From: Nitrosopumilus sp.
GTDB lineage: Archaea > Thermoproteota > Nitrososphaeria > Nitrososphaerales > Nitrosopumilaceae
NCBI GenBank assembly: GCA_965205425.1
Contig: CBDBGZ010000008.1
Span: 32,001 to 96,000 of the forward strand
Length of the DNA: 64,000 nucleotides
Reading direction: 5' to 3'
In this document: in pieces, positions 1 to 64,000 of the stretch
Layout of the letters: every line of letters begins with the position of its first letter
Numbering within the stretch: the first letter of the stretch is position 1
Made by a program: the position numbers and the translations under genes
The notes under the pieces: model-generated
Told to the model about the DNA's origin: nothing
Database searches by the model: none
Seen by the model: the letters and a program-made list of their open reading frames with translations, nothing else

Positions 1-1
1 T

Positions 2-763
2 CTTCGAGATGAATATGATACAATGAATTCAGCAATACTTGTTAAAGAAGAATATGAAAATGAACTGGCCATTAAAGGACCTGGTCATGAAGAAGAAGTA
101 AAGAAAATACTTGCAGGTACAATGGAAGGTAGAAACGTAAAGAAAATTAATGAGCTTTTAGATTTTGCAGATTTTGTAGATCAGGTCTTAATACAATTAA
201 AACTTGAAAGACAATATCATAAAATAAACACAAATTCAGATGAAAATGATGCAGTACCTGTAACAACAATTATCAAACAATTTTCAAGTAAATGGGCTAA
301 TGCAAGTCCTGCCGACAAAGCTAACATAATATTTGAATGTGCAGGAACTGTTCAAGGAGTTTTAAGTAAATCTAAGATTACAGATCCAACACACTATAAT
401 TTTACATCCAGAAAATATTGGGAGTCAAGAACGCTCCGAAATAAATCACCAAGTGCTAAAAAAATTGTAGATGACTATGATTGGTCCAGTCACGATTTTA
501 CTTCAATTGAAAGTTGTAAAAGATTTGGAAACATACTTCAAAAGGCTGAAGAAAGAGCAAAAGATGAAGAGTGGATAAATTCACCCAGTAAACTTCTTGT
601 ATCCGTTAATGATAAACTTGTAATTATTTCTGATGCATTAACAGGGCCTCAAAATAAAAGAATGAAAATAAAGTTAAAACAATCTAACGTTGACAGACAT
701 CTGAGAGAAATTAAAAAATCTTTGGCTAGTATTGAATCTAAATTAAAGAAAATAAAGACGTAG
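2..763 (+). CDS. 5'-truncated hypothetical protein, first visible gene of the SNF2/nuclease operon
   Basis: The frame is open to the window edge (LRDEYDT before Met at 23). It lies 9 bp upstream of the helicase and has a helical C-terminus. Confidence 0.6.
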   Translation, partial: LRDEYDTMNSAILVKEEYENELAIKGPGHEEEVKKILAGTMEGRNVKKINELLDFADFVDQVLIQLKLERQYHKINTNSDENDAVPVTTIIKQFSSKWANASPADKANIIFECAGTVQGVLSKSKITDPTHYNFTSRKYWESRTLRNKSPSAKKIVDDYDWSSHDFTSIESCKRFGNILQKAEERAKDEEWINSPSKLLVSVNDKLVIISDALTGPQNKRMKIKLKQSNVDRHLREIKKSLASIESKLKKIKT

Positions 764-772
764 AGATAATTC

Positions 773-2770
773 ATGATAAATATTTATTTTTCTAAAACTG
801 ATTCGAATACTTATCAGATTAAAACTGATGAAGAACTTCATACATTTTTCATACCTACATTGAATGCTTATAATTTTAAAAACACTAGTGAAAATTTATG
901 GGAAAATATTTCCGATGATGATTATATTATTTCTCAAATGTATAACTTGTTTACGTGTCCTGGTTATAGCATTATCCCAAATCCCAAAATTAAAGAAATT
1001 AAAGAAAAATTTGAACAACAGCAAAAAGATTATCAAAAATTTACAGAACTCGGCATTAAATTAAAGGAAAATAAAAATCCAGAATTACCTAAAATAGAAT
1101 TAAAAAAAGGAATTACTCTGGAATCTTTTCAAAAAATGTCCATTAATCATATGATTAACATACCTAATTCTGCAAATTTCTCCATTCCAGGTTCTGGAAA
1201 AACATTAATGACATTATCTGCATTTAATATTTTAAAAAATCAATCTAAAATAGATCAAATGTGGGTAATTGGTCCATTGGCTTCATTTAAAGCATGGGAG
1301 ATAGATTACGAAAATCTATTTGGTAAATCAATATCGTCTCATACCCTTCGTTATCATGCGAGGACCCCTGCAGAACGTAAAAAATTAAGAAATAAGATCA
1401 AAGACAAAGATATCATCATTACATCATATGGTACTGCAACTAATGATATTGATTTAATTAAATCCTTATGGGAATCCAATGACAAAAAAATATTATTGGT
1501 ACTTGATGAATCACATCACATAAAAAATATTAGAGAAACTACTGTAGATGGAAATGATACTCTTTCTAGTAAAATAATTCAATTAGGGAAATCTGCTGAA
1601 AGAAGATGTATTTTAACTGGAACTCCAATTCCCAGAGATTTAACCGATCTCTGGTCACAAATTACATTTTTGTGGCCACATATTGAACCATTTAAAGATC
1701 GTAGAGAATTTGGACGGAGATTAAAAGATTTTGAAGGATTTGTTGAAGATGAAATTAAAAAAGATATTGAGTTTATGTGGAGCAGAGTTACAAATAAGCA
1801 AATGGAACCTAAAATGCCAGAAAGATTCTATGAAACGATTGAAATTAAAATGGATTCAACTCAACAACAAATCTATTCTATAATTAGAGAGCAAATGATA
1901 CATGAAATGGATCAAGGTAGAAATCAAGATGCAATTAGAAAGTTAAAAAAAGCACGAATTATAAGATTATTACAAACCGTAACAAATCCTAGATTGATAT
2001 CTGAAAACGATCCTGATTTTCGTTATGATAAATTAACCGTAACAAAAAAAGGAGATAAGGACATTCTACATCTTCTTTCAGAATATGATGATACTAAAAC
2101 TACTCCAAAAATCATTGCTGCGGCAAAACATGCACGAGAATTAGCTACAGGGATTGGTTTACGTGCATTAAATAAGAAACCAAAAAATGTATTAATTTTT
2201 ACTATGTTTAAGGGTACGGCGAAAGATTTATCTGAAGAATTAAATGATCAAAATCCACTAATAGTTACCGGTGATCTTGATGCAAAGATTAGAGAAGAAA
2301 CATATGAGAAATTCAAAGATTGGAATTTTAAAAATGGATCTGGCAAAATTTTAATTGCAACTGTTGGTTCAATAGCAGAATCAGTATCATTGCATAAAAA
2401 TAAAGAAGGAAAATCTGTATGTCAAACTGTGATTTATTTAGAGAGAAATTATAATGCCGGACAATATATGCAGTCCCTTTTTCGTGTTTACCGTATAGGT
2501 TCAAACAAAGATTTACCTGTTCGTTATTATTTTTATCAAAGTACATTTGATGATGGAACTGATTCTATTGATGGTAGAATTCATGATATCTTAGATAATA
2601 GAACTACAACCATGTTTGAAATGTTAAATGATGAATTTAACATACAACCAATGTCATTAGGAATAGATCAAGGCGAAAAAAGAGATGAGGATGATAAAGA
2701 TGAAGACATGGAAGATATTGAAGATGAAATTTATCAAAAAGAAATTTCAAATGGGGATTGGCTTAATTAA
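773..2770 (+). CDS. SNF2-family (SF2) helicase/ATPase
   Basis: Walker A SIPGSGKT, Walker B LDESHHIKN, motif III LTGTP, motif VI QSLFRVYRIG, and an acidic tail. Confidence 0.9.
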   Translation: MINIYFSKTDSNTYQIKTDEELHTFFIPTLNAYNFKNTSENLWENISDDDYIISQMYNLFTCPGYSIIPNPKIKEIKEKFEQQQKDYQKFTELGIKLKENKNPELPKIELKKGITLESFQKMSINHMINIPNSANFSIPGSGKTLMTLSAFNILKNQSKIDQMWVIGPLASFKAWEIDYENLFGKSISSHTLRYHARTPAERKKLRNKIKDKDIIITSYGTATNDIDLIKSLWESNDKKILLVLDESHHIKNIRETTVDGNDTLSSKIIQLGKSAERRCILTGTPIPRDLTDLWSQITFLWPHIEPFKDRREFGRRLKDFEGFVEDEIKKDIEFMWSRVTNKQMEPKMPERFYETIEIKMDSTQQQIYSIIREQMIHEMDQGRNQDAIRKLKKARIIRLLQTVTNPRLISENDPDFRYDKLTVTKKGDKDILHLLSEYDDTKTTPKIIAAAKHARELATGIGLRALNKKPKNVLIFTMFKGTAKDLSEELNDQNPLIVTGDLDAKIREETYEKFKDWNFKNGSGKILIATVGSIAESVSLHKNKEGKSVCQTVIYLERNYNAGQYMQSLFRVYRIGSNKDLPVRYYFYQSTFDDGTDSIDGRIHDILDNRTTTMFEMLNDEFNIQPMSLGIDQGEKRDEDDKDEDMEDIEDEIYQKEISNGDWLN

Positions 2771-2779
2771 ATCGACAGC

Positions 2780-3751
2780 ATGAACTTAAAAATTTCTAAT
2801 TTGATGCATATTTTAAAATATTTTAATGATTTTAAATTTATAGAAAAAGAAATAGTATTTTTTCAATTAAATAATGATAAAATAGAAATCCCTGTTAATT
2901 GGGTTCAAATATATGATTTGGGAATAAAATTAAATTTTTTAAATGAAAATAACAATAAGATCCAGATTACATCTAAAGGAAAAATATTCTATTCAATGTC
3001 ACATAATTTTTCAGGATTAAATCATGAACAAAAAATATTTACTTTTAAAAATGGAATTTTAAATAATCTATCATTTGAATCTGTGAATTCTTTTTTGAGA
3101 CTATTTACAATAAATAAAAATGATGTTTTAGAATTGTATACAACAGAGGAAAATTATAAAGAATTAGGATTAGATGACAATATAATTTTATCTGAATTAA
3201 ATGTGTTAAATTATGAAACTAACAAAATAACAATTAATGAAGAATTTGCAGAGATATTATTACATCAAAAATTATTTGGTAAGTCGGAATTATCTCAAGG
3301 TGAATTAGATCGAATCAATGATGAAAAAAAAATCATTGGGGATACCGGTGAGAAATTAACATTAGCATATGAAAAGAAGCAATTTAAAAAGAAGAAATGG
3401 GATTATCAATTCAAAAATGTCCGAATTATAGGTAAAAAAAATGTCCGGGCCGGGTATGATGTTGAATCTTTTTTGACCAAAGATTCGAAACTTGATTTCA
3501 CGGGGATTGCTGATAAGCATATAGAAGTAAAAAGTAGGAAATATGATGAATTTTCTTTTTTTATATCTGCAAATGAATTAAAGATTGGAAAGTTGTTTTC
3601 CAAGATGAAAAATCATGAATATTTGATATATTTTTGGAATAATTTAGGTAGTATGCCTTTGCCTACAACTCCCACAAAAATTATACCCTTTCAAAAATTA
3701 AATATTAAACCTTGTAAAGGATGTTTGAATTATTTGGTTGAACTAAAATAA
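2780..3751 (+). CDS. DUF3883 (NO VEIN C-terminal)-like PD-(D/E)xK nuclease domain protein
   Basis: C-terminal pattern GDTGE...YE...AGYDVES...IEVKS...FFISANE. Confidence 0.75.
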   Translation: MNLKISNLMHILKYFNDFKFIEKEIVFFQLNNDKIEIPVNWVQIYDLGIKLNFLNENNNKIQITSKGKIFYSMSHNFSGLNHEQKIFTFKNGILNNLSFESVNSFLRLFTINKNDVLELYTTEENYKELGLDDNIILSELNVLNYETNKITINEEFAEILLHQKLFGKSELSQGELDRINDEKKIIGDTGEKLTLAYEKKQFKKKKWDYQFKNVRIIGKKNVRAGYDVESFLTKDSKLDFTGIADKHIEVKSRKYDEFSFFISANELKIGKLFSKMKNHEYLIYFWNNLGSMPLPTTPTKIIPFQKLNIKPCKGCLNYLVELK

Positions 3752-3922
3752 TTTTCTAAATATTAAAAATTTTTTATGAATAAATGGGACTTTTTTGAGA
3801 TCAATTATTCTACTAGTCATGTCAAGTTATTCTAAGAATTTTTTAGGTCAAGATGGTATGTGGAACTTAAGAGACCCATACCTGAATTTATCTGGATCTA
3901 GAACTTACTATGGGTATCTTTC

Positions 3923-3969
3923 GGTTCTGGTGGATTCTAGTGATCAGATCACCAAAATGCACCAGAACC
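3923..3969. mobile_element. 47-bp palindromic mini-MITE (GGTTCTGGTG...CACCAGAACC)
   Basis: Near-perfect inverted repeat; the same termini occur at 5930, 10691-10732 and 54101-54269. Confidence 0.65.
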
Positions 3970-4023
3970 TTCTAAAACTCACATATCATTACCAACAAAA
4001 TCCAAATATTTTACATGATATTA

Positions 4024-4974
4024 TCAATTTGATTTTATGATTAATTCATAAAGGATTTTGATTGCTTGCTCATAGTTACCATTCAATACTTCAGTACATG
4101 ACTCTTTAGCAAAGTTATCTGCGTTTTTTGGTGCAAAGCTATAGTCACACGCATCAAACATAGGCACATCCATTTGAGAATCACCTACTGCAATTTTGAA
4201 TGAATTTCCCCATTTAAGTCGCTTGCCTAATTCTAGTATGGCAGAGCCTTTACTCACATTTGTTTTTGAAATATGATATGAATTCTGGCTTTTATGAACA
4301 GTTATTTTTGCATTGGTTGCTTTTTTTGCTTCTTCTATCTGATTCATTGAAACATCAGACTGCAAGAAAATTATTTCTGTGATTCTTTCTTCCTGTTTCA
4401 TATCTTCTTTAATTTTGTATTTTTCTTGAAGATAAGTGAGGATTTTGTTAGGCTCAGTTTTGTTACCATGTTCCAAATAACCCTCAGTGGTGAATCCCAA
4501 AATTATTCCTCCATTTTCAGCTATGGATGTTTTTTGAATTGGATTGTCATTAACAATCTGTGTCAAATCATAAACAGATCTGCCAGTAGCAACATAGATC
4601 CAAATCCCCCTGTCTTCTATTTTCTGAAAAATTGGTGGTATTGATGGATGAATTGTACTCATACCTCCACGTGTAATTGTACTATCAACGTCAAAGATTA
4701 ATCTGCACGTGTTATTGGACAGAGATTTTTTCATGTTGATATTTTTTACTTTAAGATGTCTTTTTACAACTTTGACATATTCAACACCGCGCATTTTTTC
4801 TACAGTACACTTTATTTTTTTGAATTCTTTAGAATGTGGTTTTAAATCACTAAAATTCAAAAAAATTTCATTCAGTGTACTGTTTGCAGTGGCAACAACA
4901 AATTTCTTCTTTCGTATTTTTGCAAGAACATCATCAAATTTTCCCTTTTTTAAAGATAAGAAGAGATCAACCAC
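4024..4974 (-). CDS. HAD-superfamily (Cof/SPP-like, phosphoglycolate phosphatase-like) hydrolase with an N-terminal extension of about 85 aa
   Basis: HAD motifs FDVDSTIT, ATGRS, AENGG, SKG and VGDSQMD. Confidence 0.85.
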   Translation of the reverse strand: MVDLFLSLKKGKFDDVLAKIRKKKFVVATANSTLNEIFLNFSDLKPHSKEFKKIKCTVEKMRGVEYVKVVKRHLKVKNINMKKSLSNNTCRLIFDVDSTITRGGMSTIHPSIPPIFQKIEDRGIWIYVATGRSVYDLTQIVNDNPIQKTSIAENGGIILGFTTEGYLEHGNKTEPNKILTYLQEKYKIKEDMKQEERITEIIFLQSDVSMNQIEEAKKATNAKITVHKSQNSYHISKTNVSKGSAILELGKRLKWGNSFKIAVGDSQMDVPMFDACDYSFAPKNADNFAKESCTEVLNGNYEQAIKILYELIIKSN

Positions 4975-5008
4975 TATGACGTGTGCAAGTTATAACAAAG
5001 AAATAAAT

Positions 5009-5317
5009 CTATTGTTGGTCTATGACAAAGTGAACATTTGAGATTCCAATAGATTTTTTTGCACTAGTGTGAAGATTCCATAATCCTTGCTCAAATTTTC
5101 TCTCATCTGCAGAATTTACTAAAGCAGTTGCAGCAACACACCATTGTTCACCATGAATTTTCACATTAGTAGTTTGTGCACGTCTAACATTGGGATGTTT
5201 TTCCAACAATGCGTCACGGATTTTTCTACAATCATCATGTTTTCTTTTATTACATTTCAAAAGTATGTATGCATTTTTTAATTCGTTTTTAGATATTTGC
5301 ATTATTATTCCATCCAC
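5009..5317 (-). CDS. small protein, possibly Lrp/AsnC ligand-binding (RAM)-like
   Basis: AYILLKC start and a beta-alpha pattern similar to the AsnC protein at 20054. Co-oriented upstream of the HAD gene. Confidence 0.4.
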   Translation of the reverse strand: MDGIIMQISKNELKNAYILLKCNKRKHDDCRKIRDALLEKHPNVRRAQTTNVKIHGEQWCVAATALVNSADERKFEQGLWNLHTSAKKSIGISNVHFVIDQQ

Positions 5318-5755
5318 CTGTTTTGCATAGCAAGTTTTGAAAATCTAAAATGTAATTTAAACCAATGAATTCTGAATTGTGACTTTTATTCTCCTGCAAG
5401 ACATTTGCAATCAAGTTTTGCTCATAATTAACTATGCTCGAATTCATGATATAGTCATTATTCATATACATTATTCTAAAACAAACAAATCATTCTAGTA
5501 CTCTAGAATGATTGTATTATTTCTCCAGGTTCTGTGTCTATGTTTATAAAAAATCTACCAGTAAAGCTTAATGTACAATCATATCTGCTACGATTAATAA
5601 TGAGTGACACTCTCAATGTTTTTGTATTCCCATACTTGTTAATAAAGAAGTTTTTGAGAATTATTCTCAATCCAGTCATTTGATAAAACTGACTGGACAA
5701 ATGTTAAATCAAAAAGAAAACTATCTCAAAAATACAGTGTTGCAAACATAACCAC

Positions 5756-5929
5756 ATGCTATCTGATTTCCTTGTCTTCTTATTCACATATCTATGTGAA
5801 ATCTTTAAAAACATTTGCACTCTTTTGCAACACATGAGAATGGCTACCGCTAGAGATGATCCCATTCATTTTCAAAAGATGAAACCGGACACATATCTAT
5901 TTGAGGATCTCCCTCAGTACCATCTTCAT
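5756..5929 (-). repeat. inverted copy of 16056-16229 (IS110 3' non-coding end plus start of the next IS110 transposase)
   Basis: About 174 bp nearly identical to the reverse complement of 16056-16229; abuts the MITE end at 5930. Confidence 0.9.
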
Positions 5930-5975
5930 GGTTCTGGTGCATTTTGGTGATCTGTACAACAAATCATGAAATGTG
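5930..5975 (+). mobile_element. solo MITE end (GGTTCTGGTGCA family)
   Basis: Matches the first ~45 bp of 54101-54269. Confidence 0.6.
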
Positions 5976-6165
5976 AGTCTTTTTACAATTATCTTTATAT
6001 TGATATTTCTTTGTGATATGATTAGAACATGAATAAGCAATATCTGATAGTGATATCTGCAATAATATCTATAATGCAGTTAGACAAAAAATAAACAAAC
6101 GTTGATAATGTTTCTGTGATTCAATAATCCTAAAACCTAATTGCTAAATATAATAGTAACCATAT

Positions 6166-6647
6166 GTGAATAAACAACGAAATTTAGATGGTACTGCTGA
6201 TTCTATAGTTTCTAAAAGATACACCTCCAAGAAAAAACCAAAGAAAATCATTAGGACTAGAAAGACAAAACCCATGACCTATGTCGGAATTGATTTGCAC
6301 AAAGAATTCTTACAGGTCGAAACAATGGATGATAAAGGACATACATTATTCAATGAAAAAATTACAAACACCAGAGGGGATATCAAAAAAGCATTTTCTG
6401 CAATCCCAAAAAACTCAAAATGTGTAATGGAATCATCATCTGTCTGGTATGGCGTGTTTAGGTTTCTGCGAGACGAACTAGGATTTGATGTAATACTATC
6501 AAACCCATATCACACAAAAGCAATTGCAGCATCAAAGAAAAAAACTGACAAGATTGATGCTCACATCTTGGCAGATTTGCTAAGAGGAGGATACATCTCA
6601 TCTTGTCATGTACCAGAAAAAGATACCGTGCAAACAAGACAACTGGT
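6166..6647 (+). pseudogene. IS110-family transposase, 3'-truncated
   Basis: YVGIDLHK, MESSSVW and KTDKIDA..LA motifs. It stops after the DEDD domain at a foreign GGTCTGG junction. Confidence 0.9.
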
Positions 6648-6900
6648 GGTCTGGACCCCTCTAGAGTAGGACCAGTAGCATACATACACTTTTCAGATAA
6701 CTTGGGAGGTTTACTTTCATGGTAAAGAGCAAGTGATATGTTTACAATATTGGGCATTATTAGACGTCTTGCGTAATTATAGAGATTTTTTCTCAAATTT
6801 TGTATTTTAACAGAATTCATACCTGAAAATTCAAATTTCTCAACCAATTTGAAAAATCCTGCAGCAAAATTCACGCCTAGAAATAATTACGCAAGACGTC

Positions 6901-6937
6901 TTTTATATTGGAATAATTTTTGCGATGTGACAATAAC
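6901..6937 (+). promoter_or_regulatory. TATA-containing promoter/leader shared with the paralog at 62528
   Basis: TTTATATTGGAATAATTTTTGCGATGTGACAATAACATGAAAAAT is identical to the reverse complement around 62520-62564. Confidence 0.7.
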
Positions 6938-7819
6938 ATGAAAAATATTACAAACAAAACAAAGATAATCCTCTTTGCATCCTTGATAACTGCAATGATA
7001 CTTCCATTTAGTACAATGGATTTTGCAGAGGCCAAGAAAGGAGATTTCAAATTTGATAAAGATGATTTGAAAAACGATGTAAAGAAATGGATGAAAGACG
7101 ACAAAGACAAATCCAGAAGTGATAAAGTTGGTGAATTGAAGAACAAATATAATGAATTGCTTAGAGAATCAATTGAAGAAGTTAGACTCGATACTAACAC
7201 TCGTGTATTAACAGAAAATGAGATTAAACAATCAATACACTATATCGTTACTGAGGCAATTAAAGACGAGAAAGAAAAAGATAGAATTTCAAAGTCTGAA
7301 CAAGCTAACGATGAAACACTCTCAACTGATTATCTAGAAGCTTTAGGTATTCAATATGTTGATGCTACATGTCCTTCTACAACAAACCCAACATACAAAC
7401 AAGTATCAATTGACATAGATGGCGGCTCTTATGGAGGTAATACTTTTGGTGGAGACAATGATCTCTATCTAGTGTTATACTCTGATAATGCATCCACTTG
7501 TGAAAGAACCTATACACTCTATTGGTATGATGAAGACCATCCAACTCTTGATTCCTATTATGATGGATTAAGACAAGCTTGGTATGGTAGAACTCATGAT
7601 ATAGAGACATTCACCATCAAAAACAATTCAACTATTGAATTTGATGGAACATGGAGTAATGGCCATAATTTCAATGATACATGTTGGCTAATTGCGGGAT
7701 GCCATGATACTACAACTAAAACATGGTCTGGCGGAAATGTCTATGTTTCAAACACTTGGAATCATATGATGGACACATCAGATACCAATTCTTCACTAAC
7801 CAAGGTCACTGTACCTTAG
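6938..7819 (+). CDS. secreted pre-pro-protein with a Cys-containing C-terminal domain (family A effector candidate)
   Basis: Signal KTKIILFASLITAMILPFSTMDFAEA, charged helical pro-region, and a C-terminal domain highly similar to 61614-62528. Start moved to ATG 6938 using the shared promoter. Confidence 0.75.
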   Translation: MKNITNKTKIILFASLITAMILPFSTMDFAEAKKGDFKFDKDDLKNDVKKWMKDDKDKSRSDKVGELKNKYNELLRESIEEVRLDTNTRVLTENEIKQSIHYIVTEAIKDEKEKDRISKSEQANDETLSTDYLEALGIQYVDATCPSTTNPTYKQVSIDIDGGSYGGNTFGGDNDLYLVLYSDNASTCERTYTLYWYDEDHPTLDSYYDGLRQAWYGRTHDIETFTIKNNSTIEFDGTWSNGHNFNDTCWLIAGCHDTTTKTWSGGNVYVSNTWNHMMDTSDTNSSLTKVTVP

Positions 7820-7855
7820 TTATCTTTTTTTTATTAACGCATTAATGAGTTTATT

Positions 7856-8122
7856 ATGATTACTAAAAAGCAAATTATTACAAAATCGCTTGTTTTACTA
7901 GGTATTATATTTTCAATATTTACTCTAATACTACTCACCTCAAACAAAATCTACGCTTTAGGATTTGAGGTCCCTGATATGTTAATTGTAATTGGAATTG
8001 TTCTAGGAGTAATTGGCATTCCACTTTATGTTATAGATAAAAATCCTTTCAGATATGTTATTTTGAGCCCTCCTTTACTATTGTTTCTTTTGTTTCTTTT
8101 GAGAAGTGATCCTTTCAATTGA
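7856..8122 (+). CDS. small 3-TM membrane protein (partner/immunity candidate)
   Basis: 88 aa with three hydrophobic segments; follows a T-tract directly after the secreted gene. Confidence 0.65.
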   Translation: MITKKQIITKSLVLLGIIFSIFTLILLTSNKIYALGFEVPDMLIVIGIVLGVIGIPLYVIDKNPFRYVILSPPLLLFLLFLLRSDPFN

Positions 8123-8295
8123 TACAATAGATTATTGACATGATTTTTTTTAGAGAATGTTCTCTAGATGAAAATATTTCATGTTGGAGAAGTTGTAAAA
8201 TAATCAATTGTACTGCTGCACCTCACATTCGTTTGGATGTCCATTGGAGCAGTAAATAATAATTTTTGAGATGGAAAATAATGAAGTGTTTCTCA

Positions 8296-8865
8296 TCATT
8301 GTGATTCTCTCCTGACGATTATTTTCTCATTGGAATCATTTCTAGTAATTTTGTACGGTGCTACTGATGATGTGAGTGTGTTTAGATGACGTCTTACTGC
8401 AGGTTCTGAACCATGTCCTATCTTTTGCTTACAGAGATACACTATACTGTATAGTGCATCATTGAACATTACATGTCCATCAGTACTAGTTTCATTTTTC
8501 AGATAGGATTCCACCAAATCATATGTTCCAATGTTAATTCCTATTTCACTGGTGTAATCGTGGTGTGTTGTGTTTGGTTTTTTCACTCGCACAGAAAATT
8601 CTTCTTCATTTAGTTTTAGCTTCTCTGATGCCATTATCTGATAGTCAGTGTTTTTGATCTTTTTGATATTGCATGACTGGTGACAAATTACTATATTTTC
8701 CACGTTGTTATGTGTACGATTGTTATCAAGATGATCAAATGAGAAATGTTTGCCGCTTAGTTGCTGCTTACAGTAGAAACATCGAAAACCACCATCACGA
8801 GCTATAATTATTGGGAGATACTTTTCCTTTTTTGCAGGAGTTAATGAATCCATTATGTATAGCAC
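8296..8865 (-). CDS. HNH endonuclease domain protein with a probable C-terminal winged helix
   Basis: RDGGFRCFYC...DHLDNNRTHNNVENIVICHQSCN. Confidence 0.8.
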   Translation of the reverse strand: MLYIMDSLTPAKKEKYLPIIIARDGGFRCFYCKQQLSGKHFSFDHLDNNRTHNNVENIVICHQSCNIKKIKNTDYQIMASEKLKLNEEEFSVRVKKPNTTHHDYTSEIGINIGTYDLVESYLKNETSTDGHVMFNDALYSIVYLCKQKIGHGSEPAVRRHLNTLTSSVAPYKITRNDSNEKIIVRRESQ

Positions 8866-9515
8866 TCCTGCTTTTTTATTCTGCGCGTGCGAGTAAAAAT
8901 TTCAAAAAAGAAATAATGAGTAAAAAAATTCATTATTTTACTAGATTCCTCCTCTTTTTGCTGTTTGAAATTTGTTCTACCAAAAATTGTATGGGTGTAT
9001 AACCCGAGTATCCCAAACTGGACAGAATTGGAACCTGGCTTACCTTTTTGAATAGACTATCGTGGGATAGCACATCTGCTTGAGGGGCTGATGTGGCAAG
9101 TAAAGTGGAATTGTTGAAATGAGGATAATTAGGCTCAAAAATCATTAGGAATTACCTCTTGATGGAATAAGAGATAAAAATAAAACCAAAAAGCCAAGAG
9201 CAATTATTCCAAAGAAATTCAATAGAAATCCTCCAATGATTTTTGTGTTCCTGGTTGTGAGAAAATGGATTTTAATTTTCCATAACATTTGAAAAAATTA
9301 GATTTCATTGGATAATCACCTGCTTTGATTTGACAAGTTCCAAAACATGATTCTTAAAATCAGTTCGCCAAAATTCCATATTTTCTAGTGTGATATAGTA
9401 TACTGTACCATCATCAGATAGTTTTGAGAGATATGAATTCTGTTTTAGTAATCTCATGCAATCTTTTATTGTTGCTTGTGATTTTTTCATGGAAAGTGCT
9501 GTAGTGTAAGGCGTA

Positions 9516-10611
9516 TACCTCGGAGCATAATTCTTTGCAATTTTTCAAAACAAATAGCAATACTTTTTGATCAGTAGTTAGAAATAATTTCATGGACATT
9601 ACAAATGACGAGTTACTCCAGGCCTACAAAAAAGAAAAGTACGGTAAGAAAAAGGAAAGACTGCATGCAATGTGTAAGATTAAAATCAACGAATCCACAA
9701 TTGCTGAAACTGCCAACCAAATGTTTTGTACATACAACTCTGTAAGGAACTGGCTTGATTCATTTGAAAAATACGGACTAGAGGGCCTGGAGGACCCCCC
9801 TCGTTCTGGCCGTCCGCCATTAATTTCACACAAAAAATTACAAAAAATAGAGCGTACATTTAAGAAAATTTCAAACGGCATGACTCCAAAAAAACTGGTA
9901 CAATTCATATTTTACAGAACACGCATTACATATCATATCACTCATGTGCGTCCTTTGATGCACAAATGGAATCTAAAACCAAAGGTTCCCCAAAAGGTAC
10001 ATGTGCGAGCAGCATCCAAGGATGTGTGCCGCAAGTGGAAAAACCGCATCATTTCACGCATAGAAAAGGCAAAAAAGAAAGGTTTTACAGTATTCATCCA
10101 AGACGAGTCTGTATTTGTAGACGATGTACGTCTTGGTAAAAAATACTGGACAGATGTACACCAACGAATGATTGTACGTTGGAGAGGATCACACCAAAGA
10201 TTTTTGGTTTATGGGATGGTGACTGATGATAATCAAAGTTTTTTTAGATCGTATGAAAAATTTAATTCAATTGCATTTATGGATTATTTGGAGGCAGCTC
10301 GTAGAAAATTCGGGAAAATATTTGTTATCGTCGATAGGGCACCGCAACACAAAGCTAATGATGTAAAAGAATATCTGCGTAAAAACAAGGATGTCAAACT
10401 GGCATATCTTCCAAGAGGTTCTCCACATTTGAGTATGATTGAAGAGATTTGGAGACAGTGCAAACATGTTAATGTTGAATCAGAATTTTATGAATCTATT
10501 CATGAGATGAGACATACAGTTATGGAATATTTTAGAACCCATAAATTTAATTTGAATATGTATCAGTATTTTGCAAGAACAATAAATTGAAAAGACTTAT
10601 GATCTTGGGTA
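9516..10611 (+). mobile_element. IS630-family element (single-ORF transposase 9592-10590)
   Basis: HTH, RSGRPP, QDES / VDRAPQH / IEEIW. Imperfect TIRs TACCTCGGAGCATAATTCTTT / TACCCAAGATCATAAGTCTTT with flanking TA. Confidence 0.9.
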
Positions 10612-10690
10612 TAAGCATTGTATGCAATTAACCTGTACAACATCTCATTGTCCTGAGTTGTAACATTTCTTGATGTGACATCTCCGGACG

Positions 10691-10732
10691 TGGTGTATTT
10701 TGGTGATCTGATCATCTAAATACACCAGAACC
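10691..10732. mobile_element. palindromic MITE remnant (...CACCAGAACC family)
   Basis: Same hairpin sequence type as 3923-3969. Confidence 0.55.
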
Positions 10733-10822
10733 ATTGAGAACATGATCAAATTGAATCAATTACACAACTCATCTAATAATTGAGTTTATCTGATATAAAA
10801 AATTCTCAAAGTCCGTTGGTTC

Positions 10823-11248
10823 GTGACGGCAGCTTGTGTGTTCTTGACTGAATCAATAGGCAAAGGTGATACCCAATCCGTCCTAAAAAAATTCCAAACA
10901 GCAGCTTGTGTGTTCTTGACTGAATCAATAAGCAAAGGCCAGGCTGCAAAGTCATTAGGGATTTCATCTCAGACCTTGAAAAAATACCTTGGATTTGCAG
11001 CAGTTCCAGAGAAACTAAAACAATTTGTTCCAAAAGAGTTGTCTCGTGATGATTGTACTAGATTATATCAAATTGTATCAAATGTACCAAAGGCCGTATC
11101 CATTGCAGAGAAAATTATTCCGTTAGATCAGAAACTACGAAAGGAATACCTCAAGGCTTTAAGTAGATCTCCAAAGTCATCACATCTAAAATTATTAAAA
11201 AGAGCCAGAGCAGGATTACTCCAACAAAGAGTCACAATTGAATTAACT
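10823..11248 (+). pseudogene. internal fragment of a ParB-like gene (paralog of 49942-50748)
   Basis: Near-identical peptide SLGISSQTLKKYLGFAAVPEKLKQF... It lacks the N-terminus, is cut by the IS end at 11249, and has an internal 30-bp duplication. Confidence 0.85.
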
Positions 11249-13447
11249 GAGACTTGGGCATAATGATTTACAAAAATAATTTCCAATATTTCTCTAGCAG
11301 CACAACATTCTCTTTACAGTTCTTGGATTCTCTGCACCAATTGCACAGTTGTAGTAAACTGTCAACTGATACACAAGAACACAAACCAACACAAATGATT
11401 TGACATTGTGCAATCCCTTTACAGGCAATACTCTGATGTCAAAAATATCTTTGAGATACTCAAATAGAGGTTCAATTGAGACTTTTCTATCTGCATACAG
11501 CTCTTGCCCAATTACAGAATTGTAAAACTCTACGAGTTTTATTCTCTCTGGCGGCGTATGCGGGTATTGTTTTATTGGAGTAATTAGTCTCAGATTTTTC
11601 TTGTTGCTAAATTGATGCAGTGAACCGTTGTCATATGCAGGATCACATAAGATATTCTCGACAAATCCTGCAAGAGATTCAGTTAGTATTTCATACATCT
11701 TGCCGTCATGAACATTTGCAGTTGAGACATCAGCAGACAATGGAACTATCAGTTTTCCAGTACTGCAACTCATATGCAGTTTGTACCCAAATATCCAACC
11801 CTTTGATTTTGAAAAACCCCATTTTGCATCTGTGTCAATTCCTGAGATTGGAATTCTATTCTTTTTCATATCTGACTTGTGCCATACTGGACCTACAGCT
11901 TTTAGCATGGAACTATCCACTGATGCAGATATGTCATCGACTAGTTTCTCTGATACAAACAGACTTTCCATATTACTGATTATATCACCAATTGGCAGAA
12001 CTTGGAATCTCCTGTCAATGGTTCTTCTGTTTGGGATTTGAGTTAGTCTGCAAACCTTGAGCAATTTATCATTGATACCTTTAGTCGAAAGGAAATAATG
12101 TAATGTATTGTTGCTTGGAATTCTCATCCAAGATTTTATGATGGACAGCTGTACCATTAGAATTGTAGAGTATACGTACGGTCTACCAAGTTTTCAGTAT
12201 CTCTTCATACAAAGACAACATTCCCACCAAATGTAACATACCAATAAGAAGTGATTCCGATAGAATCTTGTATCTTTTCCGGAAATTATTTCACCCCTTA
12301 ACTAGGAGAGCATCATTCCCATACTATCGTATGCGTGGGTATCGTGGCATACCTATGGTAAAGTTAGATGAGAATAAGATCAGGTGGATTATACAATCTA
12401 AAAATGAAAAAGTCAAGAATTTAGATATTTCAGTAATCCTCAAGATAACGCCTAGAAGAGTACAACAAGTCTACTCTCAGTACAAAAAAACCAAAAAGAT
12501 TCCCACACTCAAAAGACCAGGGCGTCCAAAAAAGCCAGTCACTGTACACGAGATAGAGCTAGTCAAACAAGTTCAAGAAAAATTTCATACAAACGCACTA
12601 TACCTTGAGAAAATCATATCAAAATTGTACAATACCAAGATAAACCACAATCGCATCCACAAGATTATGCTAGATGAAGGATTATCAGTTGAGCAACCAC
12701 GGAAAAAGATGAGAAGAAAGTGGATCAGGTATGAACGTGAATATTCAAATTCACTGTGGCATACTGACTGGCACACAATACATGATTCACGCTGGGCAGG
12801 AAAACAACTAATTGCATTTGAAGATGATGCCTCACGATTTATCACGGGTTTCGGAGTGTATGATGAGGCAACATCTGTGAATTCTTCTGAAGTACTATCT
12901 GATGCAATAAAGAATCACGGTAGACCAGCATCTGTACTATCTGATAATGGAAAACAGTTCACATCAAATGTCAATACTCTTGATCATAACAAGCCAGTAG
13001 ACTTTGAGCAGCAACTAATGAGACATCACGTAAAGCACTCTCGTACAAGAGTGAGACATCCACAAACAAATGGTAAGCTAGAAAAGTTCTGGGATATCTT
13101 TGAGTGTAAAATAGAATACTTTGAGTCAGTGGAGCAGTTTATGCATTGGTACAATCACATTAGAGTTCATGGCGCACTAGACTTGGATAACATGGAGACA
13201 CCATCTGATGCGTATCACTCCAAGATGATAACAAACGAAATACTCATAGACCCAAGCATTCTATGGAGGAATTACTCATGAAAGTGACACGAAATAATTT
13301 CTGGAAAGAACATCCGATAGAATCTTGTTAGGGATTTTCATTTGTTTTGACATTACAATGAACAAAACATGATAAGATCCTTAGCTTTTTCTATTTGAAT
13401 AATTTGAGAATTGACTCAAAAATTAGAATTAGTTATGCCCATGTCTC
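11249..13447 (-). mobile_element. IS982/IS5-like DDE element, disrupted by an IS481 insertion and a frameshift
   Basis: TIRs GAGAC(T/A)TGGGCATAA. Motifs VDSS / FGYKLH / CDPAYD / IEPLF. The true start is probably ATG 13341 (MKIPNKILSES), interrupted by IS481, with a +1 shift near 12190. Confidence 0.8.
12271..13312 (+). mobile_element. IS481-family element, 1042 bp, 15-bp target duplication
   Basis: rve motifs WHTDW, DDASR, SDNGKQF, PQTNGKLE. TSD TCCGATAGAATCTTG at 12256-12270 and 13313-13327. Confidence 0.92.
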
Positions 13448-13450
13448 AAT

Positions 13451-13572
13451 TATTTACAAAAATAATAATTAAAAATTTCAGTTATTTTTTTCAATATGAA
13501 AAACACCTAATTTAACAGTAAAAGTCTCTAATTTAACAGGCAGTTGAAAAGATCCTGAGATTCAACAGTGTA
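13451..13572 (-). mobile_element. solo IS/MITE end (terminus TACACTGTT(G/C)AATCTC)
   Basis: Homologous to 33289-33356, 51985-52104 and 59311-59370. Confidence 0.65.
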
Positions 13573-13587
13573 AAAAATGAAGAGGGA

Positions 13588-14505
13588 TTATGTATGAGAA
13601 CCACCTACAATTATTCTAGACCCCAATGTACTATCAAGTGATGCACGATTACTTGCATCAATTGATTCGGAATTTTGAATAACTTGGCAACTATTTCTCA
13701 TACCATCCACTGATGTATTTTCTGTATTTGAATCATAATGGATTTGAGTGCCGAAGATATTGGTATTAATTCTTTCAACAGATGTCATTTTAAAATATAC
13801 TTGATTGTGTTGTACACTTCTATCAAGGCATATTTTGGATTCAAATGTTATTGTACCACTAGGTGCTACAAACCATACTTCTACGTGAGAAGTTCCAGGA
13901 CCATAAGTAAGAGTCCTAATAGGGCAAGTTCCAGAGAAACCCCAGCCTGATGGATAACATGGAAAGAGTATTCCTGCTTGATTTGATAAACTGACATCAT
14001 TTGTATGAATGTCAGTAACTGTTGCAGCATACCCCTGTGTTTCAAATTCAGCTAATGCTTGATCGTATTTGTCAAAGTAGTATGATGGATTATCATGTAC
14101 TTTGTCTTCAGGACCAACACCAAATTCTTCTAGCTGGGAAAATATCTCATCATGTTGAATCTTTAATTCCTCAATTCTCTGCTCGTCATTTGTAGCGTGT
14201 ATCTGCAATGAAATTCTACTTGCCTCTACAAGTAATTCGTTTCTTGCAAGTTCATATGCACTTTGTGCTGTGATGAACTCATTTGCAGATTGTATGTAGG
14301 TTTCTTGTTGTTCTTCAGTCATATTTTGATAATCTTCATCAAGTTTCAAAAGATCAACATATACACCAACATCTCCTACAGGACCTACTCCATTTGCTTC
14401 TAGTTCTTCTCCGCCTGGTACCTCTTGTGCTGTAACATTACTCATTCCAGCTGGAATAAGTAATACAATTGCCAAGAGTGGTATTGTGTATTTGATTTTA
14501 TTCAT
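13588..14505 (-). CDS. secreted pre-pro-protein (family B effector candidate)
   Basis: Signal peptide, GVGPVGDV motif, LEEFGV...NPSYY pro-motif and an ES..CLD domain shared with 33462. Confidence 0.75.
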   Translation of the reverse strand: MNKIKYTIPLLAIVLLIPAGMSNVTAQEVPGGEELEANGVGPVGDVGVYVDLLKLDEDYQNMTEEQQETYIQSANEFITAQSAYELARNELLVEASRISLQIHATNDEQRIEELKIQHDEIFSQLEEFGVGPEDKVHDNPSYYFDKYDQALAEFETQGYAATVTDIHTNDVSLSNQAGILFPCYPSGWGFSGTCPIRTLTYGPGTSHVEVWFVAPSGTITFESKICLDRSVQHNQVYFKMTSVERINTNIFGTQIHYDSNTENTSVDGMRNSCQVIQNSESIDASNRASLDSTLGSRIIVGGSHT

Positions 14506-14866
14506 GTTCTTAGGATCAAGGATTGTATACTAGATTAAAAGAGTGGCGATTAGAAGGAACTGGTAAGTTAACGAGAATTGAATAATTCTTTGAGGATTTG
14601 GAAATGTATTATAAACCATGAACTATCCAAAGTTAAATGTAAAGAATCTTATTTTTGCTTGGCACATATTTGACGTATGTATTCTTGAAGATCTGGGGAT
14701 ATAGAAATCTTCTTTCCATCTAGTATGACGTCGTTTTCTCGCATACGCGCTATCCTTTTTTGGAGATATGTTTTGGAGATTTTTGTGTGTGCACTAATCT
14801 GAGATGTAGTGTGAATTGCATCATGTACGGTACAGCACAAAGCAGACACATCGTAACCATAACCAT

Positions 14867-16195
14867 ATGTGCCAAAATCAGCTAGGAAATTAGATGGTAC
14901 TTGCATTCGTATCAAGAAAGTAAGAAATGCAAACAAACACACTACCATTCCTGAAAAAAAATATTTGATGTTTGTAGGATTGGATGTTCACAAGAACTCT
15001 GTACAGGTGGCAGCAGTAGATGAGATTGGCAAATTGTTATTTAACAAAAAGATTTCCAGTGATTTTTCTGCTATTAGCAAAATTACATCCAAAATTCCAA
15101 AGAACGCAAAATATGTTTTAGAGTCATCATCTGTCTGGTATGGCCTTTATAGACACATGACAGACAAATTACATCTTGATGTTATACTATCTAATCCATA
15201 CAACACAAAGATAATAGCATCATCACTCAAAAAGACTGATAAAATTGATGCGTACCATCTTGCAAATTTGCTACGAGGAGGATACATTGCAGAATCATTT
15301 GTGCCAGATCACACAATTGTGCAATACAGACAGCTTGTAAGACATCGACACAAGATTGTGCGCATCATTGTAAAGATGAAGAATTCCATACATGGTATTA
15401 CACTACAGGAGGGAATCCATATCAAAGCAACACCATTTTCCTCAGAACACATACGTGCACTTGGAAAATTGGAGAGTTATAGAATAGATTCGTACCTACA
15501 AAGCATAAAATTTCACAAAAAGGAGGTTGCAAAAATAGATTCCATGATACGTCGCATGGTAAATGATAATCCTGACGTGTGTATTTTGACATCAATATCT
15601 GGAGTTGGACCATACACTGCATTGAGCATATTCTCAGAAATTGCAGAGATTAGTAGATTTTCAAATTCTCGCAAGTTATGTGCATATGCAGGGATTGTTC
15701 CATCGGTGAGAAATTCTGCAGATACAATACATCACGGAAGAATTACAAAGAGAGGAAGCACCATGCTAAGATGGTTGCTAGTGGAGGCAATTCATGCACA
15801 TGTTAGATGCGCACCAGATAGCGACATTACAAAATTTTACAATCGCATTAAGAAAAAGAGAGGGACCTCAAAGGCAGCAGTTGCTGCTGCATCAAAGTTA
15901 TTGCGTGTCATATATTGGATGCTAAAGGAGAGGAGAGAATTTATTCAATGTCATCAATAATTTGTAAAACATTACAGTTAGGAGTTTGGCCGCGTTTTCA
16001 CATTGAGGATGCATAATACCTCGAAACTATAACCGCGGTTTCACCTAATAAATGGATGAAGATGGTACTGAGGGAGATCCTCGAATAGATATGTGTCCGG
16101 TTTCATCTTTTGAAAATGAATGGGATCATCTCTAGCGGTAGCCATTCTCATGTGTTGCAAAAGAGTGCAAATGTTTTTAAAGATTTCACATAGAT
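14867..16195 (+). mobile_element. IS110-family element A (intact transposase 14869-15960, long 3' non-coding end)
   Basis: VGLDVHK, LESS, KTDKIDA, AYAGIVPSVRNSA (catalytic Ser region) and GRITKRG. Ends AT|ATGTG...CACATAGAT. Confidence 0.9.
15975..16195 (+). ncRNA. candidate IS110 bridge/seek RNA (element A)
   Basis: Nested stems TTAGG/CCTAA, CCGCG/CGCGG, GAGG/CCTC (twice) and GATGAA/TTCATC around internal loops. Homologous to 17310-17518. Confidence 0.65.
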
Positions 16196-17518
16196 ATGTG
16201 AATAAGAAGACAAGGAAATCAGATAGCATAAAAAATGAATCTAGTTCCAAGGTTCGTAAATACTCGGCTCCAAAAAAGATTACAAACAAACAGATTAGGA
16301 AGAAACCAAAGAAAGGCATGTTTGTGGGCATTGACCTGCACAAGAAGTTTCTTCAAGTAGCAATAATGGATGATGCAGGCAAAGTATTACAAAATGACAA
16401 AGTGGATAACACTCATGAATACATAAAAAAGCATTTTGCAAAAATACCAATTTCTGCAAATATTGTAATGGAATCCTCATCAGTCTGGTATGACACGTAT
16501 CGATTTCTCACAGATACTTTGGGATACAAAAACGTCACACTCTCAAACCCATATTTGACAAAAGCAATTGCTGCATCAAAAAAGAAAACAGACAAGATTG
16601 ATGCCAAGATATTGGCAGATCTTTTGCGAGGAGGATACATTGCCACATGTTATGTTCCAGACAAAAAGATTGTACAACAAAGACAGCTCGTAAGATATAG
16701 GAAAAAACTAATCCAATGGAGAACATCTGTCAAGAATTCAGTTCATGGAATATTGTTACAAGAAGGAATCAGGATTCCAGGAGTTACATTTACTGAAACA
16801 TACAACAGAAGACTCAAGGCACTAGGAGATTACAGAATAGACGGATTCTTGCAACAAATCAGCCACACCTTAATTTACAGATTGCAGAGATTAATTCCAA
16901 AGTGTATGCTGCTGTAAAAGTTAATCCTGATGCAATTTTAATAAACTCGATTCCAGGAATTGGGCATTATTCTTCGCTTGTCATTGCATCAGAGATTGCA
17001 GATATTGAAAGATTCAATGATTCTCACAAACTGTGTGCATATGCAGGAGTTGTACCATCAGTTAGAAACTCTGCAGATACAATACACCATGGCAGAATAA
17101 CAAAACGAGGAAGCATGACATTGAGATGGGTTCTAACCGAGTGTATACACACTCATGCAATACATGCCAAAGATAGTGACATTACAAAATTTTACAATCG
17201 CATTAAAAAGAAAAGAGGATCATCCAAAGCTGCAGTAGCTGGTGCATCAAAGATCCTGAGGGTGATTTATTGGATGTTAAAGGAGAGGAGAGAATTTGTA
17301 CAAAATTATAGTTAGGACTGCAAGTCGCGTTGTAATTATTGAGGGACAAGGCCTCGTTTGATAACTGCGAACAATCCTAACTAGGATGAAGATAGCATTG
17401 AGAGAATAGTCTCGTATGGATACATGTCTGCCATCTTTTGATTGAAACCATTCTCTAGCGAAAGCTATGCCCTGATGTATGGAAAGAGAGGAAATGTATA
17501 AAAACAATTCACATGGAT
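16196..17518 (+). mobile_element. IS110-family element B (transposase 16198-17315, frameshifted near 16866)
   Basis: ORFs 16120-16917 and 16902-17315 join into one IS110 transposase after removing about 2 nt (CACAC). Sub-terminal IR ATGTGAA/TTCACAT. Confidence 0.88.
17310..17518 (+). ncRNA. candidate IS110 bridge/seek RNA (element B)
   Basis: Same stem scaffold as element A with compensatory changes (GAGA/TCTC versus GAGG/CCTC) and different loop sequences. Confidence 0.65.
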
Positions 17519-18281
17519 AATCACAGAGCAGATGGTACAGACTGTCCAGTCTACATTTGAAAAGTTCAGGTGTTCTGCAGTATTCTTGGAGAAAATAATT
17601 GATACTACTGGAACACACATACCTCACAATACCATACACAAAATTATGAGAGATGAAGGGTTGGCAGAAGCTCAGCCAAAGAAGAGGAGAAGACGAAAGT
17701 GGGTTAGATACGAGAGGACATATTCAAACTCCATGTGGCATACTGACTGGAAGAAGCTAGATGATGGCAGATGGTTCTTATGCTACCAGGATGACGCATC
17801 AAGGTTTATCGTCTCTCATGGAGTGTTTGCAGAAGCTACTACAGATAACGCACTTGTGGTATTACATGAGGCAATTGCAAAGCACGGTAGGCCTGCATCA
17901 ATTCTAACTGATCATGGCTCCCAGTTTTATGCAAACCAATCAGAATACAAGAGAAAAGGAGCATCACAGTTTGAGCAAGAACTGGTTAGACTTGGAATAA
18001 AACATATCATGGCAAGAGTGAATCATCCCCAGACAAATGGAAAGTTAGAAAGATTTCACGGCGAGATTCAGAGAAAGCAGAAATGGTTTGGCACCATTGA
18101 TGAGCTGGTCCACTGGTACAATCACATAAAGCCACACATGTCACTTGACTGGGATAATCTTGAGACTCCTGCAAAGGCATATGCAAGAAAGATGCCCGAG
18201 AAAGGAACAAGAGTTATTGATGAGCAGACAGGAGAAGAATACGATGTCAAATAAGGGACGAACTGATTTTGGGATACAACA
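17519..18281 (+). mobile_element. IS481-family element, second type, 5'-truncated
   Basis: WHTDW, DDASR, TDHGSQF and PQTNGKLERF motifs; ends ...GGGATACAACA. The HTH N-terminus is missing at the IS110-B junction. Confidence 0.85.
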
Positions 18282-18340
18282 AGGAAGCCACATGGATACA
18301 AATTATAAATAGAATCAATTTGTGTAGTATTAAAGTGACT

Positions 18341-18402
18341 GTGAATAATAAAATAAAGACTGTAATGTTTGCGGTTTTGATATTTTCAATGATTGTTATC
18401 GC
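18341..18402 (+). pseudogene. signal-peptide stub of a secreted gene related to 38690, cut by ISH3
   Basis: (M)NNKIKTVMFAVLIFSMIVIA versus MNDKTKAAMFSLLIFSIIVTV, with a similar upstream TAAATAGA..AATTTGT. Confidence 0.55.
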
Positions 18403-19721
18403 CAGTAGATGGGAAAGTAACTCAAATTACACATTCTAGGAAATAATTATTTTTGTTATTTCTAAAGTAATGAATAATTATCTTTACAAAGAAATATTTG
18501 AGAATTTCAATTGATATTATTGGTTTGTGATTTTGTACATTAGTTTCTTCTGAGATAATCAAATTAGCAATTATCCATGCATTGTACAAAATCAATGAAT
18601 AGTAAAAATACAACAATCTTATGGATTGGTTTGAACTGGTGGTTTTTGGTCTGAACCTTCCCACACATGCATATCCTGTTTCAATTCCCCAACGTTTCTT
18701 GTAATCAGTTGGAATGTTTTGTATGTTATATGATATTTCTTTTGGTGAAACGTTTGTTGCAAACACAACATACTGATCAATAATATTTGATTTTTTTCTT
18801 GCATTTTTGTTTGGTAGAATAACTAGATTAAATGATTCTACATGTCCTGATGATGATTTTATTGTGTATGGCGAGATTGACTTTCTATCTCCATTAACGT
18901 ATTGTAAAATGGCATCTTTGATTCGAGAATTCTTTTTTGCAGGCATTAGAAATTTCAGATTCTTTTGTTTTATTTCTGAAATTGTTCCAGCTGTGAAAAA
19001 CTCCCTATCCACTAGCAATAGTTTAATCTTGATTCCATTATTGATGCCATCAGAGAGTAATTTACGCACAAAACCGGCATTTGATATGTTGTCATACAAA
19101 GGATAACAACCTAGTTGAGCCCTGATTCTTTTTTCAACGCACTGCATGGTGCAGTAACTCTCAAAATGAGTAGTACTGTTTTTTGATTTTGATTTTATTA
19201 AAGAATGGTTTGGCAATTTGTCATATCTTGGGATTAGATGTTTGTCAATTGCCACAGTAACTGGTTGCTCCAATACTCCCAATTCTTGTAATTTTGATAC
19301 TGTACTATCCAGTGAACGATGTAATTGAATTTGCATTGTTTTTTGTGATATTTTTGATATGATTTTTCTCAACCATGAACCAGTTGGAGAATGATTCTGG
19401 GATTCCATTGCCAGTCTCTTTAATCCAGATTCAGAATATGAATTTCCCAAACACAATGACATGATAGAATTATGTGCGTCTGCATTGTGGAACCGTGAGT
19501 TATTTTTACTAGAGCATGGAAACAACAAGATATTGTACATTATTTTAGTGATAATCTCAAATGCTTTAGATAGTATCACGCCTTGGTGTGTCATGGTATC
19601 AAATGAAGTACAATGCATATTTGATGGAGTGACATACTTTCATCAAGCTTTTTCTATCTGAATAGATTGATTGAATAATTGATAGTTTTTGATCTAAATT
19701 GAGTTACTTTCCCATCTACTG
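18403..19721 (-). mobile_element. ISH3-like (IS4 superfamily) element, intact ORF 18422-19618
   Basis: TIR CAGTAGATGGGAAAGTAACT; motifs VAIDKH, LVDREF, YKKRWGIETGY. No TSD (flanks differ). Confidence 0.9.
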
Positions 19722-19991
19722 AATGTACCAAAGGCCGTATCCATTGCAGAGAAAATTATTCCGCTAGATCAGAAACTGCGAAAGGAATACCTCAAGGCTT
19801 TAAGTAGATCTCCAAAGTCATCACATCTAAAATTATTAAAAAGAGTCAGAGCAGGATTACTCCAACAAAAAGTTACAATACAGTTGAATAAAGGAAATGC
19901 TAGAAAGTTACGAGGTTTGGCAATGAGAAAAGATGTAGAAGTTACTGAGATGGCAGATATTATACTGTCAAGTTATTTGAAGAGAAAGTGA
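19722..19991 (+). pseudogene. 3' fragment of a ParB-like gene
   Basis: Encodes ...VPKAVSIAEKIIPLDQK...DIILSSYLKRK*, matching the C-terminus of 49942-50748. Confidence 0.85.
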
Positions 19992-20053
19992 ATTTAGGCA
20001 CAAAACAAGCTATCTTCTGAAATAAAACAATATAAAATTATCGTCCACATTAA

Positions 20054-20287
20054 TTATTCGGGAACTATTACATTTAGTGTCATTGTACTTACTACTCTTG
20101 AGAGTTTTCTAATTGTTGCAATGACTTTTTCAAATTCATCTTGATTTTTTGTCTGAATTTCTGCAATTACATCATATGCCCCAAAAGTTAGATATGCGTT
20201 GGAAATATCTTGCATCTGTTTTAATTCATCTACAATGTATTCTTCAGCTCCTAGGTCACAATTTAATAAAATGAATCCTTTGTGCAT
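20054..20287 (-). CDS. Lrp/AsnC ligand-binding domain protein
   Basis: GFILLNC...TFGAYDVIAEI...IRKLSRVVSTMTL. Confidence 0.85.
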   Translation of the reverse strand: MHKGFILLNCDLGAEEYIVDELKQMQDISNAYLTFGAYDVIAEIQTKNQDEFEKVIATIRKLSRVVSTMTLNVIVPE

Positions 20288-20337
20288 TGGTTTATCTTAA
20301 AATTAATACGCAGTTCGGGTCTTTAAGTTTTACAGTA

Positions 20338-21657
20338 TTACCATCTACTACGTCCGCCGTAGCTGTTTCTATTTCCATCTCTACCAATGCTTCTTCTTCT
20401 ACCGCCACGGTTATCTCTTGGATTTCCTCCCCCTCTTGAACCTCCGTATCCGCCAGAGCGCCCACCTCTAGAATAATTAGATCTTGATTGCCCTCCGTAT
20501 CTTCTTGATGGTGTTTGCCTTTTTAGTGGGTCTGGGATTGAAATTTGAATTCCCATTTCTTGATTTAAATCGGTAATTGGAACTTTGATTTGACGTTTGA
20601 CTAGATTCCAATCCCCTACTGATGAATATGAAACAAATGTTATTGCTCTTCCTTTTGCACCAGCTCTTGCTGTTCTTCCAATCCTGTGAAAGTATGCCAT
20701 CTCTTGATTTGGAACATCATAATTTACTACTAATTCTACCCTTGGAACATCAATTCCTCTTGATGCCACATCTGTTGCGACAAGAATATCTGCTTTACCG
20801 CTTCTGAATTTACCCATAGATTGTTCTCTTCTATGTTGCGACATGTCTCCTTCAATAGCTACTGCATTGTATTTTTCTTGATGGAGGAATTTAGCAACAT
20901 CTCTGGTTCTGTATTTTGTTGAACAAAATACGATGATTTGTCCTTTAATTGGCTTGATAAAGTCAATTAGATACTTGAATTTGTCTCTGTCTTTAATCAC
21001 TAAATATGATTGATCTATTCCTTCACCACTAAGATCATCTGCATCTAGCAAGAATTGTTTTGGATTGTTCAAATATTCTTCTGATAATCTTAAAATTTCT
21101 GTTGGCATTGTTGCTGAAAATAATGACATTACTCGCTCTTCTGGTGCTAAATCTAAAATGAATGAAATATCATCTACAAATCCCATATCTAACATGGTAT
21201 CTGCCTCATCAAGTACAATATGAGAAATGTCTCTAAGTTCAATTGAACCTCTTTTGAGATGATCAATTAATCTTCCTGGTGTGGCAACAACAATTTCAAC
21301 CCCTCTATGTAGTGCATCTAACTGAATGCCCATTCCTTGTCCGCCGTAAACTGTTGCTATTCTGATTCCTGTATGTTTTCCAAATTTTTTAATTTCATCA
21401 CTAATCTGCATGGCAAGTTCTCTAGTTGGTGCCATGATCAAACCTTGAATTCCTTGTTTTGGTTGAATTTCTTGTAGCATTGATAATGCAAATGCTGCAG
21501 TCTTTCCAGAACCTGTATGGGCTTGTCCTACAACATCTCTCCCTGAAAGTAATACTGGAATTACTGCTTCTTGAATTGGAAATGCTTCCTCAAAACCTTG
21601 GTCTGTAATTCCTTTCAGCACATCGTCGCTTAATCCTAAATCTTGAAATTTTGTCAT
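20338..21657 (-). CDS. DEAD-box RNA helicase
   Basis: Q motif, AHTGSGKT, PTRELA, DEAD, SAT, HRIGRTAR and an RGG tail. Start set at MTKFQDLGL. Confidence 0.95.
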   Translation of the reverse strand: MTKFQDLGLSDDVLKGITDQGFEEAFPIQEAVIPVLLSGRDVVGQAHTGSGKTAAFALSMLQEIQPKQGIQGLIMAPTRELAMQISDEIKKFGKHTGIRIATVYGGQGMGIQLDALHRGVEIVVATPGRLIDHLKRGSIELRDISHIVLDEADTMLDMGFVDDISFILDLAPEERVMSLFSATMPTEILRLSEEYLNNPKQFLLDADDLSGEGIDQSYLVIKDRDKFKYLIDFIKPIKGQIIVFCSTKYRTRDVAKFLHQEKYNAVAIEGDMSQHRREQSMGKFRSGKADILVATDVASRGIDVPRVELVVNYDVPNQEMAYFHRIGRTARAGAKGRAITFVSYSSVGDWNLVKRQIKVPITDLNQEMGIQISIPDPLKRQTPSRRYGGQSRSNYSRGGRSGGYGGSRGGGNPRDNRGGRRRSIGRDGNRNSYGGRSRW

Positions 21658-21755
21658 TTTGTTTTTCTCTCTTTGGCAATGACGAAAAAGCTCATTGCCC
21701 ATTCGTCATTATTCTGATGCTTGATCACGATTGTGGTCTAATAAACGCTTGTTAT

Positions 21756-22565
21756 TTAAGCATCTAGTTGAGCATCAATTATTTTTTTGAAACTCTCAAA
21801 TGGTTGTGCTCCTTTTAATTCCACATATCCAATTTGATCATTTCCTACAAAAAATCCTGGAGTTCCAGATATACCATAATCTCTTCCATCGTCAAGATCT
21901 TTTCTAATTTCTGGAATGTGTTCTCCACTAGTAAGACATGAGTCAAATGATTCTTGATCTAATTGCATACTTGAAGCATATTGACTGAACAAAGATAATG
22001 CCTCTACTGTCTCTAATCTGTTCCATTCATTTTGTTTTTCAAATAATATGTCATGCATATCTTTGAAATTTCCTTGATCATTTGCACATTCTGCTGCAAC
22101 TGATGCTGGTAAAGCATTAGGGTGAATGCTTTGAATAGGGAAATCTCTGAAAACTAATTTCACTTTACCTTGTTCAATGTATTCGTCAAAAATTAATGGT
22201 AAAGTTTGAGTATGGAATCTTGCACAAAATGGGCATTGAAAATCTGAAAATTCAATTATTGTAATTGGTGCATCTTGATTTCCAAAAAATGGATCATCAT
22301 CTGCTGAAATTTTTACTAGCTCTGTTGGTTGATTTGTAGGTAATTGATTTTGTAGTAATTTTAGTTCTAGTTTGGCAATTGCTTTATCTAAATCATCACT
22401 AGAAATTTGTTCAGAATTCAAACTTGTCATATATGACCCTGCAAAGAATGCTGTAATTCCCACTAAAACAATTAGCCCAATTACCAATCCATTAAAAGTT
22501 GATTTTTTCACTGAAATTTCCTTATTGTTATTATTTTCATTAAAATCTGATTCTTCAGAACTCAT
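21756..22565 (-). CDS. membrane-anchored DsbA-family oxidoreductase
   Basis: FSDFQCPFC, GTP motif and an N-terminal TM. Confidence 0.9.
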   Translation of the reverse strand: MSSEESDFNENNNNKEISVKKSTFNGLVIGLIVLVGITAFFAGSYMTSLNSEQISSDDLDKAIAKLELKLLQNQLPTNQPTELVKISADDDPFFGNQDAPITIIEFSDFQCPFCARFHTQTLPLIFDEYIEQGKVKLVFRDFPIQSIHPNALPASVAAECANDQGNFKDMHDILFEKQNEWNRLETVEALSLFSQYASSMQLDQESFDSCLTSGEHIPEIRKDLDDGRDYGISGTPGFFVGNDQIGYVELKGAQPFESFKKIIDAQLDA

Positions 22566-22640
22566 TTTTTTAAATCAATTATTAGCTTACTTAATCGTAT
22601 TGCCAAATCTTAAGATTCTATACTTTTTGAAAATTTTAAA

Positions 22641-22714
22641 AGCCAATGACGGGATCTGAACCCATGACCTATTGATTACAAATCAATTGCTCTACCAGGC
22701 TGAGCTACATTGGC
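22641..22714 (-). tRNA. tRNA-Thr(UGU)
   Basis: Cloverleaf GCCAATGTAGCTCAGCCTGGTAGAGC...TTGAT-TTGTAAT-CAAT...GGTTCAGATCC-CGTCATTGGC. Confidence 0.95.
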
Positions 22715-22838
22715 ACGAAGTAAAATGAAATTTTTGAAGGTTTAAAGTGTTACCTGTGGTTAATTTACAAATAATTTTTATTTAAAAATCGTCAAATTCA
22801 CCGTCAGTTTATAATATTGCCCCATTTTGATATCTCAT

Positions 22839-23066
22839 ATGAGATACATCGAACCAACTAGAGTCAAGTTTTTGATGATTATGTTTTTTGCAACAGGCTC
22901 TCTTGGTATTGTTATTGGATTATCTCCAGTTGCTGGACCTCAACAGACTATGATAATCACTTTCATGGGTGTGATAAACATTGGATTGGGTGCATTCTTT
23001 GCATTTCTCTATTTAACACAAGTCAAAAAGGATCCCGATAAGAGAAAGAAAAAAAAGAAAAACTGA
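22839..23066 (+). CDS. small 2-TM membrane protein
   Basis: Two hydrophobic helices and a basic tail. Confidence 0.7.
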   Translation: MRYIEPTRVKFLMIMFFATGSLGIVIGLSPVAGPQQTMIITFMGVINIGLGAFFAFLYLTQVKKDPDKRKKKKKN

Positions 23067-23153
23067 TTAATCTTCAAAATCTTCCTTGAAAAATAATTTG
23101 AGCATTTCACCCAATTAAAGTATAAATAATAATCCTCTTTCATCAATTCAGAA

Positions 23154-23705
23154 ATGTTAGATTTAGTTGCTAAGAATTTGTTTCTTACAAAGGGTAAAGG
23201 AGTTCATGAGGATAGATTAACTAGTTTTGAATATGCACTTAGAGATGCTGGAATTGCTGGAACTAATCTTGTTTTAATTTCAAGCATATTTCCTCCTAAG
23301 GCAAAATTAATTACTAGAAAAGAAGGATTGAAAAAAATTTCACCTGGACAAATCTTATTTACAATTTATTCTAAAAATCAAACCAATGAACCTCATAGAG
23401 TTTGTTCTGCATCTGTAGGTCTCGCACAACCAAAAGATACCTCTAGATATGGATACTTATCTGAATATGAAGCCTTTGGACAAAATGAAGTTCAGGCAGG
23501 TGATTATGCTGAAGATATTGCAGCGCAAATGCTTGCATCTTCTCTAGGGATTCCTTTTGATGCTGACAAAGCATGGAATGAAAAAAGACAACAGTGGTCT
23601 ATCTCTGGAGAAATTTACAATACTCATAATATTACTTCTGCTACTAAAGGTGACAAGGATGGAAAATGGACTACTGTTTTTGCAGCAGCAGTACTTTTGT
23701 TATAA
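23154..23705 (+). CDS. pdaD: pyruvoyl-dependent arginine decarboxylase
   Basis: SFEYALRDAGIAGTNLVLISSIFPP self-cleavage motif. Confidence 0.88.
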   Translation: MLDLVAKNLFLTKGKGVHEDRLTSFEYALRDAGIAGTNLVLISSIFPPKAKLITRKEGLKKISPGQILFTIYSKNQTNEPHRVCSASVGLAQPKDTSRYGYLSEYEAFGQNEVQAGDYAEDIAAQMLASSLGIPFDADKAWNEKRQQWSISGEIYNTHNITSATKGDKDGKWTTVFAAAVLLL

Positions 23706-24944
23706 TTATTTTTTATATCCTTTAAGATAAAATATCGCAGCTGCAATTGCAACAATTGTAATTATTATAACTACAATTATTGATTCATCAAATTCCGGTT
23801 TCTCTATTTGTACATTAGTTCCTCCTAGAGAGAATTCTAATTCTTTACCATTCACTGATGTTTCTTTCCCAAAGATGTATTTTCCTTGAATTCTTTGTCC
23901 TTCTTCAGGATCAAAAATCCAACCTTGTTTAGTAATGTCTATGGGAATTTTTTCATTGTCAATTATTTGCGATTCTACTATGTTCCCTTTAACATCTGAA
24001 ACGTTCGTGTTTTCAGGGGATAATACAACAACTTGAATAATTGAATTTAAGGGATAGAATCCTGAAGAGAAATAATTTGATCTGTTGATATTTTCAATAT
24101 TGAAAAACTTCAATGGTGTAATATCTGACATCCCTAATGCCTGATTAGGATAATTTGCTGATAGTTTTAGCTGTAACAATGATTTAGAATCCATTGGTAG
24201 TATTGAAAATGTCATTTTAGCATTTTCATTTGTTGATAAATCTCTTGCAACTTTATAGAATCCTTCTCCGTCTCTAATTATTTTATGAACCAAAAGGGCG
24301 GTGACTTTGTCATACATGGAATCTGTGTCTTCCATTGGTAATGTGTAAACTACTGAAATGATGCCTTTACCTGAAATTACTCCTGATGTTTCTAATGCTG
24401 CATTTGTTTGATCATTTGTATGTACGTACACTGAATGGTATTTTGCATTTGTATCAAACATTTGGTTGATTATATCGATGTATTCGTCCCCAATTTTCCT
24501 TGAATTTTCTTGAATCATAATGATTCCTTTGTCTTCTGGATTTCTTTCAACATTAATCATAATACATGATTCATTTTGAACTCCAAGAACACATTGAACT
24601 TGATTTGTTAAAATCACTGCTTTAATTCTATGATCTTCTCTAATTTTTTGTTCTAATTCTGCAGGAATTTTGATTTCTTGTATGCTAGTACTTTGTAAAG
24701 TAATTGATGCTGTTACATTTTGAGATATGCTTTTGTCAATAACAAGTTGAGCTGTTTCTTGAAATGTGGAATGACTTATTTCTTGACCCCATGCAAAGTT
24801 GGTAGTAATTCCGACTAATGCAATTAATGTTAGAAAAATTATTGTGTTATGCACGAAGTGGACTTTAGAAATGAAATTATTAACTTTTCTCTTCTTTTGT
24901 ACATAGATGATCATTTGATCGTAGTTTTTTTTATTTTTTAACAA
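23706..24944 (-). CDS. exported protein with a C-terminal TM anchor (start probably near 24855)
   Basis: N-terminal hydrophobic signal and a C-terminal TM followed by KK. Confidence 0.65.
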   Translation of the reverse strand: MLKNKKNYDQMIIYVQKKRKVNNFISKVHFVHNTIIFLTLIALVGITTNFAWGQEISHSTFQETAQLVIDKSISQNVTASITLQSTSIQEIKIPAELEQKIREDHRIKAVILTNQVQCVLGVQNESCIMINVERNPEDKGIIMIQENSRKIGDEYIDIINQMFDTNAKYHSVYVHTNDQTNAALETSGVISGKGIISVVYTLPMEDTDSMYDKVTALLVHKIIRDGEGFYKVARDLSTNENAKMTFSILPMDSKSLLQLKLSANYPNQALGMSDITPLKFFNIENINRSNYFSSGFYPLNSIIQVVVLSPENTNVSDVKGNIVESQIIDNEKIPIDITKQGWIFDPEEGQRIQGKYIFGKETSVNGKELEFSLGGTNVQIEKPEFDESIIVVIIITIVAIAAAIFYLKGYKK

Positions 24945-24996
24945 GAATACCTTATCTGGTAACTAATATTCCCATATTTCATGATATTAGGTTGAT

Positions 24997-25569
24997 ATGG
25001 CACTTATTCCATTCCTTGTTGATCTTTTTCTTCATCCAATAATTCAACTAATTGCTGTTTTGAGTGCATTTGGAATTGGATTATTTCAAGGAATTGTTCT
25101 TGGTAGAGCCATTTTGATAAGATTCCCTCGTTTACAAAATCATGTAAAAACTGTTTCAATCACAATGTTTGTTTTATTTTTAATAAACGCAATACTAAGT
25201 GTTCCTCGTTTTGCCTCTCCTGAAAAAATTAGCCTTTCAAATTTATCTGCAAATAGTCCTGGTGAAGTTACATCTGCACTTTTTTTGATTTTTGGAATGA
25301 ATACTGGATTTCTAACTGTACTGGCAATTTCTGTCACGGTGATGAGCTTTGTGGTTTTAAAATTCACCAATCTTAATGGAATAACTAAAGCGTTTGTTTT
25401 TCTTTTTAGTTTATTTATTTTAATATTAACTGGTATCAGTAGATTCACTGATCTAACCCCCACTGCTTTTGAAGTATTATTATATTTCCTTTATCAGTTA
25501 GGAATCACTATTGGGATTTTGATTGGTTCTATTAGAAAGATTAAACCTAAGAAATTGAATTTAAAATAA
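24997..25569 (+). CDS. multi-pass membrane protein
   Basis: About five hydrophobic segments. Confidence 0.7.
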   Translation: MALIPFLVDLFLHPIIQLIAVLSAFGIGLFQGIVLGRAILIRFPRLQNHVKTVSITMFVLFLINAILSVPRFASPEKISLSNLSANSPGEVTSALFLIFGMNTGFLTVLAISVTVMSFVVLKFTNLNGITKAFVFLFSLFILILTGISRFTDLTPTAFEVLLYFLYQLGITIGILIGSIRKIKPKKLNLK

Positions 25570-25684
25570 TTTCAAACGTTTAAATCAGATTATTATTGTC
25601 TTGGAATTGACATCGAATTCAAACCGTTCGGGGAACACGCCGGCAGTCCATGCGTTGGACTGTCGGCCCCATTTATTCTAAAAT

Positions 25685-27457
25685 TTAGTTTAATGATGAG
25701 AGTGTGTTTACTTGGTCTTTAACATAGTCAAATCCCTCTTGCCAGAATTTTGGACTCCTAATATCAAAGCCATACTCTGAGAGCAATTTTTCAGGCTTTT
25801 TGGAACCTCCTGCTGCAAGAATGCTAATGTATGCTGGAACAAAGTCTTTTCCTTCTTTTTTGTATCTTTGAAATAGTGACAATGCAAGTAAATTCCCAAA
25901 AGAATATGCGTAACAATAAAACGGTGTATGGTAAAAATGAGGAATACAACTCCATTCTATTGCAAAATCATCTGATAACTCCACTGAATTCCCAAATTGT
26001 ACTTTAAGATTCTTCAAATAGGTTTTTGAGATTTCATCAATTGTAGTTCCGTTCCCAATTTGTTTGTGAGCATCCACTTCAAAGATTGTGAAAAATGATT
26101 GTCTTAGAATTGTCGCATACAAATCATCAATTTTTTCTGAAAGCATAGTCTTTTTTTCGTCATCAGAAATTTTGCTGGATAAATTATCGTATAATAATAA
26201 TTCTGAAAAGGTTGATGCTGTTTCTGCTAAAGGTAATGGTGCATCTTGAACAAGAATTGATCTGTCTTGTGCAGCTTGACTATGAACTGCATGGCCCAAT
26301 TCGTGAGCTAAAGTAAATACATCTCTAGATTTACCTGTAAAATTTACTAAAACATAGGGTGTGATTTTTGGCGTTAGAGTACTACAAAAAGCTCCATCTC
26401 GTTTTCCTTGCCTTACTGCTGAATCTATGTGATTTTCATTGAATACTTTTCGGGCATATTCTTCTAAGGTGCTACTAAATTTCCCAAGTGATTCAAAAAC
26501 CAGTTTGACTGATTTATCGTATGAATAATTTTTCTCTTTAATGTTGGATGCTGCAGGTGCATACAAATCATACCTTCGTAATTTTTTCATTTTTAGCATC
26601 TTTGCTTTTTGAGTGAAAAATTTTTGAAAAATAGGAGAGTTTTTCTTACAAATTGAGAGTAAGGACTCTATAGTTTTATCATCTACATCATTCCCGATAT
26701 TCCTCATAGATATTGGAGATTTGTAACCTCGAATTTCAATACCCTCATCTTTCCAATTAAGAACAATGTTTTGGTATATTTCTCCAACAACTCCTTTATT
26801 TTCAGAATATTTTGAAAGAATTGTTTTGTATGCTGTTTCTCGAATTTTTGGATTTGTACTTCGCACATAATTTGTAAGCTCTTCTCTTGTCATGTTTTTG
26901 GATTTGTTTCCGATTTTCATTTTGTATTCAAAGGAATTAGTAATTTTGTCATACAATTTGACAAGTGCAGAAATTCCAGTTACATCTAATGTGTTTATGA
27001 TCCTCTCTTCAGGTTCACTAAGAGCATATTTTGCAAATAGTCTTTTGTGTGATAGATATTCTCTAATTTCTCCAGTATCTTTCATGAGTCTTTTTGCATT
27101 TTTATCATCAACTTGTGTCTTCCACCACAAATCAAAAAATAAAATCTTGTTTGAAATATCTGAACCAAGTTTTGACATCTTTGTCATTAGAGATGTTGCT
27201 TCGTCTGATTGTGTATCTGATGAATATGCTAATGATGCATATCCTCCAATCTTGCTCATGTTTTCAGAAATTTCTTCAACTTGATTGAGAATATTCATAA
27301 ATTGTTTAGATGACATTTTTGGATTTAATTTTGATTTAATTTTTTCAAACTTGTCTGCTTGTTTTTCTAACACTTGAATCTGTTTTTGAAATGCATGACT
27401 TTTTGGATTCTTTGCTAATTCTGAGAGATCCCATTTACCCGTTTGATACCCTGTCAT
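25685..27457 (-). CDS. pepF: M3B oligoendopeptidase F
   Basis: WDLS N-terminus, GKRDGAF, TLAHELGH, AETAS, WSCIPHFY. Confidence 0.92.
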   Translation of the reverse strand: MTGYQTGKWDLSELAKNPKSHAFQKQIQVLEKQADKFEKIKSKLNPKMSSKQFMNILNQVEEISENMSKIGGYASLAYSSDTQSDEATSLMTKMSKLGSDISNKILFFDLWWKTQVDDKNAKRLMKDTGEIREYLSHKRLFAKYALSEPEERIINTLDVTGISALVKLYDKITNSFEYKMKIGNKSKNMTREELTNYVRSTNPKIRETAYKTILSKYSENKGVVGEIYQNIVLNWKDEGIEIRGYKSPISMRNIGNDVDDKTIESLLSICKKNSPIFQKFFTQKAKMLKMKKLRRYDLYAPAASNIKEKNYSYDKSVKLVFESLGKFSSTLEEYARKVFNENHIDSAVRQGKRDGAFCSTLTPKITPYVLVNFTGKSRDVFTLAHELGHAVHSQAAQDRSILVQDAPLPLAETASTFSELLLYDNLSSKISDDEKKTMLSEKIDDLYATILRQSFFTIFEVDAHKQIGNGTTIDEISKTYLKNLKVQFGNSVELSDDFAIEWSCIPHFYHTPFYCYAYSFGNLLALSLFQRYKKEGKDFVPAYISILAAGGSKKPEKLLSEYGFDIRSPKFWQEGFDYVKDQVNTLSSLN

Positions 27458-27716
27458 GTAATTTTGTTGTTTTGTAACTATTAAAAAATCAATACGTGTT
27501 TTTTTGCATCAATTATATTTTTCATTATTTCTTAGATTAAATTGTAAAATGTTGAAAACCTTGAAATTCAAAGTTTATCCACATTTGATGAATTTTGGAC
27601 AAATTCTACATTTTTAACAAATTTGGTTCTCAGAATAGGCTTGAAATATGTCTCTAAAAAAATCTGCAAATAAGTCGTTTATATAGGAAATCAATAGCAG
27701 AAAATGAGTATTACTC

Positions 27717-28649
27717 ATGGTTTTAGAAATTATTAACGCAGATTCCGCTTGTGGCCGATGTGGAAAAAATTCCATGTTGACTGATAATGTCACTGGAGAA
27801 AGATTCTGTGGAAAATGTGGCTATGTCATTACTGAAACATTACAAGATTCTGGCCCTGAATGGAGATCCTTTTCAAAGGAAGGTGGAGCAGATCCAACTA
27901 GAACTGGAGCTCCAACATCACTTGCAATGCATGATAGAGGATTGGCAACCATTATCAGTCCGATGAACAAAGACTCTTCTGGAAAACCTCTCACCTCTAC
28001 TATGAAGAGTACTATTGAAAGATTAAGAACTTGGGATAGTAGAAGTAAAGTCAATGCATCTTCTGATAAAAATCTCAGACAAGCACTAAGTGAATTATCT
28101 ACGTTAAAAGATAAACTTTCATTATCTGATGCAGTTATTGAAAAAGCATCTTACATTTACAGAAAAGCATTGGAGAAAGGTCTAGTTAAAGGACGTTCCA
28201 TTTCAGCTTTAATTGCAGCATCATTATATGCTGCATGTAGAGACACTGAAACTCCGAGAACTCTAAAAGATGTTTCAGATGCTGGAAATATCAAGAAAAA
28301 AGATATTTCAAGATGTTATAGAATTTTGCATCAAGAATTAGAACTAAAAATGCCTGTAGTTGATCCTGTTCAATGTGTTGCAAGAATTGCAAGCTCTATT
28401 GGAATTACAGAAAAAACAAAACGTTATGCTGTTAAAGTACTCAAAGATGCACAAGCACATGAAGAATCAGCTGGTAAAGATCCTATGGGATTGGCAGCAG
28501 CAGCACTTTACTTATCTTGTGTTAAAAACGGTGAGGATAAAACTCAACGTGATATCGCCGAAGCTGCAAATGTAACTGAAGTAACAATTAGAAATAGATA
28601 CAAAGGTTTGAGATTAGACCAAAATATGGATATGATGGGAGGAAAATAA
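27717..28649 (+). CDS. tfb: transcription initiation factor IIB
   Basis: Zn ribbon CxxC...CxxCG, GPEWRSF, RTGAP and cyclin repeats. Confidence 0.97.
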   Translation: MVLEIINADSACGRCGKNSMLTDNVTGERFCGKCGYVITETLQDSGPEWRSFSKEGGADPTRTGAPTSLAMHDRGLATIISPMNKDSSGKPLTSTMKSTIERLRTWDSRSKVNASSDKNLRQALSELSTLKDKLSLSDAVIEKASYIYRKALEKGLVKGRSISALIAASLYAACRDTETPRTLKDVSDAGNIKKKDISRCYRILHQELELKMPVVDPVQCVARIASSIGITEKTKRYAVKVLKDAQAHEESAGKDPMGLAAAALYLSCVKNGEDKTQRDIAEAANVTEVTIRNRYKGLRLDQNMDMMGGK

Positions 28650-28653
28650 GAAA

Positions 28654-29214
28654 ATGACACAAACAAAACCTATAATTGCAATAGTTAATGTGGTAGCTTC
28701 TGCTACAATTGAACAAAAGTTAGATCTTGTAGATATTACTAAAAAATTCCCTGCCGTTGAATATCATCCAGAACAATTCCCTGGTGCTGTATTTAGGCTC
28801 AAAAACCCCAAGACTGCCACACTTCTTTTTGGTTCAGGTAAAATGGTATGTACTGGTGCGAAATCTCAAGAATTGGCAGAAACTGCTGTATTTGAAGTTG
28901 TGAAAATATTACGAAAAGGTAAAATCAAAATTAAAAATGATCCTATAGTTTCAATCCAAAATATTGTATCCTCAATCAATCTTGGAGGTAAAGTAAACCT
29001 GGAGCAAGCTGCTAGAACCCTTCCAAGAAGTATGTATGAGCCAGAACAATTCCCAGGGTTAATTCACAGGATGCTTGACCCTAAAACTGTAATTCTAATT
29101 TTTGCTTCAGGAAAATTGGTATGTGTTGGTGCTAAACTTGAAAAAGATGTTCATCGTTCAGTTAACCAAATTCATGCATTGCTTGAAGAAAAAGGATTAA
29201 TGGTTTACGATTAG
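28654..29214 (+). CDS. tbp: TATA-box binding protein
   Basis: Duplicated NVVAS / YxPEQFPG / FxSGKxVCxGAK repeats. Confidence 0.97.
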   Translation: MTQTKPIIAIVNVVASATIEQKLDLVDITKKFPAVEYHPEQFPGAVFRLKNPKTATLLFGSGKMVCTGAKSQELAETAVFEVVKILRKGKIKIKNDPIVSIQNIVSSINLGGKVNLEQAARTLPRSMYEPEQFPGLIHRMLDPKTVILIFASGKLVCVGAKLEKDVHRSVNQIHALLEEKGLMVYD

Positions 29215-29242
29215 AATCATCTATTAAAATTTCAATTTTATT

Positions 29243-30077
29243 AAGGTGATTATCAATTATTCACCACCAACACATAATCTAACAATAATGAGAAAGTGTC
29301 TTCCATCTCTGTTGTTGTATCTCCACTCCATTTCTTTGATGTACAACAAGAATTTATCTGGACTTACACCATGATGCTTTGCCATGTTCTCTTTTGCAAA
29401 ACTCCAAAACCCTTCGATTCCATTTATGTAAACATCGCCTTTGCCAAACATCTTGCTGTGGTCTATTGAGAGATGTTTGTAGCCGTTGAAAATTAGAGAA
29501 TCATATCCTTTACACTTGTCCGTATACACAATGCTTCCTTTCTTTACTTTCTTGATTGTTCCTGCAAGAAGAGTTTTAGCTTTGACATTGTTTACAATCT
29601 CAACGTGAACTTTTCCCTTTCTTTCCAGTATGCCAAATACGATGGTCTTGTTCTTGGCACCTCTGCCACGATTTCCCTTTCTTTTTCCTCCAAAATAGTC
29701 GCCTCGTCAGCCTCAATTTTCCCTTTTAGTTTCTTGTCTGATTCTGCTAGATGATACAGTATGGCATATCTGATGCAATCAAAAGCATTTAGTGCAAGTT
29801 GGATAACTGACATCTGCTTCTCTAGCTGCATGTCTTGCACTAATCCCAATATCAAATAGTTTGACTAGGGCCAACCATTTTGTAAAATTAATGTTGATGA
29901 TATCAAACCATGTTCCAGCAAACGGTCTATAATCTGTCTTGCAATCTTTGCATCTTAGTTTCCCTCTTGAAATAATATAGTAATTCTCAGAGTTACATGA
30001 TGAACAATGAATTGTGTTTTTCTTTTTGAATTGGTTGCAGAGAAATTCCAATGCAGTTGATTTGTTGTGAATTATTT
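29243..30077 (-). pseudogene. IS1595-family transposase remnant (multiple frameshifts, 5' end cut by ISH3)
   Basis: Zn ribbon CSSC...CKDC, IEADE, YTD and INGIEGFWSFAK...EMEWRYN spread across three frames. Confidence 0.85.
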
Positions 30078-31394
30078 CAGTACTTGGGAAAGTAACTCAA
30101 TTTAGATCACAAACTAACCATTATTTCATCAGTTAAACAACAAATTTGGATAGAAAAAGCTTGAAGGAGGTGTGCTGCCCCATCAAATATGAATCATAAT
30201 CTTGATTTTGCACACATTAGAAATTCAACAACTCAAGCATTTGCAAATATCGCTAAAATAATGTGCACGACGTTGTCGTTTTCTTGCTCACAAAAAAGTA
30301 ATGCCATATACAATTCAGAGGACATACATCATTTCATTATGGAATGTTGTCTTGGTAACTGCTATTCTGAATCAACTGCAAATAAACTGAAGATAAAAAC
30401 TGAATGTGTAATTCCATCAGGCTCTTGGATTAGAAAGCAGATTGCAAAAATACCACAAGAGAAAATGATTGTTGCATTATCAGATGGAATTGACCAAACA
30501 ATTACACACCTAAAGAATTTGGGAATGCTGAATCATCCTGTAACTGTTGCAATTGACAAGCACTTTATCCCAAGGTATGACAAAACAGATTCACCGTATC
30601 TGGTAAAATCAAGACCAAAAAATGGCACTGATACGTTTGAAGGATATGGAACAATTCAATGTGTAGAGAAATCATGTAGGGCACAAATTGGCTGTACACC
30701 AGTCAGAAAAGGTGACTCCAAAGCAGATATCGTGCGTAAATTACTTGGCGATGTTACCAGAAACAACATTACAACAAAACAAGTTCTGTTGGATAGAGAG
30801 TTTTTCTCAACTGGAACAATTCATGAACTAAAGCAAAACCAACACACATTCATCATGCCGGCAAGAAAGACACCTGGAATCAAAAAGGCAATAATACAAT
30901 ATGTTGAGGGGAACCGTAAATCAATATCAGAGTACAGGATTCATTCAGGGTCTGGTCATGTTGAATCATTTAATCTAGTTATTTTGCTAAACCCAAAACC
31001 TACAAAATCAAAGCCCACAGACCAGTATCTGGTTTTTGCAACAAATATCAAAAGAGCAGAGATATCCCAAGACATTTGGCAAATCCCAGACCAGTATCGC
31101 AGAAGGTGGGGAATAGAGACAGGTTATGCATGCGTTGGTAAGTTCAGACCAAGGACATGCAGTGTTAATCCGTCTGTCAGGTTTTTGTATTTTTTCTATC
31201 CTTTGATTTTGTTTAACGCATGGATTATTGCAAATTGTACGTTGAGAAATATTTGTTCCATCAATCACACAAATCCAATAATTACAATTGAAATTCTCAA
31301 GTGCATCTTTGAAATTATTATTGTTGATTTCTTTAGGAGAATAAAATCAGAATACTATTTGGAAGATGTCAGGTAGTTACTTTCCCAAGTACTG
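30078..31394 (+). mobile_element. ISH3-like element, second type (ORF 30189-31376)
   Basis: TIR CAGTACTTGGGAAAGTAACT; motifs VAIDKH, LLDREF, YRRRWGIETGY. No TSD. Confidence 0.9.
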
Positions 31395-31495
31395 AAGAAT
31401 CATGCAATTCATGTCCGAAATTGGCAAAATTAGACAGCACCGGAACAATCGATAATCTTATAATGGCATTATGAAGTGCAAACTACAATAACAGG

Positions 31496-32647
31496 ATGAA
31501 TATAAAAAACAGAACAAAAACTATTTTGTTTGCTTCTTTGATTGCTATAATGATTCTTCCTTTAGTAGGAATGAATTTGGCATATGCATTTACTGATGAA
31601 TATGTCAAGGCATGGGAAGTGGAAGACAAAAAACTGATGAAAATTCAAGATAAAATCATTGATCTTGAAGATCTATTAAATTCTATAGACTTATCTGATG
31701 AGGAAATTATCCAGATTAATTCCGATATATCGGAGTTAAGGGCAATTGAATCTCAGATAATAAACACAATTGATGAAATACAACAAAAAAGTTATGACTC
31801 TTTCGTTGTTGATGCTGAAACAAAAAAGAATCTTTTGTATGCTGAAAAACTAATCAATGAGAAATACATGGATATTAATTCTGATAAGTATGTAGGATCA
31901 AATCCAGTCAACTTTGTAATTGCTGATTTTCAAGACAAGCAATTGTTTGTATTGATGAGTGATAGTACTACTTATTCATACAATGAAAAATCTTCTGCTA
32001 GTCATCTTACAGATATCAAAAATGAGATTGATGTAGATGTTAAAATGGAGAGTGGTAAGTTTAAGGATACATCATGTCGTAGCAGAACATCCAACTGTTC
32101 ACCTATGGTTGGTGGAATCTCTGTTGCAAAGTCAGGTGTTGGTACTAGTGGTGATTCTACACTTTCTTTCAAAGCTACAGATAGATCAAATCGAAGTGGA
32201 TTTGTAATTGCCGGTCACGTTGGAAACGTAGGCGATTCTATATACCAACATGCAAGTGGAAACTATGCAGGAAATATAATAACGGAATCCGATACATGTG
32301 ATTGTGCATTTGTTGAATCAAGTAGATCAATGTCAAATGGCATATACAAAAATTATAGGCAGTCATACACAATAAATGATTATGCTGTTGCAAGTGATTT
32401 CACATCTGGAACATTCTTGAAAAAGTCTGGAATTACTACGGGTATCACATATGGTAATCTGATTGATCATCGTACTGAATTACCAACTATAATCAGAATG
32501 ACTTCATCATTTGGAGATAGTGGTGCCCCCGTATTCAAAACATCCGGTAATAATGCAGAATTATTTGGTATTATTACTAGATCTAGCGGTTCACTTACTG
32601 TAATGGAACCATATCCAGACATAAAATCCAGTTTGAATCTAAGATAA
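31496..32647 (+). CDS. secreted S1 (chymotrypsin/alpha-lytic type) serine protease with pro-domain
   Basis: Signal KTILFASLIAIMILP...AYA; triad motifs IAGH, CDCAF and GDSGAP. Confidence 0.85.
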   Translation: MNIKNRTKTILFASLIAIMILPLVGMNLAYAFTDEYVKAWEVEDKKLMKIQDKIIDLEDLLNSIDLSDEEIIQINSDISELRAIESQIINTIDEIQQKSYDSFVVDAETKKNLLYAEKLINEKYMDINSDKYVGSNPVNFVIADFQDKQLFVLMSDSTTYSYNEKSSASHLTDIKNEIDVDVKMESGKFKDTSCRSRTSNCSPMVGGISVAKSGVGTSGDSTLSFKATDRSNRSGFVIAGHVGNVGDSIYQHASGNYAGNIITESDTCDCAFVESSRSMSNGIYKNYRQSYTINDYAVASDFTSGTFLKKSGITTGITYGNLIDHRTELPTIIRMTSSFGDSGAPVFKTSGNNAELFGIITRSSGSLTVMEPYPDIKSSLNLR

Positions 32648-32648
32648 T

Positions 32649-33197
32649 ATGAACAAAATTATCGTATTATCTTTTTCCCTCTTTTTTTTAATATTTACAA
32701 CTAGTGAAGCATATCCAGATAATCTATCATTAAAAAGCCAAATCAAGATGGACTTAAGTATTGATGAAATAGCATGTAAAAATAATTTGGTATTATCTCA
32801 AAGATCAAATAATAATCTTGCATGTGTCTATGAATCAACTGCTGAAAAGTTACAATGGGATATTTTAGAATATAGAATTTTTGAATTAAAGTCTATTGAT
32901 AGTGATGAGGTTTATCCTATATCATATAGATTATCTGGTGGATTAATAAACAAAATTACATTAACTGATGAATCACATATAATTGAGATAGATTTTGATT
33001 CTTGGAGTGATGGTCAACTTGATATATCATTACCCTTGGCGTTTATCTCAGATGAGTTTGATTCTCTAATTATTTTGATTAATGATGATGTTGAAATTGA
33101 TTTTGAAACTATTATTAATTTAGATAATCAAACTTTGATTATGGAGTTTTATGAAGGAGATTATAATATTAAAATAATTAAGACCTATTTGATATAA
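32649..33197 (+). CDS. secreted acidic partner protein
   Basis: Signal peptide and C...LVL...ACV..STAEKL motif; starts 1 bp after the protease stop. Confidence 0.7.
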   Translation: MNKIIVLSFSLFFLIFTTSEAYPDNLSLKSQIKMDLSIDEIACKNNLVLSQRSNNNLACVYESTAEKLQWDILEYRIFELKSIDSDEVYPISYRLSGGLINKITLTDESHIIEIDFDSWSDGQLDISLPLAFISDEFDSLIILINDDVEIDFETIINLDNQTLIMEFYEGDYNIKIIKTYLI

Positions 33198-33288
33198 TCA
33201 TAATACAATGTTTCCAATCAATCCATTAAAAATAAAACAAGGATTTTTCAGACTGGAAGTCCCTTGATTTTAATTGATTATTTCATAT

Positions 33289-33356
33289 ACCTAACTTAAC
33301 AGTAAAAGTCTCTAATTTAACAGGCAGTTGAAAAGCTCCTGAGATTGAACAGTGTA
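33289..33356 (-). mobile_element. solo IS/MITE end (TACACTGTT family)
   Basis: Near-identical to about 13505-13572. Confidence 0.65.
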
Positions 33357-33461
33357 CGAGTTTGGAACAGTGTAAAAACTATATCTCTTATTTTAGATAT
33401 TTGGAATAACAAGGTAGATTCCCATCTAAGATTAAATAATGGTTCATAGGCGTGATTTTCA

Positions 33462-34400
33462 ATGACTAATATTAAAGAAAAAATGACTTTAAAGATAACA
33501 AAGACTATTTTGTTTGCAGGAATAGTTGGTATGATGATTCTGCCGTTTAGTATGATAGATTTTGCAGAGGCAGAAACAAATAGTGATGGTATTGGAGAAT
33601 TAACCGCATATGAAGAATGGGTTATTTCTACACTTCCGGTATATTATACAGATGCACAAGTAGTAGAAAGTACTGAGAAGTTAAGATCCTTTATTGATAC
33701 ACTTGATGGTTATGAGTTATTCATTCTAAAACAAGTGATAGATATTGCAGAATCTGAAAAACAAATAGATAATGCAAAGGAACAAGATGAATCAGAAGAA
33801 ACAATCAAAGGTCTTGAAAAAGAAAAAAATGCTCTATACTTTAAACTAGAAGAATATGGTGTAACCACAAAGGATAGATTTGATGCAAATCCAGAATATT
33901 GGAAATCAAAAACCATTGAATCAAAAAAAGAATACGAGTCTCCAAAAATAAAGTCTGTCAGTATGAATAATGGTAATCCAAACATATCATATGTTCATCA
34001 AACAGATCTTGCTTTGAAGAGAACCTCGTTGTTAACCGTGCCAATCTTTGGTCATGGTCATGCAACAATTCCATTCACTGTAGTGGAATATGGTTGGAAT
34101 AATGGAAAAACAACAGCATCGTGGGGATTCATTACCAATCCAACAGGTGGAACTGTTACAATGGAATCATCAGTATGTCTAGATCAACCAACACATCATA
34201 GTAGTGTTGATTTTGATATGAGATCCAAAGGAAATACAAAAAATGTTTTAGGTCAAGTTCAGTATAATTATGATAGAACATTTAATGATATCAATCATTC
34301 TGATGTAGATACCTGTAAAACATACATAAAATCATATTCAGTTCCTAGTACTCACAGTGCAAAATTCTATACAAAGATAAGTAGAATATCACTTGACTAA
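33462..34400 (+). CDS. secreted pre-pro-protein (family B effector candidate)
   Basis: Signal KTILFAGIVGMMILPFSMIDFAEA; LEEYGV...NPEYW; C-terminal domain homologous to 13588-14505. Confidence 0.75.
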   Translation: MTNIKEKMTLKITKTILFAGIVGMMILPFSMIDFAEAETNSDGIGELTAYEEWVISTLPVYYTDAQVVESTEKLRSFIDTLDGYELFILKQVIDIAESEKQIDNAKEQDESEETIKGLEKEKNALYFKLEEYGVTTKDRFDANPEYWKSKTIESKKEYESPKIKSVSMNNGNPNISYVHQTDLALKRTSLLTVPIFGHGHATIPFTVVEYGWNNGKTTASWGFITNPTGGTVTMESSVCLDQPTHHSSVDFDMRSKGNTKNVLGQVQYNYDRTFNDINHSDVDTCKTYIKSYSVPSTHSAKFYTKISRISLD

Positions 34401-34417
34401 CACCAATTCCTTTTTTT

Positions 34418-34648
34418 ATGCCTTCTAAACTGAAATTATTATCTTACATATTGATTGTTTATGGTGTTATTTCATCGGCATTGACGATAATATATCCACC
34501 ACCTATAGAGATAATTGAAGGTGATAAATTGAATTTATTTGGAAATATTATATCTTTAACATACACTTTGTTTTTTACATTGGGATTTTTGATAATTGGA
34601 ATAGCATTATTCATAAAGCACAAAAGCCAAAAAACCATTAAAAACTAA
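34418..34648 (+). CDS. small 2-TM membrane protein (partner/immunity candidate)
   Basis: 76 aa with two hydrophobic helices; ATG comes immediately after a T7 tract. Confidence 0.65.
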   Translation: MPSKLKLLSYILIVYGVISSALTIIYPPPIEIIEGDKLNLFGNIISLTYTLFFTLGFLIIGIALFIKHKSQKTIKN

Positions 34649-34652
34649 GGTA

Positions 34653-35797
34653 TAGTTTAGGCATATAAATTTTGAATAAACTGTCAAGTATTTTAACCCA
34701 AAAGATCTAGATCGTAGAATCAATTCATGAAACCATGTCAAAGAGTACAAGACAATCCAAGGTTTCCTCTGGGAATCAATTCATGAAAGGTACAAGCATT
34801 AATTTTTTGAGAAAAGCATGTAAAAATGAACGTAATGCAAAAGCAAAGATGAGACTAAAGGCTGCAATTCTACGCAAACAAGACATGAGATATTCTCAAA
34901 TATGCATCAGTCTTGATATCATACCATCAACTCTTAGTAATTGGTTAAACCAAATGAACCGAGAGGGAATATCTGCATCACGCCGCAAGAAATATTCTGG
35001 CTCTAGATGTTTCTTAGATAAAAAACAACTAGTATCATTAAGAAATGATCTAATTTCAGGTCCAGAAAAGTTTGGATTTAATCAATTCATGTGGAGTACA
35101 AGAATGGTAATTACACATGTGAATAAAAAATACAACACACTATACTCTGCAAGAGGAATGCGTGAATTGCTGCACCGTATCGGATTCTCATCTAAAAACC
35201 AAGACAGACTCATCACAAATCAGCCTCAAAAGAGGAACAAACCCGTTTTAAAAAAACGCAAAAAGGAGTATCAAAAAATATTCCAAATTGGGATACACCA
35301 CATTATGTCTGGATGAGTCAACAAACAAGATAGCTCCAAATATCAAAAAAGGCTGGTATCTAAAAGGAAAAAATACACAAACCAAAATCAACTATACTCG
35401 AGAAAAGTTTCAATCATTTGGTGCATTGGGGGATGACGGCGTATTTTTTTGCAGATTCTATGATAAATCAAACACAGACTCATTTCTTGATTTTTTAGAG
35501 TCACTACAAAAACAATTTGGTAAGAAACTGTTATTATTTGCAGATAATGCATCATACCACAAAAGTCTCAGAGTAAAAGAATTTCTCAAAGCACCAAAAA
35601 ATAAAGTAATAATTAGATATTTTCCTGCATACACTCCAGAACTCAATCCAATTGAGGTACAGTGGAGAGAGGAGAAAAATGGTAATGCCAATACATTCTT
35701 TGCAAATGGAACTGAGATGAGAAAACACATGCAGAAGAGACTAGATAATGGAGACGTTCGAGTTGTGAAATTATTCAAATATTTAATGCCTTAACTA
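34653..35797 (+). mobile_element. IS630-family element (two-ORF type), with an extra frameshift
   Basis: TIRs TAGTT(T/A)AGGCAT, TA duplication, motifs LDES / ADNASYH / PELNPIE. One A is missing near 35195 relative to the copy at 43130. Confidence 0.9.
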
Positions 35798-36010
35798 TAG
35801 AAAGCGATGAACACAAAGCAATAATGCAAACAGTGGCAGATATTTCTTCAAATATAATTACAGATTATTCTGTAATTGACAGATGTCCCAAAAAAATCAA
35901 TGATGAAATAAGAAGTCAGGTTGGAAATGGCAACTTAATAATTTATGCAGTGTTAAATGATTATGTTTTAGTTTTCATAGGTTGGAGAAAATTTTAAGTG
36001 AATAAATTAT

Positions 36011-36214
36011 TTGAAATTAAATTCAATGAAAGAAGAGGTTTTGTCTGCAATTACGCAAGAGGTAACTATTTTGACAAATGATAAGGGGGTTTGTTATGTT
36101 GAAACTACAGATACTATTCCTAAAACAATTGAGGATTGTACGTTGAATTCTGGCGATGTGACTATGATCAAATTTGGCAAAGGCCTTGCATGGGCTACAA
36201 TTGTTGAACCATAA
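36011..36214 (+). CDS. small hypothetical protein
   Basis: 67-aa ORF with beta-rich composition, co-oriented with HIT. Confidence 0.55.
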   Translation: MKLNSMKEEVLSAITQEVTILTNDKGVCYVETTDTIPKTIEDCTLNSGDVTMIKFGKGLAWATIVEP

Positions 36215-36220
36215 TAGATG

Positions 36221-36330
36221 ATTTAATATTTAAAATCATTTAATATTTAAAATCATTTAATATTTAAAATCATTTAATATTTAAAATCATTTAATATTTA
36301 AAATCATTTAATATTTAAAATCATTTAATA
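36221..36330. repeat. tandem repeat, 6.5 x ATTTAATATTTAAAATC (17 bp)
   Basis: Perfect head-to-tail units ending 6 bp before the HIT start codon. Confidence 0.95.
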
Positions 36331-36336
36331 CTTTTC

Positions 36337-36744
36337 ATGGATTGTATTTTTTGTAAAATTATATCTGGTGAAATAAAATCTAAATTTTTAAAAGAAACGT
36401 CATCATCTGTTTCTTTTCTTGATGCTTTTCCCCTTGCAACCGGCCATGTTCTCGTAATCCCAAAAAATCATCATCAAAAAATTCAGGATATGAGTAATGA
36501 AGAAAACACTGACCTCTTTTCATTAGTACATCAAATGGTGTCAAATGTTGATAAAATTACAGGCTCAACTTTAGTTGCAATTCATAATGGTAAAGATGCA
36601 GGTCAGGAAATCCCACATGTTCACGTGCATTTAGTTCCAAGAAGTAAAGATGATTCTGCTGGAGCAATTCACAGCATGTTTAATTCATCTGTAAACTTGT
36701 CTGAATCTGAAATGGATGAACTTTATAATAAATTAAAAATCTAG
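36337..36744 (+). CDS. HIT (histidine triad) family protein
   Basis: CIFC, GHVLVIPK, AGQEIPHVHVHLVPR. Confidence 0.95.
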   Translation: MDCIFCKIISGEIKSKFLKETSSSVSFLDAFPLATGHVLVIPKNHHQKIQDMSNEENTDLFSLVHQMVSNVDKITGSTLVAIHNGKDAGQEIPHVHVHLVPRSKDDSAGAIHSMFNSSVNLSESEMDELYNKLKI

Positions 36745-36777
36745 TACGGAAATAACCTTTCTTTAGTATCTGTATTC

Positions 36778-37992
36778 TCAACTCTGATTGCTTTTCATCT
36801 GTCCGCGAACATTTCTCTGCATGATACACTTTCGAATCGAATTCTCAGTGTCATTGTTAGTTGAGGGAACATCGCAATACATTACAAATGTGAATAAACT
36901 ATTTCTTGCAGTTTTTAGTTTCTTGCCAAACTGAATCATTTCTGTATCGCCTGTCATGTATTGCTGTATGATACAATCAACTTGTTTTAGTAAATCCCTT
37001 GCATGTCTTGTACGTTGCTTCTCTGAATGTTCTTTTTTGCTCCAAATTCTTGCACGATGTAGTACGTCTGAGAATTTACCATAAAGAACTCTAGCCTGTC
37101 TGTCTTTTGATTTTCTTGCCAAATATTTGGCGTCTCGCTGCAGATGTGCAGTACATCTCTGTTTTACATTATCACAAAATACCGTTCTGTATGGCACATA
37201 TCCATCAGATATTAAAATCCCTGAGAATTTCTTCCAACATTTTTTTAGGATTTTAGCACCTCTACTGTACTCTAAAGTGTAATGAGCTTCTGTTTTGCTT
37301 CTTGCAACCCACATCCATCCCATCTTTCCTTCAATTGGGAATGTCGTCTCATCTAATCCTAGGATCTTTTCAGTCACAATTTCACTGCTAATGTCATGGT
37401 ACAATGGTTCTAACATAATACTGCCAGTGCGAAGAATAGATTGTACTGTAGTGCAACTAATTTTTAATCCATATCTTTCTTCCAGTGTTGTTCTTATGGT
37501 ATCGTATGGCATTCTCTTTGAGAATAATGAGACTATCTCTCGTATTGCAGAGGAATCAAAGCATCCACATGGTGGAAGATTTCCATCTGTCTTGAAACTA
37601 TCAGAGCAGTTCTTGCAATTATACTGATACAAGACATGCTCAGTTGCAATGTATTGAGTTGGTGGAGGGATTTCAACCATTATTCTTTTGGCAGTCTTGA
37701 TTTGAAGGATATCTTCACTTCCACATTTGGGACATTCTAAACATTTGTGATGTATGGTACTAGTTGGGGTGAATTTCTGTGTTGTGCCCTTGTGACCTGG
37801 TATGCCACCACGTTTTGATTTGCCAGAATCAGAATCTCTGTTTTTCTTTGCATCTTGTTTCTGTTTTCTCCATTCAAGTGAATTTTTTGATGGTGGTGAG
37901 TGTGGATTTTCATAGTATGATAATTTTTGCGTGAGTTGTTTTACTTTTTCTTGTAATTGTAAGATGATTTTCTCATGACCACACTCTGACAT
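36778..37992 (-). mobile_element. IS66-family (single-ORF, ISBst12-like) transposase, probably 3'-truncated
   Basis: Coiled coil, HSPPS, GGIPGHKG, CPKC, LDETT, SDGY, QRCTAHLQR and TNN..E. Confidence 0.85.
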
Positions 37993-38689
37993 GTGTTGTA
38001 GAATAATTTAGTTGATCTTAGATCTTTTTGTGTAATTAGATTGGTTTATACGTGAACCTTGATTCATACAATTTTACTTCTTTATCTTTAGATTCAAACT
38101 CCTCTAAAGGAAATAATGACAAAATCTTGATTATTCTCTGTTTAAGTTTAGTAGGATCAGCCAAGTAAAAATATAAAACATGTCAATACCATAAAAGATT
38201 ATGCCTACTCATCCAAAAAAAGTCACTTTGGGTAATCTTGTAATCGAACAGGATGAAGATGCAGTTCGTATAAGAGAATTATTCAGATCACAGTGATCAT
38301 TAATTATAAAAAAATGAGAAAATTTCTCTAAGCGTTACTAAATTGAAGAATAATTTAGATTTAAAACATATTGTCAAACCATTCAATTTTTGATCTATTT
38401 TACTTACAATACGTATTACGAAAATTTCTGGCTCTACGATAGGTTTTATGTGTAAAATGATTTCAAGATAAGAGTCTTGGGTGTATTTCATATTTTTGAA
38501 TCTCAAATTATCCCCAAGAAAGGTTCAAGCCTCTAAAGATTCTAGCCTATGTTATCTAAAATAACATCCATTATCTAATATATTTTAGTCTGAATTCTAA
38601 ATTATGAGTATATCTTTTCCGGAAAAGATAGTATCCATGAAATGATAGTACAGTGTAAATAGAGTTAATTTGTAGTAGCATAGATAACT

Positions 38690-41164
38690 ATGAATGATAA
38701 AACAAAGGCTGCAATGTTTTCACTTTTAATATTTTCAATAATTGTTACTGTGACTACTGAAAATGATATGATATCTTTCGCTCAGAGTGTCAATGATGAT
38801 TATCCCATATCAAATGGCACTTTGTCTGGATTTATTTCTGATGATGGTACGGTAGGTCCTGTAGGAATTGTAAATGAATTGTACAAGGCACATTCAGATG
38901 TAACTGGCATAATGATTGACAACTCAGAAACAATAGCTCATGTAGGCTATGTCAATGAAGAGGTTTACCTTGAAGCAACATGGGTTGATGAGGAAAACCA
39001 AAAACTTGTACTGTTACTTGATCCCGTACAAATGCTTGACCCATTAGATATCCATGACATACAAGAAGAGTTGGGAATTATGATACCACTTGACATCAAG
39101 TACGGTTACTTTATTCCCGAAGCAAGTTCATCACAAGCCACGTCATGTCCTGCTGGTTCTGGTTCATCAACTTGCTACTACTGGGGACGATATGTTGATA
39201 GATGCCTGCCAACTCATACGACTTCTAGATGTGGCACATATGCAACAGCAATTACTGGTGCAGGATATGCCTTACCAACATTACTGTCATCAGGAACCAC
39301 ACCCATAGTCCCAACTAGTACATCTACAACACCGGCAACTTCCTCATCTACAAGCATAATTTTTCAAGATGATTTTGCAAACGGAATTTCAAAATGGACA
39401 GAATCAGGACAACGTGAATGGCAGTGGGGAACTCTTGATGACTCTGCAGCAATACCCGGTGAGACAGGCTCTAACAAAATAGCAGAAGCTGATGATTGTG
39501 ATGACCAATCCTGCATTCTAACATTACGCAACTCAGTTGATCTGTCCGGATATTCTGCTGCAACACTAGAGTTTCACCGATATGTGGATAGAGGTCTTGA
39601 TAGTGGTGAATACCTCAAAGTCGAGGTTGGAAATGACAATATATGGACTGAGATATTCAAGTGGACTGATGGTACAGGTGATGATGGTACTTGGCACAAA
39701 GAGTCATACAATTTGTCAAACTATCTAAATAATGGATTCAAAGTTAGATTTGTAACCGAACAGAGTTCAAGTCGTGAGGATGTAGGAGTTGATAATGTAA
39801 AAATTACCGGTACACCAAACACACAATCTCAATGCACGCTTGATATTGTGTCATCTTTACAAAGTGATGGTACAATTGATTCTGCATGGAATAGTTGTAG
39901 TGACATAAAACGATACAAGGTGTATTATTCAGAGAATGGTAATGGTAACAGATACCTTGAAAGTACAACTGGAACCACCCACACATTTTCCAATCCTGGT
40001 GAGGGGAACAACTATACCATTAAAGTAAAGGCACAATACTCTTCTAACAACAGGTATACGCAATACTTTGAGAGCAACAGGGTAATTGTACCTGTAACGG
40101 ATATTGCCAAACCAACAATTACCATTCCAAATAATTTTAGCGTTACTTTGAATGAAGGTACCACGTCTACCATTCTAAGATATGCAGTATCAGCTTATGA
40201 TGTAGTGGATGGTACGATTCCTACAAGTTGCACTCCTGCAAGTGGGAGTACTGTAACTGTTGGAGCAACTGGAATAACTTGTACTGCTGTAGATAGCTCG
40301 GGAAATGGTGCGGTTGCAACCTTTACTGTAACAGTCAATGAGTATGTGGCACCTGTCAATCCACAAACATCAACTGTTAAGGAGTTTTATGGCGGACAGC
40401 AGATTATCATGTCACAAAATACAACCGCAGCTCAATCTGGTCATATAGAACCACAACTGGATAGTGGTACTATAACCATTGGTGTAACGAAGACTAACGG
40501 TCAGATTGGTTTTGTTACTGCTGGTCATGTTGTAGAATTTGAAACTACAAACAATATCATACCACATGGATTTTATTTATCAGGGAATATTACATATGAT
40601 GTTGATGGAGAAAATATAGTTACAAAAAATACTCTTAATACTAATGCAACATTACTTAATACAATAAATCCAACTATCTTCAGAAATGAAACTGCTGGAG
40701 ATGTGGCATTTGTTCCAATTACCGAATCAAATGTTGTAATATCACAAACTGAAATAGCAAAACATAGTGGTACTTTGATAAATGTAATATGTGGTTCAGC
40801 AGATTCGATACCTCTTGGTAATAGTATAGAGATCTACGGTATACACAACAATGCAATTGGTACATTAAGATACAATAATGTAACCGCAACTATTGGTGAT
40901 GGTGTAACACTTGCTAATATGGCAATAGGTCATTATGACAGTAAAGGTGGAGACAGTGGCGCTCCAATAATAGTTACAGATCGTGGTATCAATAAATTAA
41001 TTGGCATTCATCAAGGAAAAGTATGTACATTCTATGATACGGATACTAGTTTACTCTTACAAGATGTACATAATTCGGTACAATTCTGTCCAAATGGTAA
41101 CAGTCTATATTACAAACTCTTTACTCCTTGGGAGAATGCAAAATCAACTCTTAATCTAAGATGA
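38690..41164 (+). CDS. secreted multidomain S1 serine protease (pro-domain, jelly-roll/MAM-like, FN3, HYR, C-terminal protease)
   Basis: Signal peptide, VGPVGIV motif, HYR-like SAYDVVDG...CTAVDSSGN, and triad TAGH / GDVAF / GGDSGAP. Confidence 0.82.
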   Translation: MNDKTKAAMFSLLIFSIIVTVTTENDMISFAQSVNDDYPISNGTLSGFISDDGTVGPVGIVNELYKAHSDVTGIMIDNSETIAHVGYVNEEVYLEATWVDEENQKLVLLLDPVQMLDPLDIHDIQEELGIMIPLDIKYGYFIPEASSSQATSCPAGSGSSTCYYWGRYVDRCLPTHTTSRCGTYATAITGAGYALPTLLSSGTTPIVPTSTSTTPATSSSTSIIFQDDFANGISKWTESGQREWQWGTLDDSAAIPGETGSNKIAEADDCDDQSCILTLRNSVDLSGYSAATLEFHRYVDRGLDSGEYLKVEVGNDNIWTEIFKWTDGTGDDGTWHKESYNLSNYLNNGFKVRFVTEQSSSREDVGVDNVKITGTPNTQSQCTLDIVSSLQSDGTIDSAWNSCSDIKRYKVYYSENGNGNRYLESTTGTTHTFSNPGEGNNYTIKVKAQYSSNNRYTQYFESNRVIVPVTDIAKPTITIPNNFSVTLNEGTTSTILRYAVSAYDVVDGTIPTSCTPASGSTVTVGATGITCTAVDSSGNGAVATFTVTVNEYVAPVNPQTSTVKEFYGGQQIIMSQNTTAAQSGHIEPQLDSGTITIGVTKTNGQIGFVTAGHVVEFETTNNIIPHGFYLSGNITYDVDGENIVTKNTLNTNATLLNTINPTIFRNETAGDVAFVPITESNVVISQTEIAKHSGTLINVICGSADSIPLGNSIEIYGIHNNAIGTLRYNNVTATIGDGVTLANMAIGHYDSKGGDSGAPIIVTDRGINKLIGIHQGKVCTFYDTDTSLLLQDVHNSVQFCPNGNSLYYKLFTPWENAKSTLNLR

Positions 41165-41201
41165 TAACCTTGAATCCAGATTACAAATAATGTGAACTTG
41201 T

Positions 41202-41945
41202 ATGAGAAAATTATTTCTTTTTTTCTTTTTTTCAATAATTATAATGCCAATCACGAGTGTTGATGCATATCGTGGAATCCCTAACAACTGTGTTATCATG
41301 ATAAAAGCTTCAGATGATTCCTTGGTATGTATATCTGAGAGATCAACTGATAAAATAATACAAAGAAATTATGCATATTTTGGTGAATGGAAATCTAGTT
41401 GTGATGATAATGCAGAAATTAATGCTAAAATTTGTTACCTTTTACTACCAGAAACTGGTGGTGTATGTATAGCAAATGATTTGTTTCGGGGATGTATTAT
41501 AACATTTGATATCCCAACAAATCATAGAGATTGTAAAATGCTATTCAAGCTAATTGTTGATTATAATATGACTGATCGTACTTTAGAAAAAGAACATTTA
41601 TTTTACAATTATTTTCCTTTCTCGCATAAATTTTGTAATGTAGTTGATGAAATTAAAAAACCATACAATACACATCATGTCTCTGTAAATGATGATGGTG
41701 CAAAGTATTTGTTCATACATGATATAAGATTTATAATGTTAGATGGGTTACCAAACAAAGTATCTATTTATTATTCTTCCACTGTTAATGATCGTGCTAT
41801 TTGGTATGATTTTATTTTTTATTCAGATGATATGAGATATGAGGGTAGGATGGAACATGAATTTTTTGGAATAGGGGAAATTTTTATACTAAATAAATGT
41901 TTTGCGTCACATGAAAAACTTACAAAATGCCCTATCCATTCCTGA
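41202..41945 (+). CDS. secreted Cys-rich partner protein
   Basis: Signal peptide; N-terminal C.......LVCISERSTDKII resembles 32649; directly downstream of the protease. Confidence 0.65.
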   Translation: MRKLFLFFFFSIIIMPITSVDAYRGIPNNCVIMIKASDDSLVCISERSTDKIIQRNYAYFGEWKSSCDDNAEINAKICYLLLPETGGVCIANDLFRGCIITFDIPTNHRDCKMLFKLIVDYNMTDRTLEKEHLFYNYFPFSHKFCNVVDEIKKPYNTHHVSVNDDGAKYLFIHDIRFIMLDGLPNKVSIYYSSTVNDRAIWYDFIFYSDDMRYEGRMEHEFFGIGEIFILNKCFASHEKLTKCPIHS

Positions 41946-41958
41946 ACTTGATCGTGAT

Positions 41959-43129
41959 CAGTAGATGGGAAAGTAACTCAAATTACACATTCTAGAAAAT
42001 AATTATTTTTGTTATTTCTAAAGTAATGAATAATTATCTTTACAAAGAAATATTTGAGAATTTCAATTGATATTATTGGTTTGTGATTTTGTACATTAGT
42101 TTCTTCTGAGATAATCAAATTAGCAATTATCCATGCATTGTACAAAATCAATGAATAGTAAAAATACAACAATCTTATGGATTGGTTTGAACTGGTGGTT
42201 TTTGGTCTGAACCTTCCCACACATGCATAGCCTGTTTCAATCCCCCAACGTTTCTTGTAATCAGTTGGAATGTTTTGTATGTTATATGATATTTCTTTTG
42301 GTGAAACGTTTGTTGCAAACACAACATACTGATCAATAATATCTGATTTTTTTCTTGCATTTTTGTTTGGTAGAATAACTAGATTAAATGATTCTACATG
42401 TCCTGATGATGATTTTATTGTGTATGGCGAGATTGACTTTCTATCTCCATTAACGTATTGTACAATTGCATCTTTGATTCGAGAATTCTTTTTTGCAGGC
42501 ATTAGAAATTTTAAATTCCTTTGTTTTATTTCTGAAATTGTTCCAGCTGTGAAAAACTCCCTATCCACTAGCAATAGTTTAATCTTGATTCCATTATTGA
42601 TGCCATCAGAGAGTAATTTACGCACAAAATCGGCATTTGATTTGTTGTCATACAAAGGATAACAACCTAATTGAGCCCTGATTCTTTTTTCAACGCACTG
42701 CATGGTGCAGTAACTCTCAAAATGAGTAGTACTGTTTTTAGATTTTGATTTTATTAAAGAATGGTTTGGCAATTTGTCATATCTTGGGATTAGATGTTTG
42801 TCAATTGCTACAGTAACTGGTTGTTCCAATACTCCCAATTCTTGTAATTTTGATATGGTACTATCCAGTGAACGATGTAATTGAATTTGCATTGTTTTTT
42901 GTGATATTTTTGATATGATTTTTCTCAACCATGAAACCAGTTGGAGAAGCATTATCTGATTCCATTGCCAGTCTCTTTAATCCAGATTCAGAATATGAAT
43001 TTCCCAAACACAATGACATGATAGAATTATGTGCATCTGCATTGTGGAACCGTGAGTTATTTTTACTAGAGCATGGAAACAATAAGATATTGTACATTAT
43101 TTTAGTGATAATCTCAAATGCTTTAGATA
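41959..43129 (-). mobile_element. ISH3-like element, frameshifted and 5'-truncated by IS630
   Basis: TIR at 41959, +1 T at ...GGTTTCATGG; the sequence stops at TA 43128-43129. Confidence 0.9.
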
Positions 43130-44275
43130 TAGTTAAGGCATTAAATATTTGAATAATTTCACAACTCGAACGTCTCCATTATCTAGTCTCTTCTGCATGT
43201 GTTTTCTCATCTTAGTTCCATTTGCAAAGAATGTATTGGCATTACCATTTTTCTCTTCTCTCCACTGTACCTCAATTGGATTGAGTTCTGGGGTGTATGC
43301 AGGAAAATATCTAATTATTACTTTTCTTTTTGATGCTTTGAGAAATTCTTTTACTCTGAGACTTTTGTGGTATGATGCATTATCTGCAAATAATAACAAT
43401 TTCTTACCAAATTGTTTTTGCAGTGATTCTAAAAAATCAAGAAATGCGTCTGTGTTTGATTTATCATAGAATCTGCAAAAAAATACGCCGTCATCCCCCA
43501 ATGCACCAAATGATTGAAACTTTTCTCGAGTATAGTTGATTTTGGTTTGTGTATTTTTTCCTTTTAGATACCAGCCTTTTTTGATATTTGGAGCTATCTT
43601 GTTTGTTGACTCATCCAGACATAGTGTGGTGTATCCCAATTTGGAATATTTTTTGATACTCCTTTTTGCGTTTTTTTAAAACGGGTTTGTTCCTCTTTTG
43701 AGGCTGATTTGTGATGTGTGGGACGTGGTTTTTTTGATGAGAATCCAATTCTGTGCAGCAATTCACGCATTCCTCTTGCAGAGTATAGGGTGTTGTATTT
43801 TTTATTCACATGTGTAATTACCATTCTTGTACTCCACATGAATTGGTTAAATCCAAACTTTTCTGGACCTGAAATTAGATCATTTCTTAATGATACTAGC
43901 TGTTTTTCATTTAGAAAACATCTAGAACCAGAATATTTCTTGCGGTGTGATGCAGATATTCCCTCTTCATCCATTCGATTTAGCCAGTAGGACAGAGTTG
44001 ATGGTATGACATCCAGACTTGCACATATCACAGAATACGGAATATTTTGTTTTCTTAGTATTGCAGCCTTTAATCTTATCTTTGCTTTTGCATTTTTTTC
44101 ATTCTTGCATACTTTTCTTAAAAAATTAATGCTTGTACCTTTCATGAATTGATTTCCAGAGGAAACCTTGGATTGTCTTGTACTCTTTGACATGGTTTCA
44201 TGAATTGATTCTACGATCTAGATCTTTTGGGTTAAAATACTTGACAGTTTATTCAAAATTTATATGCCTAAACTA
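43130..44275 (-). mobile_element. IS630-family element (ORFs 43594-44193 and 43133-43639, probable -1 frameshift at an A7 run)
   Basis: Same family as 34653-35797; slippery TTTTAAAAAAAC. Confidence 0.9.
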
Positions 44276-44606
44276 TTGTGGTTTTTTATACAACTATCAC
44301 AAAATTCTGAACCACATTGATCGCAGGAAATTAACTGTTCTGATCGATATCCAGTAAAGCAATTATCGCAACTAGTACCATTCATGCTTAATTTTGAAGA
44401 ATCTACTCTAAAAAGGATTCCAGAGTTTAACAGGGATATTCTGAAAGATCTACTTTTACATTAATTTGCTCATCTAAAATCTGAAGATGATACAAAATGG
44501 AATTATTTTGTGCAGACCCTGTTTGTTTTTTCATAATAAAGTATGATGTTCATTTTTTATATAAAAGACTAACGTACAAATCATACTAAACCAAGGGCTA
44601 ATTGGC

Positions 44607-45359
44607 CTAAGGAAATGAATTTAAAACTTGGGCATAACTTGCAAATCTATGATTTTTTGGTTTCACTAATTTTTGACGATATTTTTTCACAGGTTTTCCA
44701 CTAGCACCATTGAGACCCAAAGGACCTTTTACATATTTTTCATTATTTGCCCAATTAAGAACTTCATCAGAGGGAGCATAGTGGTTTACAATCTTTGAAT
44801 TTACAACAGACTGTAAAATTTTTCCATATTTTTTCGACGATGGAACATCTTCAGTTATAGATGCTCCAAAAAAATATACACCTTCTACAACACCTACATT
44901 TTTTTTCTTTTTTGCAAGATACTCCAACGTACTCAAAATTACTTGAGACCCTAAAGAATGACCCATCAATCGGATCTTTGTTGTGGGACTAGTTTGTTTG
45001 AAATCTTCAATAAATTTACCAAGATTATGACCATTTTTCTTTGCAATTTTTTGACCTACTGCAAGAGCATGTTTTGCATGCTTAATCAAATGAGCTCCAG
45101 TGGTATTAGAATCATAACTGTATCCAATTACAGGATAAATGTAACCTAGTTTTCGTACTTGTTTTTTTGCTAAAACAACTTTGGCAATTGCTCCTGCATT
45201 ATCATTTCGCAATCCATGAATCATAATAACAAGTTCTTTTGAATCAACAAGTTTTTTAAAATCAATTTTTGGATAGGTGTAATAAGAATTCTTTTTCAAT
45301 GTATTTCCATTTGAAAGATCATAATAGCCCCTAGTTGAAATTCTGGGTATTGATTTCAT
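44607..45359 (-). CDS. alpha/beta hydrolase (DUF900/DUF726-like)
   Basis: IHG and GHSLG nucleophile elbow. Confidence 0.75.
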   Translation of the reverse strand: MKSIPRISTRGYYDLSNGNTLKKNSYYTYPKIDFKKLVDSKELVIMIHGLRNDNAGAIAKVVLAKKQVRKLGYIYPVIGYSYDSNTTGAHLIKHAKHALAVGQKIAKKNGHNLGKFIEDFKQTSPTTKIRLMGHSLGSQVILSTLEYLAKKKKNVGVVEGVYFFGASITEDVPSSKKYGKILQSVVNSKIVNHYAPSDEVLNWANNEKYVKGPLGLNGASGKPVKKYRQKLVKPKNHRFASYAQVLNSFP

Positions 45360-45361
45360 AA

Positions 45362-47017
45362 TTATTCAGACGGACCTAGTTGACTCTTGTGTTTTTCAAT
45401 ATCAGATTCTTCAACTCTTGCAAATAGTGGAGATGCTTCACCCAATACATGATTTGCAGAAATTCCTAATTCAGACATGTCATTCCAAGATTTTTTACTA
45501 ATTTCTCCGTCCAGACCTAATTGATTCCAGATTTTTTGTGAAGATTCAGGCATAAATGGAGATATTGCTAAAGATATTGCCCGAGCTGCGTTTACAGACA
45601 GATAAACACAATTTTCAGTGCCAGGACCTTTTTTCCAAGGTTCCTTATGTTGAAAATATTGGTTAAAGAAAGATGAGAATTTCACAATTTTCTTTAATGC
45701 TCGATCTAGATGATTTTGTTCCATAAGTGAACCTACATCTTGGGCAAGATTTTTGATTTTTTGTTCTGCTTCAGAATCTTTTTCGTCAAAAGAATTCGGT
45801 TCAGGAACTTTTCCATCAAATGCTTTTTTAGTAAATCCCAAAGCCCGATTGATAAAATTCCCAAGATTTCCTATTAATTCAGAATTAATTCTCGTAGTAA
45901 AATCATCCCAATCAAAATTCAAATCATCTTGAGAGTAAGGATTAATGGAGACAAGATAAAATCTAAGATAATCTGCAGGGTAATATTCTAGAAATTGTTT
46001 TAATCCAATATACCAATTTCTGCTTTTAGAAATTTTCTTTGCCTGTAATGTCAAGTGACCTCTAGTTGGAATGTAATTAGGCAATTTGTATTCAGAATCA
46101 ATACCTAATCTCATTGCAGGTAAGAAAAGATAATGATGGTATACAATATCTTTACCAATGAAATGGTAAATGTCAGCAGAATTCCAAAATTCTTTTCCAT
46201 CGATTCCCTTGTCATTTAGAAATTTCATTGCAGTGGAAATGTATGCAAGGTGATTATCAAACCAACCATAGAAAACTTTGTCTTTAGCGTCATCAAGAGG
46301 TACAGGAACGCCCCAAGGAATATCTCGTGTAATATCCCAATCAATTAATCCAGATTTAATCCAATTTTGAACATATTTTTTAACATCTTTCTGAAGGTTT
46401 GAATTCTCTTCCAACCATTTAGACAATGGTTCTGCAAAATTTTTAAGTTTGAAAAAATAGTGTTTTGTTTTTTCTTTAGTTGGAGGTTGGCCACACAAGG
46501 AACATTTTGAATCGGTTATTTCTTCAGGCACACGACCACAACTTTCACAAAGATCAGAGTATTGATCTTCAGCTTTACAATAAGGGCAAATACCTTTCAC
46601 ATATCTATCAGGCAAGAATTTTTTATCGTTATTACAATAAAATTGAATAATCTCTTTTTCATAAATATAGCCAGAATCATTTAGTTTTTTGAATACATCC
46701 TGAACAAATTCTATATTTTCAGAAGAGCTGGTTTTGTAAAAATAATCAAATGCAATGTTAAATGCTGAAAAATCATCATAGTCACGTTTATTCCAATGAG
46801 CAACATACTCAGCAGGGGTTTTTCCTTCTTTTTCAGATTGAATTAAAATTGGAGTTCCAAAATCATCTGAAGCGCATACATAGTATGCTTCCACACCATT
46901 TAGTTTTAAGAACCTAGTAGTTACATCAGCAGGAAGATACGTCGATGCAACATGTCCTAAATGAATTTCCCCGTTTGCGTAAGGTAGTGCACTTGTAATG
47001 ATAGCTTTTTTGTTCAT
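45362..47017 (-). CDS. metG: methionyl-tRNA synthetase
   Basis: ALPYANGEIHLGH, Zn knuckles, KISKS. Confidence 0.97.
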   Translation of the reverse strand: MNKKAIITSALPYANGEIHLGHVASTYLPADVTTRFLKLNGVEAYYVCASDDFGTPILIQSEKEGKTPAEYVAHWNKRDYDDFSAFNIAFDYFYKTSSSENIEFVQDVFKKLNDSGYIYEKEIIQFYCNNDKKFLPDRYVKGICPYCKAEDQYSDLCESCGRVPEEITDSKCSLCGQPPTKEKTKHYFFKLKNFAEPLSKWLEENSNLQKDVKKYVQNWIKSGLIDWDITRDIPWGVPVPLDDAKDKVFYGWFDNHLAYISTAMKFLNDKGIDGKEFWNSADIYHFIGKDIVYHHYLFLPAMRLGIDSEYKLPNYIPTRGHLTLQAKKISKSRNWYIGLKQFLEYYPADYLRFYLVSINPYSQDDLNFDWDDFTTRINSELIGNLGNFINRALGFTKKAFDGKVPEPNSFDEKDSEAEQKIKNLAQDVGSLMEQNHLDRALKKIVKFSSFFNQYFQHKEPWKKGPGTENCVYLSVNAARAISLAISPFMPESSQKIWNQLGLDGEISKKSWNDMSELGISANHVLGEASPLFARVEESDIEKHKSQLGPSE

Positions 47018-47054
47018 CAGATATTGTCAATGACTGGATCGAGGTTAAGAAGTT

Positions 47055-48296
47055 TTACCAGTTGTTTGCATATTTTACTTGTTCTGGAGTCAATTTGTCA
47101 ATTTTAACATCCATGGCCTTTAATGCATCAACTGCAATCTGCTGATCAATTTCTTTTGGAACGTCAATGATTTTATTTTCCATTTTTTTATGATTTTTAA
47201 GAATATACAACACGGAAAGGATTTGATTTGAAAATGATTGTGCCATAACTTCTGGTGGATGTCCTTCTGCTGCAACTAAATTTGCAAGACGTCCTTGTCC
47301 AATTAGATATACCTTTTTCCCATTTTTCAAAATACATTCATCAAGGTTTGGTCGAACTTTCTTTACAGATTTTGAAGATTTTAACAAGAATTTACTATCA
47401 ATTTCAACATCAAAATGACCAACATTTCCCATGATTGCGCCATCTTTCATTTTTAAAATGTGTTCTTTGCGAATTACACTAGTCATTCCAGTACAAGTGA
47501 TGAACATATCACCAATCTTTGCTGCTTGTGCCATTGGCATTACTTCAAATCCATCCATATGAGCTTCAAGAGCTTTTACTGGATCTATTTCAGTTACAAT
47601 TACTTTAGAACCCATTCCATTGCATCTGGATGCAACACCACGACCTACCCAACCATATCCAACAACTACAACACGTTTTGATGCCATGAGAAGATTCATT
47701 GCTCGAAGATAACCATCGATGGTACTTTGTCCAGTACCATATCTATTATCAAACATATGTTTAGTGTATGCTTCATTAACTAAAATTACAGGATACCTAA
47801 GTTTACCTTGATTTTCTACGGCTCTAATTCTAGTAACACCAGCTGTTGTTTCTTCAGTGGCACCAAGAATTTCCATGTCTTTGAATCGTTTATCAAAATG
47901 AGCTTTGATATTCATATCAGCACCATCATCAGTCAAAATAGTAGGTTTGTGTTTTAGTACTTGATCAATACACCAATCATAGTCTTTGACAGATTGTCCA
48001 TGCCAAGAGTAAACATTAATCCCTCGAGATGCCAAAAATGCTGCAATGTTATCCTGAGTTGTTAATGGGTTTCCACCACAACATGCTACTTTAGCTCCAA
48101 GTTCCTTAGCACCCATCAATAACACAGATGTCTCTTTAGTGATGTGAAGACAAAATCCAAGAGTTATTCCCTTTAGAGGTTTTGATTTTTTATATCGATT
48201 AATTGTATTATCTAAAATTTGCATATGAGATCTAGCCCATTCATAAGATAGTTTGCCTTCTTTGATCAATTTAGGACTAGATTTTACTTTACTCAA
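47055..48296 (-). CDS. ahcY: S-adenosylhomocysteine hydrolase
   Basis: GCxH-type CLHITKET, DDGAD, EETTAG, FDNRYGTGQS, GYGWVG, GHFD. Confidence 0.97.
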   Translation of the reverse strand: MSKVKSSPKLIKEGKLSYEWARSHMQILDNTINRYKKSKPLKGITLGFCLHITKETSVLLMGAKELGAKVACCGGNPLTTQDNIAAFLASRGINVYSWHGQSVKDYDWCIDQVLKHKPTILTDDGADMNIKAHFDKRFKDMEILGATEETTAGVTRIRAVENQGKLRYPVILVNEAYTKHMFDNRYGTGQSTIDGYLRAMNLLMASKRVVVVGYGWVGRGVASRCNGMGSKVIVTEIDPVKALEAHMDGFEVMPMAQAAKIGDMFITCTGMTSVIRKEHILKMKDGAIMGNVGHFDVEIDSKFLLKSSKSVKKVRPNLDECILKNGKKVYLIGQGRLANLVAAEGHPPEVMAQSFSNQILSVLYILKNHKKMENKIIDVPKEIDQQIAVDALKAMDVKIDKLTPEQVKYANNW

Positions 48297-48371
48297 TAAA
48301 CTGAGCCAATTTTTAGACTATAAAATTCTATCATGCGAATGTAAATAAATGACAAAGATATCACAAAAATA

Positions 48372-48674
48372 TTGACTTGGAAGAAAATTGCAGATAAAGG
48401 AGCCGTTGCAGCAGGCAAAGGTAAAGCTTTCAAAGTAGATGGCAAACAAATAGCAATTTTTAATCAAGATGGATATCATGCAATGGATGATCTATGTGTT
48501 CATCAAGATGGATCAATTGCACCAGGTAAACTTGAAGGTGACATAGTAGAATGTCCACTACATTTTTGGCACTATAATATCAAAACAGGTGAACTAACAG
48601 ATTATTTAAAAGAAGTAAAACTAGAGACATACCCAGTTGAAGCCAGAGATGATGGCATCTATATCGATATTTAA
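48372..48674 (+). CDS. Rieske [2Fe-2S] ferredoxin
   Basis: CVH...CPLH. Confidence 0.9.
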   Translation: MTWKKIADKGAVAAGKGKAFKVDGKQIAIFNQDGYHAMDDLCVHQDGSIAPGKLEGDIVECPLHFWHYNIKTGELTDYLKEVKLETYPVEARDDGIYIDI

Positions 48675-48840
48675 TTTCATTAAATATTACAACAAAAATT
48701 AAATTTTTAATTATTATAAAATGCAAAGAGAGGGCAAAGTTCCCTCCCTTGCTAGGTATGGGTTATGTTGGACACAGATTTTTCTGTGATTTTGTTAGAC
48801 CAAATTAGTATAAGGAATAATGTGTGTTCAAAATAGGATT

Positions 48841-49882
48841 TATCTTTTCCGGAAATTATTTCACCCCTTAACTAGGAGAGCATCATTCCCATACTATCGT
48901 ATGCGTGGGTATCGTGGCATACCTATGGTAAAGTTAGATGAGAATAAGATCAGGTGGATTATACAATCTAAAAATGAAAAAGTCAAGAATTTAGATATTT
49001 CAGTAATCCTCAAGATAACGCCTAGAAGAGTACAACAAGTCTACTCTCAGTACAAAAAAACCAAAAAGATTCCCACACTCAAAAGGCCAGGGCGTCCAAA
49101 AAAGCCAGTCACTGTACACGAGATAGAGCTAGTCAAACAAGTTCAAGAAAAATTTCATACAAACGCACTATACCTTGAGAAAATCATATCAAAATTGTAC
49201 AATACCAAGATAAACCACAATCGCATCCACAAGATTATGCTAGATGAAGGATTATCAGTTGAGCAACCACGGAAAAAGATGAGAAGAAAGTGGATCAGGT
49301 ATGAACGTGAATATTCAAATTCACTGTGGCATACTGACTGGCACACAATACATGATTCACGCTGGGCAGGAAAACAACTAATTGCATTTGAAGATGATGC
49401 CTCACGATTTATCACGGGTTTCGGAGGGTATGATGAGGCAACATCTGTGAATTCTTCTGAAGTACTATCTGATGCAATAAAGAATCACGGTAGACCAGCA
49501 TCCGTACTATCTGATAATGGAAAACAGTTCACATCAAATGTCAATACTCTTGATCATAACAAGCCAGTAGACTTTGAGCAGCAACTAATGAGACATCACG
49601 TAAAGCACTCTCGTACAAGAGTGAGACATCCACAAACAAATGGTAAGCTAGAAAAGTTCTGGGATATCTTTGAGTGTAAAATAGAATACTTTGAGTCAGT
49701 GGAGCAGTTTATGCATTGGTACAATCACATTAGAGTTCATGGCGCACTAGACTTGGATAATATGGAGACACCATCTGATGCGTATCACTCTAAGATGATA
49801 ACAAACGAAATACTCATAGACCCAAGCATTCTATGGAGGAATTACTCATGAAAGTGACACGAAATAATTTCTGGAAAGAACA
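48841..49882 (+). mobile_element. IS481-family element, near-identical to 12271-13312, 15-bp TSD
   Basis: TSD GTTCAAAATAGGATT at 48826-48840 and 49883-49897. Confidence 0.92.
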
Positions 49883-49941
49883 GTTCAAAATAGGATTATC
49901 AAACTTTAATTATGACATGTATTTGTTTTCGTGACTAAAAT

Positions 49942-50748
49942 CTATCTTCTCTTCAAATAACTTGATAATATGACATCTGCCATCTTTGAAACTTCTACAT
50001 CTTTCTTCATAGCCAAACTATGTAACTTCCTGGCATTTCCTTTGGTTAATTGTATTGTAACCTTTTGTTGCAACAACCCTGCCTTTGCCTTTTTTAGTAA
50101 TTTTAGATGTGACGATTTTGGAGATCTACTTAAAGCCTTGAGGTATTCCTTTCGTAGTTTCTGATCTAGCGGAATAATTTTCTCTGCAATGGATACAGCC
50201 TTTGGAACATTTGATACAATTTGATATAATCTAGTACAATCATCTCTAGATAACTCCTTTGGAACAAATTGTTTCAATTTCTCAGGAACTGCTGCAAATC
50301 CCAGATATTTTTTCAAGGTCTGAGATGAAATCCCTAATGACTTTGCAGATTTACTTTTGCCTATAGATTCACTCAAGAACACACAAGCTGCTGTCATATC
50401 TTTTGTGTTCATTTTATTTCTATGTAGATTCTCTACAACTGATGCTGCTTTTGCATCCTCTAAATCATATTTGGTACTATTTGTTAACAGTAATACGGGT
50501 ATCTTTTTTGCACCTAGTCTTTTCAGTGCTACAAGCCTTCTCTGGCCCGACATTAACAGATAAGAATTCTTTCCATCTTTTTGGACCATTGGAGGATTTT
50601 GTAATCCGTCATTTTTTATCGATTTTGCTAGCTCTGCTATTCCCTCGCGGTCTAGTTTTCTTGCTTGGGCATCACGCCACACCTTGATATGTTTTACAGG
50701 AATTTCACGTAAACGATAGGATATTGGTGAATAGTAACGTTTTGCCAC
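49942..50748 (-). CDS. ParB/Srx N-terminal domain protein with HTH and an RHH-like tail
   Basis: LAKSIKNDGLQNPP...SGQRRLVA...ENLHR. Confidence 0.85.
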   Translation of the reverse strand: MAKRYYSPISYRLREIPVKHIKVWRDAQARKLDREGIAELAKSIKNDGLQNPPMVQKDGKNSYLLMSGQRRLVALKRLGAKKIPVLLLTNSTKYDLEDAKAASVVENLHRNKMNTKDMTAACVFLSESIGKSKSAKSLGISSQTLKKYLGFAAVPEKLKQFVPKELSRDDCTRLYQIVSNVPKAVSIAEKIIPLDQKLRKEYLKALSRSPKSSHLKLLKKAKAGLLQQKVTIQLTKGNARKLHSLAMKKDVEVSKMADVILSSYLKRR

Positions 50749-50849
50749 TGATACCTTGGAATGTTTTATTTTGTTAAAAAGAGAAGGTGATATTTTATTG
50801 ACAAAGAAGAAAATTCTAGAACCATATTTTCTATGTATATTGTTACATT

Positions 50850-51767
50850 CTAAAACAAATCAACATTTTCTCTCAGACTCTTGCATCTATTTCTCACGGT
50901 AACCTCAGTAACACCTGATGCATCTGAGATGTTTCTCTGGGTGACGTTTTCACCTGTTTTGATGCATGCCAGGTATAGTGCAGCAGCTGTTATTCCCATT
51001 GGGTCTTTTCCTGTTGACTCGTTTGTCTCTTGGGCATTTTTTAGCATGGCAATTGCAATTCTCTTTGTCTTTTCTGTGAGATTTATCTTGCTTGCAATCC
51101 TTGATATGCATAATACTGGATCAACTACAGGCATTTTGAGTTCCAGTTCTCTATGTAGTATTCTATAACATCTTGCAATGTCCTTTCTTTTCAGATTTGA
51201 TTGTGTCGCTATATCATTTAACGTTCTAGGGGTTTCAGTATCTCGGCATGCAGCGTATAATGATGCTGCAATTAGTGCTGAAATGGAACGTCCACGGACC
51301 AGTTTCTTCTCAAGTGCCTTTCTGTAAATGTATGCGGCCTTTTCATTAACTGATGGTGACAATGATAGTTTGTCTTTAAGATTGTCAAGCTCCATTAATG
51401 CCTGTCTCAAATTACGGTCTGCAGAATCCTTTGCCTTGCTTCTGTTATCCCATGTGCGTAATCGCTCAAAGGTGCTTTTCATGGTACCAGATAGTGGGTT
51501 TCCTGATGCGTCTTTATTTGCAGCACCAATATTTGTTGCAAGTCCCCTGTCATGCATGGTCAGTGATGTCGGGGCACCGGTTCTTGCCGAATTGACTCCA
51601 TTATCATTGTTAAATGAGCGCCATTCAGGACCTGTTTCCTGTATCATTTCAGGTATGACGTATCCGCACTTTCCACAGAATCTCTCTCCGGTATTATCAT
51701 CAGTTAGAATGGAATTTTTTCCACAGCGTTTGCAGGTATCTGTAGAATTTATTTTTGATGGCACCAT
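50850..51767 (-). CDS. tfb: transcription initiation factor IIB paralog
   Basis: Zn ribbon, GPEWRSF, RTGAP, cyclin repeats. Confidence 0.95.
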   Translation of the reverse strand: MVPSKINSTDTCKRCGKNSILTDDNTGERFCGKCGYVIPEMIQETGPEWRSFNNDNGVNSARTGAPTSLTMHDRGLATNIGAANKDASGNPLSGTMKSTFERLRTWDNRSKAKDSADRNLRQALMELDNLKDKLSLSPSVNEKAAYIYRKALEKKLVRGRSISALIAASLYAACRDTETPRTLNDIATQSNLKRKDIARCYRILHRELELKMPVVDPVLCISRIASKINLTEKTKRIAIAMLKNAQETNESTGKDPMGITAAALYLACIKTGENVTQRNISDASGVTEVTVRNRCKSLRENVDLF

Positions 51768-51984
51768 GATAATATAAAACTTGAAATGTATTAGGGTAAT
51801 AATCTAATTGATCACACAGAATTAATCAAACAAAAAAGACAAGATAAAATTATTAACGGTACTATCAGAACTTTAATTCTTGAATTCAGATGTTGATTAT
51901 GGTACTATGGCAACTGACTTACTAAATACAGGAATGGGTGATGTGGGCAGACTGCAATTTATCCAAGAATGTCTACAAAATAAC

Positions 51985-52104
51985 TACACTGTTCAATCTC
52001 CGGAGCTTTTCAACAGGGTGTTAAATTAGAGACTTTTTGTGTGAAGTTAGGTGCTTTTCATATTGAAAAAATAACTGGAATTTTTAATTATTATTTTTGT
52101 AAAT
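51985..52104 (+). mobile_element. solo IS/MITE end (TACACTGTT family)
   Basis: About 120 bp similar to the reverse complement of 13451-13572. Confidence 0.65.
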
Positions 52105-52400
52105 CTTGGAATCTTCTTTAAGTAAATCCTCTAGCATATCTATTAGTTGAGGCGTATTCCACATACCTCCAACAGATTCAACTTTGAGAAATTCTATTGT
52201 TTCCTTTAGTCTTTTGACTATTTCTTGATCTGATACTTCTATACCTAACATGACTATTCATTGAATAAAATTATGGTAATGGTTCATGCCCTCTTTTATA
52301 TCCTGAAAATTTACGATACTCGTAATCAGTTAGTGGTGTTTGACATCCACATTTACAAAATGTTTTCATGATTTTGATGAATTTTACACATACAAAAAGT

Positions 52401-53750
52401 TTAGGAAACTAGCTTGATCCAATAACTGTCTTTTCCATTAGATAACCATGCAAATCCATATAGTCTCAATATATCATTAATCTCTCGCCAGATGTGTTTA
52501 TCGATCCAACATTTAGGAATTATCCTGATACAATCACCTTCATTTACAATAGTTACTTTCTTGATTCGTTTCCCTAGATTATTTACAAAATTTGGTTTGC
52601 TTCCAGCTTGTTTGATTAAATCTAAATATTTGTCATTGCCCAGATTCAAGTCAATATTTGCAGCTTGAGCTGGCGTTTTACCTTTTAATCCTTGATGTGG
52701 TTTTACAAAATTATGATTAATCTTTAACAGTTCTACAAAGTCTTGAGCAGAATCATCGTTACCTAGTCCACGTCTAGTTTTAGTATTTTCCCTAATTTCA
52801 TTGTGGTATCTTTCGATAGGTCTATTCACAAATCCATCTTTGAGAGATTTGGTTCTCACATGTGCAGTTCTATTTTCAAACTCTTTTCTGATTGCTTCTT
52901 GGTATGAGTTTAGAGAATCAGTTAGAACATAATTTGGGTTTTTTGAGATTGATTTTTTACCCCTTGCAATAATCTTTCTTGCATCTGAAATTTCCCTCTT
53001 TTTGGAAACTTCTGTAGCAATTAGAAATCTAGTTTTTGGGTCAATGATACTCCATAACCAGTCATGAAATCCTTTACCTGTTTTCTTTGTATTTTTAACA
53101 TTAAGATACATTTCATCAAGTGACCACACATCACCTAATTCAGGATAAAATGATTCCACATATTCTTTAATCATGTAAGTGTATTTCTTTATCCAGTTAT
53201 TTACAGATACATGACTAATTTTAATTTCATGTGTAGAGTAAACATGTCTTGCAATATTTCTGTATGAAACACCCGACATAACCAAGTTAAGGCATTCAGA
53301 GATTATTTTTGGATCAGATGAAACTTTGGAAAATCCGTTCTCACCCAAAATGAATTTACGATTACATTGTTTACAACCATATTTTTGTCTCTTTGTACCA
53401 TTCTTTAATTTCCTAAATCCACGTTTAATTATTGTAGTAGAACTACATTTTGGACAAACTTGAGGTTGTTCTGTTTTCTCTATTTTATTTTCTATGTTTA
53501 TTGTATCTTGAAGTAACAAACAAGCTCGAATATGTTTGCAATGCTTATCATCCATTTTTCTCAATCTATAATGAAAATCTTTACACTCACAAGTCCATAC
53601 ATCAACTTTGGACAATTTTTTGATGTTATATTTTTTATCTGAATTTTGTGAATTTACAACATAGTGATTATTTGTAATTTTTCTAATTGAGTTTGTCTTT
53701 GAGAAAATTTGTGTTGCTTTTTGTTTTCTTTTATTGTTTGTAGACATCAC
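52401..53750 (-). CDS. SWIM-finger + Zn-ribbon + IS6-like DDE transposase/integrase
   Basis: CECKDF...CKH (SWIM), CPKC...CKQC, WSLDEM, LTDSL, NRPIERYH, HNFVKPH..L.GKTPA. Confidence 0.85.
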   Translation of the reverse strand: MMSTNNKRKQKATQIFSKTNSIRKITNNHYVVNSQNSDKKYNIKKLSKVDVWTCECKDFHYRLRKMDDKHCKHIRACLLLQDTINIENKIEKTEQPQVCPKCSSTTIIKRGFRKLKNGTKRQKYGCKQCNRKFILGENGFSKVSSDPKIISECLNLVMSGVSYRNIARHVYSTHEIKISHVSVNNWIKKYTYMIKEYVESFYPELGDVWSLDEMYLNVKNTKKTGKGFHDWLWSIIDPKTRFLIATEVSKKREISDARKIIARGKKSISKNPNYVLTDSLNSYQEAIRKEFENRTAHVRTKSLKDGFVNRPIERYHNEIRENTKTRRGLGNDDSAQDFVELLKINHNFVKPHQGLKGKTPAQAANIDLNLGNDKYLDLIKQAGSKPNFVNNLGKRIKKVTIVNEGDCIRIIPKCWIDKHIWREINDILRLYGFAWLSNGKDSYWIKLVS

Positions 53751-53843
53751 TATTAGTGGACTCTAATAGTGTATATAAATTTTAATATTTTAAGTGATCA
53801 CTTTTAGTGAATGTTTTTATAGAAGTGGTGATCACCTTTAGTG

Positions 53844-53981
53844 ATGCCAACGGTTACACGCAAGGTTTGGAAATGTTGTAGATGTGATCATGAATGGTTG
53901 TCTAGAGATGGAGAAAAACCATTACGTTGTGCAAAGTGCAAAAGTGTCTACTGGGATCGTAACCCAAAAAAATCAAAGTGA
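53844..53981 (+). CDS. 45-aa zinc-ribbon protein (not in the ORF track)
   Basis: MPTVTRKVWKCCRCDHEWLSRDGEKPLRCAKCKSVYWDRNPKKSK; divergent from the DDE gene. Confidence 0.7.
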   Translation: MPTVTRKVWKCCRCDHEWLSRDGEKPLRCAKCKSVYWDRNPKKSK

Positions 53982-53987
53982 TGATTC

Positions 53988-54100
53988 ATGGCAGTTAACG
54001 GAAAAATCGATTATAAAAAATGGAGTAAACCAGAACTTGTTAAAGAAATTCAAAAACTGAACAAGAGAAAAAAATATGGTCTAATTTGGGATGAGGAAAG
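53988..54100 (+). pseudogene. N-terminal stub resembling a type III R-M Mod/adenine methyltransferase, cut by a MITE
   Basis: MAVNGKIDYKKWSKPELVKEIQKLNKRKKYGLIWDEER; KKYGL(I/V)W is a typical Mod N-terminal motif. Confidence 0.5.
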
Positions 54101-54269
54101 GGTTCTGGTGCATTCTAGTGATCTGACACATAAATCATGAAATATGGATCTTCTCTGAATTGGATTTCCTCAAATTGTCTGATTTCTACTTGAATAATTT
54201 GTAATAATCAGACTCAAAAAACTCTGCTGGTGGATTTTGATGATCTGATCACCATTTTGCACCAGAACC
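54101..54269. mobile_element. 169-bp MITE with IS6-like termini
   Basis: GGTTCTGGTGCA...TGCACCAGAACC; no coding capacity. Confidence 0.75.
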
Positions 54270-56271
54270 TTTGATGGCGAGCTTTATGGATATGATCAAA
54301 ATATACATATCAGACAACCAGCTACTATACAATACAGTTTTTTGTTCAGTCCAGATCATTATGAAATGAACGAAGATGATCTTGTTGATAGAGATAGTCT
54401 TAATGATATAATCTCAATTCCCTCTAAAGGCGCAAGTGGTACTAGTGGTGATACCATTGAGGATACCATTGATTATAGAGAATGGCTCCCAACATGGGTT
54501 GCACCAGGATACTATCTAAAATGGGTAGACATTAGGCAACCCAAGGATCAATATTCTCTTGGTCATGAAGGTGAGGGAAGAATACAATTTACCTTTATTC
54601 CAAAGGGTACGGACCTACCTGATGGTATAACCCACAAGGAATTCACAGATACCAGTTATTATCTAGTCACAGCGAAGATATATGAGGATACGCCAAAGCC
54701 GGAGTATATGTATACAGCCAGTGAGAAAGCTGAAGTAACTGACAACGGCACAACCACTGATCTTATTTTTGAAGACAGGTGGGATGGATACATAGAGCAT
54801 TCACATGCAAACAGATCTGATCCTGCAAAACATAGTGTAAAGTATATTACTCCTTATCTCATTATTGCTTCTGGTGGAACTGCATTAACCATCAGTAGAT
54901 GGGAAAGTACATCAAATTACACATTCTAGAAAATAATTATTTTTGTTATTTCTAAAGTAATGAATAATTATCTTTACAAAGAAATATTTGAGAATTTCAA
55001 TTGATATTATTGGTTTGTGATTTTGTACATTAGTTTCTTCTGAGATAATCAAATTAGCAATTATCCATGCATTGTACAAAATCAATGAATAGTAAAAATA
55101 CAACAATCTTATGGATTGGTTTGAACTGGTGGTTTTTGGTCTGAACCTTCCCACACATGCATATCCTGTTTCAATTCCCCAACGTTTCTTGTAATCAGTT
55201 GGAATGTTTTGTATGTTATATGATATTTCTTTTGGTGAAACGTTTGTTGCAAACACAACATACTGATCAATAATATTTGATTTTTTTCTTGCATTTTTGT
55301 TTGGTAGAATAACTAGATTAAATGATTCTACATGTCCTGATGATGATTTTATTGTGTATGGCGAGATTGACTTTCTATCTCCATTAACGTATTGTAAAAT
55401 GGCATCTTTGATTCGAGAATTCTTTTTTGCAGGCATTAGAAATTTTAAATTCTTTTGTTTTATTTCTGAAATTGTTCCAGCTGTGAAAAACTCCCTATCC
55501 ACTAGCAATAGTTTAATCTTGATTCCATTATTGATGCCATCAGAGAGTAATTTACGCACAAAACCGGCATTTGATATGTTGTCATACAAAGGATAACAAC
55601 CTAGTTGAGCCCTGATTCTTTTTTCAACGCACTGCATGGTGCAGTAACTCTCAAAATGAGTAGTACTGTTTTTTGATTTTGATTTTATTAAAGAATGGTT
55701 TGGCAATTTGTCATATCTTGGGATTAGATGTTTGTCAATTGCCACAGTAACTGGTTGCTCCAATACTCCCAATTCTTGTAATTTTGATACTGTACTATCC
55801 AGTGAACGATGTAATTGAATTTGCATTGTTTTTTGTGATATTTTTGATATGATTTTTCTCAACCATGAACCAGTTGGAGAATGATTCTGGGATTCCATTG
55901 CCAGTCTCTTTAATCCAGATTCAGAATATGAATTTCCCAAACACAATGACATGATAGAATTATGTGCGTCTGCATTGTGGAACCGTGAGTTATTTTTACT
56001 AGAGCATGGAAACAACAAGATATTGTACATTATTTTAGTGATAATCTCAAATGCTTTAGATAGTATCACGCCTTGGTGTGTCATGGTATCAAATGAAGTA
56101 CAATGCATATTTGATGGAGTGACATACTTTCATCAAGCTTTTTCTATCTGAATAGATTGATTGAATAATTGATAGTTTTTGATCTAAATTGAGTTACTTT
56201 CCCATCTACTGACCATGCAAGAACATGAAAATATTGTTATAGAGTTATTTGAAAGATATGACAGCAGATGA
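54270..56271 (+). pseudogene. acidic hypothetical gene, 5' end lost and interrupted by ISH3 near its 3' end
   Basis: Removing the IS and one ACCAT restores ...GGTALT-MQEHENIVIELFERYDSR*, whose TGA overlaps the ATG of 56268. Confidence 0.7.
54893..56211 (-). mobile_element. ISH3-like element, intact, 5-bp TSD ACCAT
   Basis: Protein identical to the 18403 copy; ACCAT at 54888-54892 and 56212-56216. Confidence 0.93.
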
Positions 56272-58919
56272 AAGTAATTGTTTTACTAGTTGTTGTATTT
56301 CTCGGAATACTTGTTGCTGAAGCAGAAGCTGTGTGCAGTGATGGAAATTGTAGAGCAGTACAGCGTCATGCTACTCTTAATGCAGACTATACTGGTTCAC
56401 AATATGATATCAAAATACCTGATCTCTTCATTGATGATACAAACTGTGAAAACAAGGGCGCTCTTGCTGCCACCTGGATGATTATAGAGCCTACTGAAGA
56501 TGGAACTCCACAATGGATGGAAACTGGTGTAACTGTTGGTTGGATTTTAAACAATGACCATGGCAGAAGTGATGCTGAATGTATAACTAGAGAATCTGCA
56601 TACTATGCTTTTGCCTCTAAGAATAATGCCGGGGAGAGAATATACGTAGAACAAAATGCAGACCCACACGGTGATAGGATAGGTATAGAAAAACATTTCA
56701 GAATAGAGAAATTAAATAATCATTTTATTGCTTATTATGGAGATTCAAATACACAGGTTTCGACAAGAGATTTTAATTTTAGGGATTCAAACACGGGAAT
56801 CTCTGTCGACTATGGAGTTGAAGGTAGTATCTCGCCAATACTTGAATACTCTACAATCCCCAATGTGATATTCACTGGTGCGCAGTATGAAACTGAGAAT
56901 GTCTGGCACGACATAAGCTCATCTACTGTAACCTCAATTAATGATGAAAGCGACGGATACAAGTCCCAGTTTTGCTCTAATGGTTCTCTGGCAGCAGGAG
57001 CTGTAACTGAACTGTCTTGCAGATCAGAAATTATTCCAAACACTCCGCCACGTCATACTGCTACAAATCTATTTACATCTACTGGAACTCCTATACTAAT
57101 CCCGCTCACTGCAACTGACACAGATAATGATTATCTAAAATATACTCTAACTGGTCATCCCACAAATAGTGACGGTGCTGGCACATTGAATTTTGTAAGT
57201 CGCGGACAACCAATCCCAAATACTGATGAAACAAGTACAGAGCTTCTCTTTACACCTGTAAGGGTAGGAAGCAGTTCTTTTAATTATACAGTTACTGATG
57301 GAAGAACAGGCCATGATGTTACAAATATCATAACAGTTGACATAACAAGCCTTGATGATATATCCACACCTGATATTTTTTATGAAGCATTTGAAAGTGG
57401 TCTTGGTAATTGGATAGTGGCAAATGATGATGATGGTGACACTCACGATTATGATTTTTGGAGGACAGATACTGACGGTGAGCCCACACCAATTGATGGA
57501 GATTATGCATACATCCAGGATTGCGATACAGGCTGTACCATAACAATGAGAAATTCAGTTAATATCTCAGATACATCATCACCAAAACTAGAAGCTGATA
57601 TCTGGATTGATGGAATTAGAGACCGTGATGAAGACTTTTACAATCTGGAGATATTTTATAACAATAATTGGATAACCCTTGATTCTTACACCCGGGATAA
57701 TATTTCAAGAGGTGTATGGCATGACTATTCCAAAGATTTGTCACCTTACAAAAGTAATGATTTTAAATTTAGATTAAATGTTCAAGGTGAAGGAAATACT
57801 GATTATCACGGTATAGATAATATCAGAATATATGATTTTGTACAGACATCACCTGCAATAGTTACTGACTTGTTATCAACACCTACCGTATCATCAAATA
57901 CATTGACTTGGAGCACTCCAAATGACGGCAATTCAGACATTACAGGCTATAGAATCCAAAGAGCAGTCGACACCCCAACTAGATTTACCATTCTAGAGAG
58001 TAGCTACGGCTCTGCATCAACTGTATCATATGTTGATACTAGTGTGACTTCGGGTTCTACATACTATTATAAAATCAGTGCAAGAAATGATCAAGGAATA
58101 GCTACTGAAAGTCAATTTGCATCTGCAACTATTCCCCATCCTCCAACTGCTCCTGTAATATCTTCAATATCTGATATCACACTATCGGAGACAGATACTG
58201 CAATAGTTACAGTTACTGTATCTGATATCAACAGAGATGTTAGCAGCATTACATTTACCGGACTTGCAAGCTTTGTTACAATAGAGAGTACAACTCAAAA
58301 CACATCCACATTATTGATATCTCCAAACCTTGAGAGCTCCGGAGTTTATGACATAGTTGCAACTGCAACTGATTCTGGAGGCAGATCAGATACAGAACAA
58401 TTTAGATTGACCATTACTGATTATGTTATGCCTGTTGTATTGCCTCCCGTATTCACAAGCATGCAAAATGACATTACAGAAATAATTGATTCGGGAAATT
58501 CCACAATAGTATCATTTGATACACCAACTGCAGACAAGGGGACAGTTATCTGCAATCCATCTTCTGGCAGCTTGTTTGGTATTGGTACAACTGTAGTTAC
58601 ATGTACGGCCACATCTAACAGTACATCATCTTCCATCAGCTTTAATGTAATGGTACAGTCATCATCAGATGTTGAAGATCCAGTCCTTGTCATACCAACT
58701 GATAAAATATTTGAAGCCATTGCAAGATCAACTATTCTGACTGATTTACAGATTGGAACATCTACTGCAACTGACAATCGAGATTCATCGCCAATCATTA
58801 CAAATGATTCACCAGCATCATTCCCACTTGGCATTACAACTATAACTTGGACTGCAACTGATGCTGCAGGTAACACTGCAACTGACACTCAAATAATTAC
58901 TATCAGGAACTCGTCCTAA
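56268..58919 (+). CDS. secreted multidomain protein (N-terminal beta domain, Ig/cadherin-like, jelly-roll, FN3, HYR x2), possibly 3'-truncated
   Basis: Signal peptide, TATDTDND, WSTPNDGNSDITGYRI (FN3), FPLGITTITWTATDAAGN (HYR). An IS end follows immediately. Confidence 0.8.
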   Translation: MKVIVLLVVVFLGILVAEAEAVCSDGNCRAVQRHATLNADYTGSQYDIKIPDLFIDDTNCENKGALAATWMIIEPTEDGTPQWMETGVTVGWILNNDHGRSDAECITRESAYYAFASKNNAGERIYVEQNADPHGDRIGIEKHFRIEKLNNHFIAYYGDSNTQVSTRDFNFRDSNTGISVDYGVEGSISPILEYSTIPNVIFTGAQYETENVWHDISSSTVTSINDESDGYKSQFCSNGSLAAGAVTELSCRSEIIPNTPPRHTATNLFTSTGTPILIPLTATDTDNDYLKYTLTGHPTNSDGAGTLNFVSRGQPIPNTDETSTELLFTPVRVGSSSFNYTVTDGRTGHDVTNIITVDITSLDDISTPDIFYEAFESGLGNWIVANDDDGDTHDYDFWRTDTDGEPTPIDGDYAYIQDCDTGCTITMRNSVNISDTSSPKLEADIWIDGIRDRDEDFYNLEIFYNNNWITLDSYTRDNISRGVWHDYSKDLSPYKSNDFKFRLNVQGEGNTDYHGIDNIRIYDFVQTSPAIVTDLLSTPTVSSNTLTWSTPNDGNSDITGYRIQRAVDTPTRFTILESSYGSASTVSYVDTSVTSGSTYYYKISARNDQGIATESQFASATIPHPPTAPVISSISDITLSETDTAIVTVTVSDINRDVSSITFTGLASFVTIESTTQNTSTLLISPNLESSGVYDIVATATDSGGRSDTEQFRLTITDYVMPVVLPPVFTSMQNDITEIIDSGNSTIVSFDTPTADKGTVICNPSSGSLFGIGTTVVTCTATSNSTSSSISFNVMVQSSSDVEDPVLVIPTDKIFEAIARSTILTDLQIGTSTATDNRDSSPIITNDSPASFPLGITTITWTATDAAGNTATDTQIITIRNSS

Positions 58920-58925
58920 AACAGA

Positions 58926-58955
58926 TCATTTTGTAAATAATTATGCCCAAGTCTC
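58926..58955 (+). mobile_element. solo end of the IS982/IS5-like element
   Basis: TTTTGTAAATAATTATGCCCAAGTCTC matches the 11249 terminus. Confidence 0.7.
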
Positions 58956-58978
58956 AAGTATTTCCACATGGATTGTAG

Positions 58979-58997
58979 TGCGGGAGGTGGGATTTGA
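58979..58997 (-). other. 3' fragment of a tRNA (Leu-like); probable att-site scar
   Basis: Minus strand reads TCAAATCCCACCTCCCGCA (T-loop plus acceptor 3' strand), with no 5' half nearby. Confidence 0.5.
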
Positions 58998-59310
58998 GAT
59001 TTACATGTTGGGCTTGAATCTCAGAAAGACGTAGATTTTGCCACATGACTAGAAAATTTAGCTTTAATTGAGGATATCATGATCCATTTGCTAAATTCAA
59101 CAGTATTGATACTGCAATTGTTTGGTTTTGAGCACAAAGTTCCTACTTTGCCATATTTGTCGTAGAATTCTTGTTTATTTTTAAAATCTATGTTATACTT
59201 GCATGAAAACAACCATGTTAAACAAGCTTGTTAGCATACTAGTAAAACACACATGTTATACATGGTTTGAATAAAAAATAGCATAACAAAAACGACTCTT
59301 ACTACCCTGG

Positions 59311-59370
59311 CTTTACAGCAAGTCTCTAATTTAACACCATGTTGAAAAGATCCTGAGATTCAACAGTGTA
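59311..59370 (-). mobile_element. solo IS/MITE end (TACACTGTT family)
   Basis: AAGTCTCTAATTTAACA...GTTGAAAAGATCCTGAGATTCAACAGTGTA. Confidence 0.65.
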
Positions 59371-59377
59371 GGTGAAT

Positions 59378-60076
59378 CTATTGCCCGGTCTCAGATAATA
59401 ACATGTCTCTTGTTTCAATCATTTTTAAAGTCATTTCTTCGTTACCCTTACTTATTGATTCATTTACTGCATCCAAGTATAGTTTAGCAGGGTTGTCATA
59501 ATGCACTTTATCTATGTATGATTGAATATATTGTGTTCCATCTAATTCAGCTGTAATATCATACCGTGATGAAAATCCATTTATAATGTATTTGTCGTCA
59601 TGATCTGAATTTTTTTCGATCAAGTAAAAATGCTTATCACCAATATTGTAGGTTTGAACATCCTCACGATAAAACATTGTTTTTACACCATCACTTTCAC
59701 CAATCTTACCACTTGCCCAATCATACACAATTAATTTTTCACTAAAATTTCCTGTGGTATCTTTAAAATAATGATCAACGACCAACATGATTTTTTGATA
59801 TGGTCGTTTTTCCGTATGTGCGATATACTCATTACCATTCTCATCTATATCTATACCAGTATTTGATTCAAGTAATTCTATACCTACATCTTCAACTGTA
59901 GCTACTGCTATGATCTCCACACCGGAGATTTTCCAATCAAAAGACATATTCGAATTATACTGTGAAACACCATATGAAGTATTTACATATGAATTTTCAT
60001 TTATGTATATTGCAGATGATGTACTAATTACCATCACACCAATTAAGATAGATAATAGAGTTTTTTTATTCGTCAT
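59378..60076 (-). CDS. N-terminally anchored/secreted partner protein
   Basis: N-terminal hydrophobic helix; 4-bp ATGA overlap with the upstream metalloprotease. Confidence 0.7.
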   Translation of the reverse strand: MTNKKTLLSILIGVMVISTSSAIYINENSYVNTSYGVSQYNSNMSFDWKISGVEIIAVATVEDVGIELLESNTGIDIDENGNEYIAHTEKRPYQKIMLVVDHYFKDTTGNFSEKLIVYDWASGKIGESDGVKTMFYREDVQTYNIGDKHFYLIEKNSDHDDKYIINGFSSRYDITAELDGTQYIQSYIDKVHYDNPAKLYLDAVNESISKGNEEMTLKMIETRDMLLSETGQ

Positions 60077-60798
60077 GGATATTTAGAACCTATTTTATTT
60101 TTGTCTGCTGTTGATAAATCGTATCCAAAGTTGGATCCGCATTGATATCCGTTGAATCTTAGATCTGTTGAAACACTATTATGATCAATACCAATCACAT
60201 GTAGTAATTCGTGTCCTAGGGTCTTTTCAATGTCTCTTTGTGTAGGTTGATTGTCTATATTGCATATTTCTGTTATATCCCAATTCATGGAATTATGTGA
60301 ATTTACATTTAATATCATTTTCTTAAAATGATTATCTTTTGTTATACAATGCCATAAAAATTGATTGATGCAATGGAGTTCATAATCTGTAAATCCAATA
60401 TTCCCAAGACTCCCGTAATTTGTTGATGTAATATAGTTATCAGATGCTGCTACTTTATCAAAACTAATTTTTTTGTTAATGTTGTCAAATCGTGTTTCTA
60501 TTGTGCTTATTTCTGATGATACATTTGCTTTTGTAACACCTGAGTTAGAAATATTATTTAGAATTTTGATTTCTACGGCACACTTATCACTGTTCGTTCC
60601 TGTCCCACAATTAAGATAATCTGTATGTCCATCTGTTAAAGTTCTAGACCACGTATGTCGTTCGAATTCTAAAAATTGATTAGAACCTTCATGTTTTGCA
60701 TATGCAGTATCTGCTGATGAAATAATGACGAGTGTAACACCCAATGTCATCAATATCAGTGAAAAGATACTGTTTTTTTCCAGCATTTTAGGAATCAT
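60073..60798 (-). CDS. secreted zinc metalloprotease (metzincin/matrixin-like)
   Basis: Signal ending AYA; HELLHVIGIDH (HExxHxxGxxH); LSTADK...KYP tail. Confidence 0.75.
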   Translation of the reverse strand: MIPKMLEKNSIFSLILMTLGVTLVIISSADTAYAKHEGSNQFLEFERHTWSRTLTDGHTDYLNCGTGTNSDKCAVEIKILNNISNSGVTKANVSSEISTIETRFDNINKKISFDKVAASDNYITSTNYGSLGNIGFTDYELHCINQFLWHCITKDNHFKKMILNVNSHNSMNWDITEICNIDNQPTQRDIEKTLGHELLHVIGIDHNSVSTDLRFNGYQCGSNFGYDLSTADKNKIGSKYP

Positions 60799-60900
60799 TA
60801 TTTCAAGAATGAATTTAAATGTTAGGTGATTGTAAACCTATTACCACCAACTATTTTTGAGTAATTATTGGAAAAAACAATCAACATAATTGAGTTATCT

Positions 60901-61053
60901 GAGACTTGGGCATAATTAATTCTAATTTTTGAGTCAATTCTCAAATTATTCAAATCAAAAAAGCTAAGGATCTTATCATGTTTTGTTCATTGGAATGTCA
61001 AAACAAATGAAAATCCCTGGCAACATAAGATGCCAGTCATTCCTTATTGGTGT
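60901..61053 (+). mobile_element. 5' end fragment of the IS982/IS5-like element
   Basis: Matches the reverse complement of 13330-13447, including the transposase start MKIP. Confidence 0.8.
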
Positions 61054-61288
61054 TTTGTATCTGTACTGTCTAACAAATATTCATGACCCAAAATCTTCCA
61101 AATTATGCTAATTCCTGAAATTTAAACTTGAATCTACAATGTACGTAAATCGAGTTCAGAATAGGGTGACGAATTTTTGTTATTGAGTATAACTGACCAT
61201 TCCATCACCAGAATTGACAATTAGTTGGAAATCTGCCTAGTTCTGACCAAAGTAAATTTCTTTATCTGTGCAATAATATATTCTACTT

Positions 61289-61600
61289 TTATTCTAATTT
61301 TTTTCTGCGATTCTCTAAAAATCTATTAATATAATGTGCAATTGGAATCCAGAATACAAGATTAGTGATTGGTATCAAAACATAAGCAAGTTCATCATAA
61401 TATTGAAAATTAAAATCTCTATGGGTTTTGCTATGCTCCAATACCATTTCATATGGAAAAATAGCAAGGGTGTTTGGGATTATATTAAGATAAAATGTAT
61501 ACTGATTCTGTAAATCAAGAACAGCTGGAATGATGACTGAGAAAATTCCAAAAAGCGGTAAACTAACAAACAGTATAATTTTTAATTTTTTCATAATCAA
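61289..61600 (-). CDS. small membrane protein (partner/immunity candidate)
   Basis: Two to three hydrophobic segments; starts right after the T-tract following 61614. Confidence 0.65.
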   Translation of the reverse strand: MIMKKLKIILFVSLPLFGIFSVIIPAVLDLQNQYTFYLNIIPNTLAIFPYEMVLEHSKTHRDFNFQYYDELAYVLIPITNLVFWIPIAHYINRFLENRRKKLE

Positions 61601-61613
61601 AAAAGAAAAAAGA

Positions 61614-62528
61614 TTAAGGTACTGAGATCTTGGATAGGGATCTGTTTGTGTCAGATGTATCCATCATATGGTTCCAAGTGTTGCTGACATAGATTGTTTG
61701 ACCTGGAACATACGACTTTGTTATTGTGGAATGACATCCACGTTGTAGCCCATCCAGACAATCATAACTATTTAAAGAACTCCACGTATCACCAAATATT
61801 ATTTGGTTGTTGTTCTTAATTACAAATGACTCGATATCAAATGTTCTGTTGAACATGAAGAATCGTACACTATCGTAAAATGAATCCAAATAAGGATGAT
61901 CCTCATCTAGAAAAGACAAAGTATACGTTCTTTCACAGGTTCCAGGACTGTCTTGGTATAATACAAGATACAAGTCATTATCGCCATTGTATGCATTGCC
62001 GTTGTGTATGCCGCCATCAATGTCTAGACGTAGTTGTTTGTATGTTGGATTTGTAGTACTTGAACATGCGGCACTTGCACTAGGAATACCAAACCAATCT
62101 AGAAAACTAACATCTATCCTATCTGCATAATCTGACTCTTGTAATGCTTTTAGTTTCTCGTCTTTTATTGTTTCATCAAAGATATAATTTTTTACAGCTG
62201 CAATCTCTACATCAGTCAGGTTTCTAGTTTCTGAATCCACACGGGCTTGTTCAATTACAGTACTAAAGAACTCGTCATATTCTGCCTTGATTTCATTAGA
62301 TTTTACTTGAAAATCTTTTGTATCTGCATCATCTATTAATTCTCGAATATCATCTTTGAACTCTTGTTTTGTTAGTTCATCAACAACTCCAACTGGTCCT
62401 ACCTCATCTGTAGAATCCTCACCTGGTCCATTCTGAGCATCTGCAAAATCAATCATACTAAACGGTAGAATCATTGCAGTAATTATTCCTGCAAACAAAA
62501 TTGTCTGTACTTTTTTATCATTTTTCAT
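61614..62528 (-). CDS. secreted pre-pro-protein (family A effector candidate)
   Basis: Signal TILFAGIITAMILPFSMIDFADA, VGPVGVV motif, C-terminal domain shared with 6938. Confidence 0.75.
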   Translation of the reverse strand: MKNDKKVQTILFAGIITAMILPFSMIDFADAQNGPGEDSTDEVGPVGVVDELTKQEFKDDIRELIDDADTKDFQVKSNEIKAEYDEFFSTVIEQARVDSETRNLTDVEIAAVKNYIFDETIKDEKLKALQESDYADRIDVSFLDWFGIPSASAACSSTTNPTYKQLRLDIDGGIHNGNAYNGDNDLYLVLYQDSPGTCERTYTLSFLDEDHPYLDSFYDSVRFFMFNRTFDIESFVIKNNNQIIFGDTWSSLNSYDCLDGLQRGCHSTITKSYVPGQTIYVSNTWNHMMDTSDTNRSLSKISVP

Positions 62529-62762
62529 GTTATTGTCACATCGCAAAAATTATTCCAATATAAAGATAACTTAGACATGGGCATAATCAATTACAAAAAA
62601 CAAAACCAAAAAATAATTATTATCAAATTGATTTTGTTTTAATCAACATAATCTAATGTATATTCAATATGACTTTACAATTCCATGATATTATTCCATC
62701 ATAGAAAGTGGGATAAAGTAATATGGATTATATGTTAGGATTTTACCGTATTAAATAATAAC

Positions 62763-63536
62763 ATGAAAAATTTAACAAAAAAGACACAAACAATTTTGTT
62801 TGCAGGAATAATTACTGCAATGATTCCTGCCCTTTAGTACGATGAATGTCGTAGATGCTCAGAATGGACCAGGTGAGGATTCTACAGATGAGATTGGACC
62901 AGTAGGAGTTGTTGATGAATTAACAGTACTAGATTCTGTATTAGATGACTATTTAGAGGAATTAGAAGTTGAACAAGATGTAGAATATACAGAATATTTG
63001 GATACTGCAATTACTAGATTAGAAATTGCAAAAGCAATGATGCAGGTTTCAAAAAATTCTACTGATATTGCAATGAAATATCAAAACCACACTGTTCTAG
63101 AACTGCTTGTCCTTCTTGATCAAACATATGGACCTGAGGATTATCCTGCAACTAACAGTGATAACAATTCAACACATACAAACATAGACATGCTAACTGA
63201 AAATAATCATGTATCTGGACTTTATTTTGTTAGTCATAGTACGCCAGAAGTTGATGTGTTGAATTACAACAACCATCACCAAAAACAATATGATTGTATG
63301 GACAGAATAACCCTTACAGGTAAATCTTTATCTGTCTTAACATCATACTCAGACAACACTGCAACGATTACTGGTACATTTGATTATCCAGAAGATATGG
63401 ATAAAAATATCAGAGAACGAAGAAGTAATGAATGCTTGAGTTTTGAACACGATGAAACAGTAAAACGACATGATGTTATGATATCCCTTGATCCTAGAGA
63501 AATAATACGAGCTCAAGTGTGTACTTTGACGGAATC
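62763..63536 (+). pseudogene. secreted pre-pro-protein with a +1 frameshift in the signal peptide and 3' truncation by ISH3
   Basis: MKNLTKKTQTILFAGIITAMI, then an extra C near 62826; continues as ORF 62842 with QNGPGEDSTDEIGPVGVVDELT. Confidence 0.75.
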
Positions 63537-64000
63537 CAGTAGATGGGAAAGTAACTCAATTTAGATCAAAAACTATCAATTATTCAATCAATCTATTCAG
63601 ATAGAAAAAGCTTGATGAAAGTATGTCACTCCATCAAATATGCATTGTACTTCATTTGATACCATGACACACCAAGGCGTGATACTATCTAAAGCATTTG
63701 AGATTATCACTAAAATAATGTACAATATCTTATTGTTTCCATGCTCTAGTAAAAATAACTCACGGTTCCACAATGCAGACGCACATAATTCTATCATGTC
63801 ATTGTGTTTGGGAAATTCATATTCTGAATCTGGATTAAAGAGACTGGCAATGGAATCAGATAATGCTTCTCCAACTGGTTTCATGGTTGAGAAAAATCAT
63901 ATCAAAAATATCACAAAAAACAATGCAAATTCAATTACATCAGTCACTAGATAGTACCATATCAAAATTACAAGAATTGGGAGTATTGGAACAACCAGTT
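63537..64000 (+). mobile_element. ISH3-like element (partial, frameshifted variant)
   Basis: TIR CAGTAGATGGGAAAGTAACT; same +1 T as the 41959 copy; runs off the window. Confidence 0.9.

Follow-up and report, generated by a model that had tools for sequence, protein, structure and literature searches.

The MafB/MafI modules of Neisseria (PMC4436062) are, among bacterial polymorphic toxin systems, the closest in layout to the gene cassettes described here. They are reported to combine a signal peptide, a conserved N-terminal part and a variable C-terminus with a small gene directly downstream and to include orphan modules and a homologous stretch permitting 3' exchange, all of which the cassettes of Nitrosopumilus sp. 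share. The archaeal cassettes differ in having short precursors, free of repeats or a named trafficking domain. Their C-terminal domains (tips) are not named nuclease or deaminase toxins, their partners are membrane or exported proteins, and they are scattered with their own leaders instead of forming long orphan arrays. Their layout is that of microbial weapon-and-antidote systems, with a conserved, predicted export leader fused via a charged pro-region to many unrelated C-terminal domains.

Halocin C8 (ProC8/HalI; bioRxiv 10.64898/2026.07.27.741052) is likewise an archaeal secreted precursor of about 280 residues that is processed to release a small C-terminal domain; it is reported to use Tat export, with immunity provided by the N-terminal part of the precursor. 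In the cassettes studied here the leader is of Sec type, the partner is encoded separately downstream, and the tips are of many kinds. The leader alignment contains no twin-arginine motif, Pfam searches of the window and of representative tips gave no match to the halocin domain, and neither Tat export nor a HalI-type N-terminal immunity domain was found at the sequence level.

The AprA/AprI and staphopain/staphostatin operons encode a secreted protease and its cognate inhibitor. Sponge ammonia-oxidising archaea are reported to have S08A proteases with serpin neighbours (PMC6790972). As in these arrangements, the gene directly behind an exported protease encodes here an exported protein that is not an enzyme, and partner families go with protease families. 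The enzymes differ in being of the S1 and matrixin-like types, the partners belong to no named inhibitor family, and the leader is common to non-protease tips.

Few marine microbes are as abundant as ammonia-oxidising archaea, which are also common animal symbionts. The main texts searched contain no report of a secreted antagonism system in these organisms. We propose that the cassettes probably constitute a polymorphic system of the effector/immunity type that is specific to Nitrosopumilaceae and acts at the cell envelope.

Cassettes in the window

The window is the whole stretch of 64,000 nucleotides that was analysed. The original prediction contained six complete effector and partner pairs, and every one was recovered at the position listed below, with the partner starting no further than the proposed 37 bp away (gaps of 36, 1, 17, 37, -4 and 19 nucleotides for pairs 6938, 31496, 33462, 38690, 60073 and 61614). 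Its orphan or broken members 13588, 18341 and 62763 were also recovered, the first without a partner, the second cut by ISH3, and the third both frameshifted and cut by ISH3.

6938..7819, plus strand: family A precursor of 293 residues with leader, pro-region and Lsa23-like mature domain (about 7367-7816); motifs DEDHP (7529-7543), GRTHDIE (7586-7606) and NTWNH (7751-7765), Cys-closed variable loop (7682-7702)
7856..8122, plus strand: 88-residue partner with three hydrophobic segments, second family A partner family; 51% identity over 84 residues to the L057 partner
13588..14505, minus strand: family B precursor of 305 residues, second leader subtype, no partner ORF; then a multicopy repeat and IS481
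18341..18402, plus strand: start of a 38690-like precursor, 21 codons, cut at 18402 by ISH3
31496..32647, plus strand: leader, pro-region and S1 (chymotrypsin-type) protease with intact His/Asp/Ser motifs
32649..33197, plus strand: 182-residue exported partner with WING-49 domain
33462..34400, plus strand: family B precursor of 312 residues; mature part (about 33981-34397) predicted as an all-beta sandwich (pLDDT 87)
34418..34648, plus strand: 76-residue membrane partner with two helices; its homologues stand behind the family B genes of L027 and L028
38690..41164, plus strand: 824-residue secreted protein with divergent leader, GPVG box, MAM-like/fn3/HYR repeats and C-terminal S1 protease
41202..41945, plus strand: 247-residue exported partner; 25% identity to the partner of a related protease at C8:5668
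59378..60076, minus strand: 232-residue exported partner of Zn protease; at 7 of 15 loci, members of its family come after an HExxH protease
60073..60798, minus strand: 241-residue secreted matrixin-like Zn protease (HELLHVIGIDH) without the stereotyped leader
61289..61594, minus strand: 101-residue membrane partner, main family A partner family (LPxYG ... NLxFWxPIA), variable middle
61614..62528, minus strand: family A precursor of 304 residues with GPVG box (62382-62399), IPSASA as junction motif (62070-62087), a variable Cys loop (61734-61760) and an exchange point directly following LDIDGG (62010-62027)
62529..62762, no strand: intergenic region between divergent precursors, repeated between other tip types at C9:879955-880323 and C9:883930-884227
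62763..63536, plus strand: precursor broken by a frameshift near 62825-62832 and truncated at its 3' end by ISH3 at 63537

The expected protease C-termini are borne out by catalytic motifs in 31496 and 38690 (His/Asp/GDSG) and in 60073 (HExxHxxGxxH). The triad motifs of both S1 enzymes stand in the proper order; their profile and PDB matches are weak. The only homologue of the 59378 partner in a large protein set was itself. The frameshift of 62763 recurs in a paralogue at C9:884184, which retains its tip and a 90-residue two-helix partner. The truncated start at 18341 shares 96.8% identity with C9:243621-243744, and at both places the same IS481 is found upstream.

One leader, many tips

The cassettes are real and reach far outside the window. 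A profile of the leader matched 30 genes in the same genome, and the census across genomes that had been suggested with the prediction gave matches in 42 of 191 other genomes of the family and in none of 109 elsewhere in the class. The distribution is patchy and expanded, with 1 to 24 copies in 47 of 151 genomes of the genus. The stereotyped signal ascribed to five leaders was confirmed in 6938, 31496, 33462, 61614 and 62763. The leader of 13588 represents a second subtype, that of 38690 reached only E 0.35, and 60073 was not matched by the profile, although its relatives in L149 and L151 do carry the stereotyped leader.

One N-terminal region is joined to distinct C-terminal domains, as in polymorphic toxins: 114 distinct precursors fall into 37 C-terminal clusters, 16 of them with at least two members, and the 30 tips of the genome itself into 12. 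The reverse also holds, since family A occurs behind unrelated leaders and pro-regions and inside large multidomain proteins, and S1 tips occur behind both leader subtypes. Pro-regions had been described as mostly acidic, which is true of four of the five measured, that of 6938 being near neutral (28 D/E vs 23 K/R). A GPVG box is present in 21 of the 114 precursors, from eight clusters. New here is a second, putative signal-peptidase-like motif (hydrophobic-P-x-A-x-A) at the junction of pro-region and mature part. It was found in 25 of the 114 precursors, from nine clusters (0.6 in shuffled sequences), in every case 109-153 residues from the precursor end, and the mature part in these precursors has a median length of 129 residues.

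Family A and the question of a host

The mature domain of family A matches the Lsa23 profile (NCBIfam NF047489) with E 1e-9 to 1e-8, and 62 of 64 aligned relatives match it as well (best E 1.3e-99). The scores of 35-38 bits fall far below the equivalog cut-off of 270 bits, and profile comparison places family A as a distant relative of Lsa23, not an equivalog. Nep1-like proteins (NLPs), which are not known to have a cognate immunity gene, came first in both structure searches with the family A model (seven entries, Z 4.0-4.5, 96-107 residues). The match is weak (rmsd 3.1-4.8 Å), below the level that proves kinship, and in the wide search an unrelated chain drew level with it at 3.8. Family A is smaller (150 residues) and 6-12% identical to NLPs, and the NPP1 profile PF05630 matched none of 58 A2 members or 40 further relatives. 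The NLP hallmark, the heptapeptide GHRHDWE (PMC13159263), is only partly kept: 53 of the 58 have R-x-x-D-x-E at its place, with His in the fourth place in 18 and no W; invariant acidic and His residues are also present. A Vps62-bearing cluster (PF06101) was an Atlas lead for family A (0.85, 20% of members). What is new about family A is its identification as an Lsa23-like domain whose best, weak fold matches are to NLP cytolysins.

A profile search of the PDB with the 64-member family A alignment gave no match at E 10, the one match from a single-sequence PDB search was judged to be due to chance, and none of 61 pattern matches in viral contigs was confirmed. In the same archaea there are also copies of the family A domain that have neither leader nor partner. 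For family B no specific fold match emerged: the top Foldseek hits had a TM of at most 0.36, and unrelated beta sandwiches scored alike in the wide search (best Z 6.9). An Atlas search with the EPNP/Trp-rich tip yielded matches only up to 0.81.

The tips might act on the surfaces of animal hosts as adhesins or effectors of symbionts, with the partner serving as anchor, chaperone or release factor. Among relatives of family A only Lsa23 has been characterised; it is described as an adhesin for host proteins and is reported to bind factor H, C4BP and plasminogen (PMC5174078). Unlike Leptospira Lsa23, the domain here is the tip of a pro-protein, from which processing would release it, and it has a cognate membrane partner. 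The weak likeness to NLPs, the occurrence of family A in Nitrosopumilus sp. Nsub, listed as a sponge symbiont (PMC7848895), and the HYR/fn3-type adhesive repeats of 38690 agree with such a role. Nevertheless, secreted family A homologues with a downstream membrane gene are also found in a Thermococcus record and other environmental contigs, and a host target fails to explain partners that are allele-specific or kept without an effector. We regard host-directed action as unlikely.

Partners follow the tips

An ORF of at most 260 residues with a hydrophobic start, beginning -12 to +40 nucleotides away, follows 20 of the 30 leader genes; the figure is 23 of 986 for other genes and 12 of 130 for other genes that look secreted. 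Where a T-tract is present, the counts are 17 of 24 for leader genes and 8 of 287 for others. This conditioned control and conservation across genomes rule out that the partners are spurious ORFs arising because T-rich DNA reads as hydrophobic. The small downstream gene is linked to tip type. By the rule used, 64 of the 114 precursors have a partner and 50 have none, including all members of some clusters (5 and 7). Partner similarities lie inside one tip cluster in 37 of 42 cases (permutation mean 3.7, maximum 14), a test that overstates the association because related genomes are not independent. The proposal that partner type follows effector type proved correct, with exported partners of more than 140 residues for 14 of 15 proteases and partners of at most 140 residues for 43 of 50 other tips. 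The two family A partners, noted earlier as not alignable, indeed gave E 7.5, and each has homologues beside family A genes elsewhere. The partner frame is conserved at both ends and variable in the middle, also in a GC-rich genome. Physical linkage alone would make a partner travel with the adjoining loop. A TIMP-like nature of the Zn-protease partner found no support in PDB or Pfam.

Cognate linkage and variable loops would also be expected of non-toxic ligand/receptor or kin-recognition pairs, in which a secreted signal or identity tag meets a membrane sensor and polymorphism creates strain-specific channels. Lone partners, whose homologues occur in 6 of 10 tested genomes without a family A match (four of these genomes being 99% complete), would then be eavesdroppers, and no tip is a recognised toxin. 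Against this, the partners of 65-120 residues have no cytoplasmic signalling domain, and intact proteases stand behind the same leader. A signalling family would not usually comprise dozens of unrelated tip folds, and we consider signalling quite improbable.

Module exchange and insertion sequences

Tip and partner modules have been exchanged between paralogues by recombination. In four paralogues, synonymous divergence is 0.007-0.17 in the pro-region and 0.0 in the first 19 mature codons, and rises to 0.21-0.70 in the rest of the tip and 0.54-0.75 in the partner. Orphan modules were found in L196 and L217, where a full cassette is followed by a tip fragment and a second partner; such examples are few, and no long arrays were seen. 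Positive selection was not detected, pN being smaller than pS in all regions except a near-identical pro pair. Apparent joints across partner and tip in four contig sets are explained by paralogues of the same genome.

The genome is rich in insertion sequences (IS), and the cassettes sit close to them, as originally noted: 27 of 32 lie within 1 kb of an IS, vs 18.5% of 3000 random intervals. The accompanying claim that IS elements spread the cassettes found no support. IS elements touching cassettes interrupt them, and mosaic breakpoints lie inside coding sequence. Transposase-like matches were found at 25 of 87 leader loci taken as separate records or regions, an undercount from 13 queries. 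The duplicated blocks comprise one of IS481 and a gene start, and two C4 blocks with IS630 remnants at their ends; none of those examined is bracketed by matching IS. IS-mediated transfer as the main route is unsupported by duplicated blocks, breakpoints or transposase counts.

That the set is heterogeneous, with a reused export signal, nutritional proteases with self-protecting inhibitors, and unrelated two-gene envelope operons piling up in IS-rich dispensable regions, is very doubtful. In its favour, some leader genes end in membrane anchors or are partnerless, 60073 lacks the stereotyped leader, protease partners carry the WING-49 domain common in envelope-type proteins across the genus, and sponge ammonia-oxidising archaea are reported to have secreted S08A proteases beside serpins (PMC6790972). 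Against it, the shared leader, GPVG box, junction motif, intergenic region and T-tract/partner layout tie proteases to non-proteases, and C4:310506 is a mosaic of two protease cassettes.

Proposed mechanism

The reading of the loci as polymorphic toxin/immunity genes stands as regards organisation (tip-tracking partners, 3' exchange, orphan modules and lone partners). Named toxin domains matched none of the tips in the window and none of 30 representative tips. Because no tip is a recognised toxin domain, we only infer that the tips are toxic, which we consider fairly likely. In the effector/immunity system that we favour, the leader would direct the precursor through Sec, and the pro-region would chaperone and mask the tip. 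The tip may be freed, as a Cys/aromatic-rich beta domain of 110-150 residues or an active protease, by a second cleavage at the internal hydrophobic-P-x-A-x-A site or, in proteases, by self-cleavage. Having no translocation domain, the tip would act on the exterior of nearby cells, the most likely targets being related archaea that compete with the producer in a shared dense habitat. Family A may bind a membrane glycolipid or glycan via an acidic/His pocket, in the manner of NLP-fold proteins. At the producer surface, the cognate mature domain would be bound and neutralised by the small membrane partner or, in protease cassettes, by the exported one. Complex prediction for mature 61614 and the 61289 partner gave 0.50, 0.01 and 0.02 in its runs, values that speak neither way. 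More tentatively, the cassettes could represent a lineage-specific arsenal for envelope-level warfare with dozens of undescribed toxin domains, which two successive signal-peptidase-type cuts would release from a standard precursor. One of these domains would be a cytolysin of NLP fold, adapted to archaeal glycolipids; membrane antidotes specific to each allele would recognise its Cys-closed loop, and non-producers would acquire such antidotes as well.

With the leader as a one-step handle, at least 16 recurring extracellular domains that lack a name (37 in total) can be catalogued together with their matching partners, and every such pair can be tested directly as toxin and antidote or as ligand and receptor. 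Were the tips toxic, they would account for the exclusion of strains in crowded habitats, sponges for example, and would provide agents directed against archaeal envelopes. Family A connects Lsa23, Vps62 and NLP-like folds and points to a possible role for the unannotated Lsa23-like domain, which is present in 280 protein clusters.

Leader genes and their partners

The window (C8:32001-96000 of the genome) contains six pairs of a precursor (export leader, pro-region and mature C-terminal domain, here called the tip) and a partner, the small gene located 3′ of the precursor, together with three lone or broken members. All are present at the positions of the original prediction:

6938/7856: precursor with a family A (Lsa23-like) tip, and partner
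31496/32649: S1 protease precursor, and partner
33462/34418: precursor with a family B tip, and partner
38690/41202: S1 protease precursor, and partner
60073/59378: Zn protease, and partner
61614/61289: precursor with a family A tip, and partner
13588: lone or broken member with a family B tip
18341: lone or broken member
62763: lone or broken member

The predicted stereotyped leader is carried by five genes. According to the leader profile, the leader of 13588 represents a second subtype, that of 38690 is divergent (E 0.35), and none is present in the Zn protease 60073. The iterated profile matched 30 of the 18,146 stop-to-stop ORFs of the genome at E<0.001, and two weaker matches added by eye bring the total to 32 leader genes.

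A partner was defined as an ORF of ≤260 aa with a hydrophobic start, beginning −12 to +40 nucleotides from the stop codon of the preceding gene. Of 1,367 simply called genes of at least 180 aa, the leader genes had a partner in 20 of 30 cases, ordinary genes in 23 of 986, other genes with a secreted appearance in 12 of 130, and repeat genes in 4 of 221. With the limit lowered to ≤125 aa, the counts were 11/30, 12/986, 3/130 and 2/221, respectively. Since the codons read from T-rich terminators are hydrophobic, the count was conditioned on the presence of a T-tract, which left partners after 17 of 24 leader genes versus 8 of 287 others. The ends of sixteen sequences of the 61289 family, including one from a GC-rich genome, retain the motifs LPxYG and NLxFWxPIA, and the middle is variable. 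Judged by their sequences, the partners are conserved proteins.

Distribution and linkage of tips and partners

Within the genus, 47 of 151 genomes have matches to the leader profile (1 to 24 each). The profile also matches 42 of 191 further genomes in the family Nitrosopumilaceae, and none of 109 genomes from other families of the class. Precursors from the genome of the window and from fetched loci, including 80 regions, provided 144 complete leader ORFs among the matches listed, 114 of them distinct. The last 130 residues of these 114 listed precursors form at least 37 clusters, at least 16 of which have two or more members; among the matches listed, 21 clusters are singletons, several of which are truncated genes or membrane-anchor ends. 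A partner follows 64 of the 114 precursors among the matches listed.

The type of partner goes with the type of effector, as originally observed. In 14 of 15 cases, the partner of a protease tip exceeds 140 aa and has one hydrophobic start. For other tips, 43 of 50 partners are ≤140 aa long, 31 with at least two membrane segments. Among the matches listed, 37 of 42 partner–partner similarities fall within one tip cluster, compared with a mean of 3.7 and a maximum of 14 in 2,000 permutations, a test that is optimistic because the genomes are related. The original observation that the partners of 6938 and 61614 are unlike each other is explained by family A having two partner families. The 61289 type is widespread, and the 7856 type was found again next to a close variant of family A in one fetched locus (L057, 51% identity over 84 aa) and weakly in a second (L063). 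The family B partner was also found in two other loci (L027 and L028). The Zn-protease partner occurs at 15 loci, after an HExxH protease in seven, after a fragment in one, and after nothing in seven.

Exchange of tips and orphan partners

The four family A paralogues of the genome have synonymous differences of 0.007–0.17 in the pro-region, identical first 19 mature codons, and differences of 0.21–0.70 across the remainder of the tip and 0.54–0.75 in the partner. In three of the four, the DNA converges again at the 3′ end of the partner. Over their last 140 residues, 61614 and C9:880262, a paralogue on another contig, have 91% identity, with differences mostly in a Cys-closed loop, and their partners are 34% identical. 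Locus L059 has the loop as in C9:880262 and also the closest partner. This co-variation of loop and partner could be explained by linkage alone. Protease cassette C4:310506 combines the 5′ part of C4:177060 with the 3′ part of C4:193302 in a mosaic. The intergenic region 62529-62762 was found twice on contig C9, flanked by other tip types, and in L196/L217 a full cassette precedes a tip fragment of 57 codons with a second partner behind it.

The profile of the 61289 partner family matches 21 of 151 genomes. Of 30 partner loci fetched, 17 have family A upstream, whole or broken, and 13 do not; among the latter, one is at a contig edge, one follows another tip type, one follows a decayed precursor, and two overlap. 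In ten genomes with such lone partners, the family A profile had no match in six (four of them 99% complete), remnants in three, and only a distant form in one. A second kind of orphan partner is located at L002:882-1160 (−), behind a family A cassette; judged by eye, this lone gene is homologous to the two-helix partner that belongs to the C9:884251 tip.

Identities of the tips

The S1 triad motifs are retained in 31496 and 38690, and the metzincin zinc motif in 60073. The mature domains of 6938 and 61614 (family A) extend over about 7367-7816 and 61614-62069, and that of 33462 (family B) over about 33981-34397. For family A, 65 close homologues were found, and 280 clusters at E≤0.001. It has no Pfam match, and it matches the NCBIfam profile of the Leptospira protein Lsa23 far below the cut-off; matches to this profile were also obtained with 62 of 64 aligned relatives. 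Foldseek alone gave no significant match for the structure model of family A (pLDDT 91). Comparison of the model with 48,161 chains placed cytolysins of the Nep1-like protein (NLP) family first and second (Z 4.3 and 4.0, rmsd 4.1 and 3.6 Å; next Z 3.8), and among 654 re-aligned chains seven NLP entries were at the top (Z 4.0–4.5; next 2.6). The invariant residues of family A are Asp, Glu, Arg, His and Asn, and include R-x-x-D-x-E, where NLPs have GHRHDWE, described in the consulted part of PMC13159263 as belonging to an acidic cation pocket. The modelled likeness to NLPs is a lead rather than membership.

Family B is modelled as an all-beta sandwich (pLDDT 87) and has eight matches in a large protein set. 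Thirty representatives of other tip clusters included one matrixin and no named toxin domain. Members of tip cluster 2 (at least 12, two in this genome; L182:1154-1969 (−), L100, L138, L146) end in EPNP and a Trp-rich, amphipathic-looking tail without a family match. From its sequence, this cluster is a prime candidate for a membrane-active domain.

A hydrophobic-P/Q-x-A-x-A motif resembling the end of a signal peptide is present in at least 25 of the 114 listed precursors, in nine tip clusters, always 109–153 residues before the C-terminal end among the matches listed. Shuffled sequences gave 0.6 occurrences (maximum 3); among other ORFs, 17 of 922 had the motif. The sequence upstream of the motif is charged and Cys-free, and Cys, Trp and Tyr are abundant downstream of it. 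The motif may mark a second processing cut; a remnant of a signal peptide that the tip formerly had of its own would look identical. Among the matches listed, 21 of 114 precursors, from eight clusters, have a GPVG box in common, located behind the leader.

Outside the Nitrosopumilaceae, secreted family A homologues have unrelated membrane genes behind them in a Thermococcus record and at 4 of 15 distinct loci from metagenomes (seven if longer membrane proteins count). Leaderless forms with no partner also exist in the archaea that carry the cassettes, and related archaea have a leaderless class of 310–370-aa Lsa23-like proteins without a membrane partner (L009, L231, L233, L235, L236, L238, L239). 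Fusions of Lsa23-like domains with YhhN, with the N-terminal domain of a purple acid phosphatase and with large surface proteins (P0176, P0166, P0091, P0129, P0202) hint at a lipid- or envelope-related activity. The protease partners at 32649-33197 and 41202-41945 contain a WING-49 domain. Of 41 genomes in the genus, 35 have this domain, in up to 33 matches per genome, and 14 control genomes have none; it is possibly an envelope-retention tag.

Insertion sequences around the cassettes

Close homologues of genes in this 2.2-Mb genome (33% GC) bear the name Nitrosopumilus. Transposase-like sequence forms 327 segments that make up 10.9% of the genome, and the types in the window include IS630, IS481, IS110, ISH3, IS66 and IS6. 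The predicted proximity of IS elements to cassettes holds, since 27 of 32 leader genes are within 1 kb of a transposase-like segment, versus 18.5% of random intervals. The predicted spread by IS elements is not supported: ISH3 interrupts both 18341 and 62763, the exchange points lie within coding sequence, no duplicated block examined in the genome is bracketed by matching IS elements, and a transposase-like match was present at at least 25 of 87 separately fetched leader loci (an undercount). Most likely, the cassettes are located in dispensable islands where IS elements gather, rearrange and erode them, and the swapping is done by homologous recombination.

The IS481 element and the start of gene 18341 form one block with a second copy on C9. 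Two leader genes are inside duplicated blocks of 10.6 kb (C8:5322-15898 and C8:204784-215360) and 11.6 kb (C8:11040-22677 and C9:1-11639) that are 99.97–99.99% identical and may be recent duplications or assembly redundancy. Short multicopy elements beside cassettes (13313-13490, 33240-33357, 59330-59380 and 60820-61060; 10–47 overlapping matches) are presumably solo IS ends or MITE-like pieces. An unclassified ORF at 54342-54929, single-copy in the genome, has its 3′ end cut by ISH3.

Proposed mechanism

The gene layout, linkage, exchange and orphans of the cassettes are apparent in the genomes, and match organisational criteria for polymorphic toxin systems in the consulted part of PMC4436062. 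We infer, with moderate confidence, a system of antagonism by effector and partner, extending to export, processing, toxicity, target and protection. The precursor would be exported via Sec with the pro-region masking the tip. A small beta domain or protease would then be released and act on neighbouring cells at their outer face. At the surface of the producer, the tip would be neutralised by its partner, whether a membrane or an exported protein.

Family A is present in named records including Nitrosopumilus sp. Nsub, a sponge symbiont according to a list in the consulted part of PMC7848895, and papers on sponge ammonia-oxidising archaea report, in the parts consulted, transposases, S08A proteases and serpins. 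Adhesins or effectors directed at a host are an unlikely alternative to antagonism between cells. Ligand/receptor pairs are slightly less likely again, and a loose set sharing only a popular leader is the least likely by a small margin. The cassettes are not described in the consulted parts of the searched literature (including PMC6393860, PMC7848895, PMC6790972, PMC12352652 and bioRxiv 10.64898/2026.07.27.741052); a 2019 mBio survey of archaeal polymorphic toxins may list some members.

Other genes of the window

Three genes at 23-3751 (+), including an SNF2-type helicase (773-2770) and a NOV_C-domain protein (2780-3751), look like a defence cassette. The 883-aa secreted protein at 56268-58919 has an unclassified N-terminal domain followed by Big_9/fn3/HYR repeats as in 38690, with no leader match and no partner ORF. 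A ParB-like gene adjoins a second TFB paralogue at 49942-51767, and two IS-flanked fragments of the same gene are located at 10823-11263 and about 19720-19990. Directly 3′ of the 6938/7856 cassette, on the opposite strand, a 189-aa ORF (8296-8865) has a weak HNH match.

What the first reader, a model, noticed from the sequence alone, without database searches (positions are those of the whole stretch)
15975..17525. Two candidate archaeal bridge RNAs whose loops co-vary with their own donor ends and target flanks
Seen: about 210 nt downstream of each IS110 transposase share a scaffold of two stem / internal loop / GAG(G/A)-hairpin units with compensatory changes. Loop 2 contains ATAGATATGTG (16085-16095) in A, identical to A's end junction (16190-16200). 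In B it contains ATGGATA (17416-17422), identical to B's end (17513-17519). Loop 1 of B has TGTAATTAT (17331-17339), complementary at 8 of 9 positions to B's right flank ATAATCACA (17517-17525). Known: IS110/IS1111 recombinases use a non-coding bridge/seek RNA with target- and donor-binding loops, and the IS1111 group encodes it downstream and has sub-terminal IRs. Inference: a programmable recombinase variant with an AT core and almost no left end (start codon about 2 nt inside), and element A's enzyme is intact.
Basis: partly seen in the sequence, partly recalled or inferred. Interest (0 to 1): 0.8.

Follow-up and report, generated by a model that had tools for sequence, protein, structure and literature searches.

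The report
RNA-guided transposon nesting in sibling's end
Two archaeal jumping genes each carry a predicted guide RNA that spells their insertion site, and the first one's guide is set to the left end of its own relatives, so it sits inside the second rather than beside it; each guide also exactly copies a short stretch inside its own gene start, for a reason not yet known.

Summary
The two 3' non-coding regions are very probably bridge/seek RNAs of IS110 elements from a Nitrosopumilus-like archaeon. Stems co-vary in 22 relatives, and loop guides track flanks across 19-23 element types (0 of 10,000 shuffles). No RNA data were found.

The invariant crossover base is T, not AT. The left end is TAACCAT-ATGTG, the IS1111-type 7+3 layout. 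The 11-nt 'end junction' is A's right end joined to its target.

That target is new here. A's target loop spells the left end of sibling IS110s, and A is nested in B: 13 of 13 A-loop right ends and 27 of 29 A left ends in three genomes sit at sibling left ends, with an empty/filled pair. Recombination collapses these composites into chimeras.

Unexplained: loop 2's 5' strand copies an in-frame site 21-33 nt inside the element's own start (139 of 150 positions, 25 types). My best guess is an RNA-guided self-binding site.

The scan noted this RNA family elsewhere in this genome, and IS-targeting IS110s in other genomes.

The parts
14854..14859 (+). Host (sibling) left terminus, core T + AACCA, split from the host body by insertion of A
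   Evidence: uninvaded siblings read TAACYAT-ATGTGAA
14860..14871 (+). Element A left end: 7-nt extension TAACCAT + 5-bp inverted repeat ATGTG holding the probable GTG start (14869)
   Evidence: empty/filled pair L214 versus L194/L205
14891..14901 (+). Internal site in A's coding start, identical to the 5' strand of A's loop 2; also an imperfect inverted repeat of the left terminus
14869..15960 (+). Element A IS110 recombinase, 363 aa, open, DEDD + Ser283
15974..16103 (+). Predicted bridge RNA of A (two stem / internal loop / hairpin units)
15995..16003 (+). A target loop, 5' guide; reverse complement ATGTGAAAA matches the sibling left inverted repeat ATGTGAATA at 8 of 9
16024..16034 (+). A target loop, 3' guide AAACTA-T-AACC: sibling left terminus + core + first bases of A's own left end
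16060..16069 (+). A loop 2, 5' strand; copy of internal site 14892-14901, partial complement of the left terminus
16084..16095 (+).
16174..16195 (+). A right end: TATA-like box (16174-16181), inverted repeat CACAT + AGA (16187-16194), core T (16195)
16196..16229 (+). Host B left inverted repeat ATGTGAAT with probable GTG start (16198), and B's internal site (16220-16229) identical to B's loop-2 5' strand over 9 nt
16198..17315 (+). Element B IS110 recombinase, frameshifted near 16864
   Evidence: one contig of run X6 lacks 2 nt at this place
17308..17434 (+). Predicted bridge RNA of B; guides at 17331-17339, 17357-17366, 17390-17399, 17415-17426
17497..17518 (+). B right end: TATA-like box, CACAT + GGA, core T (17518)
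17519..18254 (+). Right target half AATCACA and the 3' part of the multi-copy IS481-like element into which B-type elements insert
   Evidence: 16 empty copies in G000; filled left junctions in G236; NCBIfam IS481 hit below its cut-off
5756..5929 (-). Remnant of a second composite: loop 2 and right end of A/Z type, then B's left end cut off just after the internal site

Best explanation
A and B are IS110-family RNA-guided recombinase elements built like the IS1111 group. Shown by sequence: the element is [left target]-T-AACYAT-ATGTG..transposase..RNA..TATA-like box..CACAT-RGA-T-[right target], inserted without duplication at a T. Loop 1 names both target halves. Loop 2's 3' strand names the right end. 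A's loop 1 is programmed to the left end of sibling elements (AACYA-T-ATGTGAA), so A inserts between a sibling's terminal 6 nt and its inverted repeat/start codon. The window shows A nested in B. Recombination between the similar 3' gene halves then collapses composites into single chimeric elements. Inferred, not shown: the RNA is made and bound by the enzyme; a circle joins the ends 10 bp apart and puts the TATA-like box about 28-30 nt before the GTG (leaderless transcript); a composite keeps B's outer ends and can move with B's RNA and an enzyme supplied in trans. For the internal site, my preferred step (about 0.45) is that loop 2's 5' strand pairs with the template strand there and holds the complex on the element's own start, as a brake on its own transcription or a loading site beside the weakly matched true end.
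For: Guides versus flanks, one record per RNA type: right flank 5.52 of 7 against 3.21 shuffled (23 types), left flank 3.11 of 4 against 1.02 (19 types), right end 4.93 of 5 against 4.28 (28 types), each 0 of 10,000; handshake-like 3 nt 1.79 against 1.38, 38 of 10,000. Nesting: 13 of 13 right ends behind an A-type loop 1 are followed by a sibling ATGTGAATAA (G000 3, G236 9, G377 1; 11 B-type and 2 Z-type hosts). 27 of 29 A-type left ends are preceded by TAACYA. L214 (B alone) and L194/L205 (B with A) share both flanks. One A variant matches the sibling end at 9 of 9. Triple termini fit A inserted into an A end. Six single chimeric copies in G000 switch from A to B sequence in three different intervals. 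TATA-like word 11-13 nt before CACAT in 27 of 28 types. Internal site: 139 of 150 positions in 25 types against 96.9 shuffled, 0 of 20,000; last 3 nt 68 of 75; in frame in 24 of 25; 11 different exactly matching 6-mers; an 8-nt match in a held-out element of another family (L259).
Against: No RNA evidence and no circle junction were found. The types are related, so shuffle counts overstate significance; no tree-based test was run. Ends and loops were parsed by regular expressions built after looking at the data; the right-flank test allowed 0-2 nt of slip (also in the shuffles) and several types fit poorly (2-3 of 7 in L002, L077, L126). A-type nesting was seen in only 3 of 401 genomes, all one genus, and copies within a genome are not independent insertions. 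One A left end lies in an IS630-like sequence with no sibling terminus and one is truncated. 54 sites in G000 lie within 2 mismatches of A's 14-nt target and none carries A (48 are non-sibling sites, 6 are Z left ends), so guide sequence alone may not explain the choice. B's left guide fits the IS481 site poorly, and the window's own left flank does not belong to its right flank. For the internal site: its last 3 nt can also pair with the RNA's own partner strand (62 of 75 with G-U); chimeras X1 and X2 have the same crossover and different right flanks although their internal site mismatches their loop 2; two 32%-identical relatives lack it.
Confidence: 0.85

Rival explanations
1. The tandem arose by homologous single-crossover integration of a circular element into a resident copy, so 16190-16200 is a circle (donor) junction, and the single chimeric copies are the parents.
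For: Single copies with A's gene and B's RNA are common in G000 (6), and loop 2 matches the junction over 11 nt.
Against: Stand-alone B elements start TAACTAT-ATGTG and an empty/filled pair differs by A alone. The internal sites pair A with RNA A and B with RNA B, so the chimeras are the derived forms. Their switch points differ. A's loop 1 spells the junction.
Confidence: 0.04
2. The internal site is not read as DNA. It works in RNA or single-stranded DNA as a hairpin partner of the left terminus and start codon that blocks translation from read-through transcripts (as recalled for IS10), or competes for loop 2's partner strand in the long precursor. Its identity with loop 2 follows from shared partners.
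For: Terminus + ATG pairs with the site at 157 of 192 positions in 24 types; A's GUGCCA start folds onto it at -4.5 kcal/mol. Spacing is free in steps of 3. Partner-strand pairing is 62 of 75 with G-U.
Against: The last 3 nt match loop 2 at 68 of 75 but the terminus at only 0-2 of 3 per type, and stay identical to loop 2 in types where partner pairing is largely lost (L060, L124, L127, L128).
Confidence: 0.3
3. The internal site is a recombination half-site or alternative end, used for one-sided reactions, inversion of the start segment, or excision that leaves a short left-end footprint.
For: Three rearrangements break at or just behind it: window 5756-5929, L195, and a repeat family in G377. 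Half-match reactions are reported for IS621 (10.64898/2026.08.31.748434, abstract and introduction).
Against: No conserved core base at the 3' end of the site; no clean inverted left end found in G000; no joints in four contig sets; 3-4 nt of microhomology with the right end could explain the deletions; most other truncations break elsewhere.
Confidence: 0.2
4. The RNA is vestigial or not expressed here, and targeting is by protein alone.
For: No RNA data; weak single-sequence folding.
Against: Guides change together with flanks across 38 distinct guides (5.39 of 7 against 3.34) while the stems are kept.
Confidence: 0.03

Closest known systems
IS1111-group seekRNA elements ISEc11, ISKpn4, ISPa11, ISPst6 (PMC11187229; passages and Discussion)
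   Same: Non-coding region downstream of the gene; 7 bp left and 3 bp right beyond the inverted repeats; top-strand match 5' of bottom-strand match; no duplication; junction promoter.
   Different: Inverted repeats here are 5 bp (A) and 8 bp (B), not 11-13; archaeal TATA-like box instead of -35/-10 (inferred); a second IS621-like loop; target is a sibling IS end; internal copy of a guide not mentioned in the passages read.
IS621 / ISCro4 (IS622) bridge RNA recombinases (PMC11208160 passages and section 12; PMC11208158 passages; 10.1101/2025.05.14.653916 passages)
   Same: DEDD + Ser enzyme (PDB hits 9t56, 8wt6, weak E 5e-8 and 6e-7); two internal loops; handshake-like bases next to the core.
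   Different: RNA at the right end with reversed guide order; only T invariant and 0-2 nt register slip instead of a fixed CT core; loop 2's 5' strand fits the true end at only 3.83 of 6 but an internal site almost perfectly.
IS4321 / IS5075 (title seen only in reference lists)
   Same: IS1111-group elements that insert into the terminal inverted repeat of another mobile element.
   Different: Their targets are Tn21-family transposons; here the target is the same family's donor end, which yields composites, self-insertions and gene/RNA chimeras.
Expanded and tandem IS110 loci (10.64898/2026.08.14.744561, passages); ISPpu9/ssr9 modules (PMC12288879, abstract)
   Same: IS110 modules pile up at one locus; modular movement.
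   Different: Those passages ascribe growth to duplication and half-matches by the resident RNA, not to a separate element whose target loop is set to a sibling's end.

Membership tests
IS110 family | DEDD RuvC domain plus Transposase_20 domain | tested here: met
   PF01548 and PF02371 above cut-off; NF033542 243 bits against cut-off 140
IS110 family | Catalytic D, E, D, D and Ser | tested here: met
   D39 66/66, E85 64/66, D124 65/66, D127 65/66, S283 66/66 in distinct full-length relatives; the Ser aligns to the IS621 Ser loop
IS110 family | Insertion without target duplication at a specific site | tested here: met
   Empty IS481-like site versus filled junctions; L214 versus L194/L205
IS110 family | Circular intermediate | tested here: inconclusive
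   No joint in 4 contig sets, which drop rare forms; no circle junction in G000
IS1111 group | Long non-coding region downstream of the gene | tested here: met
   About 235 nt (A) and 200 nt (B)
IS1111 group | 7 bp left and 3 bp right beyond the inverted repeats | tested here: met
   TAACYAT and RGA; rule from PMC11187229
IS1111 group | Sub-terminal inverted repeats of 7-17 bp (usually 11-13) | tested here: not met
   A has 5 bp (ATGTG/CACAT); B has 8 bp and meets the wider range. A is therefore filed as IS1111-like, not as a strict member.
IS1111 group | Top-strand target match 5' of the bottom-strand match | tested here: met
   order from PMC11187229
IS1111 group | Phylogenetic placement with IS1111 transposases | not tested
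   No tree with reference elements was built
Bridge RNA (IS621 type) | Two stem / internal loop units with co-varying stems | tested here: met
Bridge RNA (IS621 type) | Target loop with guides for both target halves | tested here: met
Bridge RNA (IS621 type) | Donor loop with guides for both arms of the circle junction | tested here: inconclusive
   Right end 4.93 of 5; left terminus only 3.83 of 6 (against 3.21 shuffled), internal site 139 of 150
Bridge RNA (IS621 type) | Fixed dinucleotide core shared by target and donor | tested here: not met
   Only T is invariant; TA in 56 of 73 right junctions. It works like a bridge RNA but is not the IS621 type.
Bridge RNA (IS621 type) | RNA is expressed, binds the enzyme and is required | not testable with these tools
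   Needs RNA co-purification and deletion assays

The most novel reading that the evidence does not exclude
This archaeal clade uses one RNA for two jobs. It guides recombination, and through loop 2's 5' strand it also binds a perfectly matched site written into the first codons of the element's own recombinase gene, giving RNA-guided self-repression or end loading. Element A is an obligate parasite of its own family: it splits a sibling's end from its start codon, rides on the sibling's ends and shuffles enzymes and RNAs through collapse of the composites.
Probability: 0.3. Interest if true: 0.82.

Novelty: new variant of a known kind. Interest (0 to 1): 0.64.

Why it matters
It gives a readable, naturally reprogrammed bridge-RNA family in ammonia-oxidising archaea (model hits in 24 of 151 genomes of the class), with exact predicted ends, core and guides that can be tested in a plasmid or cell-free assay. 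It shows how RNA-guided targeting can turn on its own family and create new enzyme/RNA combinations. The internal guide copy is a testable lead on open points in the papers read: what the donor loop of IS1111-like RNAs does, and how these elements limit their own expression. It also matters for tool design, since a donor of only the terminal bases may miss a needed or inhibitory site.

Tried and rejected
Rfam: two chance hits only. Single-sequence folding: not significant. Sequencing runs: no RNA holder listed. Four contig sets showed no circle or inversion joints, which shows nothing about rare forms. Viral-contig scan for the left-end pattern: 8 of 8 hits had no open frame from the GTG and no RNA, treated as chance. 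Plasmid search: only relatives of about 35% identity, mostly haloarchaeal; not followed, so the internal site was not tested in bacterial IS1111 elements. Circle-integration model and AT core: rejected. Inverted left end: one imperfect candidate only. One search's looser parser misread several loop-2 strands, so its total of exact pairs is not used; only individual correctly parsed pairs are. One search gave no transposase hits because of a wrong option and was redone for 14 of its 20 loci; of these only 4 held a transposase 5' end: L250 (B-type, matches by eye), L259 (matches), L263 and L264 (no site). Literature searches found no paper on sibling-end targeting, on an internal copy of the donor guide, or on this archaeal clade. 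The library lacks most subscription papers and no supplements were read (Supplementary Table 5 of PMC11208160 and the closed bioRxiv supplements may list archaeal elements). No structure or complex prediction was run.
Full report
1. Observation. Folding of each region alone is unremarkable (z -1.40, -1.20) and Rfam has no match. The closest named relatives of A's 363-aa IS110 recombinase are from Nitrosopumilus assemblies (up to 99% identity), so the host is taken to be a Nitrosopumilus-like archaeon (inference). The genome G000 holds many copies, and relatives were collected.

2. The RNA. Twenty-two 3' regions chosen by hand to be diverse align to one scaffold. Fourteen of 26 predicted pairs show two-sided changes. 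For the 27-pair version, 94.8% of cells pair against 31-42% for slid partners, and no shuffle of 500 reaches the covariation score (derived from the same alignment, related sequences). A model built from 13 relatives without A, B, Z and their nearest types scores A 102 bits and B 86 bits and hits 24 of 151 genomes of the class. Expression is untested.

3. True ends and core. Across relatives the pattern is [left target]-T-AACYAT-ATGTG...CACAT-RGA-T-[right target]. The base before the left T is free (A 26, C 18, G 14, T 8 of 66) and the base after the right T is A in 56 of 73. Sixteen empty copies of an IS481-like element in G000 read GGGAA-T-AATCACAG, and G236 has B inserted exactly there with no duplication. 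This is the 7 bp + 3 bp layout given for IS1111 elements (PMC11187229, passage), but the inverted repeats are short (5 bp in A, 8 bp in B). A TATA-like word starts 11-13 nt before CACAT in 27 of 28 types (no composition control). In a circle it would lie 28-30 nt before the GTG, the spacing I recall for archaeal promoters. The frame is open from that GTG over the first 19 codons in 23 of 25 types. A leaderless junction promoter is inferred, not shown.

4. Guides. From 88 distinct junction records in 28 RNA types (82 with loop 1 parsed, 73 with a left end), one record per type: loop 1's 5' strand matches the right flank at 5.52 of 7 against 3.21 in shuffles (23 types, 0-2 nt slip allowed in both). 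Its 3' strand matches the left flank at 3.11 of 4 against 1.02 (19 types; nested and chimeric records left out). Loop 2's 3' strand matches the right end at 4.93 of 5 against 4.28. Each of these is 0 of 10,000. The three bases after the core in loop 2 match the first target bases weakly (1.79 against 1.38, 38 of 10,000), like the handshake guides of IS621 (PMC11208158, passages). The order of matches is that of IS1111 seekRNAs. Kinship inflates these counts, and several types fit poorly.

5. A is nested in B. A's loop 1 reads AACTA-T / ATGTGAAAA, which is the left end of sibling elements. All 13 right ends behind an A-type loop 1 (G000 3, G236 9, G377 1) run into a sibling's ATGTGAATAA, 11 of B type and 2 of Z type. 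Of 29 A-type left ends, 27 carry a sibling's TAACYA in front; one is truncated and one lies in an IS630-like sequence. L214 (B alone) and L194/L205 (B with A) have the same flanks. The doubled terminus occurs in 3 of 401 genomes of the family, with 0 control hits. Uninvaded sibling ends remain: 6 in G000 (all Z type; no free B-type end), 10 in G236, 64 pattern hits in G377. Six single elements in G000 carry A's 5' gene part with B's RNA and switch in three intervals (15751-61, 15822-52, 15912-22), as expected from collapse of composites. In G000, A's loop 2 and right end are themselves nearly identical to Z's. The window's left flank does not belong to the IS481-like right flank, so this locus is a recombinant between A copies or a misassembly; no listed contig spans it. 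B's frameshift is shared by two composites at different right targets, which fits movement with an enzyme in trans or gene conversion.

6. An unexpected second match. Loop 2's 5' strand fits the true left terminus only partly (3.83 of 6 against 3.21). It is almost identical to a site 21-33 nt after ATGTG inside the coding start: 139 of 150 positions in 25 types (shuffled 96.9; 0 of 20,000), 75 of 84 in 14 distinct strands, in frame in 24 of 25 (chimeras left out). Eleven different 6-mers match exactly. A held-out element from another family keeps an 8-nt match (L259), while two 32%-identical relatives do not. The site also forms an imperfect hairpin with the terminus (157 of 192 positions). 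Three rearrangements break at or just behind it. The last three bases follow loop 2 (68 of 75) more than the RNA partner strand (43 Watson-Crick, 62 with G-U) or the terminus. I therefore favour pairing of the guide with the template strand (self-repression or loading, about 0.45) over a pure RNA hairpin (0.3) or a recombination half-site (0.2). None is shown.

7. Comparison. Member of the IS110 family by domains, catalytic residues and conservative insertion. It works like IS1111 seekRNA elements and IS621 bridge RNAs, but A fails the inverted-repeat length and neither has a fixed dinucleotide core, so I file them as IS1111-like. Papers seen: PMC11208160 (passages, section 12), PMC11187229 (passages, Discussion), PMC11208158 (passages; 73), PMC13626964 (abstract; 31), 10.1101/2025.10.25.684509 (abstract, Discussion; 32, 67), PMC12288879 (abstract; 33), 10.64898/2026.08.14.744561 (passages; 41), 10.1101/2025.05.14.653916 (passages; 42), 10.64898/2026.08.31.748434 (abstract, introduction; 70), 10.1101/2024.06.21.599552 (passages; 71). 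IS4321/IS5075 targeting of Tn21 ends was seen only as a title in reference lists. Read-through hairpins of IS10 and archaeal promoter spacing are recalled. Searches found nothing on sibling-end targeting or the internal site; supplements were not read. Earlier notes of this scan describe this RNA family elsewhere in the genome and IS110s aimed at other elements, one at another IS110's RNA gene; they are unchecked leads.

8. Verdict. A real, very probably functional bridge/seek RNA pair of a known kind, with corrected ends. Two features lift it above routine: guide-programmed nesting in the family's own left end, well supported but with precedent in kind, and an unexplained, strongly co-varying internal copy of a guide. 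New variant of a known kind; interest 0.64.

Noticed in passing
window 5756-5929 (-) and 6157-6648 (+): Remnant of another composite cut just behind B's internal site, next to a truncated Z-type IS110 (56% identical enzyme, own target loop, same loop 2 as A).
   Followed up: partly
window 9592-13281 and 17532-19721: Dense cluster of other IS: IS630-like (9592-10590), DDE_Tnp_1 elements (11294-12157; 18422-19618 with 27-bp inverted repeats at 18403 and 19695), IS481-like (12268-13281; 17532-18254).
   Followed up: no
G377, loci L207-L235: Many copies of a short repeat with no transposase that holds a roughly 40-bp IS110 left end ending at the internal site and then the right target of a full element (L073): an amplified deletion footprint.
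   Followed up: partly
L195 (G236): Footprint: left target, doubled terminus, A's first 30 nt, then unrelated DNA; the body is deleted from the internal site.
   Followed up: partly
G000 copies X1-X7 (C5:207255, C5:226925, C9:39379, 88011, 483636, 1146195): Four different right-target guides on near-identical B-type RNAs in one genome; some flanks fit another copy's guide better than their own, hinting at action in trans.
   Followed up: partly
L252, L254, L255, L258, L262, L273: Bridge-RNA model hits with no transposase match in the 1500 nt upstream: possible RNA-only non-autonomous elements.
   Followed up: no
L134 and L143 (G184): Two IS110 genes head to tail, repeated three times in that genome, with an RNA only behind the second.
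   Followed up: no
L060-L087, L123 versus L138, L081-L083: Same guide with right junctions that differ by one base next to the core: imprecise or one-strand joining.
   Followed up: partly
window 16125-16173 and 17445-17496: A small conserved hairpin (CTAGC-N4-GC) between the two-loop RNA and the right end in most relatives; role unknown.
   Followed up: no
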